Source of the DNA: Marsupella aquatica
Lineage: Eukaryota; Plantae; Marchantiophyta
NCBI GenBank assembly: GCA_973895155.1
Contig: OZ316893.1
Location: 10,421,660-10,485,659 of the forward strand
Length of the DNA: 64,000 nt
Reading direction: 5' to 3'
Shown: positions 1 to 64,000 of the stretch, piece after piece
Layout of the letters: every line of letters starts with the position of its first letter
How positions within the stretch are numbered: the first letter of the stretch is position 1
Position numbers and translations under genes: made by a program
The notes under the pieces: model-generated
Database searches by the model: none
The model's input: the letters and a program-made list of their open reading frames with translations, nothing else
What the model was told of the DNA's origin: nothing

Positions 1-340
1 GCCCAAAAACATTGATTTATCATGATTCTGGGTTAATTTTACTAAGTCGCGCCTGATCCGTGATTAGTATGTATAACCAAGGAACACGGGGCAGCCCATT
101 CATTTTCACTCAATGTCATTTGGATTTCCTTTGTAAAAGAGTGAAAAACAATCTCGCTATCCAATTTCGTGCCATTTTCAGCACTCATCGGCGACGTGTC
201 GCGAGTTGTCGCGGTCGCACTTCATTTCGACCCTGTTTTAGGTAGTAATTTAGGCCCTGGGTGATTTCTTCACGTCACCCCCCTCCGAACCCTATTTTAA
301 ATACCCTTCTGCATCACCGAGGTGTACAAGCAAAGAGAGA

Positions 341-413
341 GGAGACTCCCTTCATGAATTCATGAAGGTCGGAGCGAGAGGGAGACTCCCTTCATGAATT
401 CATGATAGGAGTC
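341..413. repeat. 40-bp-period tandem duplication, each unit containing a palindrome
   Basis: GGAGACTCCCTTCATGAATTCATGA at 341-365 and 381-405. Perfect 20-bp palindrome CCTTCATGAATTCATGAAGG at 349-368; imperfect 30-bp palindrome at 384-413. Confidence 0.9.
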
Positions 414-570
414 CTGGGGTGGCCGAGAGCGTTGTTAGATCCGTAAGGACACGGTTTTAGTAGCCATTTGTTGGCACATTCCTTGGTTCTGTGGCACTTT
501 GTCTCGCAGGTTGGGGTTGAAGTGGACTGATTTTGTGGTATGTTCTCAGGTTTGAAGATCAGGCAAAAAC

Positions 571-3500
571 ATGACAATGTCGTAGGAAGAGCTGGTGGAT
601 GACATCTTTTCGCGCCATCCTTTGACGGACTTCCACAACTCATCCTGGACGATTTCCTTAGGGATGGAAACATGGAAGAAGCCCTTCCTAATGCTGTGTG
701 TATTTGAGGGGCTTCCATCGGGGGCATTAGGGTGGGTAAATTACGGCCGCATCGATGTATTTCGACGGGGCGACGAAGTTGTGAACATGTTGATCACAAC
801 GAAGGAAACATCAACTTTGATTGTCGTGGATGTGGAGAGGTTTTCTGGAACGGCTGCCACCTGCTATCTCGATGAGGACATCGATAGCATCATTGAGACT
901 GTCAAGTCTCTTTCGAGTGAGGAACGTTACCACGACGTCGTGGGAAAGATTTCCGGTTTTGTGTTTGAATTTCACGCTAGCACTTTAAAGAGTGCAATCC
1001 GAAAATCAAGAGAGATTCTCCGGAAAAGGTCGGCAGAGAAGGGAGTAAGTCGTCCACCCAAATCTGGGGCTTCCGGTGTTCCTTCTGGATCGAGGCCTAG
1101 CATTTTACCCGATGATATTTTGACCGTGGTAGCGCCTACAACCTCCCGGGAAGCAGCAGCATCTGGAGGGGGATCTCAAGTTGGCAGATCATCCCAGGGA
1201 ACGGCTTTGACTGGTGGGTCGGCACAAGGTACGACTGGAACTCGCATTTCTTCAAAGAAGCGACCTGCTATGACTCCTGAGCCTACCGAGCCCAGTGCTA
1301 CAAAGTCAAAAAAGAAGACTTTGGAGAAAATTCCAACGCATTTGGAGCAAAAGGCTCAATCAATGTCAATGGATGCACGGGTATTGTACCAGGAGGAGAT
1401 TCTGGGAAGATGTGGTGTTCAAGAGGAGACCGTGACCGTTGACATTGGTCAACTTTACCCTCCAGTGAGAGAGAAGGCTGTGGGCTTGCCCATTTACCAG
1501 GTCCGACACATCCAACCATATTTCTTGACCCAATTGACCTTGCGGATGAAGACTGTAGGTGCCAGTCCACTTGCAGCTCCGTTTGTCCTCTTGGTGGATC
1601 CGAAGGAGTGTGCTACTAGGCAAGACTTTGATTTTTCAAGGAAAGCTGATTACCATTATTATGTGATTGGGGGCAACCATTCAGCCTGTGCCAAAGCAGA
1701 CCTTGCTCTTCAGTTCCCTAACAACAAGGCATTTCGGAGAGTGCAATCTTGGATATTTGCGGGATTGAGTGTGCAAGAGGCAAGAAACCTTGCGTGGAGT
1801 CACAATATTGATTCTGAATTTCGACAACAGATGACGACAATCCAGAGAGTAAATTATATTCACATGAGATTTGTTGAGAATGGATTGTCGTCCAACCAGG
1901 ATTTCAAGAAAGAGTGTGCTACTGAAATCAATCTCAAGGATTGGGGTGTACGAAAGGATGCTGAGGTTCTTAATGCCAATGATAACCTATTTCAGTTGGC
2001 ATTCCGACAAGATCCTGTGTGGTCATTTGTGAGGCAGATTTGTGACAAGTGGGAGATGTGTGAGATCAAAGGTCAAAAAGGAGACAAAGGCAAGAAGAAA
2101 GTCTCTAAGTCTGGAGATGCCAAATTGCCTTATGAGGACATGAAATTAACAGAGTGGAGACACATGCAGGCCTTGAAAGATCCTGATATGATTTGCCCAG
2201 TGTTACAAGAGTTCTTACTAAAGAACTCTCTTTACAGGAAATGGGTCACGAATTTACTCGACACAAATTTCAGATGCAGGTGCAGAAGGCCTTCCTCACG
2301 TGTCTACACGAGGAGAGTTGGTCAGGTTGTAAAACCAAGTACCCTGAGCATTGCACAGACAATGTGCTTAAGAATTTTGTACCTGTTTTCCAGACATGGG
2401 TAAGATTCTGTCACCTTTCTTCGAATGATTGTTTGAATTCATTTAATATTTGGAATCCTTGTTTCTAATTCTACAGTTCCTTTTTGTAGAAAGATACCAC
2501 CTCCCGGAAAAAGAAGGGAGATGAGGAAGGCAAAGATCTCAAGTCATTCCCGGACAAATTCAATGCGCATATTGTGCAAGCCCAAAATTGGCTATGCATG
2601 AAGACTTCTAGTCGGCAAACCCAAGAGGGGGAACTTCATCCAAATTCGTTTGAGCATCCAGAGTTTGGTGATGTGCACTATGATATTTTTACTCATGATG
2701 CTCAGCGATTACATGAGGTGGTTCCGGGTCGGGCTTACACATTAGCTTTAGTGGATATTCCCTACGGGTTTGCATTGCCTGGATGTCTTCATGAAGACAC
2801 TATTGGATGGGGAACTGAGGAGATCACAAAAATGGTCCAATCGTTCAAGGTGGCTACTACTGCAAAGTTGTGGCGTATTATCATTCACCACAGCCTTGAC
2901 CAATATGAGGCCATCAAGACCATTTTGAAAGCGGAGTGTAATGGAGGGTTCCAGAATTGTGTGTGGTAAGAAATATTTGTTTTTGAAAAAAACAACTATT
3001 AGTTATTCATGATTTCATGAACCATGTTTCTCAGTTTAAATAACTCCTTGACTTTTTGTGACTTTTCAGGGTTAAGGATAATGTGAAGAATGCTGGTGGA
3101 CCAAGATTGAACAGCAACTTTGAGTGCTTTACAATTGGCTTTCACAGCCAGGATGGTAAACGGTCATTGGAGCACTTCAATTTTGACACAAATGAATCAA
3201 GGAACAATGTGGTTGTATGCGCAGCTGTGACTAAGAAGCTGAAACACAACGGGGATAACAAGGCAGTGAATGTTTATCAGAAACCACGTGCATTGTTAGA
3301 TTGGGAAGTGAGTCATTTTAGTCAGGTTGGAGACTGGGTTTTGGATATTTGTTCAGGATCAGGGACTGGGACAACCTCCTCCTTGGCCATGGGGAGACAT
3401 TGCATTGCCATTGAGATTGACGAGCGACAGAGCAGTGTGTTGAAAGGGAGGATTCTTAACCTTGCAGATAACATTGAAGAGGAAGACGGACAGGGGGAGA

Positions 3501-3631
3501 TGGATGAGGAGAGTGAGGAAGACATTCCTCAGGCCGGAGAGGATAGCGTGGTTGACGATGCCACAATTGTTCCAGAATTGACGACAAGGACTTCTGGAAC
3601 CGAGGAAGGGGAAGCGGTCCCTTTGGATTAG
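571..3631 (+). pseudogene. ParB/Sulfiredoxin-like domain fused to a beta-class N6-adenine/N4-cytosine DNA methyltransferase; exons 571-2399, 2490-2965, 3070-3631
   Basis: ParB-like: VDIGQLYP..YQVR..PFVLLV..YYVIGGNHSACA..LSVQEARNLAWSHN (about 1435-1860). MTase: LALVDIPYG (motif IV, 2754-2765), spliced CVWVK, VYQKPRALL, GDWVLDICSGSGT (motif I, 3344-3367), GRHCIAIEID. GT-AG introns 2400-2489 (phase 0) and 2966-3069 (phase 2) join the ORFs in frame. Lesions: TAG at 583-585 after ATG 571, and a 1-bp frameshift near 2206. Confidence 0.85.
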
Positions 3632-3968
3632 ACTAGATAAATAGAGGGACTCGTAGCATTTGAAACCACTTGGGCTTAAGTTGGGTTATATTTTGTAAAA
3701 CTTTGAGTTTGACTTAAACTCTGATCGATGAGTTTGATTTTGATCACTTTTATAAAGTGCATATTTCAAGGTTTATACAATTGTGAGAATATCATATAAG
3801 ATATGCTTAGATTTTGGTGGTAAAATTCTCTTGAGTCTAGTTTGGAAAATACATACCATTTTTTGGTGGTTTTTTGGTATACACTTTTTAATATCATGAA
3901 GATTTTGAAAAGAGAAATAAGGCTTTGGACTCATCCCTTAAGGCTTCTTGTTTTTGGGTTTGTTGCAG

Positions 3969-5917
3969 GGTTTGGGTTTGTTTCAGGGTTACAAACTCAA
4001 GGGTATAAGGCATGCTCCACTTGTGGTCCAAGCCTTGAAGATATGGCCAAGTACTCAAGATGGCTTCGCAAGATAATCTACCTTGGGCATACCAAGTTTC
4101 TTCCACTTGGACATGAGATGAGGTCTGACCCCCTTCTATTTTCAGACTTTGACATGATCAATGGTGATGAGCGTGACATACCTGAGCATACATCCTTTGC
4201 ACATTGGAAATCCATAGCTGATAGGGTGGCAGACCCTAACGACCCCATGACATTTGATGGAAGTGGGTTGACGAGGTGGAGTATACTAGCCACATTGCCG
4301 TATTGGCCAGAGTTGAAGATTCATCATTTGTTAGACCCCATGCATATAGAGGGAAACATTGGGAAGGCTTTGATCAAGCATTTTTATGGAGAAAAGGACC
4401 ATAATTTTAGGGAGGCATGCCAGGATCTAGAACAACATCCAGATGTATGGATAACAGTTGATGCATCAACAGGGATGGAACACCGTCCTTCATCTCCTTG
4501 GGTTTTGAGTGTTGGTGAAAGAAGAGAGTTTCGACAACGCATAGGTCAGATGCGATTTCCTACAGGCTATGGTGCCAATCTCCGGAAAGCTTTTGGGATG
4601 GAGGACAGTCATAAGTGGCCAATGTATTTGAAGACACATGACTATCACCGTTTACTACAACATATACTTCCTATGACAATCATAGGCTTGGGCAGTGAAG
4701 AAATGCAAGACGCCCTATGGTCATTGGGCACTTTGTTGAGATGGATATGCTCAAAGGAAATATATGAAGAAGAGATCCCACGGATGGAGGTATTGGCAGC
4801 AGAGGTAGTGTGCAAGTTAGAGAAGGCCCTCCCTCCTTCCTTCTTTGATTGTCAAGTACATTTAATTGTTCATCTTGTGAGGGAGGTTGCCATTGTTGGT
4901 CCAGTGCATTGTCGTTGGATGTATTGGTTGGAAAGGTATATGGCTGTGTTAAAGGCTTATGTACGGAATCATGCACGAGTGGAGGGGAGCATGGCAACAG
5001 GATACTTGGCAGCTGAGAGTATGTTCTATTGCAGCAACATCTTAGCTACCATTGATCCTAGTTGTCCATGCAGTTGGATGGAAGAGAGAGAAATGGAGGA
5101 GGATCGTTTAACAGGAGCCAAAAAAACACGCTTACTGACCGGAGTGGAGTTGACACAGATGACTACTTTCATGTTGAGTAATAGTACTGTGATGGAAGAA
5201 TGGAGAGAGTTTTATGAGGATGCAAAGAGGGAGAGTCATCGTCCAAGGATTTTTCCAAAGTTCCTTGAGTATATGAGGGAGAAAGTACTTCAGTTGGATG
5301 CTATGGTGGCCCAAGGTGAGAGTGTATCACATTTTCCAGATATGACTCCTGAGGTTCGAACAATTGTTCATGGCCCTTTGAGACTTGTTCAGACCAGAAC
5401 AGCAATGTGGACACAAGGGAGACATTTCAGCATTTCTGACCTTGATGAGAAGAGGGGTAGAACTTTTGACTGTGGAGTTCAAGGGCAGTTCATGCAGGAT
5501 TCACAAAGTAGCCGCCATGACACCAATGTCATCCGAGATGTGGTGCCTCACTATGGGAAGATAGAGGAGATCTTGATTGTATCCTATGATGCGGATACAA
5601 AATTTGAAGAGTATGTCTTCAAGTGTAAGTGGTTCAAAATTCACTTGGTTGGTGAGAATCGCACAGTACTTCTTGATGATTGTGGGTTTACTCGACTGAA
5701 GACATCAGCAACTAGCTTTCAACCATCTCATTGGCAAACATCTGAACCGTTTACATTCCCAAGTCACCTTGAGCAGTGTTTCTATATTCCGTACCCACCA
5801 GACCCAGAGGAGTGGTCAGTTGTTATACCGTATGTGCCACGATCTCGTTCCATTATCTCAGAAAAACCTGAAGTTATTATTGTGTCAAACGGAGGAGAGG
5901 ATGAGGACCAAGTTTGA
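3969..5917 (+). CDS. CACTA transposase (Tnp2/TnpD-like), 3' exon with DUF4218/DUF4216-type regions
   Basis: Acceptor TTGCAG ends at 3968. Motifs LDPMHIEGN, LKTHDYH, PPSFFDCQVHL, GPVHCRWMYWLERY, VEGSMA, FKCKWF. Collinear with 54014-56210. The upstream transposase exon is not in the window. Confidence 0.9.
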
Positions 5918-6294
5918 TGCATCACTAGTAGTAAAATTTGTTGTGAGCGTATAATTGTGATTATATTAACTATCATGGTTTTATTTATATTTACCTATTT
6001 ATTTTCTTCTTTTGTCTTACAAACACTTGGACTTTGAAATTTTATTTTACTGCTATACATGCAACCCTAGCCACTAGAAAAGTTCTCCTCATGCATGCCA
6101 CCTTTTTTAAATCCCTAGCTTATAACCTAAACACATGCATTCTCCATCTTCTAAAGTTTTCTCTAAAAAATTTCCATTCTGAAAACTTTGCAAACAACTC
6201 TCTTTGTGAAACATTTTTTGAACCAGACAGGAAGGAATTTCTGAACCTCTTGTGAATCCAATTCCATCGGTACTTGTGATACAAATACGTTCTC

Positions 6295-6671
6295 AAAATT
6301 GCGACCAAATTGGCTTCGGTACTTTGCAACCCACCGTTCTTCACAACAATTTCCGAACATAATAGGTTCACAAACCATTTGTGATAGTATTAGTCTCGCT
6401 AAATTATGAACCAAAATGTATCCGAATACGGTCGCGATGGTCGCGGACTCACAAAGTCATTGCGAGACAACTAGTATCTAAACGTGTTGCGAAGTCAATA
6501 ACATCAAAACTTAATTGCGATGTATGTAGCTTCGCAACGTGAATGTGCGATGGTAAGAGCATGGGATATTGTGATGCGTGTTGCATCACAAAATATCTGA
6601 AGGTTCTAACATCGCAAGGCCTTTTTGACTTCAAAAAACACCTTCGCAAAAGGGGCCGATATGTAGTAGTG
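6295..6671. repeat. CACTA-1 right subterminal repeats and TIR
   Basis: Repeated TTGCGA/TCGCAA motifs (about 6300, 6460, 6488, 6531, 6643) ending in GTAGTAGTG. Confidence 0.8.
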
Positions 6672-7797
6672 TAATTTGGATGAGGCATTGGGATTTGTCA
6701 CTGAGTACATGGTTGACTGTCACGCTACTCGTAGACGTGTTTGGGATTCTGAAGAGGAGGAAGGTGTCAAAGGGGTGAAGCTAGAAGGAGCTGCTGTAAA
6801 ACTGATGCTAAGTTTGGAGGATCGTAATGCAGCTCATACATACTTTCTTCAAAATCACACTATGGTTCAACCATGGCTCAGGTGTGAAAAATCTACTTTG
6901 AGAAGCATTAAAGTAAATGTATTGAGGCTATCCTGACATTGTGCTAGTGGTCCTTTGCCCATTCAACTACTAATTAAGACATGACTGGTTGGTTTAATGT
7001 GTAGGGCATATGAAATAGCAAAGGAGGAGCGGGATCGAAGCTTGATTCATGTTCGCCCGCAGATTGGTGGGAATCGTAGACGAGTTCATTCACATCCACC
7101 CGGGCTGGCTGAGTTACCTCCTTTTATGGACTGGTTCAAGGATCAAATTAGGCTCCATGAGTTTAATGACCCCACACAAAAGTTGTTGTTAAAGACAATT
7201 TCATTTCCACCAAGTTGTACCACATTGTCATACAATGCTATGAAGGCATATGGAAATCACTTTAGAACAATGCATTGTCAGGATCCAAAAGGTAACTGGC
7301 GAGAGATGCAATACCTAAGGGATTGCGACAGTCAAGGTTACAGCACATTTGATAGCGGAATAGCTACTACTTTCCATGAGGAAAGAGTTAACCAGTCCGG
7401 GGCCTGTCTTGCCCGAACGACTTATGTTGGAGTCTTAACTCAGATTTTGAAGCTTGATTATGGTCCCTTACCAGAACCTGCTCTAATCTTGAAGGCTAAG
7501 TGGGTTCGGTCTGAGTGGGAGCCAGAGAGCCGAAACCCATCCATGAAACATGATGAGTCTGGTTTGTGGGTAGCCAACTTCCACCGGCCGTATCCATCAC
7601 AGGAGAAACTTGACTATGTCATGCCTAGTCAGATAGAGCAGGTCTTTTTTCATCCAAATGAGGCTAGGGTAGGTTGGAGGTATGTCCTTCACAAGGAAGG
7701 AAGGTCTAGGAGGGTTGCTACAGAGGTGAATGATCTTGAATTTAATGACATAGTTGTGATGCCTAGACAGGAATCACTCGGCCGGTTAAGTGGGTAA
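6672..7797 (+). pseudogene. 3' remnant of a different, older CACTA transposase, interrupted by CACTA-1
   Basis: Begins mid-motif (NLDEALGFVTEYM) directly after the CACTA-1 TIR. In-frame intron 6882-7004. Downstream AYGNHF, DSGI, YVGVLTQILKLDY, LKAKWV, PSQIEQVFF, GWRYVL are DUF4216-type motifs. Confidence 0.8.
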
Positions 7798-7869
7798 AGC
7801 AGGAAGGCACCCTAGGAACACCTTAGTATAGGGACAAAACAAGGAAAATATAAACAATTAGGGGCAACC

Positions 7870-10800
7870 ATGGAACCCGGGCCGAGGCCGGAGGTAAGGC
7901 TAAGGGTGAAAACCCGATTAGGGTTAGGGCACGTTAAGCGTCGGTGGCTAGGAAGGATCAACGGGAAGAAGGACCGGCAGAGGAGAGGGGTAAGGAGCGC
8001 TTGCAGGAGATGGTGGCTCATTTGCGAGCACGAACTAGGCAGACGACTACGGGAGGCCAACTACTGTCAGCTGCTTAGGCAAGCACTCGGGGAGAGAGTA
8101 GATACCGACGATCGACCTAAGGAGGGTATGAGCAACGTAAATCAAGCAACACATTTCTGGGGATGCCTGTTCGAACGGGCAACTGAGTACATCAAGACTT
8201 ACGAGGACGAGGAGTCAGAAAGGGCAGCTCAAGAACAGCAGGAGCTCGCTCGATTGTGGGAGCTGCAGAAGACGGCTTTCTTAGGAGGCGAACTCATCAA
8301 GGACGAGTTCCTATGGACGCCTACTTCCAATCAACTCGACGATCTTCTGTTTTGCAAAGACAGCGTCGTCGGCATCCGAGAGGCCATCAAGAACTGCAAT
8401 GACATACACTGGGAATTAAAGGGTAGCACGGAAAGGTGGACCCAGGCAACGGTGCTAGGAGAAACCTCCACGGCAGCAGAGATGAAGAGGAAGGGAGCCG
8501 TCAACGATGAAGCCACCCCGGCAAAAAGAACGAGGTCGGCGGCACCAAAGAAGCCAGCCGAGCAGCAGAGCAGGAGGCAGGGAGAAGCCGAAGAGGAGGA
8601 GGTCGATCCCATCAAGGCCATTCCAACCAGGGATGACACCTGGAAGGGCTGGGCGGCAACCCTACCGGTGGAGGTGCAACTACATTTTGCACGGGAGGAG
8701 GATGCATGCTTTACGGCCATGCAGACCAAGAAGTACCAAGGCTTCATGGCCGGATCCGGCTTGGAGGCCTTTGTAAGATTACCATGGCTGAAGCCGGAGG
8801 TACCGGAGTCAGACCTATTAGAATTCGTGGGGTCATGGGAACCCGAGACCAATTGCACGAGGATATATGGGAAGGATTTCTATCTTACTTCCAAGGTAAT
8901 TGCCGAAGTGTTTGGCCTGCCGATAGGCAATAAGACCAAAGTTGATACCAGGAAGACCTTGCCTGACAAGGAGTTCCGGTCGTTCCCCGGCCATCAACGA
9001 AGAATGGCTTCTTCCGGAACACCTGCACCAACCCGCACATAGGAGAGATGATCGACTTCTTGCGGGTGACCATGCATTGTAACTTGCCGAGGGCAGAGAT
9101 CGGCAAGGCACAGGTCTATCTGGCAGAAAGGCCAGACCCAAGCCGGGACTACAACGGGTACCTCCTCAACCAATTGAAGAAGATCTTAAAGGAGGAGCAG
9201 CAGGTAATCGGCATGGGGAGCGTGTCGCGGCTTGGCTATCACATGCCGCTGTTGTGCCGGTATGCCAGAGGTCAGACTTTTGCCCCGGTACTTCCCCTGC
9301 AGGTAAGGGCACCCGAGGAAGCTCCAACGCCGAGGCCGTTGGCTGAGAAGCCTCAACCACCTGTTAGTCCTACGATCGAGCAGGTGTTTAGGCCCAGGAA
9401 GGAAGACTTGCCGATGCAGCAACCAGGCATGCAGAGTCTGCTGAAACTATTGGAGAAAGAAAAGAAATCGGCATCGGCAACAACAATGGCAACGGCAACA
9501 ATGCAGGACACTACTACAGAGGTAGGCCTACACCGGCTCACAAGAGAAAACCCCTTTGCTGGAGACAAGGAGAGAATCAGGCCGGAATCCAAGCCAGGTG
9601 TTCGAATGTACGTGGGAACCTCAAGCTCCGAATCTGAGGCAGAATTGCCTGAAGCTCCTACCGACGAAGAGGAGAGGGAGAAGCCGGACGTCCAAGAGGT
9701 AGAGGAGGTAGTGGAGGACTGCAACCATGATAATTCCGGCTATGGGTCGGACCATCACGTTCCAGGAGTAAGGACCTGTGGCCGGTTTGTCCCCACACTT
9801 CCAAGGGTAGTGCGAGGGGACCCCAACCAGCAGAGTAGCCCTGAGTCTCCCCCACCAGATGTTGCTCCCCCGAGCTTCGACGGCATAAAACAGACGGTGC
9901 AGGAATTTCAGGAGCGAATCAAGCAGGAGGAAGAGGCCGCCCTGGCTAAGGAAAAGGATTTACCAGGAGGAGATTGGCCGGAGGACATCAGGCGGCTAGC
10001 CGAAAAAGGAAGCAAACCTCTAGCCACGATTGAAGAGATCCGCAGGACGGCTTGGGAGCAGAGGCCACGATGGGCGATGCCGATCACTTCTACTTACTCC
10101 ACCTACGCTAAGAATAGAGCCATGGAGTATGGTGAGATGTGTGGGGAACTTGCGCTCGGCATCTTTGGAGAGGAGTTGGAGGTAGGACCCCTTTTCCATA
10201 GGGAGCAGTTGGAGAAGCACCAATTAGAAGAAGCGGTGGCTTTAGAGAGAAGCAAGAAGGACGAGGTCATTCGGCGGCTTAGGAGGATGGAAGCCGAGAT
10301 TGAAGATCTAAGGGCGGCCAAGAAAGCCCAAGATGAACTGCGGATTAAACGACATGAGCTGAACATCATGCAGGGGCAGTTGGACACCGCGCAGGCTGAT
10401 AATCAGAATATCAAGGATAAATTGACTCAGACGCAGGAAGAGTTGGCCGACACGATCAAAGAGAGGGAGAAGTGGAAGCAAGAGCTGAAGAATACAGAGG
10501 AGGCCCACATAACAGCCAACAGCCGGGCCATGGCGGAGACCCAAAGAAAGGAATGGGCGTTGAAAGGGGAGCTCGAGAAAATCCGCGGAGCCCTTGAGCA
10601 GAAGGAGGTCGAGTTAGGGAAATCCTATCAAGGGATTATGGCGCTGCAGCAGGAGCTTGCGTCCCTGACGGCCAGCTTCAAGGCCGACCTAAGGGAGAAG
10701 GACGAGATGCTCGAACAGACTTACGCCAAGATGAACCAGATGGAGTCTGTCATCATTGCAGAGCTCGACAAGGAGCTAAGAGCAACCCGGGAGGAGAGGG

Positions 10801-11492
10801 CTACCTTGAAGAAGGAATTGGAGGAAGCCCACAGGGAGCAGGAGGAGGCCAAAAACGAGCTGGAGGGGGCACCTAAGGACCTGGATGAAACCCAAGAGGA
10901 GTTGGAGGAAATCACGAGGAAGATGGAGAACCTACAGCGGCGGGCCGACAACCAAACAGAGCGGCTGAAGAAACAAGCCGCAGTATTTAAATGCTTAGCT
11001 GCAGCAGGTCCATCTCCCGTTGGGACAAACCAGTTACCAGGGGTGGTAATTGCCGAAGGACAAGCCGCGTCAACTGCACCAGTGCCGGAAGTAAGTGGGA
11101 AGGGGAAGGGACCAGCTGCCGAGCCACCAACGAAGAAGAAGCGGAAACCTTCAGGGTCAAGGAGTAATACGACTTCACAGGCCGTGGTGATCAAGGAGGT
11201 AGACCTAGCACCGACCCCAGACAGGGTCACGGCTAAGGATCCAACTACCCTAGGGGAAGGGGAGGCCGAAGCCGAGGGAGTGGCTGAAGCCGAAGCCGTG
11301 GGAGTGGCTGAGGCCGAAGCCGTGGGCATTGCCGAGGCCGGTGTCGAGGCTGAAGCCGAAGGTGGACCCAGTCAGGCTGATGGAGAGTTGACTCGGTCAA
11401 GGGCAGGTAATATGTCAGTAGGCGGGCCAACGGCAGTGGCTGAGGAGGAAGTGTTGGGGGCGTCCATTGAGGATCCACCACCGGTGTCGTGA
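7870..11492 (+). pseudogene. Large retroelement-like accessory ORF (plant-transposon/mobile-domain-like N-terminal part plus long coiled coil), frameshifted near 8975
   Basis: ORFs 7870-9042 and 9048-11492 join through one frameshift. LLEFVGSW..IYGKDFYLTSKVIAEVFGLP resembles plant transposon ORF/PMD-like segments. E/K/Q-rich heptad region at about 10200-10980. GC- and CpG-rich relative to its flanks. Confidence 0.5.
11262..11360 (+). repeat. In-frame 24-bp tandem repeat, about 4 copies (EAEAxGVA)
   Basis: GAGGCCGAAGCCGAGGGAGTGGCT-like units. Confidence 0.8.
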
Positions 11493-12696
11493 CGGTGCAA
11501 GGGCGCCGTTCCTTTTAGGGAGGGCGGACGTGGAGGGAGGAGGCGTGAGTGGGCAGGGCGGGCGCGGATCTCCACGTTTAGGATTAGGATCAGAACCAGG
11601 AGCGGCCCTGACACTTAGCTTAGTGGGATTGCGGTTCCACTGGTAGGAGCAACACTTGTGCTCCTGCCTTACTATACATAGGTAGATTCGGGCAAGTAGA
11701 TTACTGTCAGGTAGATTAGGCTTACGATGCAAAGAATGGCGGATCCACTACCAGGATAAGTACCTGGGCAGCGGGGAGCTCAGGGCCTCTTCTTTAGCAA
11801 GTTTTTAGTTTGCACCAGCCGGGCTGGGATCAAGTAGTACGAGAAGCTCTCGGTTAGTCATACAGTGACCCTTGTGTATATTCATGTTTCCTCATGCCTA
11901 AGAGCTGAATAGAGTTGGCCTCACGGCTTAGTTCGCAGAACTTGTGTATGAGATGTACTGTTTGTATGGCAAGTGCATGGTATGACTCAGTCAGAATGAG
12001 TCATTTTGCTATTTGTGTGTCGCATTAACTTGTGTGAAGAGTGCCCACATCAACAGAAGGAAGGAAAGTAAGCAGGGGAGTGAGAGTTGGATGTGTCGAG
12101 CTGAGAGAGATCTTAGCGGCTTAACCAAGCCTATTGGGGATCATTCCGGCGGCGGAATCCAAACATACCTAACAAGAAGACAGGGGAAGACAGGGGAAGG
12201 CCTATATTAGGCCGGCTACGTATCTCATGACCCGATGAAGGATCTGTCCAGTATATGTGTGTAAAATGTTAATAGTAGTAGTAGAAGGTTAGCAGCGTCC
12301 CATGCCGCTAAGCCACGGAAACGGCCTCGCCAAGCACGAAACCTGCGGGAATCGGCTTGAGCTGGGGGGTTTCTTGGGTTTAGGGAGCCATGGGACGCAC
12401 CACAATCTTGGCCAAACACATTCTTCCTGGCGATAGTAACTGCAAGCAAGGGGGAGACAGGGAGAACAAGGAGAATAGGGAGGCAACTCACAATGGAGCT
12501 AGGTAGCTCATGATCAAGCAACTTGCAATTGCAGCAATAGTAGTCTTAGTAGCAAGCGATTGAGCTCCAGGAAATGACAAACCCGCAGCTGAGTCCTCAA
12601 TTGACAAAATGTTCGCCACTCGACCCTCCTTCCAACTGCAACCGCCAGATAGTAGGAATAAGATAGAGAGGTTGCAGCCTTCTCAGTGATCCAATA

Positions 12697-12985
12697 GCAC
12701 CTCTCTTACCACCTCCGCTCTTAGCACATCCGCTCGCACCTCCGCTCTCAACACCTCCTTTGGCACCTGAGCCGCTCTCAGCACATCCGCTCGCACCTCC
12801 GCTCTCAGCACCTCCTTTGGCACCTGAGCCGCTCTCAGCACCTCCGCTCGCACCTCCGCTTGCACCACCTCCTTTGGCACCTGAGCCGCTCTCAGCACCT
12901 CCGCTCGCACCTCCGCTCGCACCTCCGCTCGCACCACCTCCTTTGGCACCTGAGCCGCTCTCAGCACCTCTGCTCGCACCGCCGC
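12697..12985. repeat. Composite GC-rich minisatellite built from 12-bp and longer codon-multiple units
   Basis: GCACCTCCGCTC and CCTCCTTTGGCACCTGAGCCGCTCTCA units repeated; ORFs stay open across it on both strands. Confidence 0.9.
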
Positions 12986-13742
12986 CCAAACTGAAGCTAC
13001 GTAGCAATCCTCAGCAGTGTGTGACAGAAGCACTCCACTCCAGCTCCACTCCGCTCGAGCTCCACTCCAGCTGCTCTCCGCTCGTAGCTCCTCGGCCAGA
13101 CCGGCGGCCAGAGCAGCTCCCAAATTGCAGCTCCTGCCCGCCCATAGCTCCTCCCAGTCCTAGAGCTCGTCGTCCACTGCAGCTCACCTCTCCACTCCGC
13201 AAGCCGGTCGCCCTCTCAGCTTGAATGCTCTAGAGCTTTGAAGGTAAACCTTCAAGCTCCAAGCGCAAAACTCCCCTACGCGAAGGAACTGCCCCGATCG
13301 CGAAGCACACTCCCCACTTTGTGAGACCGCGCACAATGTGACGACCTTCAGGCACGACGAATGTCCCCGTAATGGACAAGTGAGTTTTTCTGAAACAAAA
13401 CCCTCCGAGTTCCCACGCACATTGAACTGAACTTTGCACTCTGCTGGCGTGTTTAAACCCTAAACAAAACCCGCGCACCCTAAACTCGTGTCCAAAGGCA
13501 CACTCACGCACAAGGCATACCTTAACACTTAGTGACACTTAGTGAACCAAACCCAATGAGCCTCGACCACTTTGCGTTGACATGAGCCGTTGATACACAT
13601 GTTAGTACCCTAAAGCAAATTGGACACAACACTTTGTGAGCAAAGATTAAATGAACGCAACTGTAACCTCTTAGAACGCAACTATAAATTAACCCTTACA
13701 CATGCCACTTAGGGAGGGTGGACAAAGAATGGGGGCCAGACA

Positions 13743-15594
13743 CTACTTTAGCCCTGAATTGAAAATGATATCACCCCAATATTCTTGTCAAAGTTGCCCA
13801 TGAACTCTAAGGAATCCATTGAGCAGCATAAGACTTACTATTATAGAGGCAAGTACTCCCATGCACGTTTAATTAGGCTAGCTAGGATAACTAGCTACAA
13901 TGCTCTTGACATGAAGACATTTAACTAGTTTTGCAACCCTAAACCCCCATTCCTTCTATGTGCACCTAGTGCTCCCGACTCCGCAAGTTGCAAGTCAAGG
14001 GTTGTAAATGGAACATTCCGTGATGTCTAGAGTGCATGTAATCCTTCTTGCACTCTATTTCAGAATGCCGTAATGGAGAGTAGCTTATTCAACTTACATA
14101 TGACTGCCCTACTAGTGTTACAATTGCTACTTTATCAGAAGTTGTAGGAATGACTTTCACAAATATCCCCCAAAAATCAGTTGATAAAATGTAACAACAA
14201 TGACTCCCCTAAACTTGGAGTCATGTATTTTTGAAAGTCTCCCTAAAGTCACAAAGCATAGGGTCTCAAAAGGGGACGTTTTCTTCTAGTGGAGACACCA
14301 TTATGGTGTGGAGTGTATGCAATAGTGAGTTGGCGACGAATTCAGTTGGATGAACAATATTCTTGGAACTCTAAGGAGAGGTATTCACCACCTCTATCAG
14401 TTCGTAGGCATCCAACCCGAGAGGCAAATTGACTTGCAACAGAAGCGCAGAAGTTTTTGAAGGCTGAAAAACTTCTGATTTGAAATGTAGGAAATAAGTC
14501 CATGTATACCGCGTGTAGTCGTCGGTGAATGTGAGCACATGACTAGATCCCGTTAAGGAAGAAACACGTGCAGGGCCCTAGACATCAGAGTGTACCAGCA
14601 CAAAGGGCCTGGTTGTCTGAGTTTGGGAATATTTTGGAATGCGCTCACAAGTCTGCTTTGCCTCCATGCAAGTGCCACAGATTGCCGTGACAGGTGAGAG
14701 TGGAGGCACGCCATCAACTAGTTGAGAGGAACTCATGTGTTATAGCTTCTGAAAGTGAATATGGCCAAGTCGTTTGTGCCAAAGGACAGTATCGGACATA
14801 TTAGTAGTGGCAAGATTACAAGAGGCAGTCGGGGAAGAAAGAGTCCCAAGTTTCGGAGGAGGCTTGCGAACCAGTGTGTAGAAATGGGACATAGGGTCGC
14901 GTGTCCCATGCATGCAAACTTGAAGGTTTTTGTTTGGCACCATACACTGCAAAGAATTGAAGCAAATAGTGTAGCCTAAATCAGCAAGATTTCCAACGGA
15001 GATAAGACTACGGTGGGCACTCGACACATACAAACATTAGGAATTTTATTATGGTCAAGAATGAGAGTGCCCTTGCCCTCAATATCCAGTGCAGCCCCGC
15101 CAGCAGTGGCGACAGAGGACCCAGGGGCAAGAGCTACAAAGTTAGTGAGATTAGACTCGTCACTCGTGAGGTGAGTGTTGGCGCCAGAGTCGAAGATCCA
15201 TTCTGGGTGCCCAGTCTGGGGTGTGATCTCAGAAAAATTGGCCTCCAAGATTTGATCAGCAGTAGTAGTATCGACATTCTCAGGAGCGATATCAAAAAAT
15301 TCTTCAAAATCTGGATTCGAACGAGAGCCAAAGTTGGTTTTTGCAAGGTTGGTAGTACGTCCAGTACCAAGATTGGTCTGATTCAAACGAGTAGTGAGTT
15401 GCTGAAGCTCTGAATTCGAGACCACGAAAAGGGCAGTTGCAAGCAACATGGCTGGGGTCGTGGCAAGTGAAGCAGGCACCACGATTGTTGTTGTTGTAGA
15501 ATGGGGAAACACCACGATTGTTGTTGTTGTGGAATGGGGCAGCAAATCGCCCTCGGCCACCTCCATGGCCGCGGCCACGTCCCCCCGCATGGTT
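13743..15594 (-). pseudogene. Copia A gag C-terminus and pol remnant (zinc knuckle, protease, integrase), frameshifted
   Basis: CFTCHDPSHVACNC, WIFDSGANTHLT, LISVGNL, LWHKRLGH, and degraded integrase core at about 14200-14650. Confidence 0.85.
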
Positions 15595-15609
15595 GAATCT
15601 GTTGAGCAT

Positions 15610-16798
15610 AGACGCCATTTGAAATGAGATATGGGCGTCCAACGGATTACTCACATCTGAGGATTTTTGGATGTGATGCTTATGTGCTTACACCTTCCCA
15701 GCTTCGATCCAAGCTGGAGTCCAAGTCAAAGAAGTGCATTTTCCTTGGCTATTAGAAAGGTGTGAAGGGTTATAGGTTATGGGATCCAGTAACCTGTAAA
15801 CTAATTGTCAGTAGAGATGTGTCCTTTAATGAATCCATATCATCAAAGGAGGGGGAGAGTTCTCAGGACTCCCATACTGACAAGGGGAAATCTCCCATCC
15901 TGGACCGGGTTGAGGGGGAGATTAGTCATGATGTTGTTCATGACAGGAGAGATGGAGAAGCTCTGGGCTTGGAGCTGGTTCTTGTGATGGAACAAGAGGA
16001 GCAGATTGTTGCTGGGGTACCTCAAATTCAGCCAGCAGTAGTAGCAGATTAGCCTGAGTCATCTACTAGAAGAACTTCTAGCCGTTCTACTAGAGCTCCT
16101 ACCAGGTATGGTCAATGGACAGACTCATCTAAGCTAGATGATATTGACATTGCACCTGATGAAGATGTCATGGCTTTGATCTTGGAAGAAGGAGAGCCTT
16201 CTTTGTACAGTGAGGCTTGTGCTTCAGAGCAGAAGCATGAGTGGAATGCAGCAATGCAGAGGGAGTTGCAATCTTTGAGTGACAACAAGACATGGGAGTT
16301 GGTGGAGCTTCCAAGAGGTCAGCAAGTGGTGGACAGCAAGTGGATTTACAAGTTGAAGGATAGTCCTTCAGAGGGTGGAGATAAGATCTACAAGGCAAGG
16401 CTTGTTGCCAAGGGGTTCACTCAGGAGAAAGGAGTGTACTACAATGAGGTCTTTTCACCAGTGGCTAAGTATTCCACAATTCGGATCTTGTGTCAACTTG
16501 TTGTGTTTTTTGGTCTGGTGATGGATCATATGGATGTTGTTACTGCTTTTCTCTATGGCAACTTGGAAGAGTTGATCTTCATGAGACAGCCACTAGGCTT
16601 TATGAAGAAGGGCCAAGAAAACTTAGATTGCAGATTGCTCAAGTCCTTGTATGGATTGAAGCAGTCTCCCAGACAGTGAAACAAGCGGTTTGATGATTTC
16701 ATGCTTGCTCAAGGTTTTACAAGGATGGTGTATGATCCTTGTGTGTATACAAAATCAGTCAAGAATGATGTGTTTGATTTCATCATTCTGGTTATTTA
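15610..16798 (+). pseudogene. Copia integrase tail to reverse transcriptase fragment
   Basis: HLRIFGC, SKKCIFLGY, KGYRLWDP, SRDVSFNE, KWIYKLK, YKARLVAKGFTQ, MDVVTAFLYG, LLKSLYGLKQSPR. It stops just before YVDD and contains internal stops. Confidence 0.9.
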
Positions 16799-17561
16799 AG
16801 TGGTATCAGAGCATGCCTGGGCGATGACGAGGTTTTTTTGTGACAGGTTTTTTGGTATCAGAGCCCCCTTTAGGCCTATTTTAAACCTTTTTTTGCTTCC
16901 TCTTGTTTTACTTGGTGCCGGGACCTGCCGCCCTCCATTTTAATTGCTCCAACAGGGGGAACGGCCCCCTGTGAGACCTGTCGGACTGTGCAGGAATATT
17001 CTCAAAAAACAGAGACTTGTTTTTTGGCCGTCCGACAAAGATTTTGTCCGCCAAACGGTAACTTTTTTGGTTCTTTTTTGGCGAGGACGTTGCCACTGGA
17101 GTTAGCAACGCGGCGCACCGATCACATTGCGATTCCGACGACGGGTTGTACTAGGTATTTTGGTTATTCTCCAAGATGGTCAAAATGGGGGAGTTTCCCA
17201 AGGTTTTACCCACCCCGACGGAAATTTGAATAACATTTCCGTCGAATTTTGATTTTGATTTTGGCTTTCAGTATTGGACTCCTAGCTTTGTGGGTTACGC
17301 GGCGGTGTTGAGTTTTGAATTTTGTGAGAAGTTTTGAAAAAAGACATTTTTTCGTGATTGTTTCATATGAGTGACTCGGAGGATACTGGAAGAATTGGCG
17401 TCGGTGAAGCTTCAAGATCGCGACGGTCAGACGAAGAGTCTGAGGAGGAGCTGCTACCGTTTGAGGAGGAACTAGTATCACTGGTATGATCATCGGTGAG
17501 GCGTGCAGTGGAGGAAGCTGTACTACTACCAGAGCTGTCTGTAGTAGGGAAGAAGAGGAAG

Positions 17562-17966
17562 ATGGCTAGATTTGGAGGAGTGAAGTTTGAGGTGGAGAAG
17601 TACGATGGTCGTACTGATTACTTATTGTGGGAGAAGCAAGTGAAGGGTGTCCTTCAGGCCATGGGCTTAGCTCATCTGCTCTCTTCGCGAGAGCAGTATG
17701 ATGGAGAGGAGGAGATTTTTGTGAGATAGTGGAGACAAGAGCAGGTGATTGTTGTCAATGCAGTGATGCTATATCTCAAGCCACACATCATCAAGTAGCT
17801 GGATGATTATGCGGATTGCGTGTCACTGTTCAAGGCTCTAAGAGAGAAGTACTACCGGGAAGATGCGTCAGACCGGCTGTACAAGAAGTCTCTCTTGATG
17901 AGTCTCAGGCTCAAGGAAGGGAGCAAGATGCAGATCACCTGGATGAATTTGACAGTCTAGCGGTGG
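17562..17966 (+). pseudogene. Copia gag N-terminal fragment, preceded by a PBS (16853-16864) and leader
   Basis: MARFGGVKFEVEKYDGRTDYLLWEKQVKGVL is a typical Copia gag start; frameshifts and stops follow. Confidence 0.8.
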
Positions 17967-18021
17967 AAAAAACCCATCACAAAAAAACCTCGTCATCTCC
18001 CAAGCATGCTCTGATACCACT

Positions 18022-18364
18022 TGTTGAGCATAGACTACATTTGTAACGGCAAGCCATGAACCATCCAACGCACAATAGTCGACACAGAGAGATACGTGGT
18101 TCACCTCCACATGAGGCTACATCCACGGGAACACACAAGAGCTTTACTGCACTCTAGGCCGACCGGCCATACCAAGCATCCACAGCACAAGCTCTCCCTA
18201 TCTCTCAACTAGCTCCATAACAATGAGCCTAAGTTCCACCAGGGTCTGGCATCAGCCTTGGCTATATGCACAACAACACTACCGCTAACATTAGCTAAGT
18301 CCTAACCCGAGTTAGACTAACTATGGTTAGCTCATGAGTCACAAGACTAGAGCAATATCTAACA
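18022..18364 (-). repeat. LTR (343 bp) of the inserted Copia-derived element, with PBS(Met) at 18019-18008
   Basis: Minus strand reads TGTTAG...CTCAACA followed by AG-TGGTATCAGAGC. Confidence 0.85.
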
Positions 18365-19024
18365 GAATCGTCCATGGTTTGCCATAGGAAAAGCACGAGC
18401 AAACATTGCTTCCTCTCCAGCAAAAACACGAGTACCACGTCGACTTTCTTCTCCGCGAATGATGTTTTCCAATTGTGAAAAAGACGGCATATGTTCTCGT
18501 CCTGCAAGAACAGCACCAAAGGTTTCCCAACTACGAGGGAGAGTGTCAATGATTACGCCCTGCAATTCTTCATCAATGAAAGAAACTTCTACAGCAGCAA
18601 GGTCATTAAGCAGCTCATTGACAGTGCTGAAATTAGTAGCCATGGAAGCAGATTTGGGAAAACGTAGACTGAAAAGTTTCCGCTTAAGTACAACACGACG
18701 TGAAGTTGTATTGCTTGCACAAGCATTACGAATCTCTGCCCAAAGGAGTGCAGGATCATCAATTCTGACATAACGAGCAAGCATCTTATCCTCAACTGCC
18801 TTGGTCAGCATGTATAATGCTTTGTTCTGAGCTGTGCAACGCTCAGCAGGAGTGGGATTGACAGGATCATTGTGGTCAAAAATCACTCCAAGAAGATTCT
18901 CCCGCACGACATACCAAATCTTCTCCTTGATGAAACTCTGCTTCATCTTGTAGGACCATAATGGGTAGTTATTCCCATTAAGTTTCTCGTCCTTGGACAT
19001 AGAGAAATTCAAGTCCTGATTCAT
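18365..19024 (-). CDS. Copia A gag, N-terminal part (UBN2-type)
   Basis: KLNGNNYPLWSYKM, LKRKLFSLRF, IIDTLPRSWETF; interrupted at the TSD. Confidence 0.85.
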
Positions 19025-19603
19025 CGTATCGGAGTACTACGGAGAATAAATGCACAGGGAACTGTCGCCTGTGATGTCTGATCAGAAACTACTAAACAAA
19101 TACGTGAGCGATACTTACCGACTCACTAGTAAAGATAGCTACAGATCAGGAATTAGTAAACGACTACGTGAGTGATACTTACCAACTCACTTCTAGAGAT
19201 AGCTACAGTAGAAGGTGACGACCCACAGGTTTTATCCTGGGGAGGCTCTGATACCATAAAGACAACTAGAATCTTGATTCAATGAATGAATGTTTAAGGG
19301 AAACGGGGGTCCCACATATATACCCCCTGAGTGACAATCGATCAAGATACATCTAAGGGTAGAAGACAAAGACCTAAAGATCTACGGTACAGGCTAATAG
19401 CATACATACAACGAACTAGTGAATCATCACAATAGACATCCGGATAATAAGGCGTGAAATCCGGGGAGTGGACTCAGATACATGTTTGAGTACAATCATG
19501 TATTAACACTTAGAAGCGCATGATACTTTGCACAATAGTCATGGGCCAAAGTAACTGTCAACACTCTCATATGTAAAGGATCCTATATGTAAAGGATCCT
19601 TAG

Positions 19604-20132
19604 TTGGGGGAGATGGGGACGTTGGCAGCTCTAGCACTTTCATACAAGATCTCTCGGGTACAGTATGGGCAGTCTTCTTTGACTAGTGAGCAGAATGTCA
19701 GAGTGGCGTTCACGCATACCCATTTAAAAACCTTGGAGTGCTGGAACCCCATTTATAGGGATTCTTGTTACAAGAGGGGCAGAGTAAGAACTTTCCTGGG
19801 AGATTTCAAGGGAGCCTTGGAAGATCTCACTGCCGCATTGGAAGTGTTCTCAAATGCAGATGATTGGCACGAATATATGTTTGGCTGTTGGAAGCAACGA
19901 GGCTATGCGAATTATGTCTTCCGTTGTATTGGGCGTAACAAACTGGATTATTAAAATCTAGTGACTCAGGGACACCCAAACAGAAACGTTGCATTGTAGA
20001 CTTCCCAACATTGCCATTCAGATAGCTCCACTTGTTGTCAATGGACATCCAGTTTCCGCAGGTCAGTGAGAGAAAGAAGGAAGAAGAACGGAGACAAGAC
20101 CCGGAAGAAAGGTTTTGGCAAGGGGATGAATA
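19604..20132 (+). pseudogene. Tetratricopeptide-repeat gene fragment
   Basis: CYKRGRVRTFLGDFKGALEDLTAALE and WKQRGYANY fit TPR helices. No clear start; the frame breaks after 19954. Confidence 0.5.
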
Positions 20133-23100
20133 AAAGTTGCATGACAACCAACGAGGAGAAGTGAACCGCCAGCTTCATGATGGAATAGAGGGAAGAACTC
20201 TTTCAGCCTTGCTAACAGTAAGTTGATGATGGAGTCTAGTTTGTAATCATCACTGCGCAAGTATGTGAGTTGACAGCTTCAACAACGATGGGATTGAATA
20301 CTGACTCAGCGTGTTACTTTGCTGGTATGCTGCAGCACTCGGGAACTGTTTAGTGTTATTAAAAAAAGGACTCCTGTTCAATAAGATTGTGATCTCATAT
20401 GATTCAAAAAGTATGCTGATAAAAAATTGATGATTGTGAGACTTAATGTGCCTCTCCTTTCTTGTCTAAATGACCTAACTTGCATCTTTAGCACGTCTAG
20501 ATGTTTACGGTACAGTCAACTGGATTAAGTGTTTCTTTGTGTGTTGCACTGGCCAGCTTAGGAATCATGGTGGTGTGATACATGTTCATTGGACCTACAT
20601 CAATGTTGTTGTAGAAGCCTTGACGCCACTAGTGCCACGTTTTGCCAAGTGCTTTATTCAGCCCTTCTGTCAAAGGAATTTTCAGGTCAGCAAAGCGTGG
20701 TTTGGTTCTTCCTCTCCAAGTCAAGGTGCAACAAATGCTACCAGTCAAATTTGAATTTTTGCTCCTTCAGTAGTGTCCAATATCTCTCCGAAAGACCATC
20801 TTCCGTCTCCGAGTATGTGATTCTGCACATACATGTTAGAAATTAGTTAATTTCTGTCCGATGTGATGTACTTGAAAATTCTTCTGTGACATGTCATATC
20901 GTGATTCACCGCTAAATTTTGATCATGTAAATTGAATGCAGGGAAAGATTTATGTGTCCTGGACTCATAAATCTGTATCTATATATAAGGCCTTGAATTC
21001 TGATGTTAACACACTTTAGCTTTTGCCTCACGTCGGATACCTGTGAGAACAAGCTTAGTATAGGGTTTTGCTACGTTTAACAGGCATTTCCTTTTCCACC
21101 TCTTCAGGGAAGGACACTCTTCAGTTCGACTCCTTTGCACTAGATTGATATCTAATCTACTTACAAATGCACCCGTGGCCTGTAGAAACTGCTTTACCTC
21201 TTGTCACTGTACATTTTCTGTTAGTAACTCTTCGTTGCTGATATCTGCATGGGGTGGATCGAATTGTTCTAGTTGTTGATTATGTTTCTAGCATTAAAAG
21301 ATTCTCGAATAGTTGATGATTTTCTGCAAGTTTAAAAGTTGTCATACGTAGTTTTCTACATGGCTTTCTTGTTTGACGCATCAGAGGACCCCCCCCTTTT
21401 TGGTTCACTGATCGATGGTGCTTCTCTCCAAGTTGCTATGCATCATCAGCTTTAGTTTGCATGTTGTTTTCTTATTGCTACTCTGAAACATTCCTAAAGG
21501 AACCTCTAGCCTCTGGTATTTGTCATTGGACGTTTCGGGCTCGGGTTCGGGCTACCGGGCCCTCTCTGGTATTTGTAAATGTTTCTTTTTTCATCTCTCT
21601 ATTTGATAAGAACTATTGTGATCATTTATTCAAAATCCTTGTGGATAAACTGCAGGTTCTTCAAAAGCGACACATTGCGGTGAATCACTTCTGACCTGAC
21701 TGGAGACACACCATTTTTTATTTATCACTTTCTGACCTGATTGGAGACACACCTGCGTCATTGCAAATTTCTGTAAGTCTGCCATTTATGACAACTCTGC
21801 AGGTGAATGCTTTTAGATGTCCCTCAGTGCTGTCGAAGGTGCTGGGAACAAAGTAGAGAAATATATTATTTTGTGCTCTAGGCTAAGACATTTGCAAATT
21901 GAGAATCCCAGTTGCCCAGGTGTTGGACAATTATGATGTCTGTATGGACTTCTGGTGTCGAGTCAGAACGCCAAAGGCAGACTTGAGCACATCCCAGGGA
22001 AACGTCGACCATTGCGCCCAATTTCTGAAACATCTCTGCAAGTCGCTCTTGTTCTTTTGTTGTCCAGAAGGGCCCAATTAGAACTCGTTGAACTATAACG
22101 CATATTGAAAACCTTCTCGGTGATTGCTGCTACAGAGTGATGGCAAGCTGATAGATCACTGTGTCTCACAAAGTCAATCTATGTAGAACCGGGGATAATA
22201 TACAACACAAGGCACGACATTGGTAAAACTTCCAGATTTAACTGGTGACCAAATGTGAGAGACCCATCAGTCAAAAAATCAAATAAACTGTCGAGAACAC
22301 GGTAGGCACATCGCTGCACCCATCAAAACCTATATCAATATTGTAACACACAGAAGTATGGTGTTATGTCAAATTCTAGCACCGCAAGCAATAAGGGAGT
22401 CGCCTGCCTGGGGAAACTATTGATGGAGGTGTTTCTTTTGCTGGAACTAAATCCCATACTAGACCTATCTGAAGGGTAGTGACTGTTAAAATGCAATTTG
22501 GGCAAACTTACTTAGCCAGGCATGAGTGTGACTCTTGTTTTGGCAAACTTGCTTAACCAGGCATGACTGGTGACTCTTTCTTGACAAAAGGTGGCATGAC
22601 ATGACAAAAGCAGCAGACAGGAAGGATTTGCATGAAAACTTTGGCAGCAAAATCGATGTGAAAAAGTTATGCAAAGGATTGGTTGGCATGAAAACTGTTT
22701 GGCAGCCACATCAATGTCAAAAAGTTTTTCAGAACAAGCACCAACACACAGTAATCATGACTTTAGGAGTAGGTCTAGTGCAGCATTTTAAATTTGAAAC
22801 ATTTCCCTCGTGCAGACTTTGCGTTGTTGATAGAGAGTACTCACTGAGTCAGATGACTGTGCTTGAGAAACAGGACAAAAGACAAAAGTGTACTGGATAT
22901 TAAAGCAAGAGGCCAGGCTGCCCTGCCCTAGGTGATTTTTGGGGATATGGCCCCGTTGACAAGAAAATGGACCAATTTACTAAAAAGGGCCAAGCAAAGT
23001 ACAATGGACCAAAAGCAAAAGAGGTCAGGCGAGGACAAATATCAAACACAAAAGAAGAGTGAAAATCTGCCTTCCCCAACATGTGGGTCAACATAGGGTT

Positions 23101-26100
23101 GACCTTTATGTACATCATTAGACCTAGCACCAGCCCTTTATCATATATGGTCATTTCACGACTTTCTTGTGTTTCTATATCCTTCCTATTTGAAGTACCC
23201 CTTTTGTATCCCAGGCCAGTGACCAAGGGATTGATCATTTAGAGCCAAAACACTCAAACTTTTAGTTGTGCAGATTAGTTAGAGAACCCCTAGCTTATGT
23301 AAGCTTGGTTTTGTTCAACAAGTTGGAGGGATCCTTCTTTTAGGTACTACATCCAATTTGCCAAATCGTTTGGCAGCAGTGAGATAGACTGGTTGTTGGC
23401 AATTGCCACATAGAAATTGCAGTAGCTCTAGCTGCTGCGGAATATGCCCTGGCTGTGACTTCCAACAGCATGTCGTTCCCATTCTTTAGGCGTTGCTGTT
23501 GTATGGACACAAAATAGTTGAGTCTGGTGCAAAAGTCATGGACTACAGGACACGAATGGAAGTAAAAGGGTTTCTTAAGTTCTCTTGTTACTCCCCCAGT
23601 TACTCCTATGTCCACAGTGGCCAACTGGTTTCTTACATTACCTTGGTAAGTGTTACATTGACAAGAGTGGAAGTTGAACTGTTTCTTATGTTCTTTTGTG
23701 ATTATTCTATCCATAGTAGCCAAAGAGTTTCTTACGTTGCCTTGGTGAATGTTACAGTAGTAGTTGAAGAGTTTCTTTTTACCCACAGTTATTCCAAACA
23801 TTTGCCAAATTAAATACAAAATTCAAAAATTACCTGAGAAGACTGATATATCAATCATGACCCATCCAAAGGCTGATTTCTTTCACCCATTTTTTACCCC
23901 CTTTCTTTGATTATTTGGAGTGTTACTTTTCAGTTTCCATTTTCTGCACACTTACGGGGTCTAATTGTTTTTCTTTGCCTTGCCTCAAACACAAACAGTC
24001 ATGTTTGTTCTTTTTGCATAAGTAACTGTGCCTTTTTGTGACCAATAGAGCTGATGTGGTTGCATGTGCTTCTACGGATGTTGGAACTAAGGAGTTTCCC
24101 TGGGGCCCATAAAAATGGAAACACTCATAATTCCTTCTCATCCCCTTCTTCTCCATTAGACAAAATGATTTGACCACTAATCCTGCAACTAATTGGGACA
24201 ACTATCTCTATGGGGATGCAAAAGTGTGAATGTGCAACCAATGAACTCAAGAAGAATAAGAAGGTCAAGTGAAAAATTGGCAAATGCTAGTATGATTTAG
24301 TGCTCAGGGCAGATAAACTATTCCAGTTTGAGATGACCAGTGCAGCTTATGTTTTAAGGTTTTCACTTTTTTGCTAGAGTGGCCAAGGTCCAGTGTGTGA
24401 AGGACAAAATGCTCAAAAATTTATTATCAGATTATTTTCCTGACCATCAGATCTCCCAAGATTTAAGGATGACCGTTAGATTCTGGCTAATAGGGCCTAT
24501 GATTAGGTGGGACACTGGCAAATGAGACAGAAAATTACTAGCAAAATTTTGCCAAAAGTGACAAAATGTTTTGGGGAGGTGGACTTTGGCAATTTTTTGC
24601 CACTGAAAAACTTGCTGGATCAGTGATCAGTATCAATGCCCAATCATATGAGTACTCTACAATACCTACCTAGCCCCAACTACCTGTTCTCTGAGCATGA
24701 ATAGCAGGGAGGATAAGAAAAATGTCACCAAAATATATTCTTTATTCACATTTTTTGAAAGTTAATGAGATAATAGAAAACCATCACGCATGTCATCATT
24801 TTAATAATCATATATAACATACCACACTCTTTTCTATGCACATCACTCTTTCTATGCACATATGTTATGGTGAGATCATAGAGCATTTTTTAATATAAAT
24901 TAAAATCATGACAAAAAGCATGCATGATTATCATTTGACACACATTAATATAGTCATGAGTTTTCCAATCCACATGATGAGCCATGGAGTTACGGACTAG
25001 AGGTTTCACTCTAGAAGCCTAGGCCCTAACTCTAGCTTGTAGTTGACGCTTTATAACTAAGATCCACTAAGGGGATGTATGTACGAGGGTTTACCGTATA
25101 AGAGGTTAGAGTGTGGGACCTACAACTGGTTCATGGTGACACTGCAATGCCAGATTAGAATGCAAAATCCAAACTCAGAGTGATAGGGCAAGGCATTATG
25201 CATCACGGCCAGGCTTAAGGTGGAGGTCATTGAGCCCTAATTTCTTTATGTAAGTGCGTGAACTGCTTGGGTTGCAGTTATGTCATCATGCACATACCCT
25301 AAAGTGCATAAACTTAAGTCATGCGATGGATAAGTGTATGTTTGGGATCTTCTAGGGAGCCTCCTGACCAGTTAGACATGTAGGCTGTACTGCACTTTTC
25401 TTGTCCTTAATTTCATTATTATTTTTAGTGGTCTACATTCCACTGCATTGAAAAGTATTTGCCATTTTTGGCAAAAATCCTCTAGGTTGTTTTGTTTTAG
25501 ATTAGCTACTGTAGCTTCCCACCCACCCACAAACTCCATTTGCCAAAATCGGATGGTTATCCATAAATCTAGGGAGACCAAATGGTAAAAGAAAAAAAGC
25601 AATCCATCAAACTTAGATAAAGGACTATTCTTTGCATTTCATATGGTCACTCAAAGTGACATGTGCCACCCTGGCCAAAAAGAAAAGACCTTAAATCAAA
25701 AGTTACCCTGCTTGATTTCCTCCCCTTACAACGTCAATGCAGGATTGGACTGTTCCTTGTCCTTGATTTCGTCCTCTCCCTTCTCCCCCTCCTCCCCTTA
25801 GTCTGTAGGTAATTAAAGTAATGCACTTTTCCTGTGTTGTCCTTGATTTCCTCCTAAAGCTTACAGCACTTTTCCAAGGCAGGATTATGATCTTTGAGTT
25901 TCCCTGAAACGTGTCGTCTCATAACTATGCAACACCTGAGCATGCAGAGCGACAGTTTTCACCTTTAGTCTCACAGGAACCAAGGAAAACCTTAATTTCC
26001 ATCATTGATGTAACACATCTGAGGGTCTTGTAGAAAATAGTGATCAAATTTTTTGAGAATTTATAAGTCTGTAAACCAACTGATAATGGAGTTGTCCGGG

Positions 26101-29100
26101 GAGTTGTCTTGCATGGAGCTGGGTCTTAAGTTTTTGGCCCTAAACTGATAGTGCCTCATTAGCCCGCCTCAATTGTGTGTTAAGCAGGGATTGAAGGGCA
26201 AAGTCCAAACTCCCCATCATTGAGAGTTACAGAAGTATCCTTGAATCAATCTGGACTCCCCCAATTGTTATAAAATCTTGAAGCTTCCTGACCTGAAGAG
26301 TTACAGGGTTAACGTACCTTGCAACTCAGGCCCTGGCCAGCCTAGTTTCCCTAGTGAAGGCAAAACCAACCCAAGCTAGGTGTCTGGCCTGGTAATTGCA
26401 AGCACATCAAAAGCCAATTAGAATAACACTCAATAATTTCAACGGAATAGTTGGGTCTATAATGGGATGGAGTGATATATTACACCATGCATAAATCTGA
26501 TACTTATTATAGTTGAGTTTATTTATTTATTATCATGGTATGGAGTGATATAGTACACCTTATATTAAATTATCACAGTTTGAGGATTCCCCAAAAACCA
26601 TCTGGTCGTTTCTGGCACAGAGTTGGTTCAATTACTTGTTTGCCAGCCAATAGTGAGAATAATTGAGTTTCTCATGGCAATGACATAGTACACATTATAT
26701 TATACTATAATTGTGACATTTTGATTGCAGTTACAGGTCACATTTTCATGCGCAATTAAAGGGCACGCCGCAAGCCACATTAGTATCCTTTTGAACTACG
26801 CAAAATTGCCTGAATTGCTCGATGCAGAGTATATGCCAGCACGAAATCTCTAAGGTACAGAACTGTGCTATGTATCACACTTCACTAGGTTGATGCTTTT
26901 CTCCAGGCAGAAAAGTGCAGGTTAGCATGCAACCCCTTGAAATTGTGGGTGGCGAGTGGAAGATTCATATACAGTAGTACAGTCTAATTATGCAGTGCAA
27001 AGTCCTCTCCCGGCACCTCACCTGTGAATGCAGCTAAAGGGGCGTGCGAGCGAGCGATTGCAGATATGTAATCTTGCGTGCACCTCAGAAGTAAATTAGC
27101 GTCCAAGCTCCTTGCAGTTGTACATATATATGATTATCAAACTGCCAAAAGGTTGTACAGCAAGTTTTTCAGAAGGTCCCTCAGTCACTGCAACTAGATA
27201 TTTTTTTGGTTTGGCACAAAGGACGTCGATTTACCACTGCACCGGCGAAGGCAACGAATCAGCAGAATTTGGGTATCGAGTCATAGAATGATATCAGCAG
27301 TATGTGCAGAATGGTGCCACTTCGCGGCCCTCGCATCCGGGACGGGTTCATGAGGCGTGTGAAAGACGGTGACTTGTGCCCGGTCTTGTACTCCAAGTCT
27401 CTGGAAATTATTGTGATTTCAGTCAGTCGTCGAGAATCAAGCTCGGCTCTCCTCAATAATTGGAGTATTGACCGTGTAAAGACTTCTAGAAATAGTTTGG
27501 ATTTCTCACAAGAATTTAACCGAATTTATTCCAGACTGACTGAGACCAGGTTGACTTGCAATTGACGGTCGCAATACGTCGTTGCGTTGCTCACTCATAA
27601 GTATCTAATGTGCACTTGTACAGCGGTATGCCCGGCCGGACCATCGTTGGTCGTGTCGTTACTCGGGACAAAGACTCCGATGAATCGGGGCCGGACTGCT
27701 TTGTCTCCCACTGCGTCTCCTTCACTGAGTGTTCAGATCAATTTCGATCTAGTGTTCGAATACTCCGCTATGTTCCGTTTCGGGGTCCATGACATATGCC
27801 GAGTCCCCTAGGCATCTCAGTCGTCGTCTTCGAAGATGTTTACACAGGTTGCCCGCCATGGAATTTATGCATGGAAGTGGGGATCAGAGCTGGGGCCAAG
27901 TCACAGCTTAAAGCTCGCACATTCATTCACAAACTACCCTCCTGGAATAGACTGCATTCATAGGTGGGCCGGGGGAGCTTTAGGTTGATAAGTGATCATA
28001 CTCGTTGCGTACAGCATTCACATTGCTGTCATCTGAAATGTCTCGTCCTCAGTAATACTACTGACTCCTAAGTTCTCGATCAATTGCGTTGACAGTTGTT
28101 TGGTAGTCAGCTCCAGCTGGATCACTTTGCTTTTTTTACAAGAATCTTGACAGTGCATGGTTTAGTTACAGCTTTTCTGAGATTAGGTCGCAGTTCCAGG
28201 AACCAGCCTTGGTTGCTAGCGACACTCTCATAATTACTGATTTCAACGCAGTAGTACGATTGACCGCATTTACTAGGAATCGACTAAATTAAACTATCAT
28301 GAAAACAAATCTCCGCTTAGTTACATTTTCTTGTCGTCACTTTTCTGCGTTCGCTGAATGATGATGTATGACCAGTCCACTGGAGTCACTGATACCTCGC
28401 AGGAACTGTCTATATGAGAACAGCCTATGCAAGGGACACCGAAGACCAGAACGCTTTGTTGACTTCTTAGGAAGAAATCGTGCCTTACTTCACGAGAACT
28501 GGAACCGTAGAAACTCCAGGGTCGCAAGGACAAAATAGTACATGGAGCTACTCGTCCAGGTCCTTCGATTTCTCGGGAGGAGTGGAAACACATTTTGAAA
28601 TTGTAATGAAGGGATGCAGCCTGCAATATTGCTTGATTGTCCGAGTTGCTGTTGCTTAAACCTAATTGCGTCGGGTGTTGGATCGATCACAGGCTACACT
28701 TACCGTATACCTGATTCAACGTTTGCAATTGTCATGCAAACGACGCAAGAAACGACATAAGAGCTCACATTTTATGATTCTGTTGCCGTCAAAATGAAAA
28801 GGGAAACAGAATTTAATCTTTTGAGTCATAGTGCCCAATCAAAAGATTAATCACACGTGCAACTGTTGTTATTATTAACTGCAAGACTATGAATATAAAA
28901 CAAAATAATACGATAATGCACGCTTTCCTCCTCAGTTGGCTAACGAGCACAGCTTGAACTCTACGGTGATCGGCGCAATACTCAAATACTCTGAGCGAGG
29001 TTTGATTGCAAGAAGTTACACATCTCCGTACATGACAATGCCCCTAACTCGTGTCTATGGTGTTAAATGCATGCTTTTCTGCAGATTTTGCTCATTCCGA

Positions 29101-32100
29101 ATAGCTAGGTACTAAGGCTTAAGTGAGATCGGAGCTCCACCTCATCATTCAAATCCATGATGCAAGTTTACTTTGTATTTGATTGTGGGCGAGAGAGGCA
29201 ACTCGTCGTTGTCAGGAAGGCTTCTCCTTAATCTTTCGGAAGAACTGGCGGCAATGCGCCTTGACCGAGCAGCTCTGATTGATCAATCCTTGATTCCGAT
29301 CGTCTTGTATTGTAGGAAGTGAATCAGGCAACTGTTTAAGAACGGGCAGCATAGCAAAACTTATTCTCAGCATGCTTCAATCTAACTCGTATGAAGCAGT
29401 TGCAGTTTGTATACCATGGATGCTCCTGTTTGGAGCACACATTTAAGGCATACAATAAAGAGAGAAGTCGATTTGCTTCCTGAATACCCGGAGATCTGCT
29501 CGATTTTCGGAATATTTTCAAGTCTTTGATTACAATCGCAACTGCTGTGCAGCTAGCGGACATCGCCAGTCTCGCTGTAGACGAATCATCCAATTGTTGA
29601 TTCATTTGTGTGAGGAAATATTTTTCGCGAAATTGCACGAGCATCAAGGGATTCCCTGTCTTGCTGTTCTGCTACGAACCAATATGCCTTCGATACTTCG
29701 TTTTGTTGAAACATGTCACTTACTCACTAATTTTCTTCATGCAAACGTACCCTGATAAGTTCTCAGACTACGTCATTAACGCTCCCCAGTCGAGACTCTT
29801 TATGTGAGTCTGTAAATACCTCAATTCCAAATATGTACGTTGAATGATGTCCTAGATGAAAAGACATGTATCCGTTATCTTCTGAATACGAGCTCTTAAC
29901 CTTCTCAACGATTGATGTGTTGTGTCTTTCATTCAACATGCAATCGCAGGCTTAATCCGTTCAAAGCAAATTAAAGTGGAAGTATGCATTCAACAAGGGA
30001 ACTCCATTCACTCATCTTATCCAATCATTACAATGTTATTCAATTCGTGCTGTACTGTAAGTCGTTCGCGGAGGTCTTTGCTCAATAGCCTCACGAGATA
30101 TCTTTCTGCGTAAGATACATTTTTACTCCTCTTCATATTTGGAACAAGTTTCGGACCCAAGTAGACTAATTTCAGTCTAGTTTTCATCTCCACGAGTCTC
30201 AAGGTGGGACATCATTCCATGAAGGTGGACAGAATCTCGTCACTAAACCGTCACATAACCCTGCTCAATGCTCTCCGGAGCCAGTGAAGCTACCCACGGC
30301 TGAGCTTAAAGCTTATGCTGTCAATATATATGTGAGGTTGAACTTAACTGCCGCAGTCCTGCTGCCCCAGAACGTTTCCACTTCCAGGTCACAATTCTTC
30401 TAGTTACCTCGCACGAACAAAGACATTGGCGAACGTGCCCAGAAAATCTAAAAAAGCAGGTTTCGAGGATCTTCGTAAGCATCGATTCTGTTCACATTTT
30501 GTTTTATATAATGAGCTTTTGCTAACTACTGGGCTGGAATGTAGAGACCTAAACAACCTCGCGTTGGAAAAATTTGCCCTTCATCTCGCCTAGTTTGCCA
30601 CCCACCGCAAACAAATTGCTGCACACATGAGCCGACCGACTCGATGCAACTCACCAGGCACTGTCTTGTCAACGAGGCTCTGAGTTTCAGGCAGACGCGT
30701 CGAGATTAAATTAAGCATAAGAAGTACGCTACTTGTGCACACGTGGCCAATCATTATCAACAAGCATCTTTCAAACATTGTCTTTCTTGGGGACTGATAC
30801 AGCACACGGAAGAAACAAATATACATTGACGGGGCATCTATTTAGCATGCCACAATATCTTGCAGCTGCATTGGAGGAGAGTAGTGCTAGCTTGCGGTTT
30901 ACGTACGCACAAACCACATGGCAAGAGGAGGAAACAGCATTCGCACTGTGCACTCAAAGGAGGGAATAAAAATGCAAAAGAAATCCTTCCTCTAGCATCT
31001 TCTTTAGAACCATTTTTGACTGTAGCTAGCACTCGTGAATCCTTATCCAACTAGAGTTTAAAATCGCAAATTCTCACTGGCATCCCTGAATCCTTATCCA
31101 CACTAGGATGTCTCAAAGTCAATGATCGAATATGCTATAATTTCTGAATCATAGACAACAGAGTGGAACGTGGAAGGTCTGAGTGAGTCCTCCTTCTAAC
31201 TAGAATGTGCGAGCCCGTACAAGAATCTCGGAATCCTAATTGCACCACTAGTCTTAAATTCCCCGCTTAAAGTCTTGATTTCTCACAAGTATTATGAGCA
31301 CGAGCTTTTAATAATCAGACTTCCATATGATATATTTGAACACTTAGCTTCGAGTATTGCTTCAGACGATGAAAATTCCATTGGAGTGAAAATGATAATC
31401 AAGGCAAAGTGCTGGAGCATTTAACGAGAAACAAAGCTAGAGTATGGATGGAAGCCTCGAATACAGTCAGTAAGATTGCAAGTGACGCTCCATAACTCAC
31501 AGTTTCTTTTGACTCTTTGCTAATTGCTAATTTTGCAATAGTCACTTACTGTACATTGAAAAGTGGTTTGACTGGTTTATTAGAGCATTGGATGGAGAGA
31601 AACTGGCAGAGAATCTATGACGTTGCGTACAAAGAGCATATCGTGAGTACGAATGGAATGACATACTAGTCGTCCCCAATTCAAAGTCCAGGGGTGCACC
31701 CATGTCGTGACTAGCTAGAAGGAACATGATCATACGCCTGCGTCCATCCTGATAAGCAACGTTATGTTGTTGATTTGTACAGGTGCAGCTATCTGCATAT
31801 TAATGTCTTGGCAGATCTAACTGTATGATGGGAGAGATAAACATACCGTACCGCTGGTCAGGCCATTTTCATTTCTTTGTTGGGATTAGACTGCTGTGGC
31901 TTGTCCCGCGATTCAGGTCAGCAGCTTTGTGAGAGACATTTTTCTAGGTGAGTGCGGATCCTTTTTCGCTACTACGACGAATGATCGAGTCCATCTGATG
32001 CACACTGTGTAGGGTATACATACAAGTATAGCATCCACCTAATAAGCGTCAGTGCAAGTCCATTTCGTAAGTTGTCTGGTCGGAGCGACGGAGACTCGGA

Positions 32101-35100
32101 ATGAAATCCTGAGAGGCCCAGCTGGTCTTGATCCTTTCACAAGCATTTTATTTTCAAAATATCTACTTATTTTAGTCCGCAGCAATTTGTTAGCCATGTT
32201 CACTCGCGTCAGTGCGCAATTGTGCCGTGATACTCATCTAAGTATGACGTTTGCAACTCATTGGTAATGGCGCAAAATCATTTTCGGAGAAAGGAGTACA
32301 ACATGGTCTGTTCTCAGAAATCCAATGCAGAACGACGAACTGTTGGTCTCCCAAACAGCTACTGGGTAACGTTCTTCAATGCGTGTAATTTGTGCAGGCG
32401 ATGAAAGATACCGTAATCCTGCAACCTATGATAATTGTCTCTCTGCTTTATATTCTGACGGGCCATTTCCTGCATAAATATGATTCTGTTGGCTCTGGAC
32501 CAGTGCTTTGGTTTGTCCGTCTCAGCAGTTCTTTGGGAAGATTGGCTCATGCAGCAGGCGAGTTTCTCTGAATTTGAAAATCATGTGGGTAAAAATGAAG
32601 AGCAGTCCCTTCTCCAGTGTTGAACTATTAATTAACCTCTCGTTAGATATATCTACTATATAAAATAACTTACAGACAAACACCCGAACCCAAAGACAAG
32701 GTATCAATAATGATGCAGAGACCGATTAAGGAATACGTCGTGGAGGGTTTCCTAGACACGCAATGTTTGAAAAAACAATCAGCGCTAGGATGGTATCCAT
32801 AATACAAATTATATTTGGATCTCTTTCGGAACCCGAAAGAACAGCATTCTCTTGGACGTGAGTTTTCGGTTTTGCGGCTATGGCTGAATTTAACGTTTAT
32901 TTCCTGCCGAAGTTGTTTTTTGTGGCCGTATATGGTGGTGTGGCATCTATAGTCTGGGAACAGTCCGCATCAACTTGCAAGGAAGTGATGTCACGGGTCG
33001 TTTGTGTCTCTCGTCAAGATCCACGCGAGGGGTTCTACATAACATGTTATGACATCATCCTTCATTAATATCCACCGAGGTGCCGGACCAACACTCCAAT
33101 TTCGCATTACCTAGAGCCTATTTCTTCAATCTAGAGTCTCTGGCCGTCCGAAACCTACGCTAGGCCCCTGACAGAGCCAAGGAATTGCTTTGGACGAGAA
33201 TCTGTCCCTATTAAAACAGCTGTTAGTAGCTATCTAGATTTGGAATTCCTTCTGCCTTCATTATAAATATCGTAACTCCCTGATGTTGCAAGCCTGCAAG
33301 GCAAGAGTGGTATGCGAGGGTGACGTAATGTGACTCACCCTACAATTGTACCTCTCATGATCCCTATAAGATGAATGGTGTTGAACATCATTCTTCTGGT
33401 CGTCTGCCAAGAAAGAGTTCACATTTTATTCTTCCAAAACTGCCAAGTTCAATCTAGTTAGTTATTTAAATATAAAAGGATTCCTTGGTATATAGTGCGA
33501 GCGCCAATAATTTCGCTTGCTTCTACGAATCACTTTTCCGGTGTAGTAGTTGAGAAGAATTCTTGGGTTCACTGGAGTTCATGGCGTGTAAAAACCAGTA
33601 TATTATTCATGGTAAGAGTGTAAGTAATACTATTCGTCAAGCTCTAAACACATTGCGTCACATGATAAGTATTACCGTCACTAACCATTCCTAATCTTAC
33701 GGCATACTTGTTAGTGGACACTCCATTATGATTTTAAGCGTACACACTACCCCGTGCACACTACACACACCGAGAACAGAGTGAACACCAATCAAAGAAG
33801 AAGCAAAAGTTAAGCTTCAACCTGGCTTCCAGCATAGTATCCCCTAAAACGACACCAACTTAATCCTCGGCCTATGGCCCACAATCGTTTCATTGCGCAG
33901 ACAATGTCGTGTATAGACGTCCCCCGTGATGTTTTCTATGTCAACCATTTTTCGTGCCAACAATCTCTACTGCCCACCACCTTTGGGCCAAACGCAATTC
34001 TGTGTAAACCCGCCCGTGCCATGCACAAGCCACCAAGACTCCTTACTCCACTTTGTACCTATCATCTTAATTAATATAATCTGTCACGAATATTCTGGAC
34101 GAGGGCAGAGGAGTCGCCACCTTATTGTGGCTTTATCACAAGAAACCGGGAACAGTTTGAGCTCGTTTGCTCGCAATGATATTGGAGGGCCACCACACCA
34201 ACACTTTTTCAGATGAGATGCAATGAATGCAAATCCCTTGAATCAAGCAGCTATCAGTTAGACAAATGTCTTAGCTCAGAACGTAGGCATTAGCTTGGGC
34301 CCACTACTTGACATGTGAATCAATAGTCATCAGAGCTGAATGTGCCCCCAAGTTCTGGTCAAGCCACCTGCAGCCATATTCCTTCAATCCATGGTTCATA
34401 TCTAGTTTCAAACGGGGAAGAAATTTGAGAAGATGTCCAGAAGGCCACCCTTAGAGCCATCTTGCATGTAAGGTGCCCTTTCTTTCGAGGCCTTGAGTTC
34501 TCCCTAATTTGCTGATGCTAGGTGTCACTCAGCCCAGCTTTAGTGGGCATACCTCATTTTGTCTTACGTAAATTTCACAGATCAGTTCTCCAGCAAATAT
34601 GCGATCAGGCCTACATGGATTCTCAGTCAATATGTGAATGTCATCCCTTAAGCAAAACGAAGGTCTGCCCATACGCAAGTTGGCTCTTGGTTACTTACAG
34701 AATTATAAAAATAGGCAAGAAACTCACTCTCACCGTCAAAACATACATGATTATGGAATCTTCCCCCTGCCTATCTTTGCTCCAAAATCATCGTTGCTCC
34801 AAAATCTGGCATCACACCTTGCCATCTTCCATGTCTTGGATGACTTGCTTTCGATCAGGTTCTGTTCAATCTATGTCACCCGAAACATTGCTAACTTAAG
34901 CGTTCAATTGGAGAGGCAAAAGATTATGGAAAATTAATCAAACAGACAAAAATGCTAGGTAACGGACTGTAGATGCGAACGATGGAAGATCAAGTTACAT
35001 CCAAAGCGATATCCTCTGTAAAGACTGGTGAAGCTGAGGGGGGCTTTACAAGACGGTGGGGGCCGTTCACTCTTTCTTCATCCAGAGCAAAGCTGATGGC

Positions 35101-37475
35101 CATTTCATTCCACAAAAGTTAAAATGCCTGAGCCAAAATGTGTCAGGTCTGGAAGTATTCAATGCAATTCCCTTAAAACAAGCGGCCGTTTGCTCCAAGT
35201 TTTTAGACCACCTCAAGAGGAGGTCTAAGTTTTTGACAAAAAAGCTTACACACCTCACCAAAAAAAGGGACCCACTGACAGATGACTAGGTTCGGTAATG
35301 CTTTTTGTTCATTGTGCCCCCAAGTTCATGTAAAGTGAAGTGTGGCCAGTTCCCACATATGAATGGCTAGGATTGCATCTTTCACTTAGAAAAAATGGAA
35401 TGGCTGCCCCCAAGTTCTTGTAAAGCCCCCCTGAGGTGTCCTCGATCATGCATGATAGTTTTAGCGACGGTCCGGTGCATCGTCTTCGGGTGGTGAGAGA
35501 GGCCGCAGGACCGGTGAAAGGCACCGCACCGCATTGTGGAGCAGAGCGTAGCCGCAGCTGCAGCAAAGCAGGCGTCTTCGTTAAGAAATTTGTCGTGCAT
35601 GGAGTTTGAAGCCCAGGGCAACCGGCAGAGAATGTCAACGATATTGTATGACTTCGTGATCAAAAGTAATCGGTGCACCCGTCCGTGCATGGCTGACCAT
35701 ATGCATCAACGCTTGCCTTGTCTTGTCTGATGTAGTTTTGTAGTCGTGTTCGGCGGAGGGGAGTTGGGAAGGCTGCAAGCCCGCAACGAACGGATCGACC
35801 CGAATTGTTGTGCCCTATCATAGACTCGTAGCTTTCGTAGGGTTATTTAAAGTTCCAGGACCGAGTTTCCCGGTGAGACGGATTGGTTTTGTTTGGTTGG
35901 GTTGATTTCATCAGAACATCAATGGCAAGGCATGTCTGGTAAAAGCTGTGGTGTGGACCCTGAAACTCCAACGGGAGAGGGAGAAATTAATACAAAACGG
36001 ATGGCTAATTCTGGTAAACTGTGATATTGGCTGTGTTTGTTTAATCCAAAGCGGGGAACATTTGATATTGGCTGTTATTGTTGAATCCAAAGTGGGGGAC
36101 AGGTGTCTGAAGATATTTAGATGGCGGTGCTTCGACAGCCTGGTCAATGGTTCACTCATGGAAGGACAGCAGCCTGTTTGAGAACAAGTATCTGCTGCAC
36201 TTGTGGGCAAGATGAACACAATGTCGACCACTTGCATGTTCATGAAACGAATGCAAAAGAATGAAGCGATCACAAGTTCATCACTCGCAAGAGAAGGAGG
36301 TCGATCAAATGCGAAGCAACATTCTATTATTGTGATAACGCATTACTCAGTTTTTGCATAATTATGAGCTCAATCTCAGCCTGGATGGCAAAGCAAAGAG
36401 AGGCAGACTGCGATGTGCGAACTCTGTTCCAATTATAGCAGACTCACAACTACGTCAAGCGCAACTGTATTTGCGGCAACGTCCGCCCTGTCCATCCACT
36501 AGTTAATTTGCTTATAAGCCCGACTTTAGAGGAAATGCCTGCCCATTGACCTTGACCACTAATAATACAGAATCAAATGAATTCCACTTTTGCTGCCTGC
36601 ACTTGTTTGGTCTGGAGCAGAGTTGTTCCTATGTGCCACTGACACATTGGAGAATGTCGGGTTGTCAACCAGCAAGAGAGCCAAAAACGACGTCTCGTGG
36701 TTCAGTCTTCTATTTGGGGTCTACCGCGTGTTGAGCTGATGATTCTATGATGACAGCAACACGAAGCTCTGGCGGTCCTCCATTTGCAGTTTTGCACCGC
36801 ACCTGATGAAAGAGTTTTAGTCATCGCACCTTGCGAGCTCGAAGTTGCGGCCGGACAAGGGTGGTGGAAGTATCCAGTGGTGCGGGTTATCAAGTTACTC
36901 GATCGGGCCCTCCAGACGTCCATTTCCCCCGCCAGCAATTCTTTGCCAATTCCAATCAATATATGCCCTCTGACTGTCAAGTTTATAGATGAAAGCATGC
37001 ATAAATGCCGTTCATCATTTCCAGCCCTGGCCAGAGAGGGAGCCACACAGTTGGCTCTTACTAACAATTGTTGTCCTCTCTGCAAATTTAGTCATTTCCT
37101 TTTGCGGCTTGGCTACTTCCCGGGGCTACTTTAGGTGCTTTAACCAACGGACCGTATCTCCTCCTGAGTTAATTAATGCGGATAAGCCCTGCGTACTGTA
37201 CCGGGTGCTGAGATTATTCTTCCTCCACTTCTGCTACTGTGTGGTCAGCCAAGATTCTCTTCCTCTTTATTATAATTCCCCCGGAGGTGCACATCCTTTG
37301 TCTCAGCCTTTGGTAGAACACTGTGGGAGAGACGTATAGTTCGCTTTTGATCTACCTACCCTTTGCATGAGGGATCTTTGGCCCCAAGCGTCCAGTGCCA
37401 GCAGCAAATCTAGGCGCCGGTCGGTTGCAACTTGCGCAGAAATTCTGTTCCAAAATCCATCTCTGCACGTTCGAC

Positions 37476-37550
37476 TCACTCCGAGTTTCTGAACGTTTCG
37501 CTCGTACTTGAGTCGTCACTCCGAGTTTCTGAACGTTTCGCTCGTACTTG
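37476..37550. repeat. Perfect 35-bp direct duplication (period 40)
   Basis: TCACTCCGAGTTTCTGAACGTTTCGCTCGTACTTG at 37476 and 37516. Confidence 0.9.
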
Positions 37551-38478
37551 CACTTCCAGTCTCTCCCCACAGCTGCTTCAACAAAGCTCCAGCAGCTAAG
37601 CAGCCGCACAGTAAGTTGGATTTCTGCCCTGTTGCTCTGCCGGGCACAGAACTCAGACTGCAACTCTACAAACTCGCTGAAATTGATCCGAGAAACCTCC
37701 CATCACGATTAACAGGCCTAGATAAAAAGTGTCGTCGTTCATTATGGCTCTGCAAACTTGCACGAGTGGGCATCTGTAAAGACCGTTGACCGGTCTCCAC
37801 TGGGTTAACTAAAAAATAGATCCAGTAAAGCCTACTCATTTCCCTGCTTGAGTCCGATCTGACACCTTACCCACGATATGAAAATTGGCGGAGGGACGCG
37901 AGGTCAGAGGGAGCTCAAATCATTTGACGCAACACATGCATGGTCGTTGAGCTGACCTTAGTGAGCTGGACAAAGCCAGAGCTGGTGAGTGTACGTGCAA
38001 AGGCAAGGTCGATTCAAGGGCACTAGAACTCAAGATAAGACCTGCAGTCTCCGATTTTCGAAATCTCGGGACGAGCAAGTAGAACATGACTGTGGGTAGA
38101 TGACTTACTGCAGAATCAAAGGTCTCGCTAGTAATCCCACAAGAAGATACCATGTACCCTGAAATAAGCTTCCTGGCAGTCGTAGTTCTCAATCCGAGGG
38201 AACTTGGACAAGAACCATAGAAGTGCATTTGAATGTGCTCAGCAATCCAGGTGATTCCGAACTGCAAAGAAATCATTAATGATACTTTATTCCGTTAGAG
38301 TAGACGGTCACAAATGAGCGGACCCAAAGTGAGGTTATCAAATTGAGCGCATCCGAGTCATCATCACATCTCAGAAGATCTGAGAGCATCAAAATCTGGG
38401 TGTCGCTTCAGATCCTGGGCGGCACAACTCTCTCTCATAAATGCGTAAAGTCCAGTTCAATATATATGTCGTTGAACG

Positions 38479-38572
38479 TTTTCCAGAATCCGCAACGTTT
38501 AAGAAGATCTAACAATCTTTGTGGTTTAACTTTTTCCAGAATCCGCAACGTTTAAGAAAGTCTAACAATCTT
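38479..38572. repeat. Near-perfect 41-bp direct duplication (period 53)
   Basis: TTTTCCAGAATCCGCAACGTTTAAGAA..TCTAACAATCTT occurs twice. Confidence 0.85.
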
Positions 38573-40009
38573 AGGACACGGCGCTTGCGACTTTAATTAA
38601 GAAGTCGAAGCAAAATCATTATACAATCAGATTGTGTTCTTCAGACATTCGCAATGACTTTCCAACAATTCAGTCAAACCGTCCAGGACAAGCTTCAACA
38701 GTGGACAGATCGAATCCGACGCTTGATGAAAAGCTTTGAGCGAGTCACAAGGCAGACTTCGAAATGTGGCAGAGGCTAATAGACCAAAGAGTTATATTGC
38801 ATGCCCTTAGCCCTCAGATCGATGTGCGTATCGTCCTTGGACTAAGACTCCGAATCACTACGTAAGAGCGACGAAAAGGCTAAGATTTGCATCTGGAAGA
38901 GTTGTTGTATTGCAGTGTTCGCATCTCAAACATAACACAGGAGATAATTTGACTGACAACTAAAGAGATAGACATCAGTTCTGACCGCGTTGCATTGCTG
39001 AGGAGATCTAGCCAGAGATAATATGCGTCTCAGACCAAACGCCGGCCATCGGCCATCAGACGGCCGGCAGATTGCACGAAGTTAGAGCTAACGACTGTCG
39101 TGGAAGAGAGGACCGTCAAACCCGCTTTCAAAAGCTCGAAGGACAAATCCATGACAAGACAGTACAAATTCAGATCCTGAGCTGCAATGTTCATTTCAGG
39201 CCACGGTGCAAATCGAGTAGAAATCCCCGACACTGTGCCCAACTTAATCTCAGTATGTCAGGCTGCCGTTTTGGAAAACATTATCAACCTCTTTACTCAA
39301 CAAATAAACCAATAAACCAACACAGACAACTGGTTGGTTGTAGCAATTGATAGTCTTGAATCTGATTCAAGGATAGCAACCCGCTACGGAAGAAAGTTAG
39401 GTGCTGAGAACAGGTCGAGTAGTCTTCGGATAAGCATATAGAACTATATATCATACATAGATTGTTATGTATCCGACTATAATGAAGGCAACGGTAGCTA
39501 CGGTACACTACGGCACGTGAGTGCCAACAGGGAAATCTCGCAGTTTCACTAAGAGCTGTCACTCAGCTTCTTCTAGTAAATCTGCCAGTACAGTACAATA
39601 TTGGTTACGGTTCTCAATTGTTTTCTAGGCGCACAAGTAACGCCTCACCTCTCAGAACTTCTCTTGCTGGAATTTCATAAGAATGATTGGTCTATTCACA
39701 TCATTTTACAATGGAAGTAGGCTATCCATTTCAGTTAGTAACACAAAGGCAGCTTGCATGCGCTCTTGATATAATTCATGAGTATGCAAGTACCAGATAC
39801 GTAAGAACTTAGTTGGAAACTTGAGTCGATGGCGACAAAACAGAAGTCAACGATGAATCCATTGAAGCATAAGAAGCCTCAAAAATTCTAGCGGCAACGT
39901 TTCTTTCTCCCGAACCCAAGTCATCAGTGCATATCTTGGAGCCTTCATATTATATAGTAGCCAAATCTCCGAGCTACAAGGTAATCGACCTTCATTCTAC
40001 TTCAAGTGG

Positions 40010-42190
40010 CTAGCAGGTCCAGGCGGACACTGAGACGACGGGGGTGTTCTGCCACCCTAGACTGAGAGCTGCACCTTCTCCAGTAAGCTTGTAGGCCCCA
40101 TTGTATAGCCCAAGCAAGAGCTTGGCCTGGTACACAGCATAACCGCTCAAAGCCAAATCCTTGAATCCTGCTTGCCGTAAACACATTTGCCAGCTCTCGG
40201 ATCGAATATGACGAACGCTGTTATGAGACCTTCCCTGTGCCAAAATGCTCCTGATATTCGAAGCGAAATGAATCTTCTCGATTCTCAACCGTTCTGTGCT
40301 AGATCTGCCAAGAGTGGCCTCAAGGCAATCGAATAAGGCGCTGTAGTGGTGCAAGGCTTCTACAAACCTGCTTAGGAAGGACGGCAGGTTATCGTTGGAC
40401 TCCACTTCCACCACAGCAACCACGACGGGGTTCAGCGAATTGACCATGTTCAAGATTCCTTGGAGAGCCCTCTGCTGGTGGTGGCGCCCCAACGACCGAT
40501 TCAGAACGTTTGCACAGTTTACTGCGAGGCTCTCCCCGAGGTGCACTCTCAGGACTCCAGCATCGAGATTCTCGAGATACGTCTCCACAACATAATTGAA
40601 CTCGAGAGGCACCTGGTGAGAAGCTGCAAATTCACAAAGACGCCTCCCCGTCTGCTGCAAAGTAGTACGATCCGTACCAACACCTGTAATTTTGAGGTGG
40701 CAAGGCTTGCCCCGCACCGAGAGAGACTGAATAAAAGACGGCCACTGCAATCCCTGTCCTATGTCGAGGTCCACCACATGGATGCGATCGTCGCAACCCA
40801 CGGCTTCCAGGATTGCCTGATTCGCCGTGAAGTGCGCAAACTTGACATACGGCACGACTTGGTAATATGCTTGGTAGGCAACATGTGAGTCCAAAGACAA
40901 AGGGCTGAAAGCCTCCGTTGACTTTGGCTGAGATGAAGCCACTGTTGTGTGAATATATGTGGTATCGGTGATCATAGCAATCTGCTCGGCGAGAGCCTCA
41001 CTGAAGTAGACTGCGATTCGTTGCATCGCATCACCGAAAGGAGAGGCCATGCTTGTCAACCGTGACAACATTTGCCTCCCGAGCTCGTAGTTCCCCTTCT
41101 CGACTGCCTCAGCACAACCTAGCAAGAGCTGCACAAGGTAGAGACCCGTCTCCTCTTGGGGCTGGGTTTCTGGCTGAGCAGCTATTACTCTTTCCTGGTG
41201 CTGAAAGCCTCCAAAACCTTCGCATTGCTTCACCATTTGACCCCCTAGGTTTCCAGTTCTGCACGACCTAAGGTCAGTATGGGACTGTCGGTTTTGAAGA
41301 GTGGTTGAGCTCTGCTGAAAATCTTCGAACTTCACCTGTACTAGATGAGAATCCAACATTTGTGACAAAGGGTCCGTCCCGACTCCAGTCTGCTCGTTGA
41401 GCAACTGGCAGAGGGGATCAGTGAGCATTTCTTGGTCCGGCTCTGGTAAGAACATCATCGCCAAATGCATATTGTCCGAAGAGAAGTTCTGCAAATCCTC
41501 AACATGAACTCCTCCCGAATTTTCCAGCTGCTGCACGCTCTCGCTACGAGAGCTTGTAAAGGAGCTCGTAGTCTGCGTATCCGAAGTCGTGTCGCCATCC
41601 AACAAGGAGTCGAGAATATCTCCGTGATCGTGAGGGTCTCCCATACAGTCTTCCCATGAAGCCGTCATATGATCATTGCCCGCATTGGAATGAAACAAGG
41701 AGACGTTAGCAAGATGGCTTTTCCTCTCGTCGCCCGGGTACGAATAGCTATCGCAATAGTTGCTCGAGAAGCTCTGCTGCCTGGAGACACTCTGAACAGA
41801 CCTCGCAGACGACGACTCTGGAGATCCATGAACTGAGCTCCTGCTCGGGCTACTGCCAGGACTAGGAGCCATGTGCATATCCAGCACAGAAGTGGGCTCA
41901 GAGAATCCGTACTGCTCCTTCTTGAGGTTCAAGGGGTGCAGGTCCATGGCTGGAAGCATGAGCGGCTCGACCATGGGAGGCAGGAAACTTGTCAGATCAG
42001 TGGAGCCCGTGCTTGTCATTGAATTCTCCATCCACATCTCGGTGTGCAGGTGATGTCTCAATGAGTTGACCGAGCTCCTCATCATCAGGCCGGAACTCGA
42101 AGACAGAGCTGGAAGGGAGCACATTTGTGGCTCCCGGTTGAATATTGGAGCAAGCTCAACAGCGCAGTTGTACAAATACCCACTTGACAT
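40010..42190 (-). CDS. GRAS family transcription factor (726 aa, intronless), most similar by eye to the RAM1-like group
   Basis: LHRI LVQLLLGCAEAV, PFGDAMQR, PYVKFAHFTANQAILEA, VHIID-type IHVVDLDIGQGLQWPSFIQSL, PFYRE-type RFVEALHHYSALFDCL, and SAW end LGWQNTPVVSVSAWTC. Intact ORF. Confidence 0.95.
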   Translation of the reverse strand: MSSGYLYNCAVELAPIFNREPQMCSLPALSSSSGLMMRSSVNSLRHHLHTEMWMENSMTSTGSTDLTSFLPPMVEPLMLPAMDLHPLNLKKEQYGFSEPTSVLDMHMAPSPGSSPSRSSVHGSPESSSARSVQSVSRQQSFSSNYCDSYSYPGDERKSHLANVSLFHSNAGNDHMTASWEDCMGDPHDHGDILDSLLDGDTTSDTQTTSSFTSSRSESVQQLENSGGVHVEDLQNFSSDNMHLAMMFLPEPDQEMLTDPLCQLLNEQTGVGTDPLSQMLDSHLVQVKFEDFQQSSTTLQNRQSHTDLRSCRTGNLGGQMVKQCEGFGGFQHQERVIAAQPETQPQEETGLYLVQLLLGCAEAVEKGNYELGRQMLSRLTSMASPFGDAMQRIAVYFSEALAEQIAMITDTTYIHTTVASSQPKSTEAFSPLSLDSHVAYQAYYQVVPYVKFAHFTANQAILEAVGCDDRIHVVDLDIGQGLQWPSFIQSLSVRGKPCHLKITGVGTDRTTLQQTGRRLCEFAASHQVPLEFNYVVETYLENLDAGVLRVHLGESLAVNCANVLNRSLGRHHQQRALQGILNMVNSLNPVVVAVVEVESNDNLPSFLSRFVEALHHYSALFDCLEATLGRSSTERLRIEKIHFASNIRSILAQGRSHNSVRHIRSESWQMCLRQAGFKDLALSGYAVYQAKLLLGLYNGAYKLTGEGAALSLGWQNTPVVSVSAWTC

Positions 42191-42780
42191 ATGTGCCTTC
42201 CTTTGCTGTGATCAACTTGGATTTTTCAAAGCAACGAGGAACACAACACAGATGGTACACTTTCTCGCTGAGCAATCCGACAGACTCGGGGACAGACTTT
42301 GTCGGCAAGAATTACCATCCCCAGCAGTCTATGATCCTCTCCTTAATGCTTTTGTCTACTGAAATCCAAACAAACTCTAAAAACATGCTTACTGAGCTAG
42401 CTACGTACCCAAGACAGAACACACCTCGCGTGACCCACTCCTTGACTACAGTGCACCAGCTCTCCAACTGGAGAAGAACACTGCGGAATTGCGTAATCCT
42501 TAGACTGAGTCAGTGAGTCACTCCCTTCTTAATAAACGAGTTCCGCCGGTCGAGCAGTTGTACACATTGGCGTGGACGACGTACACTAGTCAACCCACAC
42601 AAGCACAACGCGTGAGCATGACGGTCGAATGAGAGAGCAGAGCGAGCGCTGCCTATTAAGGGAAGAGGAGTCCGCCCCGCAGAAGAAAGAAGGCGATACT
42701 TTGATCGAGAGAGAGGAGCGATCGAGCAACGAGCAGCATGGAAGGGAAGGCATACAACGAGGGCCGACTACAGAGCGGGT

Positions 42781-42786
42781 TTTATA
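42781..42786 (-). promoter_or_regulatory. Candidate TATA box of the GRAS gene
   Basis: TATAAA on the minus strand about 590 bp upstream of the ATG, followed by a CT-rich leader. Confidence 0.4.
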
Positions 42787-45700
42787 AAAGGCCGGACGGC
42801 CTAGAGGAGAACCTACAGTCGTCAGTCGACTGTACGTGGCCTACCACTCCAGCCCTCGCAGCCTGCTCTAGAGAACTGTCGAGGGGATTATTCCTCGCTT
42901 CCGCCTGATGAGAGGTTGAGGGTTGAGACTGGTTGAGACTGGTTGCGACTGTCGCAGTGCTAGTGACAAGCCATGTCAATGTTGGTAACGTGCACAATAA
43001 TCAAACGGGGGCTCAGCTGAGACGTCGTTTCGGGCTCTCCCCGGAGTGTCGTTCATTTATTATTACTCCCATTTCTGACTTCTGCTACTTGGATGGATGG
43101 GCCTTGGGGGCTGTACCGCAAAGGGTAACTCTTATTATTATCCTGCCAGGCCCCACCCGTGCATAACGACGGGCGCCATGCGGTGAGCAGGTCGGGCAGG
43201 GTGACAATAGGCCTCTTATTAATTTACCATTCTTATTACCACGCCTACCATAATCCGGGCAGGGGGGCTGCCAATGCGGCTTGCACCTGTGGGCAGGCAG
43301 GGCAGGCCGGGCAGGGAGGGCAGGACGGGCAGGGCAGAACTGGAAAAATAAATGTTGCTTCGGTGGTAACCGAGTGAAGCTTCTACGGTCCCGGGAAGAC
43401 CCCCGCTGCTGCCCAGGTGGCAGGTGCGACACAGCGAGAGGCGGAAACAAAGGTTTTTTGCAGTTCCCCGGCAGTCGGGCAACTTGGTAACTTTACGGAC
43501 TGCCGACTGCCCGGTGGGCAACTTGGGGTGCTTTTCGCGCCGGCGGTTAGATGCCGAATTTTCGACCATTTCTCGGGCAGATTGCGCTTATATCATAAGG
43601 CGTCTCAAATATTGAAAACGAACACATCTGGGGATAACCGAGGTTAGCTCAGGCGCACCAAAACTGAGTTTAGTAGGGTGGTTGATATTTTTGGGCAATC
43701 AGAGTCACAAAAGTGTATAAAAATGGCAACATGAGTCAATAAACACATTGAACTCGGGTCCTCTTTTTGTAGCAGTTGGCCCTCCATTTCAGTCACGACT
43801 CCCATGCATGGCTGGTCAGGCCTCATATTCTATGTATGACCAGTAGTTCCCACCGCCCTGGGCCACAACACTCTTGGACTAGGTCACACGCAAAAATTCA
43901 TTGTATTTGAGACACCCTATTAGCACAAGCACGTGTTGATTTGTCAAGCAATATGGTGGAGAGTATTTGTTTCCTTCCCTTTTTTGCTTTTGTGTTCTTT
44001 TGGGTTTTTGTGTTTTTTTGGGTTGGCCAATGATGAACCCTCAATTATCATTTTCAGACATGGGCTTCCGACCAGGTCCTGTTCGTGCCCCTGCCTCTAC
44101 AGTCGTAGATGACAATTATAGCCAAATTATAGGTGTACTCACGTAAAATTGCCTTTCAAGCTCCCATGTTCTCGAAACACTGTTGTTGCTTGAGAGAGCT
44201 TTCTTCCTAGGAGGGAGGTCCAGCTAATTTGTGCACATTTGCTAACAAATGGGGCTTCCAAACCATGCAAGAGGTTTTGTAAAGTCTAAATAATTCTCTA
44301 AAATTGATGGTCCAGATCTGACCGTACATGGGTCTAATTGTATAGGGGCCTTTCTCGATTCTCATAAGTGCCACCTGTCCAAATGTCTAAAAAGGAAACA
44401 CTAGGCAGCCCTGTGAGGGCATGAGTAAGCTTTGGTATTGCCAATAAGAAGGTTCCGGTCAGTTTCTGGTGGGTGTAAAGTGACTATGGTCCGGGTGCCT
44501 GCTTATGCAGGTCCCAGGCTCGGACGTAGCACATCCAAGCCAATCATCCACCACACTGGAAAGACGGCATCTGTGGTGGGACTTCTATCATTGTTATATT
44601 GCTTTGGGGGACGTATTATATTGGGGTCGTGGATTTTTTTTCTCTTCTACTTTCTGGTCAAACACACGGTGCACAAGCATGTCAATAGGCCAACCATTGT
44701 GGACCTAGAATTGAGGGAGATATCAGCCTACGTGGTAAAAGTACCTTGATGTGCTTGACCTCGGGACTCTTCTTTAAATGTGTTCATAATCAAGGTTTTT
44801 TGAATTGTCATATGTGTTCCAAGGGAGCGCAAATACCCATGCTTATGCATAGGAAGGACTAGTGTCTCGGTAATTGCACACTTAAATGTAAATAGCCAGC
44901 CAGATGCATAGAATGAACAACCCTCAATGATATACCAGAATAATTGGGTTTATCAAGATTAGGGTACAGAAAATCCAAGTAACCTGTAGGCACATGCCAC
45001 GTTTTGATGTGCATTCAACATAAAAGGAAGAGCTCCCTATCTATAGTAGTGTACCCAGACTCCCATATCCATCCCTACTCATAAATGTAATCTAAATATC
45101 AAATGATTTTGTTATACCACCTGGAGAAATCACAGGGAAGGGCTCCCAGGGTAGTGTACACAAAGCCCCATAACCATCCCTACTCATAAATACAATCTAA
45201 ATATCGGATTGCTTCACTCTATGGGTTAGGTCAAGAAAGTTAGATTTCTTTGGCTTCATTCTATGGAAAAGGTCAACGGCAGACTTGGATTTGCAAATTG
45301 TAGTATAGATGTATAAATTTCCCTGCCACCATGTTAGCCCTTATCCACACACACAGCTTCTGCGGTCTGGTTTTAGTTACTTCGTCACCATGAACTCTGC
45401 AATTCCGATGCAGGTATGCTTTTCTCAAGACTGGGATTCAAAGAAGCCTTGAATGTAAAAAGAAAAAAGAAAAAAAGAAAAAAAAAGAAAAAAAATGTAA
45501 GCCCAGATTGCAAACTTACAATGGAACATTAGGGCTTGGTTGTGCAACTCATCAATCAAGCTGAACATTGTGAACTCGTGGGCATCTACATTATGAAAGA
45601 CAACAAGGTTACACAATTTGGACCACATGGAGGCAACCAATTAGACACATTCAGTCTGGGGCCTCTTATGGGCATGTGGCTTGCTGCCATATTTTGGATT

Positions 45701-48128
45701 TCTACACAAGCTCAAATGCATTACGTCAATTTCATTAAGCTTCCTAGTTTTCACCACCTGCAATAATTGCATTGCAGTGAATGTTGGAAAAGCTATATTG
45801 TCAGGCCCATAGTTTTTTAGCATGGCCCAACTCCATGAGTTTATGCTATCCTTGCATCTATGTCTCTGTACTTGTGAAAGATAATTCATTTTCTCTTTGC
45901 AACACAATTCCCTTGTTGGGAATATTTCTGGGAATCCATTATTAAGTCATCAAATTAGTAACCTCTCACTTCAGTTCCTCATGCAGTTCTCATGTTGATC
46001 TCAAATCGGTGCCCCCTATGATCTTAATTTATGGATTGATTTCTTTAAGGCAATCAAAAGTTAGACATTCAATCAACATCATCATTTCAAAAATAGAGAT
46101 TTTCAGTTTATATAATTCTATGTGGCTTCCAAAGTGGGGAAACCAAGCAGGTGGGGAAGAGGGTGTCACTGTGTATCAGGTTGTCAATTACAAAAGACCA
46201 TGTCCAGTCCAACGATGAATTTTCATATGATTTTAATCTCGGGGTCCTTTCTTTTCTCCCAACCCATCGTGCACAAATCAGTTAGGAAATGTTTTTGAAT
46301 TGGGCGGAAGACTTTCAAATTTTAGCTGAAAGTTATGGGTGTTCTCATCCAATTTTGAGAATTATAAGAACTGTAGGGTGTTTAATACTAAATCTACAAA
46401 TATTTCTTAGAGTACTCCATAAAGTTTTGGTTCAAAAATATTTTCCTAAACTTTAGGTTCTTTATTACTTGAACGTGACATGGGACTCTATTGGAATGAG
46501 GCCCCCAAGATTTTAATTGACCAAAGGCTTATAAGTGTAGAATATAAAAGGTGTTGACAACACAAATATAGAGATATTTGTTTTGTATGCCTTTCAAAAG
46601 TAAACAGGTCATTTTCAAAAGAGGAATGTTTCTAAAACATTCCCTTCACAAAAGAAGTTATTTTAGGTAGGCCAAAGTTGCACACAATAACCAAAAAAAT
46701 ACACCAAGTGACCCCACTACCAAGACAGTGTGGACTACAAATCTCATGAAGCTCTTTATTTAGTTGATTTCAAGGTAGGGGATTGGACTTGAGTATATTT
46801 CAACATTTTACACTGGGGTAAGAGTTTTCCACCTAGAGTCCCTTCCACAAACCTAGATTTTGATAAAGAGAACCAAGAATATGGTGTGCAAGCAACTTTG
46901 CCTCTTCGGGTCATTTCCTTGGCTGCAGGGACCGGAAAAGAATCCATCAAACATTTTCCCGACCAGTCACAGTCAGAATCTTTATCCTCATTGTCAAGTA
47001 GTGCTGGTCGGGGAAATTTATTGAACGCCTTATACCTAGTTTGGAGCTTTCTGTAAGTAGGAACAATATCACTTTTTCCACATCTCCTCGTCACGTAAAA
47101 GAGCAATAGTTAAATGTTTTTTTCACTTTTCTAACAGTATTTGGGGTTTCGTCTTTGAGTCTGTTGAGATTATTTTCTAGCAGTCCTCATGGCTGACTAA
47201 CATTGCTTTTGAGTCTTGTGTGCTCATATGGGTCCTATGACACTCCTTTGAGTAATATCCGGCCTAACTGTGTTGCTCAAATGCTTTTGGGATGTCCAGG
47301 GAAAAAATTAGAAATTAGGCAGATAGAAGAACAGCATTGTCGTGGAATTGCCCTATCTTGTGCAGCAGTGGAATGCTGAAGTGGAAGCCTCCATTCATGA
47401 AAGAATGAGGCCTGAGTATTCCTTTGCATCAACGTAGAGTGCCACTACAACACTACCTACACCTTTTGCGAACTTGAAAGCATCGCAAACAACAAAGGAA
47501 ATCAAAAAACAAAACTCGTCTTTGCGAAGTATCGCGCATCGCAATAGAATCGCAAACTGCGAAGCCCAAAGGTTCGCATCTGGTCTTTCGCAAGACCTTC
47601 GCAACGCCTTCGCAACTTGCGACACTAATAGAATCGCAAAGGACTCACATTTAAGCGACTCCATGCGCGTCGCGAGAGGATTGCGATAATAATCAAGCAG
47701 TTAAATATTTGCAATCCCATGAGTTTGGTAATATATTTGCAATATTAAGTGAATGGTAGTTATGGCATGAAGATCGCTTCGCATTTTTGTGAACTTATGT
47801 GGTTTGCATAATATTTGCGATACCTTCAGTATGGTAAATATGCGATTTGGGTTGTTCGCATAGGTTTCGCAAGATGTCTTGAGGCTAGGGTTTAGATTTA
47901 GAGTTTTGAATTATGGTTGGGGTCTTGTTGTCCAACACGGAGAATGAGGTCTGAATCAAAATTTCTTTATAGAAAATTGATAGGTACACAAAAATTAGGG
48001 TTTCCTAAACCCTAAACCCTAGATGGGTGTCATATGACAAGCTAGGTCCCTATAAGACTACCCATGATATCAAAACTATATACTACACTAAGTAAATGGG
48101 CATCCCATAGGCACTACACCACCAAGCT

Positions 48129-50095
48129 CTAGAATGGGGTCCTCCTACTCCTTGTCGCCGGCCTCTTCCCCTTGTCCCTCTTGCGACGATCCGGACGTGG
48201 CACAGGAGGTGGTGCTGGCTGCTCCTCCACATCTGGTTCCTCCTCGTCCTCGTCCTCATCCTCTTCCTCCCCCTCCTGCTGGGAAACTCCTCCTACTGGT
48301 CCAGATCCACTACTCCCTCCTACCTTGGGCCCCTTTGTCGTGGTCCCCTCATTGTTCTCATCGGTGCTGCTGGTATCACTGGCATCCTCATCATCCTGTT
48401 TGCACAGCACAACGCCAAATTGGTTTAGGTTTACGGAATGAAAAGATAAGTGGATTGGGTGGGAAAAACTGAAGGGGATACATGCACTTACAGTCGCCAA
48501 CTCTGCGTCAACCAAGTCAAAGAGATGTTTGGCTCCATGCGCAGCTCCTATCTCCATCTCTTTTGCTGTTATCTTCCTGCGGTACCTCTTATACTACCAC
48601 AACCAAACATTCCAAAACCAAAATCGGTCGAGGTTAATATGCTATAAACCCAAGAAAAATGCATGGAGGTGCTAATAGGGTGCCCCCTAGAACACAAAAC
48701 TGGGCTCAATAACCCTTAGCGGTATTTTTTAAACATAATACACACTTGCGAAACGCCCCACTTCGCAAATTCAAATAAATTGGCAGATTGCGAAGTAGTT
48801 TGCGAAGCGGGTTAGTTCGCAATAGCTTCGCATGTACAACTTTAAAAAATGCCATGATAGACTTTGCGAAACATTTGCGAAGCAACCCGCATCGCAAAAG
48901 CTTCGTAAACTCTGTTTTTAAAAAATTCTGAGAAATCTCTAAGGCACGCAATGTGTCAGGGTGACCTAAAGTACAAGGCAGGCCATAAGAAAGAAACAAG
49001 AGGTATGCACGGGGGGCATTGCAGGTTTGGATAGCAATTGAAAGCAAGGAAACAGAAGCAGGGGAGGAGAGGGCCCACTCACAAAGTGTGCTTTGAGGCC
49101 GGGAAGTCCACCTTGGCCCATCTTGTGCGTGGTCTTGGGCCGTTTGCTGACTCGCTCAGCTGCAAGGATGAATTTTTGGGGTGGTGCCCCACTTCATCCA
49201 CAATGTGCTGCATGTGAGACACCTTCTCAGCCATTGCCTTGAGGTCTCGGTCGGACTTCCCGGCCTTCTGTGCCTTGGCTTCCATCTCCTTCCAGAAGAG
49301 AAGGTTCCTGACAGCTCTCATCTGCACCTCCACTTTGTAAAAGGCATTGCACACGTCCTCAGTGAATTGCAGTGGCCTCCTCACGTTTCTGTACTCCTCC
49401 AAGTTTGCCAGGTAGGCCCTTACCTTCTTCCTATCATGGTACCGTGCTTGAGACATTGAATTGGAAATTCTATCTGCAAGCCACTGTTCATCAATCTCTG
49501 CTCCATTTCGAAATGAATCTTTGATTTGACTCATTACTTTCTTCTGGTCTGCCTTGCTGAGTTTCCCCCACTCAACTCCTCGTGCAAAATTGGAGCGCAC
49601 CATAAGCCTGATAGTGCTCTTTGCCCCGGTGTAGGCCAGTTCAGTAGGAATGCCTTCGATCAAGGCAATCATAGGCAGCTTCTTCCTCTCTTCCTCCTTC
49701 TTTCGCTGCTCCTCCCGCTGTGCTCTTATCTCATCTCGTTCCTCTCTCCTCCTCTTCTTTTCTAGGGCAGCAGGTGAGACTACTCCTGCCTTGGCCCTCT
49801 CCTCCTTCTTACGCTTCTTCTCTCTTGCCTTATGTTGAGCTGCACTCCTTTGCTCCTCCTCCCTTGCAATGTTCCCTGCATCTACTCCCGTTTGCAAGGC
49901 TTGCCCTAGGATTGCACTCAAAGAAGCAATCCCTGCTGGTGTAGTCAAATCTAAGTGGCTCAACTGTGCTGCATTGAGGTGCTCAGCCATCAAATCGGTC
50001 CATCGATTCCTCTCCTGCTCCCCATTGCCTTCATTCCCATTGCCACTGTCACTCACCCCTGCCCCATCACCTCCATTTGCTCCATTGGAATCCAT
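48129..50095 (-). pseudogene. TnpA/Ptta-En/Spm-like second gene of CACTA-2; exons 50095-49083, 48593-48492, 48395-48129
   Basis: WGKLSKADQKKVMSQIKDSF and RPLQFTEDV..AF; after a frameshift near 49180, THKMGQGG (H-x-x-G-x-G-type motif of Ptta/En/Spm proteins). Two GT-AG phase-0 introns; acidic/basic tail. Confidence 0.65.
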
Positions 50096-51395
50096 AGCTA
50101 AGCCACCCCCCGAGCGCGCGCGAGCTCCCTTCTCCCTCCCTACGCTTGAAATTTGTCAAATGCCGCTGAGTACGCCGCGGCCGAGTGCAAAAGTACAAGC
50201 GGGAAAGACTTGCGAAGCAACCCGTTTCGCAAGTTGCGATCCTTCTAGTTTCGCATGTAGTTTCTCAATTTTGCGAAACCATTGCGACATGAAAGGCTTC
50301 GCAACACCTTCGCTCTCTCGCAGAAATGCTCTCGGGCTCTGTTTTTCTGAAGGTCATGCGAAAGCATCAGCTTCGCAAAACTCAATTCTAATTTGTGACG
50401 GTATTTGCGAAGGAAGCGGCTTCGCAAGACATTGGCAACTCGTCCTGGGGGGGATGTTGGTTTCATTTGAAAGGGTTTTTTTCAAAGGTGAAGTGGACCC
50501 CTCTATACTCATATTTGGAATGCTTTTTGGCCATGTTTTGGGTGTTAGATAATAGTTGAAGGCGGGTTTGAAGGGTTAGGCAAATTTCAGGTTAATGGGT
50601 TATGTATGGTGTTGGTTTAGGCTAAGGTTTGGGTTTACATTAGTTTAGAAGAAATAATAAAGGTGTGGGATTTGGTTTACAAGAAATAAGTAAGGTTTGG
50701 GTTTAGGGTTTTAGGGTTTGGGGTTTTTAAATAGAAAGGTCTCTAGGGTTGAAGAAAGGTTTGGGTTTGTGTGTAAGTCAGATTTAGGTTTAATAGGTAG
50801 GATGCGGTTTGGGGTTGAAGGTTTGGATAAGACAAAGCAAGGTTTCATGAGATTTATATTGCAGCCTTTTGGGTTTAAGAGAGGTTCATTGGGTTTATGA
50901 ATCAAAAAGGGATTGGCATGGGTTTTGCTAACAAAGGAGGGGAATATATGATAGCTTGCAGGGTGCGGCACTTTTTGATGATTTGATACTAATGCATATG
51001 CATTGTGAGAGCTCGGGCATCTGAAAGGTAAACATTGCATGATCGGCTCAAGTGTTCCTTTCATGTACTTAATAGTTTTGGTTGCCACTATGTATAAAGG
51101 GGACATGTATATAGGGTTTTTTGTTCTTGTCTGGTCCAGATTATTGTGCTTACATATACATGGAATGGTTGCAGCTTTTCCCTCATACTTTCAGGTTGGG
51201 TTCATTAATTATCTTAGAGCCACAAGACCATTTGGCACTGCTGAGCCCGGGTCTCATAAAGGTACCTTTTTTATTGCTATGGTCATTTTGGTTTGGGTTT
51301 CTTGTTATCATTATTTGGGAACTTTGATTTATATCATTTTGTGGTATGTTTTGGTCATAACATGCCCATTTTAATTATATCTTGTTACAGGGGAT

Positions 51396-52542
51396 ATGTC
51401 TTCATCTTCTGAAATCTCCACCACAGACTCGTCCTCCTCTGATGAAGATACACCACCTCAACATCACACGACCGCACCTCCTCCTCGCGGTCCACCCGGT
51501 CAACTTTGTGAATGTTCCAGATGTGTGGGTCAGGTTTCCCAAAAATCTTACATATGTGCCCAACATATTGAGAGATATGGGCGTTGTGGACGTCATACGG
51601 CAGGGGCTTCTTCATCTCATATGGTAAGTGTTATGCCTTAGTTTTCCTACCCTATTCCCATTACTCAATGGTTGAAGGTTTTTAATTTCACACCTACTTT
51701 TGTTTGTTTTGGTTTCGGTGGAATAGGTATCCAATAGGCCTAGACCTGCGGCACAAGCACCCTATGTCCCATCACAAGGTGTTCTAGATGCTATAGGCAA
51801 TGCATTCTCAAAAGCCTTGGGTCTAGCGGCAAGGCCCACCAGTCCTAGGGAAGTTGGGGTTGAGGCTATTGTCCCAAGAGGGAGAAAGCGTTCCAAGAGG
51901 CGGGCCCGAGGGGATACTGATTTGTACAAGGCAGTGGTTACGGGTAGGTGGGGTGATTGTGAGTTCACTGGCAGATGTGTTCCTATCATCAAGGACTGGG
52001 ATCCTGAGACTCTTGGTTTGCCACAACAGCTTTCCTACGGTGCGGAGGTAGAGGTTTGGGGTAGACGTTGGGTTATCAAACCTTCCACACTTGGGGATAG
52101 ACATGGCTATGGAGTTTTTGCCTGTGAGGACATCATTGTGGACGCCGAGAGTGGTAGAGGTGGACGCGGCCGAGAGGGGCCTACTTTGTTTCCTTATGGT
52201 GGACCCATCTACAAGAGAAGACATTGGAACATGATCCTTGCACAACACCCTGAGTGGAAGACTTATGCATTGGACATGGATACTTTTGATGGAAACACTA
52301 GAAGGTATAGTGAGCAGCGTGTCATAGATGGGGACCCCATACGGACTGGGAATATTGCTGGTTTCATAAACAGTACCGTGGGGACTCGCCCTAAGCGTAG
52401 GCAAAATTGTGAGTGGGTTTTCATTGAGGGTCCTCCGCCAGCACCTTATGGCCAGACATATCATCATGACCATTGCCTAGTTTTAGCAACGAGGACCATT
52501 AACTCAGGGGATGAGTTATTTACTCACTATGAGTGGGATTAG
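51396..52542 (+). CDS. Transposase-associated Zn-finger plus SET-domain protein (exons 51396-51623 and 51727-52542; 347 aa)
   Basis: Exon 1 CECSRC..ICAQHIERYG is transposase-associated-domain-like. Phase-0 GT-AG intron. Exon 2 has SET motifs IKPSTL..GYGVFACEDI, PYGG, IDG..GNIAGFINS..NC, LVLATRTINSGDELFTHY. No stops. Confidence 0.85.
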
Positions 52543-52718
52543 GGTTAAGTTAAGGGTCATAGGTGGTATGTTGCATATCAAAGGACACTACATATGGCCT
52601 TTGGCCACATTTTGTATTTGCACCACAACCAATATTATTTCATTTTTGCACACCCCTAGCCCATTTTTGTGTGTGTTCTCTTTGCAATATAACTTTCAAT
52701 TGTTTGCTTTGTTTTTAG

Positions 52719-55700
52719 AATGTGCGACCTTCTCCAAATATGTTACCACGGAGATTGAGAGCAACATATTGAGAAATGGGTATGCCAGAAGAAGGACATG
52801 GATCAGAGTCACACTCCTCATCAAGTGCTAGTGGAAGTAGTAACCCTGATGAAGAGGTACCTCGGACGGATGAACAAGTAACTGATGACCAGGATAGAGC
52901 CATGGATGACTTCATGGTTGATTGGTTTGGTGCCGACAACCCTGGTGATGACCTTCCCAATGAAGGGCAGGTGCCCCCCAATGATCCACGCCCAAGACAT
53001 ACCCCTGAGGGACAACGCCAATGGGAAGAAGCAGAGGAACATGCCCGAACACCTATCTATGAGGGTGCTCGTTTGAGTCGTCTTTCAGCCATCTTGGGGT
53101 TGATGAACCTACAAGCCAAACACAAGGCAAGCAATGCCTTGTTATCTGATATGTTTGCACTTTGCCATGACCTTATGTTACCCACTGAGAATGTGTTGCC
53201 AGCAACTTGGAAGGAGGCAAAGAGTGTTCTTTCATCTATTGGTGTGGAATATCATATTGTTCATGCATGTGTGAATGATTGCATGTTATTTCATGGGGCC
53301 AATGCAAACATGACACAATGTACAACATGTGATGAGCCTCGCTATGACCCCAACATGCTAACAAAGAAGGTGCCAAGGAAGGCTGTTCGTTGGTTTCCCA
53401 TCATTCCTCGGTTGTTGCACATGTATCGGTGTTCTGACTTGGCAGAGTTGATGGTATGGCATAAGACTCATCGATCAGAGTCTGGTGTCATGCGGTTGCC
53501 AGTTGACTCCCCTGCTCACAAACATATTGAGGCAACATGGCCAGACTTTGCACGTGATCCTCGCCATGTGAGGCTAGGATTGGCATCTGATGGAGTTAGC
53601 CCTCATTCACTTGGAGGAAAGGGGCAACCTACATCAGTTTGGCCTGTGGTTGTCATGAATTATAACCTCCCACCATGGCTATCCATGAAGAAGGGGTTCT
53701 TTTTATTGTCTTTGATTATCCCAGGTCCAAAAAAGGTGAAGAACTTTGACACTTACTTGGCACTATTGGTTGGAGAACTTCAAAAATTATGGAATGGAGT
53801 GTGGGCATATGATGGCAGGAAAATTACAAGAGATTTTCCACGTGTCTTTCAATTGAGAGGGATCATTTGTTGGACAATGCATGACTATCCTCACTGGTAA
53901 GATGACTTCCATGCCATTTGCAACCCTTCAATAATGTGTAGTTCCTATTGTTGTTTCCCATGTGACAACCCTAACATAAAGTTTGCATGGTTTGATTTCT
54001 TCTATGTAAGCAGGGTTTGGTTTTGTCTCTGGATTGCAAACTCAGGGGTACAAAGCTTGCTCTACTTGTGGCCCAAGCTTAGAGGACATGGCCACATATT
54101 GTTCATGGATTAGAAAGATTGTTTATATTGGGCATACAAAGTTTCTTCCCATGGGGCATGAGATGAGGTTTGACCCACTTCTATTCTCCTCCTTTGACAT
54201 GCCATTTGGTGATGAGCGTGAAATTCCTGATGCAACAAGTTTTGCACATTGGAAGTCACTAGCTGATAGGGTGGCAGACCCAAATGATTCCTTCACCTTT
54301 GATAGGACAGGTTTGACCAGGTGGAGTATACTAGCCACTTTGCCCTATTGGTCTGAGTTGAAGATCCGCCATCTTTTAGACCCCATGCACATAGAGGGAA
54401 ATGTGGGGAAGGCTTTGATAAAGCATTTTTATGGGGAGAAGGACACTAATTTTAGGGAGGCATGCGAGGAGATGAAAATGCATCCAGATGTTTGGGTGAC
54501 AACTGATCCTATCACAGGTGTGGAGAATCGTCCTTATGCTCCTTGGGTGTTGAGTGTTGGCCAAAGACGTGAATTTTGGAACCGTATAGGAGAGATGCGG
54601 TTTCCTACAGGCTATGGTGCCAACCTTCGAAAAGCTTTTGGGATGGAGGACAATCACAAGTGGCCACGATATCTGAAGACACATGACTATCATCGCCTAT
54701 TGCAGCATATATTGCCAGTGGCAATTATTGGTATAGGGAGTGAAGAAGTGCAAGATGCCATCTGGTCATTGGGTCGTTTGTTGAGATGGATATGCTCAAA
54801 GGAGATATATGTAGAAGAGATCCCTGGGATGGAAGTATTGGCAGCTGAGGTGGTATGCAAGTTGAAGAAAGCCCTTCCTCCTTCCTTCTTTGATTGTCAG
54901 GTTCATTTACTTGTGCATCTTGTGCGGGAGGTTGCCATTGCAGGTCCAGTGCATTGTAGATGGATGTATTGGCTTGAGCGTTACATGGCGGTGTTGAAGG
55001 CTTATGTACGTAACCGTGCACGGGTGGAGGGAAGCATAGCTACAGGATACTTGGCAGCAGAGAGTATGTTTTATTATAGTAACATCTTGGCCACCATTGA
55101 TCCTACTTGTCCACGTACTTGGATGGAGGAAAGAGAAGAGGAGGAGGACCGTTTAACAGGTGCCACAAAAACACGCATGTTGACATCAACAGAGTGGTCA
55201 CAGTTGACAACATTTATGTTGAGTAATAGTAATATCATGGAGAAATGGAGAGAGTTTTATGAGAATGCCAAGAGATCAAGTCAAAGAGCAAGAATTTTTC
55301 CTAAGATGCATGAGTATATGAAGCAAAAGTTGCTTGAGTTGGATGACATGGTGACACAAGGAGGAGATGTGTCCCACTTTCCTACCATCACAGATGACAT
55401 TCGGACCATTGTTCATGGCCCTTTGAGAGTGGTGACATCCAAGACGGCTATGTGGACACAAGGGAGACACTTCAGATCCACTAGTACCTAACCTTTCTTC
55501 CTCTATTAATTCATGTAGATCTTATTTTGATTAGTTATTTCTATTGTTTAAAAACTTTCTATTATCATTAATGACATCCATAACTGTAATGTTGGCTTCT
55601 ATATTTATGCCATAGGCCATGTGGGTTTTGGCTATTTAGGGATGGGTGTCATATTTTGATGATTATTACATTAATGGTATCTTTTGTGTAATAAAAATTT

Positions 55701-56210
55701 GTGGGTTTTGTTAATTTCAGGGTTTCTTCCCTTGATGAGAAGAGGGGTCGTACTTTTGATTGTGGAGTTCAAGGGGAATTTTCTCAAGACTCCAGAAGCA
55801 GCCGCCATGACAGGAACATTGTTAGAGATGTTGTGCCACACTATGGGAAGATAGAGGAGATCTTGGTGGTATCATATGACAACCATTCAAAGTTTGAGGA
55901 ATATGTCTTCAAGTGCAAGTGGTTCAAAGTGAACCTTGTTGGTCAAAATTGCACTGTACTTCAAGATGAGAGTGGGTTTACACGGTTGAAGACAAGTGCC
56001 ACTAGTGTTCAAGCATCTCATTGGCAAACGTCAGAACCATTTGCTTTCCCATCACACTTGGAGCAATGTTTCTACATTCCATACCCCTTAGACACCGAGT
56101 GGTCAATTGTCATCACCTATGTGCCACGTTCTCGTTCCATTGTTTCTGAGAAGCCAGATGTTATTGTATCAGACCTAGATGACCTTGAGGCCGATGAGGA
56201 CCAAGTGTGA
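52719..56210 (+). pseudogene. CACTA Tnp2/TnpD transposase; exons 52719-53896, 54014-55475, 55721-56210 (first exon probably 51396-51623)
   Basis: HACVNDCMLF, CTTCDEPRY, FPIIPRL, RHVRLGLASDG, YNLPPW, MHDYP, LDPMHIEGN, RWMYWLERY, FKCKWF. Lesions: TGA at 52770, 4-bp insertion at 53892-53895, AT instead of GT donor at 55476. Confidence 0.92.
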
Positions 56211-56439
56211 GGGACATATTTATATGCACTTGGGTCTAGCCTAGACATTTGTTCATGTTATATTTGATTTGTTCATGTTTGGTGATATAAAAAAAAGTAT
56301 TGTCTATATTTATATTTGTCATTCACTTTTGAATGAGTCATACTCATGACATATGTATTGAATTGTTTTATTGTGATCACTTGTGAATTTTACATGCAAC
56401 TTTCTATCTAACCTCTATTGCTCAATATAACTTTATTTC

Positions 56440-56645
56440 CTACTTATTCCATAATTTTCATTCTCACCCTCGTGTTTCCCTCCTTCGTGGTACGTCTGTC
56501 CCTCCTCCTCCCTTCCTCTTTCTCCTCCCTCCTTCCTCTTCCATTGTACTCCCTCCCTTTTCCATCCTTCATTGTACCTCCCTCCATCCTCCCTTCCTCT
56601 TCCCTCCTGCCCCATCCATATATTGGACCATCCACCCTCTTCATT
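56440..56645. repeat. Low-complexity polypyrimidine (CCT/CT-rich) tract inside CACTA-2
   Basis: About 200 bp strongly C/T-biased on the + strand. Confidence 0.8.
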
Positions 56646-57192
56646 GTCTCACCTCACAATAATCTTAATTTTTAGTTTGCGAACAATTTGCGAAGCTCAC
56701 AAACTCTCACCAGACTCGCAATTTCTATGAAGCTTTTCGTTTCTCAATATTTCCATACTATACTCTTTGCAAACTTGTGATGCAAAATCAATCACACATT
56801 TCATATTCTCACCGTTTCGCAAATCTTCCATCCTCCGACATTCTTAAACTTGTCAAACAACTACTATCGCAAAACATTTTCAATCCAACCTTCTTCGCAA
56901 ATATTTACATGAGTTAGTTTCGGAGTCGGCGAGCGATTTTCCCGTCTTTAGAAGGCGCCTTTCCATTCGGCGCGTTTCGGTAAAACTTGCAAAACCACTT
57001 ACTTTGCAACGTATTAGCGATATAATGCGCTTCAAGTATTATATTTGCGATAGGGGTAGAATCGCAAATTGCGATGCAGGTTGATTCGCAAATTATGCAA
57101 AGCGCCGCCCATCGGAAATACAAGAGCGTCGACAAAAATACCTTCGCAAAAGTGTCAAATATGTTGTAGTGTGTAGCTTACTCTGTTGTGAA

Positions 57193-57371
57193 GAGGGATA
57201 TGTTTAGTAGACCCCCTTCTGGAAAAATTTTGCTTAATCAACCCCCTCGATACTTTCCCCAACCTGGACCGTTGATGGACCTTTGGATCTCAGATCTGGA
57301 CCATTGATAGACCTCAGGGGGTAGATCAAGTAACAAGTTTCATTTTGGGGGTCTATCAAGCAAATACCTCA
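57193..57371. mobile_element. Mutator-like MITE (179 bp) with 9-bp TSD
   Basis: TGTTGTGAA at 57184-57192 and 57372-57380. About 55-bp imperfect terminal inverted repeats (GAGGGATATGTTTAGTAGACCCCC / GGGGGTCTATCAAGCAAATACCTC). Confidence 0.85.
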
Positions 57372-57769
57372 TGTTGTGAATGGTGGCCTTCAATGCTAAG
57401 CCAAAAAGAGTCTCAAAAACACTCTGCAATCTAGACTCAACAAGTACATACAAAGAATGACTTGTTTACTACAAATTTTATTTATTGATTCTTAAGTTTG
57501 ATTACAAAATTGGTAGGCAAGGCTACTTCTACGGTTTGCAGCCCAGTTGAGCTCAAATATAGTACACCTAGCAGAAATCCTAAATACTCCACTTGCATGG
57601 TGGGAGAACCTAAGTAAAGTACTCCTACCAAAAAACCAATATTTAACTCTTTGAATTTCCCTTAAGGAGTACTTTTACCTGATAACCAAGAAAGAACTAT
57701 GCTGACCTGCCAATAGTCTACAACCCAAATGCACTTAAAATTACACTTATAGTGGAACTACTCCTCAGA

Positions 57770-58820
57770 AATAAGGCCCCGAGGTCTTGTGCTCCTTTGC
57801 AAAGCAATGTTGCTAGAATATTCTGCTTCATTTGAAATATTCGCCTTGCTTGTTCCTCCTATGTCATGGCATCATGATACTTTGATTTTGATGCTGCCTC
57901 AATTTGTTGTGCCTCTCCATCATCTTGTCTTACTCTCATCATGGACTTAAGCTCCCCTAAGATGGCTGCCATATCTTCTTGGGTATGTAGCTTTCAAGGG
58001 CTGAGACTTGGGATGGCCAAGGTTGCCCATTGGTTGCAGATTTGCACTTGGAGTGAGAGTTGGAGGGGTGCAGTGGGGCTATATCTGAAATTCCACCTGA
58101 AGCAGATTGAGGCAGTTGGACCTGATGAAGTTCAAGAGCGCTTTGACTTCTTTGATAAGCCACCCAACGCATCCATGCGGACATGTAGAACATTCTTTGC
58201 CTGCCATATATGAGTGTGTGGACATCAATACTAGACATCATAAGATCTGGATTTTGTGGCACTGCTTTGTCCCCACCTTCTGGATTCCTGATCTAGACTG
58301 AATGTCCTTCAAGCTCACTCTCAAGTGGTCTTTGAGGGTACACTCCTCAAAACAAACATTTGGGTACATGGCCTTGTAGGCAGAGTAGACAGCCTTCCAT
58401 ACCTTCCCAAGAATCAACTGCACAACATTTTCGTTCCCTTTCTTTTTTATATATGAGCTCTGCAAAGTGAATTTGGTAGTCTCCTATGAGCTTACAAGCG
58501 TCATCCTTAGACACCAATTTCCCAGGCAATTCCCATTCTGGCTTTACCTGGGCACCATCCACTGGCAAGTTAAACCTTTCCCTTCCCCTTGTGTTATGGT
58601 GATTCCAAGTCCTGCCCCTTCCCCTACGGCACATTTGCTTCCTTCCCATTTGCATCTCAATTAATTTCACATGCTAGATTTTTGAATTAGCAGCCATGGA
58701 TCAGCTGATAGTTTAATCATCTCAGTGCTCCCTTTGTACTCACTCTCTTCATTGTCATCACCACTATCACTCAACTCACTTTTCTCACAAGTGGCCGCAC
58801 TTTCTTGAAGTGACATCTGA
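57770..58820 (-). pseudogene. Degraded ORF, possibly a Myb/trihelix-like TE accessory protein
   Basis: Frameshift-linked fragments (DDACKLIGDYQIHF.., KVWKAVYSAYKAMYP..TLKDHLR) with an acidic N-terminus and helical C-terminus; weak motif support. Confidence 0.3.
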
Positions 58821-58859
58821 CAATGAATTGGGCATAGTTACCGTCCACTCCAAGAAAGA

Positions 58860-59030
58860 AAATCCAATTGAAGCCATTGACAGCAAGAAATTGAATTGAA
58901 TCCAACTGAAAGCCATGATCTATAGGATGAAATAAATTGAATCAAATGAATTGAATCCAATTGAAAGCCATGATCTATAGGATGAAATAAATTGAATCAA
59001 ATGAATTGAATCCAATTGAAAGCCATCCAC
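58860..59030. repeat. 55-bp-period tandem repeat (about 2.5 copies) with degenerate AATTGAATCC motifs continuing to about 59270
   Basis: GAATTGAATCCAA(C/T)TGAAAGCCATGATCTATAGGATGAAATAAATTGAATCAAAT units start at 58893, 58948 and 59003. Confidence 0.9.
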
Positions 59031-60119
59031 TCAGACCAAGAATCTAACGGATCTGAAGAAATTGAATTGAATTGCAAGAAAATCCAAAAGCATGGTAAGA
59101 AACTGAAATGAATCCATTCAGTCTCATGCATGTTCCATAGGAAGAAATTAAATCCAGTCCAAATATAAACTAAATTGAATTGAAAGCAATTCACATGAAA
59201 AACTCACATTGAATTGAATCCAGTCAAAACCCATCCATGTACGCACAAATGAATCCAAATGCCCTAAATTGAAGGAAAGTGAAAGCTATAAAAACCAACT
59301 ACTCTATTAAATGTAAAGTGGTTGTAACCTGTCAATGAAAGCTTTTGTCTTAGCTGCTAAACTGACTCTGCTCCAAGTTGTTGTTCAAGAGCTGAAGCAA
59401 AACAAACGTTGAATTTTTTCTTTGTCTCCACCTTCACGAGCAACCCAATCATTTCAGCTTTGGCCTCAGCCGTGAGGTGGGCTCGATCTGCAGTGCCCTT
59501 GATTAGAGCCTCAACTTGCTCTTCTATTGAACACATTGCAGAAGGAATAGTGCCAATCCCCACGCCCTTCTCCTTCTTTGCCCGTCTAGCTTGATCATGC
59601 AAATGATGGCGCTCTCCCACCTCCCTCTTTTGTTGTTGCCACTTGTGGTGCCCACTCTCCTGGACCTCAATCAATTGCCCCGCCGCCATGGACTTGATTG
59701 AGCTCATGTGGCGTTTGCTCTGCAACGTTGTGCACACTCCTCTGCAGGTCTTGGAGTAGGAATGGACAACTTTGGACAAAAAACTATCAACCACAAATAT
59801 TCCTGGTTGAAAATTTTTGAACTCACATTTTCTGCCCTTGTACTTAGAATGTTAACCATAGTTGGGTTAACTGTTACTCAACTAAGGTTTTTGCCCAACC
59901 ATGGCTGAGAATTTAGTGAAGATGACACTTTCTCTCTGTTGTGTAACGGACATCAAGTTCTACTTTCTGGTCAGCAGGAAGGGTGAAGAGAAATTGTTTG
60001 CTAGGCCATTTTGAATTATACAGACAACTAAGACCATTGGGGAAGATGACACATTCAATGGTAGAGTCAAAGGGAGAACCTTTTTATAGTGAGAACAATC
60101 CCAATGCCCGTGCATTGCA

Positions 60120-60505
60120 CGAAAGATGTCAAGGTGATAAAAGATGTCGAGGAGAGAAATGATGTCAAACTGAACAAAAGATGTCGAAGTGATAAAAGAT
60201 GTTGAGGAGAGAAAAGATGTCAAGGTGAGCAAAAGATGTAGAGGTGATAAAAAATGTCAAAGAGAGAAAAAAGATGTCAAGGTGATAGAAGATGTCGAGG
60301 TGAGCAAAGGATGTAAAGGAGAAAAGTTGTAAAGGGGAGGAAAGGTATCAAGGTGAGAAAAATGACATTGATCGAGGTGAGTAAAAGATGTCAAGGAGAG
60401 AAAATATGTCAAGATGAGAAAAATATGTCTAAGGTGAGAAAAAGATGTTGAGTAGACAAAAAGATGTCAAGATGACAAAATTATATGAAGGTGAGAAAAA
60501 TTGTT
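60120..60505. repeat. Degenerate purine-rich minisatellite (about 18-20-bp units AAAGATGTC(A/G)AGG(T/A)GA)
   Basis: Roughly 20 imperfect units are visible. Confidence 0.85.
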
Positions 60506-61894
60506 AAGTGGAGGCAAAGGTTTTGGGGCAAAGCATGTCCCAAAGTGTTATTGTAAAAGCAATGTTGTGGGGGAGAGCGAGAGCGTGGGAGGGAACGCAA
60601 GACGGGGGTGGTGGCTGGAGCATCACGTGGTCAAGTGTGGTCGCCCTCTGCTGATATAGAAATCTTTTCTCTCCTTCAATGGTACTGGTTTGTTCTTTCC
60701 TTTTCCACTTTTGTCAATTGCACAAAAGCTTTGAGATGGGATAGTTTTGTATGGTGGGATTTAAAATATGACAATTGTCCTGTTTTAAATTGCCATTACA
60801 TCCATTTCATTGTTATAAACAATTATCACTATGACCATTTTGTTGTTGGGGCCATTTACTCTTGAGGCCATTATGTCTTTGGTAGATAAGGTTATTGCAA
60901 AAAACAATTTAGGATTGAGTGTTAATCTAACTTGGAAAAAATAGGAAATATAAAATTTCTTGATATACTCCCAATAGACTTAAATCTTTTTCACTGTCCT
61001 ATAAATCGTCCCTTTTGAACTCACAACTTAATTTGTATTGTTCTCTATCTTTATTTTACGTGAATGGGGCAATCATGTGTCCAAATGTCATGTGGGGTCT
61101 ACTTAAATTTTTGTGTCAGGACCACCTACCCATGATAGCCACATGTCAACTCACACAATTCCCAATGACCTTTTTGTGGATGTTAGTATATGAGTCTAGA
61201 TGTGGGTGGAAGCCCATCTGTGCCTCAAGCTAGTAGATACTCTTTTATTCTTCTTTTCACAGATCTGATGGGCAGGAAAATGTAAGCTTTAAATCCAAGG
61301 GTCATAATGAGTTCCCTCCAAAAGTGAATTTTGTAAGCAGACGATGAGTACAAAAAGGCGCGATTGTATATTATAGTGAGTAGATAGGTGACGCTTACCC
61401 CACTTACCTTTTCAATTTGTGTTCTTGCATATGTAATTAGAGCATCTCCAACGGTTGCGGTATATGTTACGGTAACGGGGTTATGCCTGAACCCAGTCAC
61501 TTAGAGGGAAAAAGGCAACCCCAACAGGCTGACGCTAACGCCAACGGAGAATGCGCAAACGGGGTTTGAGCTCACAAGATCGCTATACTGCCGCTCATAT
61601 GGCGTATCGACGGGATAACTTTGGCGTTCACGGGGTTCTCTCAGATGCAGATCGGACGGTCTGGAAGGGCTCAAGCTCCGTGCGGGAAGGAACTCCATGC
61701 GGGAAGGAGAAAATGCAAACTGTGAAACAATTCCCGCTTCAAGTCGGGAAAAGGTCATTGACACACAGCGATGAACACATGAAATTGAACAGGGCTTGAA
61801 GCACGTATTGAAGTGTGCGCACTGGCATCACACACAGAGAATTCGTCAATTCTGCATTCTCACTGTCAATTTTCAGCTCCCACAGTGCATCGCC

Positions 61895-63046
61895 ATGCCT
61901 CCACAGGATGTCTCCGCCAAGGGAAAGGGGAAGAAGCAGGCAAATTTCTCAAACATAGAGATTGAGCAGATTGCAAGGTCTTGGCTTGCGTGCAACAACT
62001 GCTCATCTGTGGGAGCTCAGCAAAAGTTGGACGTGTATTGGAGCAAGATTGAGGCACATTTTATGAAAGCCATGGCTGATTTTAGGAAGAAGCACCCAGG
62101 TGTAGTGAAGAATGTACCAAGGTCTATCCGCTCCTTGGGCTTGAAATGGAGTGAAATCAATCACGACTGTGCCTAGTTCACAAGAGCGATGTCAACAATC
62201 ATTGAGCTGAACGAGTCTGGCACTAATGAAGAGGAGCAAATGGAGAAGGCAAAAGCGCTTTATCAACAGACCCACAAGAAGGGCCTTGAGTTTACGATGG
62301 ATGGAGCATGGCAAATCCTGAAGGATTCACTGAAGTGGCAGGTTGCAGCACGACTAAACGACAAGTATCTTGAGCGAGCTTCGAAGCGAAAGAGGAACAA
62401 TAGTGGCATAGGTGTAGACAATGAGACTATTGAACTAGCTGATGAATCAAGCCTTGGAAACAAAATTGCTACACCATAAATGGTTACTGATCGCCCAATT
62501 GGTAACAAGAAAGCCAAGGAGTTGGCTGCTCTAGAAAGGAAGGCTGCCAAGAGCAGGAGTTCATTGGCCGATTCCACATCAGAGATTGCCGCTGCTTTGA
62601 ATCGGAGGGCTCGTGCTATGGAGGATGTTTATGAGATCCAGCTATTCTCTGTGAACATGGACAACCTGGACCTGCAGGCTCAAAAGTTTTTGAAAATGAA
62701 GAGGGAGGTGGCAGAGTTACAGCTCATGAAGCACCTTAAATCTGTGCAAACCTCCAGGGACGAATCCTTGCTCTCACCAATGATTCCAGTTCACCAAGAG
62801 AACATTTCGCCCAATGTTGCAAACAGAGAATGCAACTCTGCACTCTTCCCGGGCGATGAAAGGATCGGAGATGAAGAGGATGCTGACGACGGTGAGGACA
62901 TTGAGGAATCACCTCCAGTAGGAGGAGACTTTGCAAATGAAAACGATACTCCCCTAGATAGTCAGAGTCCGAACTGGATGGATTCTTTTTCAGGGAATGC
63001 TCTCCAATACCAGGATATTAATAGAAACTTGTACTCTTTCATGTAG
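61895..63046 (+). pseudogene. PIF/Harbinger ORF1 (Myb/SANT-like plus NAM-associated-like region)
   Basis: NFSNIEIEQIARSWL..VGAQQK..YWSKI, RSIRSLGLKWSEI, FTMDGAWQILKDSLKW, RPIGNKKAKE. In-frame stops at 62174-62176 and 62477-62479. Confidence 0.85.
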
Positions 63047-63413
63047 TGTGCAAACAGAACATTCATTTCACAAACCATTGCACACATTGTATGTCTGATC
63101 ACGATATTTATTCATATGGCCTGGACCAGATATTCCAGCTACAACTTACTGCTCATTGCATCGTCAATGCATTGCGATTTAATGTACTTTGCAACCTCAT
63201 ATGAGATGAATGACTAGGTTGTCGTGGCATTCATAAACTCACATTCCAGAAATCCATTGAAGTCCTTCAATTTTGCACAAGTAAAAGGTATGGTGGAGAA
63301 ATTTATATAAATAAAGTCAAATACAATTCCTCCGAACTAGAGACTGTGTACGTCAGACTTGGCCCTGTCTAATGTGTACCCTCACTCAAGTCCTCACTCT
63401 ATCACTCGGAGTG

Positions 63414-64000
63414 TCACTCCTCATCGTCGTCACCTCTAATCTGCCATAGATGTTCAACCAGGTCATCTCGAAGTTGGTTTGCATTTGTTGTATTGGCGAT
63501 AAGCCCCATATTGTGAGTCAGTCCTGCAAAAGAGACACGAGGTCGTGGCCTGTGTTGCCACTGGACATCATTTCTATCGAACAGATAATCATGTGTCAAG
63601 TCAAATTCATCAGCCTCGTCCTCAATGATCATATTGTGCATGATGATTGCAGCTTTCCAGATCAATGTCATTTGATCTCTACTCCACCATCGTGCTGGGT
63701 TCTTAACCATTGTGAATCTGGCCTGCAAGACACCAAAGCATCGTTCTACATCCTTCCGCACTGATTCTTGTCTCTTGGCATACCATTTCCTTTTGGCTCC
63801 TTGGGGATCTGCAATAGTCTTCATGAAGATTGTGTAATCTGGATAGATTCCATCAGTCTGCAAGAAGATAGAACATTTTGTAGTCATGCCTGTAAACAGA
63901 GAAGGCAACATTGGGAGCCACTCCATTCAACAAGTTGACCAGCAATGGAGATCTATCAATGATGTTGATGTCATTGTTTGATCCTGGAATTCCAGCAAAT
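63414..64000 (-). pseudogene. PIF/Harbinger DDE transposase, C-terminal part
   Basis: GSNNDINI, DGIYP, QESVRKDVERCFGVLQARF, IIMHNMIIEDE, LRDDLVEHLW. Frameshift from an apparent 4-bp insertion near 63857. Confidence 0.9.

Follow-up and report, generated by a model that had tools for sequence, protein, structure and literature searches.

A CACTA transposon family with a SET exon and a probably separate, nested ParB-methyltransferase element in the bryophyte Marsupella aquatica

The window analysed here, a 64,000-nucleotide stretch of the Marsupella aquatica genome (assembly GCA_973895155.1, contig OZ316893.1, positions 10,421,660 to 10,485,659 of the forward strand), probably contains two mobile systems that are unrelated to each other, namely a CACTA family that carries a SET exon and a separate nested element that carries a ParB-methyltransferase gene. 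An earlier sequence-only reading had placed both genes in a single CACTA lineage spanning 571-56210, with two epigenetic writers in its transposase introns. The parts described in that reading are real and its SET half holds, but the methyltransferase did not prove to be CACTA cargo, the gene lying in a separate repeat that ends at about 3952. The two-writer CACTA lineage is unsupported; two different mobile elements had been taken for one family, with unrelated DNA filling about 40 kb of the range (6672-47442).

The SET exon of CACTA-2

CACTA-2 is a complete 9.7-kb element on the forward strand (47443-57171) with the ends CACTAC...GTAGTG. The first 9 nt of its terminal inverted repeats (TIRs) are complementary, and its flanks, TGC on the left and TGT on the right, agree in 2 of 3 bp as a target-site duplication. 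The motif TTCGCAA, counted on both strands, forms four clusters of 6, 7, 7, and 6 copies. Between clusters lies a divergent gene on the reverse strand (48129-50155, with ORFs at 49079-50155 and 48129-48593), which matched no Pfam family and is a candidate for a TnpA-like end-binding protein. Exon 1 (51396-51623, forward strand) comprises 76 codons with a Ser-rich start and a Cys/His cluster, and shows 57-71% identity to the N-terminal ends of 17 gene models from Sphagnum and Calypogeia. The SET exon (51727-52542, forward strand), which is open with a stop at its end, stands between exon 1 and transposase exon 2, that is, in transposase intron 1, where the sequence-only reading had located it. 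Transposase exons 2-4 follow on the same strand at 52719-56210 (52719-53896, 54014-about 55475, and 55721-56210). They carry a stop at 52770-52772, the exon 2/3 junction is out of phase, and GT is missing at the expected exon-3 donor.

The donor GT of exon 1 is in phase 0, and the acceptors of the SET exon and of transposase exon 2 are both in phase. Exon 1 is likely the common start of SET and transposase products generated by alternative splicing, in which case one CACTA transcript would yield either exon 1 joined to SET or exon 1 joined to the transposase. In maize En/Spm, alternative splicing of a single CACTA transcription unit yields TnpA and TnpD, and the element carries subterminal repeats. 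The proposed two-product layout and the subterminal repeats of CACTA-2 would resemble that arrangement, whereas the divergent gene between the motif clusters is an addition here, and we know of no SET product of En/Spm.

The SET exon scored 25.3 bits against the Pfam SET model (cut-off 22.4). Its 42 relatives matched at 73% in Calypogeia, 56-83% in Sphagnum, and 39% in Riccia, and the protein cluster to which it belongs has 360 members; among the 15 of these that were listed, Sphagnum genomes contribute several copies each. The Sphagnum gene model P0042 runs from exon 1 through SET into the first part of transposase exon 2; this SET model was the only one among 266 proteins compared that matched a transposase exon. 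Judged by these gene models, the layout of exon 1 plus SET is old, being conserved in Calypogeia and Sphagnum. The structure model of the SET exon was poor (pLDDT 51), and nearly all of its listed fold matches were SET/PR domains, none of them significant singly (best E 0.12); a search of PDB sequences with the SET exon gave no match. The SET exon is predicted to encode a protein lysine methyltransferase, which would methylate a lysine of chromatin or of an element protein.

The ParB-methyltransferase gene and its relatives

The first coding exon of the ParB-methyltransferase gene (571-2399, forward strand) encodes an N-terminal domain, a linker, a ParB/Srx-fold domain containing GGNHS, and a helical region. 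It is followed on the same strand by a methyltransferase exon (2490-2965) with the catalytic-type motif DIPY, an exon also found in the loci L001 and L002 and in Calypogeia protein P0267, and by the last methyltransferase exon (3070-3631), which contains the SAM-binding motif (DxCxGSG) and an acidic tail and scored 37 bits against Pfam N6_N4_Mtase (cut-off 26.7). The order within PF01555, with catalytic motif IV before SAM-binding motif I, is that of a beta-class amino-methyltransferase, and the best PDB sequence match of the Calypogeia relative was CcrM (E 0.006). The ParB part matched neither Pfam nor PDB sequences, and its fold was assigned from a structure model only, the best 10 Foldseek matches of which were all ParB/Noc (E 1.4e-4); comparison of the model with PadC gave a Z of 9.1 and an rmsd of 3.0 over 96 residues. 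GGNHS was present in 30 of 53 motif matches (163 proteins). CTP-binding ParBs carry arginines where GGNHS stands here. The N-terminal domain generated weak PH-like structural matches (Z 4.6 or less).

Two lesions break the copy in the window, a stop at 583-585 and a frameshift near 2207, and neither occurs in the high-depth contigs. An intron at 2209-2272 was considered and ruled out, as relatives read through this segment. Relatives of the gene occur in Chara, liverworts, a fern, and Ginkgo, and 7 of the 35 ParB matches scanned also pass PF01555. A metagenome scan reduced 163 pattern matches to 3 loci, each ending before the downstream side of the gene, and a scan of viral contigs yielded none from 94 candidates. 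In L001, the 1.7 kb preceding the gene contains a divergent ORF, which has no Pfam match, and gave no transposase match; both L001 and L002 end inside the gene. The search for longer proteins containing the last methyltransferase exon gave one match among 115 candidates and no fusion, which is weak evidence.

In 9 of 10 comparisons dN/dS of the methyltransferase gene was 0.04-0.16, the other being saturated, and these ratios are approximate because dS is near saturation. Motif IV and the SAM-binding motif are both under purifying selection. These comparisons indicate that the function of the gene is under selection. Neutral one-off captures, which the sequence-only reading had set against its own proposal, do not describe a gene constrained at such ratios and open in other copies, yet the CACTA family does not carry it as cargo.

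It is conceivable, though on balance rather unlikely, that the anatomy is as described while one or both products are not writers, with the SET protein acting as a binder or a modifier of non-histone proteins, and the ParB-methyltransferase, transferring few or no methyl groups, as a repressor at specific sites or a helper that binds element ends. None of the 42 SET relatives has the His of the NHS motif, INST or INSS standing in its place; motif IV of the methyltransferase takes the form D-x-P-Y (DIPY, DFPY, DAPY) rather than the canonical DPPY or SPPY; and the methyltransferase domains of DIRS elements were judged likely inactive in the accessible portions of the literature. However, the SET relatives keep GxG in 35, the Asn in 35, and the terminal ELxxxY in 32 of 42 cases, even with fragments included, and the purifying selection on both methyltransferase motifs also speaks against this reading.

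The junction between the methyltransferase gene and CACTA-1

Several claims of the sequence-only reading about the two transposons were confirmed. The transposases of CACTA-1 and CACTA-2 are collinear, with 80% identity in DNA and 81% in protein, and both peptides that had been quoted as shared are present in both. The right ends of the two elements are 85% alike over 39 nt, in agreement with the claim of similar TIRs, and the common TTCGCAA motif occurs 3 times at the right end of CACTA-1, only twice in the 40 kb between the two elements, and nowhere in 1-4000. Transposase_21, DUF4218, and DUF4216 are present in both transposases, together with the C(2)C and H(3-4)H motifs as defined in the accessible part of PMC12730594.

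The left TIR, exon 1, and exon 2 of CACTA-1 were not found inside the window, its left half lying beyond the window edge. What remains, all on the forward strand, is the 3' end of intron 2 with the acceptor AG (3953-3968), the 3' exon of the transposase (3969-5917), and the right subterminal region with the TIR (6150-6671), which ends in GTAGTG followed by TAA. The 3' exon is open, covers Transposase_21 from model position 133 as well as DUF4218 and DUF4216, and lacks the intron present in CACTA-2 at 55476-55720. The right end and its flank were matched without difference over 1140 nt by contigs of run X1. The flank (6672-7797, forward strand), which is at single-copy depth in run X1, contains the 3' part of an older CACTA-type transposase gene that shares 21-24% identity (E 2e-6 to 6e-4) with the C-terminal regions of the two transposases, and CACTA-1 appears to have been inserted into this older gene.

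The methyltransferase gene does immediately precede the exon that corresponds to the one after intron 2 of CACTA-2, as had been noted, but it belongs to the right part of a separate multicopy element (1-3952, forward strand), the left end of which is beyond the window and the right end of which falls at about 3952, leaving 16 nt to the CACTA-1 splice acceptor. In run X1, contig depth, a rough proxy, was 540-620 over the element versus 17 on the single-copy flank, and a 103-nt contig identical to 3850-3952 (depth 568) stops there. At least 13 contigs from three runs, which overlap in 0.64-0.71 of sampled words, leave the window sequence at 3952-3957 and continue into unlike flanks, with tails of median 102-255 nt that agree at 0.46-0.68 where several were pooled. 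From the CACTA side, a contig identical to 3953-4168 (depth 241) carries 91 other letters before 3953, and a contig of a sister CACTA family (depth 620, 14 differences in 204) carries 531 other letters before 3965. Therefore, intron 2 of one CACTA copy likely received an insertion of a separate element. This nested element has roughly 30-40 copies, open in those that the contigs represent and broken in the window. For its last 321 nt, neither the window nor the loci offered a convincing second copy or inverted counterpart, and the part of the element inside the window showed neither a transposase of its own nor a target-site duplication. Mutator, Sola, KDZ, Helitron, and Replitron are candidate carrier superfamilies, of which Helitron and Replitron were weighed from the end sequence. 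As the unit has its own end and CACTA copies carry other letters at that point, the proposal that intron positions serve as cargo slots comes down, on the methyltransferase side, to one nested insertion.

Alternatively, the junction could reflect a deletion, a recombination event, or an assembly join that brought the end of a methyltransferase element against the right half of a CACTA element, with exon 2 not upstream at all. The absence of CACTA-1 exons 1-2 and the left TIR from the window would fit such an origin, as would the fact that no contig among those listed bridges 3952/3953; however, the join coincides precisely with the element end seen in other copies, as transposition predicts, and the right end of CACTA-1 and its flank agree fully with the run X1 contigs, which leaves this origin improbable. 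That the gene is instead a permanent passenger in intron 2 within a CACTA subfamily, giving a lineage with two writers in intron slots, is very improbable indeed. In favour of this reading, the gene stands directly before exon 3 with the acceptor intact, run X1 depth stays at about 550-740 across the gene and on through the transposase without an evident step, and, according to accessible accounts, nested or accessory genes travel with giant algal elements. At a finer scale, however, the like depths resolve into two different families; the end at 3952 with its unlike flanks and the other letters in the CACTA contigs led us to reject a single unit, and no fused or adjacent transposase was found among the compared proteins and loci, of which L001 and L002 end inside the gene.

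A palindrome at the methyltransferase gene

The nested insertion preferred above carries the palindrome TCATG-N4-CATGA, which occurs three times in 1-3952 and in neither CACTA element. Upstream site 1 (350-367) is an 18-nt perfect palindrome with this core (one match versus none in 100 shuffles), upstream site 2 lies at 392-405, and the third site lies in the last intron (3007-3020). The core of upstream site 1 was also found upstream of the gene in L001 and L002, and the intron site stands at the same place in both. Across three loci, the palindrome is conserved upstream of the gene and in one intron, and this is new here. Upstream site 1 is predicted to be a binding site of the ParB domain. 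In the function proposed here, the ParB-fold domain would recognize the palindromes in the promoter and the intron of its own element, and the methyltransferase would deposit 6mA (or, less likely, 4mC) at or close to them; this marking would control or protect the expression of the nested element itself.

We tentatively propose, as a possibility short of probable, a mobile family of land plants and Chara, hosts that would themselves lack the AMT1 6mA pathway, whose ParB-amino-methyltransferase would place a bacterial-type mark, 6mA or 4mC, on the TCATG-N4-CATGA sites of its own promoter and intron. This bryophyte would harbour one such element in current expansion, whose arrival in a CACTA intron would be the first step in the passage of such writers from one transposon superfamily to another, next to an ancient SET enzyme carried by CACTA elements.

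Discussion

Transposon-borne SET, ParB, and amino-methylase genes have already been described in algae and oomycetes, and Repbase and the Bostrychia PAG-element table may list land-plant cases. The earlier suggestion that a two-writer system had not been described was too strong, since red-algal Plavaka elements contain a ParB gene along with a gene for N6-methylase+SET, and a ParB+methyltransferase gene is present in a Sola element of Ectocarpus. In the accessible text on the Plavaka PAG cassette of red algae, a member of the EnSpm/CACTA superfamily, a PF01555 methylase with SET is assigned to PAG2 and ParB with a 2OG oxygenase to PAG3, and inverted repeats beside the ParB gene are proposed as its sites (bioRxiv 10.1101/2025.02.11.637652). 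As far as that text goes, both cases link the EnSpm superfamily with PF01555 methylase, SET, and ParB accessory functions; whereas the PAG cassette unites all of these in one element, in the window they are divided between a Transposase_21 CACTA, which has SET as an exon, and a separate element, which has the ParB-methylase fusion.

The accessory protein of Sola1-1_Ec32, a DNA transposon of Ectocarpus, combines a ParB-like domain and an N4C/N6A methyltransferase in about 1000 aa and, in the accessible part of the source, was proposed to bind and modify its own element (PMC12477816). The likeness to the protein described here is one of domain layout; the carrier there is a Sola1 element in a brown alga, whereas here the host is a land plant, one element end is visible, and a candidate site is conserved across loci. 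Phytophthora HarbingerS and MuDR families, as cited in the accessible part of PMC12730594, are also DNA transposons with SET genes, of other superfamilies and hosts than the CACTA described here. Marchantia MpDN4MT1a/b are likewise beta-class, prokaryote-type amino-methyltransferases of a bryophyte; they have TSPPY, are host genes, and are linked to genome-wide 4mC in sperm, with ParB not mentioned in the accessible text (bioRxiv 10.1101/2021.02.12.428880), in contrast to the DIPY motif, the ParB fusion, and the multicopy mobile element found here. In the accessible parts of two further sources, the AMT1 6mA pathway is reported as lost in plants (PMC12695648), and methylase-bearing LTR elements are reported as absent from streptophytes (10.64898/2026.05.21.726589).

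The junction at 3952 carries a warning that a gene within a transposon intron may be a nested element. Real, enzyme-made 6mA in land plants is a disputed question, and a young multicopy element with an intact predicted amino-methyltransferase and a predicted site would make that question testable at named positions with existing long-read data.

The ParB-methyltransferase gene lies in a separate repeat

The sequence-only reading had proposed one CACTA lineage carrying two writers, SET and ParB-methyltransferase, as cargo in transposase introns. The ParB-methyltransferase gene consists of three coding exons (571-3631, +) and lies upstream of the open transposase exon of CACTA-1, the left CACTA copy; this exon (3969-5917, +) begins at position 133 of the Transposase_21 model. 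Contig depth over the gene was ~540-620 versus 17 over the flank in sequencing run X1, and 1761 versus 41 in run X3, which suggests ~30-40 copies of the unit, contig depth being a rough proxy; the high depth persisted leftward to position 1 of the window. An X1 contig identical to 3850-3952 (depth 568) ended at 3952, and at least 13 contigs (2 in X1, 1 in X2, and 10 in X3) departed from the window at 3952-3957, with mutually unlike tails (median 102-255 nt) that did not align to the transposase exon. On the CACTA side, a contig identical to 3953-4168 (depth 241) carried 91 other letters ahead of 3953, some short words of which, by eye, also stand in the 3′ portion of intron 2 of CACTA-2; a sister-family contig carried 531 other letters ahead of 3965, and an identical contig in X2 started exactly at 3953. 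The 3952/3953 junction of the window was spanned by no contig among those listed.

The contig ends and unlike flanks at ~3952 indicate that the repeat in which the ParB-methyltransferase gene resides has an end of its own. The contigs with other letters before 3953 indicate that CACTA copies without this gene exist. The gene is not CACTA cargo, and the proposal that one CACTA lineage holds both writers in its introns falls. Treating the gene and the transposase as one unit from their like depth was ruled out by the contig ends at ~3952. A match to a transposase exon was found in one of 266 proteins compared, a SET model. The 1.7 kb upstream of the ParB gene in L001, a metagenome locus with a relative of the gene, gave no transposase match and contained a divergent ORF. 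This ORF (L001:2-703, -) and the ParB gene are arranged head to head. It contains CATG-N4-CATG sites and had no Pfam match; it may represent either a further accessory gene or the beginning of a transposase belonging to the carrier.

Properties of the ParB-methyltransferase gene

In the structure model of the first 541 residues, all top 10 Foldseek matches were ParB/Noc, and superposition of the ParB fold on PadC gave Z 9.1 and rmsd 3.0 over 96 residues. The N-terminal domain (586-1050; pLDDT ~90) had only weak PH-like matches and is kept in bryophyte relatives. The last exon scored above the Pfam N6_N4_Mtase cut-off, and the motif DIPY comes ahead of the SAM-binding motif, as in the beta class. 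The exon layout was identical in two metagenome loci, and dN/dS was 0.04-0.16 in nine of ten comparisons, the tenth being saturated. The window copy is broken by a stop at 583-585, absent from contigs of all four runs compared, and by a frameshift near 2207, absent from high-depth contigs of three runs. A TAG two codons past the likely start, as in the window copy, is also present in a second metagenome locus (L002:615-640), and L001 has a TAG at 2851-2853.

At an E cut-off of 0.001, a profile search for ParB relatives retrieved 579 proteins, the best 150 of which were listed, 35 scanned, and 20 checked by name. The methylase family was also passed by 7 of the 35. Fourteen of the 20 came from Chara braunii, Riccia sorocarpa, Adiantum nelumboides, Ginkgo biloba or Calypogeia fissa, and another three, with weaker matches, from a hemichordate, a sea anemone, and an amoeba. 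For both the SET and the ParB-methyltransferase gene, a leafy liverwort and peat mosses supply the closest named relatives, which makes a bryophyte host likely.

CACTA-2 carries an old SET exon

CACTA-2 is complete: its left end is CACTAC (47443), next to TGC, and its right end is GTAGTG (57171), next to TGT. It contains four TTCGCAA clusters (6, 7, 7, and 6 copies), compared with two copies in the 40 kb between the elements, and a divergent gene between two clusters hit no family in the Pfam search. Phase 0 is shared by the end of exon 1 (51396-51623, +) and, each after an AG, by the starts of the SET exon (from 51727, +; frame open) and transposase exon 2 (from 52719, +). The transposase copy is interrupted by a stop at 52770-52772, its exon 2/3 junction is out of phase (phases derived from coordinates), and the expected exon-3 donor lacks GT. 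An intron at 55476-55720 is missing from CACTA-1 (window 5428).

The search for SET exon relatives yielded 42 among 1885 candidates, with identities of 73% in Calypogeia fissa, 56-83% in several Sphagnum species, and 39% in Riccia sorocarpa. One SET cluster had 360 members, with several accessions from one Sphagnum species among the 15 listed. GxG and Asn were each kept in 35 of the 42 and the terminal ELxxxY in 32, fragments counted, and none had the NHS motif. The SET structure model was poor; nearly all its fold matches were SET/PR domains, each non-significant alone. Exon 1 was 57-71% identical to the N-termini of 17 gene models. One, P0042 from Sphagnum jensenii, has in series exon 1, SET, and a stretch resembling the beginning of transposase exon 2 (52% identity), so this order is common to different genera. 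Judged from these comparisons, the SET exon of CACTA-2 is old. The SET half of the two-writer proposal thus stood, while the ParB-methyltransferase half fell to a separate repeat.

Only the right part of CACTA-1 lies within the window. Over 39 nt, its right end and the right end of CACTA-2 agree at 85%, and the two copies showed 81% and 78% protein identity, with dN/dS of 0.145 and 0.166 and dS of ~0.9. The family of CACTA-1 probably also has the SET exon, since the Sphagnum element seems more distant from CACTA-2 than CACTA-1 is.

Surroundings of the elements

The window is eukaryotic and repeat-rich. From a weak match, CACTA-1 appears to sit within the 3′ portion (6672-7797) of an older gene of CACTA type, which would make a triple nesting, the methyltransferase element in CACTA-1 in the older gene. 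That gene is cut off by a very high-copy repeat at ~7800-13500 (X1 contig depth >23,000 at 7673-8200), with a Pro/Ala tandem array (12695-12995) and two coiled-coil ORFs of no family (7816-9042 and 8967-11492). Copia fragments in both orientations occupy 14900-19300, where a 56-nt inverted repeat lies at 16798-16853 / 17967-18022. The sole clear host gene recognized is an intact GRAS-family gene (40010-42211, -; 733 aa; Pfam E 5e-111). Tandem arrays of ~55 nt and 18-19 nt units lie at 58889-59292 and 60102-60518, and a Myb/NAM-associated-like gene lies tail-to-tail with a DDE_Tnp_4/Plant_tran fragment of PIF/Harbinger type at the right end (61775-63926).

A candidate palindromic site and a proposed mechanism

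TCATG-N4-CATGA occurred three times in 1-3952, four times in L001, and three times in L002, each count exceeding all 100 shuffles. It was absent from the metagenome locus L003 (1.2 kb, little upstream), both CACTAs, and 6672-47442. Across 1-3952, L001, and L002 together, a single CATG pair had a spacer within 0-8 that was not 4. In each of these three, one palindrome occupies a matching position in the last intron, although the intron sequence around it has diverged. A fourth window copy (57864-57877) lies right of CACTA-2, outside the element, with no other likeness found, and CATG-N4-CATG occurs at 58174, also right of CACTA-2.

We infer that TCATG-N4-CATGA is the binding site of the ParB-fold protein, with A or C of CATG as the predicted methylated base. 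The nested element's protein would bind its own palindromes and then mark them, most likely with 6mA because its methyltransferase motif is D-x-P-Y, unlike the TSPPY of 4mC enzymes (10.1101/2021.02.12.428880). Such marking could serve autoregulation or protection from silencing. In CACTA, one unit would yield two proteins that share the Cys/His exon as their start, the transposase and a SET protein; the latter is predicted to methylate a lysine, favouring the element.

Relation to known systems

A literature search, with subscription papers, Repbase, and preprint supplements outside its scope, returned no report of a SET-bearing CACTA or ParB-methylase element for land plants. In Phytophthora, HarbingerS and MuDR elements are already known to carry SET genes (PMC12730594). 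ParB-linked adenine methylases are listed for chlorophytes and chytrids in a source that makes no mention of CACTA (PMC4738411). Red-algal Plavaka, of the EnSpm/CACTA superfamily, are described as carrying two genes, one combining methylase and SET and the other combining ParB and an oxygenase, the latter beside inverted repeats (10.1101/2025.02.11.637652). The analysis leaves two separate systems, a bryophyte CACTA with an old SET exon and a young ParB-methylase element that is independent of it and has a conserved candidate site. Both are variations on systems already described in algae.

What the first reader, a model, noticed from the sequence alone, without database searches (positions are those of the whole stretch)
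571..3631. Spliced eukaryotic gene for a ParB-fused, prokaryote-type beta-class amino-DNA methyltransferase
Seen: four separate ORF-track fragments assemble through two canonical introns and one frameshift into a single protein of about 950 aa. Motif order IV (DIPY), W-x-K, QKP, I (DICSGSGT) is that of beta-class N6A/N4C MTases, and intron 2 splits the conserved Trp codon (TG|G) exactly. Established: ParB plus N6_N4_Mtase fusions are common in phages and bacterial mobile elements, and horizontally acquired N4C MTases function in bdelloid rotifers and Marchantia sperm. Inference: a bacterial or phage-derived module was domesticated (introns gained) inside a plant DNA transposon and could be a source of 6mA or 4mC. 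The DIPY variant does not let me decide between N6A and N4C.
Basis: partly seen in the sequence, partly recalled or inferred. Interest (0 to 1): 0.9.

Follow-up and report, generated by a model that had tools for sequence, protein, structure and literature searches.

The report
Plant transposon's own ParB DNA methyltransferase
This is a broken copy of a real, intron-containing plant gene that fuses a ParB-type DNA-binding fold to a bacterial-type DNA methyltransferase fold and likely travels in a CACTA transposon; three conserved palindromes beside it suggest that intact copies would bind and likely adenine-methylate their own transposon, an untested idea so far proposed only for algae.

Summary
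The gene has ATG 571, two GT-AG introns (2400-2489, 2966-3069) conserved in homologues, and a 955-aa product: unknown N-terminal domain, ParB fold (Z 9.9), beta-class amino-methyltransferase fold (CcrM, Z 24.7). This copy is dead (stop at 583, 1-nt deletion at 2207). Most copies in public runs lack both lesions, and dN/dS is about 0.06-0.10. It lies upstream of a CACTA transposase exon, on a depth plateau about 30-fold above the flank that ends at a CACTA terminus. Motif IV starts with Asp in 52 of 55 relatives and never with Ser, so 6mA is likelier than 4mC. The family reaches Chara, liverworts, a fern, Ginkgo and animals, so it was not captured from bacteria inside a plant transposon. ParB + N4/N6-methyltransferase accessory genes are already described in algal transposons (Ectocarpus Sola1-1), and this scan noted dead members on other DNA. 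New here: a young land-plant family with intact copies, and a palindrome, TCATG-N4-CATGA, found twice upstream and once in intron 2 in three loci with saturated synonymous sites. Likely mechanism: self-binding and local adenine methylation. Expression, binding and activity are untested.

The parts
352..365 (.). Palindromic box 1, TCATG-AATT-CATGA (candidate operator / parS-like site)
   Evidence: matching box in L001 and L002
392..405 (.). Palindromic box 2, 40 bp after box 1 (40 bp in L001, 42 bp in L002)
571..2399 (+). Exon 1: N-terminal domain of unknown fold (about aa 1-150), low-complexity linker, ParB-like domain, helical region
583..585 (+). Premature TAG in this copy; other copies read CAG
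   Evidence: table 3; CHG context
1426..1830 (+). ParB/Noc N-terminal fold (aa 286-420), with IGGNHS at 1666-1683 where ParB has its arginine patch
   Evidence: AF2 model; Foldseek; VIA Z 9.9, rmsd 2.4 A over 95 residues
1837..2058 (+). Helical region aligning weakly with the ParB DNA-binding (HTH) domain
   Evidence: 6t1f 167 residues aligned, Z 8.5, rmsd 4.6; pLDDT 51-84 here, so inconclusive
2207..2208 (+). 1-nt deletion (frameshift) absent from most copies
   Evidence: table 4; homologues stay in frame
2400..2489 (+). Intron 1, GT..AG, phase 0
2490..2965 (+). Exon 2: methyltransferase N-half with motif IV DIPY (2754-2765)
2966..3069 (+). Intron 2, GT..AG, splits the Trp codon TG|G
3007..3020 (.). 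Palindromic box 3 inside intron 2, TCATG-ATTT-CATGA
   Evidence: matching box in intron 2 of L001 and L002
3070..3631 (+). Exon 3: QKP, motif I DICSGSGT (3344-3367), acidic tail, stop
   Evidence: Pfam PF01555 E 4.7e-9
3969..5917 (+). CACTA/EnSpm Tnp2 transposase, 3' exon only (end of Transposase_21, DUF4218, DUF4216); its 5' exon is not in the window
6642..6671 (-). Right CACTA terminus (reads CACTACTACATATCGG inward), inserted in another transposase-like gene (6672-7797)
   Evidence: depth falls from about 500 to 17-18 beyond it in X1

Best explanation
The gene encodes a ParB-fold plus beta-class methyltransferase-fold protein that is likely an accessory gene of a young CACTA transposon family, and intact copies likely bind the TCATG-N4-CATGA boxes of their own element and would methylate nearby adenines (6mA) to control their own promoter and help the element escape host silencing. 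Shown: gene structure, both folds, purifying selection, copies without the two lesions, the boxes and their conserved positions, position next to a CACTA transposase exon, host CG/CHG deamination of this copy. Inferred: (1) the ParB-HTH part is the binder of the boxes, because the boxes sit only beside this gene and their spacer is the same (L002) or one base apart (window, L001) at all three sites of a locus while it differs between loci; (2) the enzyme is active and makes 6mA; (3) the purpose is self-regulation and anti-silencing, by analogy with VANC and with what is proposed for algal elements. This copy itself cannot make the protein.
For: Folds: ParB/Noc are all ten best Foldseek hits, Z 9.9; the methyltransferase model of P0014 (pLDDT 91) matches CcrM Z 24.7, M.BceJIV 23.9, M.MboIIA 22.4. 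Catalytic residues are kept across the family: motif IV D 52/55, P 52/55, Y 43/55; QKP Q 58/61, K 58/61; motif I D 51/57. dN 0.13-0.29 against dS of 2.2 or more in 3 of 3 pairs. Boxes: 3 beside the gene in the window, 3 in L002, 4 perfect in L001; no shuffle reached the count (0/100, 0/200, 0/200). One further perfect box lies in the other 60 kb, and none in the methyltransferase-less sister CACTA element 47443-57171. The boxes are the only conserved islands upstream and in the body of intron 2. Depth 540-620 over the gene against 17 at the flank junction in X1; the plateau ends at the CACTA terminus. A second, diverged subfamily joins the gene's end to the transposase intron (joint 3637-3890). 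7 of 9 differences of this copy from the X1 majority are C>T or G>A at CG/CHG. In print: the same architecture in Ectocarpus Sola1-1; inverted repeats beside the ParB gene of Bostrychia Plavaka.
Against: No binding, activity or transcript was tested. The ParB arginine is replaced (Ser 37, Gly 9, Thr 8, Cys 5 of 69), so a CTP clamp may be lost. The HTH is poorly modelled. Only three loci carry the boxes, and L003 was too short to test. L001 and L002 show no transposase in the DNA held. The transposase 5' exon and the left end are not in the window. In X1 the transposase part differs from the majority contigs by 19/274 and 10/293 letters, the methyltransferase part by 6/2593, so the two may not have amplified together. 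Motif I has Cys where most bacterial enzymes have Phe (C 38, F 15 of 57). The rotifer N4C enzyme scores Z 20.5, so the fold does not separate 6mA from 4mC. Contig depth is not a copy number.
Confidence: 0.5

Rival explanations
1. The gene with its boxes is a mobile cassette or passenger of its own, which has landed in a CACTA transposase intron. The boxes are its own operator or mobilisation signals and do nothing for the CACTA element.
For: The transposase 5' exon is missing next to the gene. Divergence from the majority differs between gene and transposase in X1. L001 has an unrelated divergent ORF upstream. Algal accessory genes move between transposon superfamilies.
Against: The high-depth path runs on from the gene's 3' flank into the transposase intron (depth 601-624 at 3880-3891), a diverged subfamily has the same link, and the plateau ends at the CACTA terminus.
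Confidence: 0.18
2. Same role, but the mark is N4-methylcytosine, as in rotifer N4CMT and Marchantia DN4MT1.
For: The fold also matches N4CMT (Z 20.5) and M.PvuII (Z 20.1). 4mC exists in a liverwort. 4mC could block host 5mC directly (inference).
Against: Ser at motif IV position 1 in 0 of 55, whereas N4C enzymes carry S. The best structural matches are N6A enzymes. DIPY is the HindIII-like N6-adenine motif.
Confidence: 0.12
3. The protein is only a DNA-binding repressor or scaffold at the boxes. Its methyltransferase domain is inactive or acts on RNA.
For: Animal members have lost motif IV (DMP or DVP followed by a non-aromatic residue), so the family can persist without catalysis. Motifs IV and I both depart from the textbook consensus.
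Against: In plant members the catalytic and SAM-binding residues are kept under strong purifying selection; exon 3 has the lowest dN against the window (0.20-0.23). The same variants occur in prokaryote-type enzymes (P0250-P0253).
Confidence: 0.12
4. A host-domesticated enzyme that methylates the plant genome widely, like DN4MT1 in sperm.
For: Introns, purifying selection, and presence from Chara to Ginkgo.
Against: Many near-identical copies. Homologous copies often carry stops (L001, L002, L003). Several divergent paralogues in Chara and Riccia. Position inside a transposon.
Confidence: 0.08

Closest known systems
ParB-like + N4/N6 DNA methyltransferase accessory gene of Ectocarpus Sola1-1_Ec32 (PMC12477816; passages seen)
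   Same: Same two domains, similar size (1104 against 955 aa), carried in a eukaryotic DNA transposon; proposed there to bind and modify its own element.
   Different: Land plant and CACTA/Tnp2 rather than brown alga and Sola; same strand as the transposase; candidate binding sites identified here. Sequence orthology could not be tested.
Plavaka (EnSpm) accessory genes PAG2 (PF01555 + SET) and PAG3 (ParB + 2OG oxygenase) of red algae (10.1101/2025.02.11.637652; section read)
   Same: EnSpm-superfamily element with ParB, amino-methyltransferase and SET cargo; inverted repeats beside the ParB gene. A Chondrus SET + methyltransferase protein is a weak hit (E 7e-5).
   Different: There the ParB and methyltransferase domains lie in separate genes; here they are fused, and the SET gene is in a sister element.
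Beta-class N6-adenine methyltransferases: CcrM, M.MboIIA, M.RsrI; HindIII-like DIPY enzymes
   Same: Fold, motif order IV-TRD-I, Asp-led motif IV.
   Different: About 20% identity; extra ParB and N-terminal domains; introns; target unknown.
ParB/Noc/KorB CTPase-fold DNA-binding proteins with parS-type palindromes
   Same: N-terminal fold, a following helical region, 14-16 bp palindromes near the gene.
   Different: Arginine patch replaced; no role in segregation evident; fused to a methyltransferase.
Marchantia DN4MT1a/b and bdelloid N4CMT
   Same: Eukaryotic beta-class amino-methyltransferases of prokaryotic type.
   Different: They carry SPPY, make 4mC and are host genes; DN4MT1 has no extra domain and N4CMT has a chromodomain.
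VANC anti-silencing proteins of VANDAL transposons (PMC5735166; abstract seen)
   Same: Possible working analogy: a transposon-encoded protein with cognate non-coding motifs that arise as repeats and differ between families.
   Different: No homology was tested or is claimed; VANC removes 5mC, whereas this protein would add a mark.

Membership tests
Beta-class amino-methyltransferases (PF01555) | Motif order IV - TRD - I | tested here: met
   DIPY at aa 699-702, motif I at about aa 861-868; Pfam E 4.7e-9
Beta-class amino-methyltransferases (PF01555) | Permuted Rossmann fold | tested here: met
   Homologue P0014 model: CcrM Z 24.7, rmsd 2.8 A, 220 residues; Foldseek E 9e-13
Beta-class amino-methyltransferases (PF01555) | Catalytic motif IV (D/N/S)PP(Y/F/W) or a known variant | tested here: met
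   DIPY; D 52/55, P 52/55, Y 43/55; DIPY is motif IV of HindIII-like enzymes
Beta-class amino-methyltransferases (PF01555) | SAM-binding motif I FxGxG | tested here: inconclusive
   D-I-C-S-G-S-G: glycines kept, Phe replaced by Cys in 38 of 57; Cys also in prokaryote-type P0253
Beta-class amino-methyltransferases (PF01555) | Methyl transfer to DNA | not testable with these tools
   needs an assay
N4-cytosine methyltransferases (DN4MT1, N4CMT, M.PvuII) | Ser as first residue of motif IV | tested here: not met
   0 of 55 family rows; feature taken
ParB/Noc CTPase family | ParB/Srx N-terminal fold | tested here: met
ParB/Noc CTPase family | Arginine patch G-x-x-R for nucleotide binding (ParB motif recalled; phage ParB shows GHGR) | tested here: not met
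   GNHS; the equivalent position is S/G/T/C in 59 of 69
ParB/Noc CTPase family | HTH DNA-binding domain after the N-terminal domain | tested here: inconclusive
   Alignment runs into the DBD of 6t1f, 7nfu and 5k5d at rmsd 4.3-5.7; local pLDDT is low
ParB/Noc CTPase family | Binds a cognate palindrome | not testable with these tools
   candidate boxes found; binding untested
CACTA/EnSpm transposon | Tnp2 transposase domains | tested here: met
   DUF4218 7e-33, DUF4216 4e-7, partial Transposase_21
CACTA/EnSpm transposon | CACTA terminus | tested here: met
   right end at 6671, similar to the sister's end at 57171; depth step
CACTA/EnSpm transposon | Paired left terminus, 3-bp target duplication and complete transposase | not testable with these tools
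   left part lies before base 1; no genome is held; exon 1 not found in the window
Algal transposon ParB + N4/N6 methyltransferase accessory proteins | ParB-like plus amino-methyltransferase domain in one protein of about 1000 aa | tested here: met
Algal transposon ParB + N4/N6 methyltransferase accessory proteins | Carried inside a DNA transposon | tested here: inconclusive
   likely; left end unseen
Algal transposon ParB + N4/N6 methyltransferase accessory proteins | Sequence kinship with the Ectocarpus protein | not testable with these tools
   supplement search found the element's table rows but no 'ParB' or 'methyltransferase' text
Phage ParB_N + N6_N4_Mtase fusions | Both domains closest to a phage fusion protein | tested here: inconclusive
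   listed phage matches cover only the methyltransferase part at 31% identity or less; the one phage fusion in the tree does not group with the family; sampling is thin

The most novel reading that the evidence does not exclude
Land-plant CACTA transposons carry a self-contained, sequence-specific read-and-write system of prokaryotic type: a ParB-HTH module loads at parS-like TCATG-N4-CATGA boxes and a fused enzyme writes 6mA along the element to keep it active. This would be a transposon-encoded source of DNA adenine methylation in plants and a new anti-silencing strategy.
Probability: 0.3. Interest if true: 0.85.

Novelty: new member of a known kind. Interest (0 to 1): 0.62.

Why it matters
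Transposon accessory proteins that bind and chemically mark their own element have been proposed for algae in a few sentences, with no experiment reported in the passages seen. This locus gives a testable case in a land plant: a young family with copies that lack both lesions, a predicted chemistry (6mA) and a predicted 14-bp site that has outlasted synonymous saturation. If true it would show a plant transposon writing its own DNA mark against host 5mC silencing, offer a defined enzyme for some 6mA in non-flowering plants, and supply a compact site-directed methyltransferase. Liverwort nanopore data base-called for 6mA and 4mC already exist, so a first test needs only re-analysis where the family is present.

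Tried and rejected
No whole genome is held, so copy number, the left end and transposase exon 1 stay open. No RNA holder was listed. Pfam and PHROG gave no ParB hit for exon 1 or its 13 homologues. HHalign of the ParB alignment against one phage ParB fusion was uninformative (probability 0.1). tblastn of P0014 found nothing in phages or plasmids. Pattern scans found no relative in viral contigs or in prokaryote genomes; these scans have low sensitivity. A double-box scan of viral contigs gave 7 loci, none encoding a relative (best E 0.03), so it is no evidence for the boxes. The N-terminal domain gave no Atlas hit and was not folded. CG depletion does not separate the gene from the transposase (o/e 0.38-0.48 against 0.34), so there is no sign of long-term protection from 5mC over the gene body; only the 5' part is CG-rich (0.83-0.90). 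The careful tree did not finish and the quick tree is used; 4 of 53 rows were dropped because the script found no motif (phage L007, P0091, P0162, Chondrus P0256). The boxes as CACTA subterminal repeats: rejected, since those are TTGCGAA..TTCGCAA repeats in the sister element. Identity with DN4MT1: rejected on motif IV, without a direct sequence comparison. No complex prediction was run. Iyer et al. 2011, cited for green-algal examples, is not held. bioRxiv supplements (Bostrychia, Marchantia) could not be seen and may bear on the novelty claim.
Full report
Observation. The window shows ATG 571, an in-frame TAG at 583-585, a frame change at 2207, GT..AG introns at 2400-2489 (phase 0) and 2966-3069 (splitting TG|G) and a stop at 3629-3631. 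With X at the two breaks the product is 955 aa. Exon 3 matches Pfam N6_N4_Mtase at E 4.7e-9. Both introns have independent support. A spliced Calypogeia fissa protein, P0014, is 63% identical over 404 aa and joins at both sites; whether its annotation rests on RNA is unknown. Loci L001 and L002 have GT..AG introns at both positions in the same phases. In 11 of 13 exon-1 homologues conservation stops at W|V, the intron-1 donor. L001-L003 have one more intron near aa 122 that the window lacks.

This copy is dead, the family is not. In public contigs T583 reads C in all depth that covers it (X1 564 of 564, X3 1303 of 1303, X5 19.9 of 19.9; X7 no cover), and one more base stands behind 2207 in 574 of 811 (X1) and 1964 of 2742 (X3) depth (also X2, X4, X6). 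Seven of nine substitutions that set this copy apart from the X1 majority over the gene and its 3' flank are C>T or G>A at CG or CHG, as expected from host 5mC deamination (established knowledge). Between the window, L001 and L002, dN is 0.13-0.29 while dS is 2.2 or more (3 of 3 pairs). Of 38 listed variants inside exons, 23 are synonymous (these come from the 40 rows shown of 498).

Domains. Sequence libraries do not see the ParB part. An AlphaFold model of aa 248-545 (mean pLDDT 71, 15 sequences) has ParB, Noc or PadC as all ten best Foldseek hits and aligns to Myxococcus ParB at Z 9.9, rmsd 2.4 A over 95 residues. Some alignments run on into the DNA-binding domain (6t1f, 167 residues, rmsd 4.6), but the model is weak there. 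The position of ParB's nucleotide-binding arginine (ParB motif recalled; a phage ParB shows GHGR) holds S, G, T or C in 59 of 69 family rows. The methyltransferase was folded from the homologue P0014 (pLDDT 91): CcrM Z 24.7, M.BceJIV 23.9, M.MboIIA 22.4, M.RsrI 20.9, rotifer N4CMT 20.5, M.PvuII 20.1. The first 150 or so residues have no match.

Chemistry. Motif IV begins with Asp in 52 of 55 rows, Asn in 2, Ala in 1 and Ser in none; the second residue varies (I 24, F 9, V 8, L 6, A 5, P 3). N4C enzymes carry Ser there (PMC4738411, PMC8885841 and 10.1101/2021.02.12.428880; passages). DIPY is motif IV of HindIII-like N6-adenine beta methyltransferases (PMC12294265; passages) and occurs in prokaryote-type hits. 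So 6mA is the likelier product; the fold alone does not decide it. Beta enzymes work as dimers (PMC7544214; passages).

Family and origin. A profile of ParB plus methyltransferase found 1276 representatives at E up to 0.001 and 79 at up to 1e-30. Of 163 proteins examined, 20 hold both domains in one chain. Of 20 proteins looked up, 12 had a named cluster: Chara braunii 4, Riccia sorocarpa 4, Ginkgo, Adiantum nelumboides, Holothuria, Ptychodera; Calypogeia came. The animal proteins have lost motif IV. In a quick tree of 49 methyltransferase domains, the 36 family rows form one side against 13 phage or prokaryote-type rows (SH-aLRT 99), and the window pairs with Calypogeia (91). The family rows were chosen with the family's own profile, many are unnamed, and 4 rows were dropped. 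Listed phage matches cover only the methyltransferase at 31% identity or less. The prokaryotic ancestry is therefore old and shared across eukaryotes, not a capture inside a plant element. The host is a land plant, probably a liverwort or other bryophyte (inference from nearest relatives).

Context. 337 bp after the stop begins the 3' exon of a CACTA Tnp2 transposase on the same strand. A CACTA terminus ends at 6671 and interrupts another transposase-like gene. In run X1, contigs over the gene have depth 540-621, the plateau lasts to the terminus, and the contig across the junction has 17; X4 shows 2960 against about 80. Depth is not a copy number, but tens of near-identical copies are the simplest reading. 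The high-depth path continues into the transposase intron, and a diverged subfamily has the same link. Against a simple picture: the transposase 5' exon is not in the window, and the transposase part differs from the X1 majority far more than the gene does (19 of 274 and 10 of 293 letters, against 6 of 2593). The gene may sit in the transposase's first intron, or in a non-autonomous or mosaic element. A sister CACTA element (47443-57171, 80% identical in the transposase) has the full transposase and a SET-domain gene instead.

The boxes. TCATG-N4-CATGA occurs at 352, 392 and 3007 (in intron 2). L001 has it at 1233, 1273 and 4375 (intron 2), plus 346; L002 at 316, 358 and 3215 (intron 2). The upstream pairs are 40, 40 and 42 bp apart. 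No shuffle reached these counts (0 of 100, 0 of 200, 0 of 200). The other 60 kb of the window hold one perfect match, the sister element none, and the short L003 none. Apart from splice signals the boxes are the clearest conserved islands in these non-coding stretches. The spacer is CTAG at all three sites of L002, AATT/AATT/ATTT in the window and ATTT/ATTT/ATAT in L001, which fits a binder encoded by each locus (inference). They differ from the CACTA subterminal repeats.

Mechanism. Most likely (0.5) the protein binds these boxes as a dimer through its ParB-HTH part and methylates adenines on its own element, regulating its own promoter and countering host silencing. Binding, activity and purpose are inferred. 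Rivals: an independent cassette (0.18), 4mC (0.12), a binder without DNA catalysis (0.12), a domesticated genome-wide enzyme (0.08).

What is known. The Ectocarpus Sola1-1_Ec32 element carries a 1104-aa ParB-like plus N4/N6 methyltransferase gene, and the authors propose a class of accessory proteins that bind and modify their own transposon (PMC12477816; passages; supplement search). Red-algal Plavaka elements carry PF01555+SET and ParB+2OG genes with inverted repeats beside the latter (10.1101/2025.02.11.637652; passages and section 8). Iyer et al. 2016 list ParB-linked clades in Emiliania, chlorophytes and chytrids, which are unpermuted or of group 2; DIPY has 0 occurrences in their supplement (passages, section 9 and supplement search). 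VANC is a working analogy (abstract). AMT1-type 6mA is linked to transcription and is often lost (passages). Ten library searches showed no report of this gene in land-plant transposons or of these boxes; subscription papers, Iyer 2011 and bioRxiv supplements were not seen. This scan noted dead family members on other DNA (e1-7226250, e1-6729164) and has no note on this genome or on look-alike sequence.

Verdict. A real gene and a new land-plant member of a known but untested kind, with copies that lack both lesions and a candidate binding site. Interest 0.62.

Noticed in passing
window 47443-57171: Sister CACTA element with both termini, TGC/TGT flanks, TTGCGAA..TTCGCAA subterminal repeats and a three-exon transposase. 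It carries a SET-domain ORF (51727-52539, Pfam SET E 2e-5), so related elements carry different chromatin-modifying cargo.
   Followed up: partly
window 6672-7797: 3' part of another transposase-like gene, interrupted by the element's right end; run X4 shows a relative's sequence continuing upstream of 6682.
   Followed up: partly
window 7816-12600: Very high-copy repeat (summed depth 30,000-75,000 in X1) with two long ORFs (408 and 841 aa, coiled-coil, no significant Pfam match); probably part of an LTR retrotransposon.
   Followed up: no
window 4358-5900: The transposase exon differs from majority contigs by 3-7% while the adjacent methyltransferase gene differs by 0.3%: mosaic copy or separate amplification.
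   Followed up: partly
L001 2-703 (minus strand): ORF divergent from the methyltransferase gene; it contains one perfect and one near-perfect TCATG-N4-CATGA box 63 bp apart.
   Followed up: no
L002 627-635; L001 2851-2853: Homologous copies also carry TAG stops, in L002 at codon 3, much like the window copy's stop at codon 5.
   Followed up: partly
L016 6001-6953: In an unrelated viral contig a double TCATG-N4-CATGA box lies just upstream of a ParA-like gene and a small downstream ORF; other phage hits look like operators. No family relative is encoded.
   Followed up: no
window 40013-42211 (minus); 62480-63926; 15600-19000: Host GRAS-domain gene; PIF/Harbinger-like remnants (Plant_tran, NAM-associated); Copia fragments.
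   Followed up: no
proteins P0145, P0164, P0191: Animal-type members keep ParB and the methyltransferase scaffold but have lost motif IV.
   Followed up: partly

Follow-up and report, generated by a model that had tools for sequence, protein, structure and literature searches.

A conserved SET-domain exon in the first coding intron of a CACTA transposase gene from Marsupella aquatica, probably joined to the transposase's knuckle exon by alternative splicing

In this study, we analysed a stretch of 64,000 nt of Marsupella aquatica DNA (assembly GCA_973895155.1, contig OZ316893.1, positions 10,421,660-10,485,659, forward strand), hereafter the window, whose numbering is used throughout. It contains a CACTA/EnSpm element of 9.7 kb spanning 47443-57171, from a family that is multi-copy in mosses and liverworts. 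Its features are as follows.

47443..47452, + strand: left terminal inverted repeat, CACTACAACA, with TGC directly before it
48132..50095, - strand: divergent element gene, comprising ORF 49082-50095 and part of ORF 48132-48593
50991..51261, + strand: two likely 5' untranslated exons, with a donor after 51027 and the second exon at 51195-51261; 78-85% identity to relative L002
51391..51623, + strand: first coding exon (knuckle), ATG at 51396, 76 codons, phase-0 donor ATG/GTAAGT
51624..51726, + strand: intron to the proximal (SET) acceptor, 103 nt, GT..AG
51727..52542, + strand: SET exon, 271 codons and its own stop, no lesion
52543..52718, + strand: non-coding spacer to the distal (transposase) acceptor, 176 nt (136-147 nt in relatives)
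52719..53896, + strand: transposase exon A, PF02992, with a private stop at 52770 and 4 surplus bases near 53890
54014..55475, + strand: transposase exon B, end of PF02992 and PF13960; the next donor is AT at 55476
55721..56210, + strand: transposase exon C, PF13952
57162..57171, - strand: right terminal inverted repeat, identical to the left one at 10/10 nt, with TGT directly after it

The element has CACTA termini, with perfect 10-nt inverted repeats at its ends (47443 and 57171), and is flanked by a putative 3-bp target site duplication with a single mismatch (TGC versus TGT). The TnpD domains PF02992, PF13960, and PF13952 all score over the Pfam cut-off. The SET exon sits between the knuckle exon and the transposase exons, which bears out the earlier proposal that it is element-borne. 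A transposase exon directly follows SET in 26 of 44 related loci, and in 13 of the other 18 the sequence runs out within 130 nt past the SET match. The knuckle-SET-transposase order recurs in divergent Riccia gene models, some of which, as gene models only, fuse SET and transposase. In 11 of the 44 loci, the divergent gene is kept ahead of the knuckle exon at 48-60% identity; it matched no Pfam or NCBIfam family; a search for a TnpA-type accessory protein gave no Pfam match, and the divergent gene aligned weakly (E 3) with a PF03004-bearing protein. An Rfam search across the element gave no match.

The transposase of this copy carries three lesions. The TGA at 52770-52772 is private to it: three sequencing runs have C for T in 1496/1496, 4363/4393, and 280/280 depth units, and all of the 24 related loci carry a sense codon at this position (21 Arg, 2 Gln, and 1 Trp). 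The second lesion, the 4 surplus bases near 53890, shifts the phase of the donor, and the third is the donor at 55476, which reads AT instead of GT. A reading made from the sequence alone (the sequence-only reading) had contrasted these lesions with the intact SET exon. The counts are real, but at a rate of three lesions per roughly 3,130 coding nt, 0.8 would be expected in the 816-nt SET exon, and a hand calculation gives a probability of zero lesions of about 0.46; the asymmetry is not evidence because an intact SET exon is at chance level.

The gene coordinates of the sequence-only reading (ATG 51396, donor 51623, acceptors 51726 and 52718, SET stop 52542, and a 347-aa product) all hold. 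What it termed exon 1 is instead the first coding exon, since an acceptor lies 5 nt upstream of the ATG and one relative conserves two further exons before it. In sister families, conservation breaks at the donors of these 5' untranslated exons, and an in-frame TGA stands just before the first of the donors. The first coding exon encodes a Ser/acidic stretch followed by a knuckle, C38-x-C40-x2-C43...H57...G62, like the N-terminus of CACTA TnpD. PF13963, the N-terminal transposase-associated Cys/His knuckle, gave no match to this exon in a Pfam search. Comparison with flowering-plant TnpD N-termini, which share the same C-x-C-x2-C, H, and G spacing, gave an hhalign probability of 87.9% (E 3e-6) and 8.7-16 bits with its own profile, the comparison set being chosen by Cys pattern. 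Among the 76 proteins found in a search for long-transposase relatives, every named one of which is from a flowering plant, 50 have a Cys knuckle at the N-terminus. The zinc-finger exon is probably homologous to the transposase N-terminus, as had been claimed, and therefore the transposase should use the knuckle exon and skip SET.

From the phase-0 donor, a join to the acceptor at 51726 keeps the phase and adds 271 codons before the TAG at 52540-52542, giving a knuckle-SET protein of 76 + 271 = 347 aa. The frame entered through the acceptor at 52718 is that of the transposase. The statement that both acceptors continue in frame stands for the phase and for the boundaries, which are conserved in relatives, but in this copy the transposase frame meets the private TGA after 17 codons, followed by 375 open codons. 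In Sphagnum-type relatives, the splice sites lie at identical codon boundaries (donor 17/17, near acceptor 15/15, far acceptor 22/24) while the introns diverge, and the SET stop codon is kept in 24/24 loci. Because the splice sites are conserved, alternative splicing of the knuckle exon to either SET or transposase is highly probable. The spacer likely also holds the 3' end of the SET message. None of the 16 sequencing runs listed is from RNA, which does not bear on expression, and the 7 compared are genomic in character, their pieces crossing introns as DNA. A GT..AG-ended joint in one run (51629/51758) was rejected as a splice: it is not the predicted junction, and it was read as a divergent sister family because SET-exon-like sequence follows at its loose end. 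We also rejected a fusion of all three parts (knuckle, SET, and transposase) that would retain Tyr268, since there is no phase-0 GT between this Tyr and the SET stop.

Two separate genes, a knuckle-SET gene and a transposase starting at the Met seven codons past the far acceptor, would also fit part of these data. That Met is conserved in 24/24 Sphagnum-type loci, and none of 12 knuckle-containing database proteins joins the knuckle directly to the transposase exon, although gene models fuse it to SET in 9 of the 12; one 423-aa protein (2.1-kb contig) carries knuckle and SET within a single frame. Nevertheless, similarity among relatives starts exactly at the far-acceptor AG and extends over the codons that precede the Met (N, R, P, and S are kept, with silent changes), some Riccia models lack the Met, and the N-terminal knuckle is frequent in flowering-plant transposases. 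We regard the two-gene arrangement as very unlikely and retain the shared-exon reading.

Measured against the family majority, dN/dS is 0.16 [0.10-0.26] for the SET core and 0.10-0.15 for the transposase exons. These codon comparisons place the SET core, like the transposase, under purifying selection. The value for SET applies between lineages (dS 0.7). A dN/dS analysis among copies had been suggested as a check on neutral decay; decay is contradicted between lineages, but in the SET core, Sphagnum-type variants common to at least two loci are distributed as if neutral (19 synonymous and 61 non-synonymous, ratio about 0.97). The same class of variants gives 31/56 (about 0.53) in transposase exon A and 6/20 (near neutral) in exon B. 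The near-neutral counts among sibling copies would suit a host gene fragment captured passively, as in Pack-CACTA elements, and now decaying. The between-lineage ratio largely refutes this explanation, which is also at odds with the same exon position in families just 35-45% identical. Furthermore, a profile search found 132 relatives; of 30 relatives looked up, 9 have an organism name, and none of the 9 is a canonical host SET. Passive capture is therefore extremely improbable.

The SET exon encodes a basic linker, a pre-SET segment of about 40 residues, and a minimal SET domain ending 3 residues past Tyr268. PF00856 matches it with 25.3 bits (cut-off 22.4). PDB searches with the single sequence and a narrow profile gave no match, and a profile of 86 sequences gave SET matches. 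A first model built from 25 sequences (pLDDT 57, weak SET matches) was superseded by one with a pLDDT of 92.7, for which Foldseek gave E values of about 1e-7 to SET8, LegAS4, and MLL1. According to this model, the exon product is a SET fold, in agreement with the sequence-only reading. Structural alignment to SET1, EZH2, SET7/9, and SET8 gave Z scores of 11-12 and rmsd values of 2.3-3.0 over 117-135 residues. All SET classes tie within Z 10-12, and therefore the substrate cannot be read from the fold. The suggested analogy with chlorovirus vSET and its H3K27 methylation finds no specific support, as the model is equally close to SET1, EZH2, SET7/9, SET8, and LegAS4; vSET (3kma) appeared in the weak list from the first model and is not among the matches listed for the good one.

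The motifs are as the sequence-only reading described them: GxG, the Asn of the N-H motif (here N-S), and the terminal ELxxxY Tyr. In 86 relatives, conservation was 68/73 for G127, 72/74 for G129, 77/77 for Y/F157, 76/86 for N215, 84/84 for N227, 74/76 for E263, and 69/75 for Y268, and N-S replaces N-H in 82/86, with His in 0/86. The last residue of the model aligns to SET7/9 338 and SET8 339, which equates Tyr268 with Tyr335/Tyr336 provided that the alignment has no gap at this end. In solved SET domains, a C-terminal segment covers the pocket for cofactor and lysine; a post-SET lid of this kind is missing past Tyr268 in this protein and its close relatives. The missing lid and the N-S replacement would be expected of a pseudo-enzyme, a SET fold kept as a reader or decoy that binds a histone tail or SAM without methyl transfer. 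Against such a role, the cofactor-binding glycines, Asn215, and Tyr268 are retained down to about 25% identity, and an active SET protein without the motif His exists: LegAS4, which has Phe after the motif Asn, methylates H3K14 (PMC10653858, consulted in part). We consider a pseudo-enzyme unlikely; the knuckle-SET isoform would probably bind SAM and methylate lysines.

The SET exon lies inside the first coding intron of a CACTA transposase gene, and we propose that one transcript likely gives two proteins. Use of the near acceptor would produce knuckle-SET (347 aa), and use of the far acceptor knuckle-transposase (about 1,100 aa). Knuckle-SET is predicted to be a SAM-binding lysine methyltransferase. 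It would be recruited to copies of the element by the shared knuckle or by some other protein of the element, and would most likely modify their chromatin, keeping the family transcribable. The SET isoform would then be an enzymatic counterpart of TnpA/VANC anti-silencing. We assign a probability of roughly 0.55 to this account as a whole, that is, a conserved and selected SET exon, two splice isoforms, and SET modifying the chromatin of its own copies so that the family stays transcribable. The SET exon could let the element mark its own chromatin, and an activating mark is suggested tentatively. It is rather doubtful that an old land-plant CACTA clade has a histone lysine methyltransferase as a transposase splice isoform, targeted by the knuckle to its own copies and writing a protective mark.

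The same exon could serve as a self-limiting switch, with knuckle-SET as a repressor like the truncated P-element product: use of the near acceptor would cut transposase output, and SET would write a repressive mark or methylate the transposase. The acceptors are mutually exclusive and the near route ends at its own stop, splicing control is described for P and Ac elements (PMC4158355, consulted in part), EZH2 is among the tied best structural matches, and H3K27me3 lies on many liverwort TEs (bioRxiv 2022.10.24.513474, consulted in part). Conversely, SET1, SET7/9, and SET8 match equally well, and the plant transposon accessory regulators described in the portions of the literature available to us (VANC and TnpA) activate their own elements. 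Repression is thus improbable, and we favor SET acting to keep the family transcribable.

In the portions of the literature consulted, functions of transposon-borne SET genes are so far only proposed. Because this SET-bearing CACTA family is multi-copy in mosses and liverworts, whose model species can be transformed and chromatin-profiled, it allows a direct test of whether transposons use histone marks to escape or tune silencing. If the doubtful reading of a knuckle-targeted methyltransferase writing a protective mark is true, no transposon before it would have been shown to counter silencing via histone methylation, and one splice choice would toggle between moving and self-marking. Exon sharing would give En/Spm elements a new way of obtaining a regulator from their transposase gene. 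The unusually short-tailed SET could also reveal the minimum C-terminal flank for catalysis.

In SETMAR/Metnase, a domesticated host fusion, a single chain holds both SET and transposase. Both loci combine SET and transposase sequences, and the SETMAR SET domain matches our model at Z 8.3. As the sequence-only reading held, the architecture differs: the Marsupella SET exon has its own stop (24/24 loci), belongs to a mobile element present in many copies, and lacks a phase-0 donor past Tyr268. vSET, phaeovirus SETs, and LegAS4 likewise lack pre- and post-SET cysteine clusters and match the fold with E values of 2e-8 to 1e-5, and a giant-virus SET cluster comes close in a feature-based comparison (0.96). 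However, identity is just 15-27%, and the Marsupella SET has two inserts and an extra pre-SET segment. The searches, which included viral contigs, found no close viral or bacterial relative; one bacterial locus was rejected as a generic SET protein whose match covers 36 residues.

The novelty that the sequence-only reading implied for a transposon-borne SET was overstated. As described in the parts of the reports consulted, SET cargo is already on record in four transposon groups: HarbingerS, oomycete MuDR, Helitron captures (PMC12730594; Helitron also in bioRxiv 2025.02.11.637652), and red-algal Plavaka. The first three share SET cargo in a DNA transposon with our element but belong to other superfamilies and hosts and are described as having incorporated accessory genes, with exon sharing unmentioned in the text consulted (Repbase reports were outside the comparison). 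Red-algal Plavaka PAG2 is also a SET-bearing member of the EnSpm/CACTA superfamily and a proposed chromatin modulator (bioRxiv 2025.02.11.637652). By its partial description, PAG2 is a separate gene, an N6-adenine methylase-SET fusion in a three-gene cassette, whereas the Marsupella SET is an exon of a land-plant TnpD-type transposase gene. In maize En/Spm and Arabidopsis EN/SPM3, alternative splicing produces transposase and regulator, TnpD and TnpA, from one gene (PMC13547354; bioRxiv 2026.08.24.746577; both consulted in part). The Marsupella element resembles them in its CACTA termini, putative 3-bp duplication, TnpD domains, and a transcript that likely gives both transposase and regulator. 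Its second product differs: in place of a helix-turn-helix TnpA, it is a SET domain encoded within the first coding intron that shares the knuckle. The literature searched contained no description of such a layout; Repbase reports, the Plavaka supplementary table, and a 962-structure Spm survey lay outside that search and may list it. SET cargo and En/Spm alternative splicing are each known, and what appears to be new here is a SET nested in the transposase gene and sharing its knuckle exon.

The SET-bearing CACTA/EnSpm transposon is 9,729 bp long (47443–57171 of the window), with a perfect 10-nt terminal inverted repeat and the flanking trinucleotides TGC/TGT. Pfam places PF02992, PF13960, and PF13952 on its three transposase exons, and a divergent gene of no recognised family at its 5' end is kept in relatives.

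48132–50095, minus strand: divergent gene of the element; a helical region weakly resembles TnpA-type motifs (E 3 only)
51391–51623: knuckle exon
51727–52542: SET exon
52719–53896, 54014–55475, and 55721–56210: transposase exons A, B, and C

In other copies, the divergent gene has one base more at 49186. Contigs from public runs cover the entire element, including the SET exon, at much greater depth than its flank; the depth (in run X2, for instance, 1,370–3,400 vs 71 in the flank) matches a multi-copy family, though it gives no copy count. Named close relatives come from Sphagnum, Calypogeia, and Riccia. Three Sphagnum-type copies (L010, L014, and L018) have an additional intron within exon B, and a second element (site 5423) is without the last transposase intron (55476–55720); both mark intron gain or loss between close families.

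The sequence-only reading proposed that one exon is spliced to either SET or transposase. Its frames are borne out in the sequence: the 76-codon exon terminates in phase 0 at 51623, and the near acceptor (51726) leads to 271 open codons and a stop at 52542. The far acceptor (52718) does enter the transposase frame, but this frame ends after 17 codons in this copy, at a stop that is private to it when compared with related loci and public runs. Two further transposase lesions were upheld against relatives: near 53890 there are four bases too many, and the donor at 55476 reads AT. The supposed exon 1 is instead the first coding exon, with an acceptor 5 nt 5' of the ATG and two upstream exons conserved in L002, a related locus. 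The contrast of three lesions in the transposase with none in SET is not significant, with about 0.8 lesions expected in SET by hand calculation.

The SET exon layout is real, under selection, and family-wide. A metagenome scan yielded 44 loci, the majority of them close matches to Sphagnum proteins; a transposase exon lies immediately 3' of SET in 26. Of the other 18, the sequence stops at most 130 nt past the SET match in 13 and after 228 nt in one, and four have kilobases of 3' DNA without transposase, the SET match being truncated or weak in all four. The knuckle exon is present in 19 of the 44; a phase-0 GT follows it in all 17 loci whose match extends to the final codon, and a single in-frame AG lies 111–118 nt past the donor in 15/15 loci with a SET exon start. 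Among the 24 loci that include the SET end as well as the start of the transposase, the SET stop is always retained and the far AG is kept in 22 (21 exactly placed, one with a codon missing after the AG), point changes having altered it in two. Intron and spacer sequences have diverged in related loci and the alignment picks up again at the AG, and sister families in other runs lose similarity directly 3' of the SET stop and regain it at 52716. The knuckle profile matches 16 of 170 surveyed SET-family proteins, which are gene predictions and not transcripts; in seven, transposase sequence follows downstream, Riccia models of just 35–45% identity among them.

Measured relative to the majority codon across the related loci (without L002 and L044), dN/dS is 0.16 (0.10–0.26) in the SET core, 0.18 in the knuckle, and 0.10, 0.15, and 0.14 in exons A, B, and C; the pre-SET segment is looser (0.56, 0.23–1.29). 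These low between-lineage values indicate that the SET exon was maintained during the lineages' activity. As counter-evidence, variants common to sibling loci look close to neutral in the SET core (19 synonymous, 61 non-synonymous) and exon B (6 and 20), not in exon A (31 and 56); re-assembled alleles may account for the near-neutral counts, together with C-to-T changes that recur in dead copies. Stop density per 1,000 codons is lower in SET (2.9) than in exons A and B (4.3–5.1), among loci chosen by SET motifs. The SET core (52045–52539) also has a lower dS (0.70, 0.49–0.95) than the next transposase exon (1.30, 0.95–2.05), possibly from silent-site constraint in an alternatively used exon or from between-family exchange. 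Synonymous divergence of 51727–56210 from Sphagnum-type copies (L001–L043) is just 0.7–1.3, and moss and liverwort SET proteins (including P0001) are 66–79% identical to that of this copy; both values are low for the moss–liverwort split, and the element may have been transferred horizontally.

Of 76 flowering-plant transposases, 50 begin with the same knuckle spacing (C-x-C-x2-C, His, Gly) in their N-terminal part. The profile score is 8.7 bits for this copy and reaches 16 in relatives; hhalign gives 87.9%. Because the comparison set was selected by its own Cys pattern and PF13963 in Pfam gave no match to the knuckle, the evidence for probable homology with a TnpD-type N-terminus is good but not clean. 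If the knuckle belongs to the transposase as its N-terminus, the SET exon must be left out of the transposase message, which would yield a protein of approximately 1,100 aa, the flowering-plant size. Among 12 knuckle-containing database proteins, nine join the knuckle to SET and none joins it directly to transposase; one 423-aa protein (contig of 2,141 nt) has knuckle and SET in a single frame and may come from a spliced transcript or from a copy without introns.

A profile search over 1.84 billion representatives returned 132 SET relatives; of 30 looked up, nine have a named organism, which is Riccia for six, Calypogeia for two, and Ginkgo for one distant relative. Ginkgo Gb_21150 (P0240) and Calypogeia P0178 and P0184 are distant family members with different N-termini. 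The AlphaFold2 model from 86 sequences has a pLDDT of 92.7, and its top Foldseek matches are SET8, LegAS4, and MLL1 (E about 1e-7). VIA-align places EZH2, SET1, SET7/9, ASH1L, and SET8 equally near (Z 11–12), so the substrate is not readable from the fold. Viral SETs are 15–23% identical, and by feature comparison a giant-virus SET cluster is a near non-plant look-alike. The GxG glycines, Asn215, Asn227, Glu263, and Tyr268 are conserved in the 86 relatives, and the His of the N-H motif is Ser in 82. This replacement need not abolish activity, to judge from LegAS4, which has Phe at that position and is described as an active H3K14 methyltransferase in the accessible part of PMC10653858. The more serious caveat is the short C-terminus, absent from the sequence-only reading: the protein stops three residues past the last Tyr. 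In solved SETs, the flank C-terminal of that Tyr closes the pocket; here, closure would have to come from a partner, a dimer, or an internal insert.

Most likely, splicing of a single pre-mRNA to the near acceptor, with an early 3' end, would give knuckle-SET, and splicing to the far acceptor would give knuckle-transposase. We put the chance that the predicted SET isoform is an active lysine methyltransferase at roughly two in three; it would act on chromatin at the element's own copies. Analogy with VANC and TnpA favours an activating role, with a repressor and a non-catalytic reader as open alternatives.

Approximately 5 kb from the element lies an intact 733-codon ORF (40010–42211, minus strand), which from its motifs we take to be a GRAS transcription factor. 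Copia-type retroelement fragments (14976–19277) include protease, reverse transcriptase, and gag-like ORFs, with inverted repeats resembling a primer-binding site. A second CACTA element, with its right end at 6671, contains a spliced gene (586–3631, plus strand) whose last part encodes a DNA methylase domain of the N6/N4 type (PF01555 at 37 bits; CcrM-like, E 2e-10). Directly downstream of this gene lies a transposase exon that shares 81% identity with exon B of the SET element. The gene's N-terminal ORF matched nothing in Pfam or PDB and may be ParB-like. Red-algal Plavaka has comparable accessory genes for a methylase and ParB, as far as the accessible text of bioRxiv 2025.02.11.637652 describes them.

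SET cargo in transposons and alternative splicing in En/Spm are already known. According to the parts available, SET genes are cargo of HarbingerS and oomycete MuDR (PMC12730594) and are carried by Helitrons and red-algal Plavaka elements (bioRxiv 2025.02.11.637652), and alternative splicing yields TnpA and TnpD in En/Spm (PMC13547354; bioRxiv 2026.08.24.746577). Literature searches, which covered neither Repbase nor bioRxiv supplements, turned up no paper on a land-plant TnpD gene with a SET exon inside it, and the accessible portion of bioRxiv 2024.09.22.614159 contains nothing on one; the arrangement is apparently new. Plavaka, of the EnSpm superfamily, has a separate methylase-SET gene in the portion of bioRxiv 2025.02.11.637652 available, whereas here the SET exon is nested within the TnpD gene.
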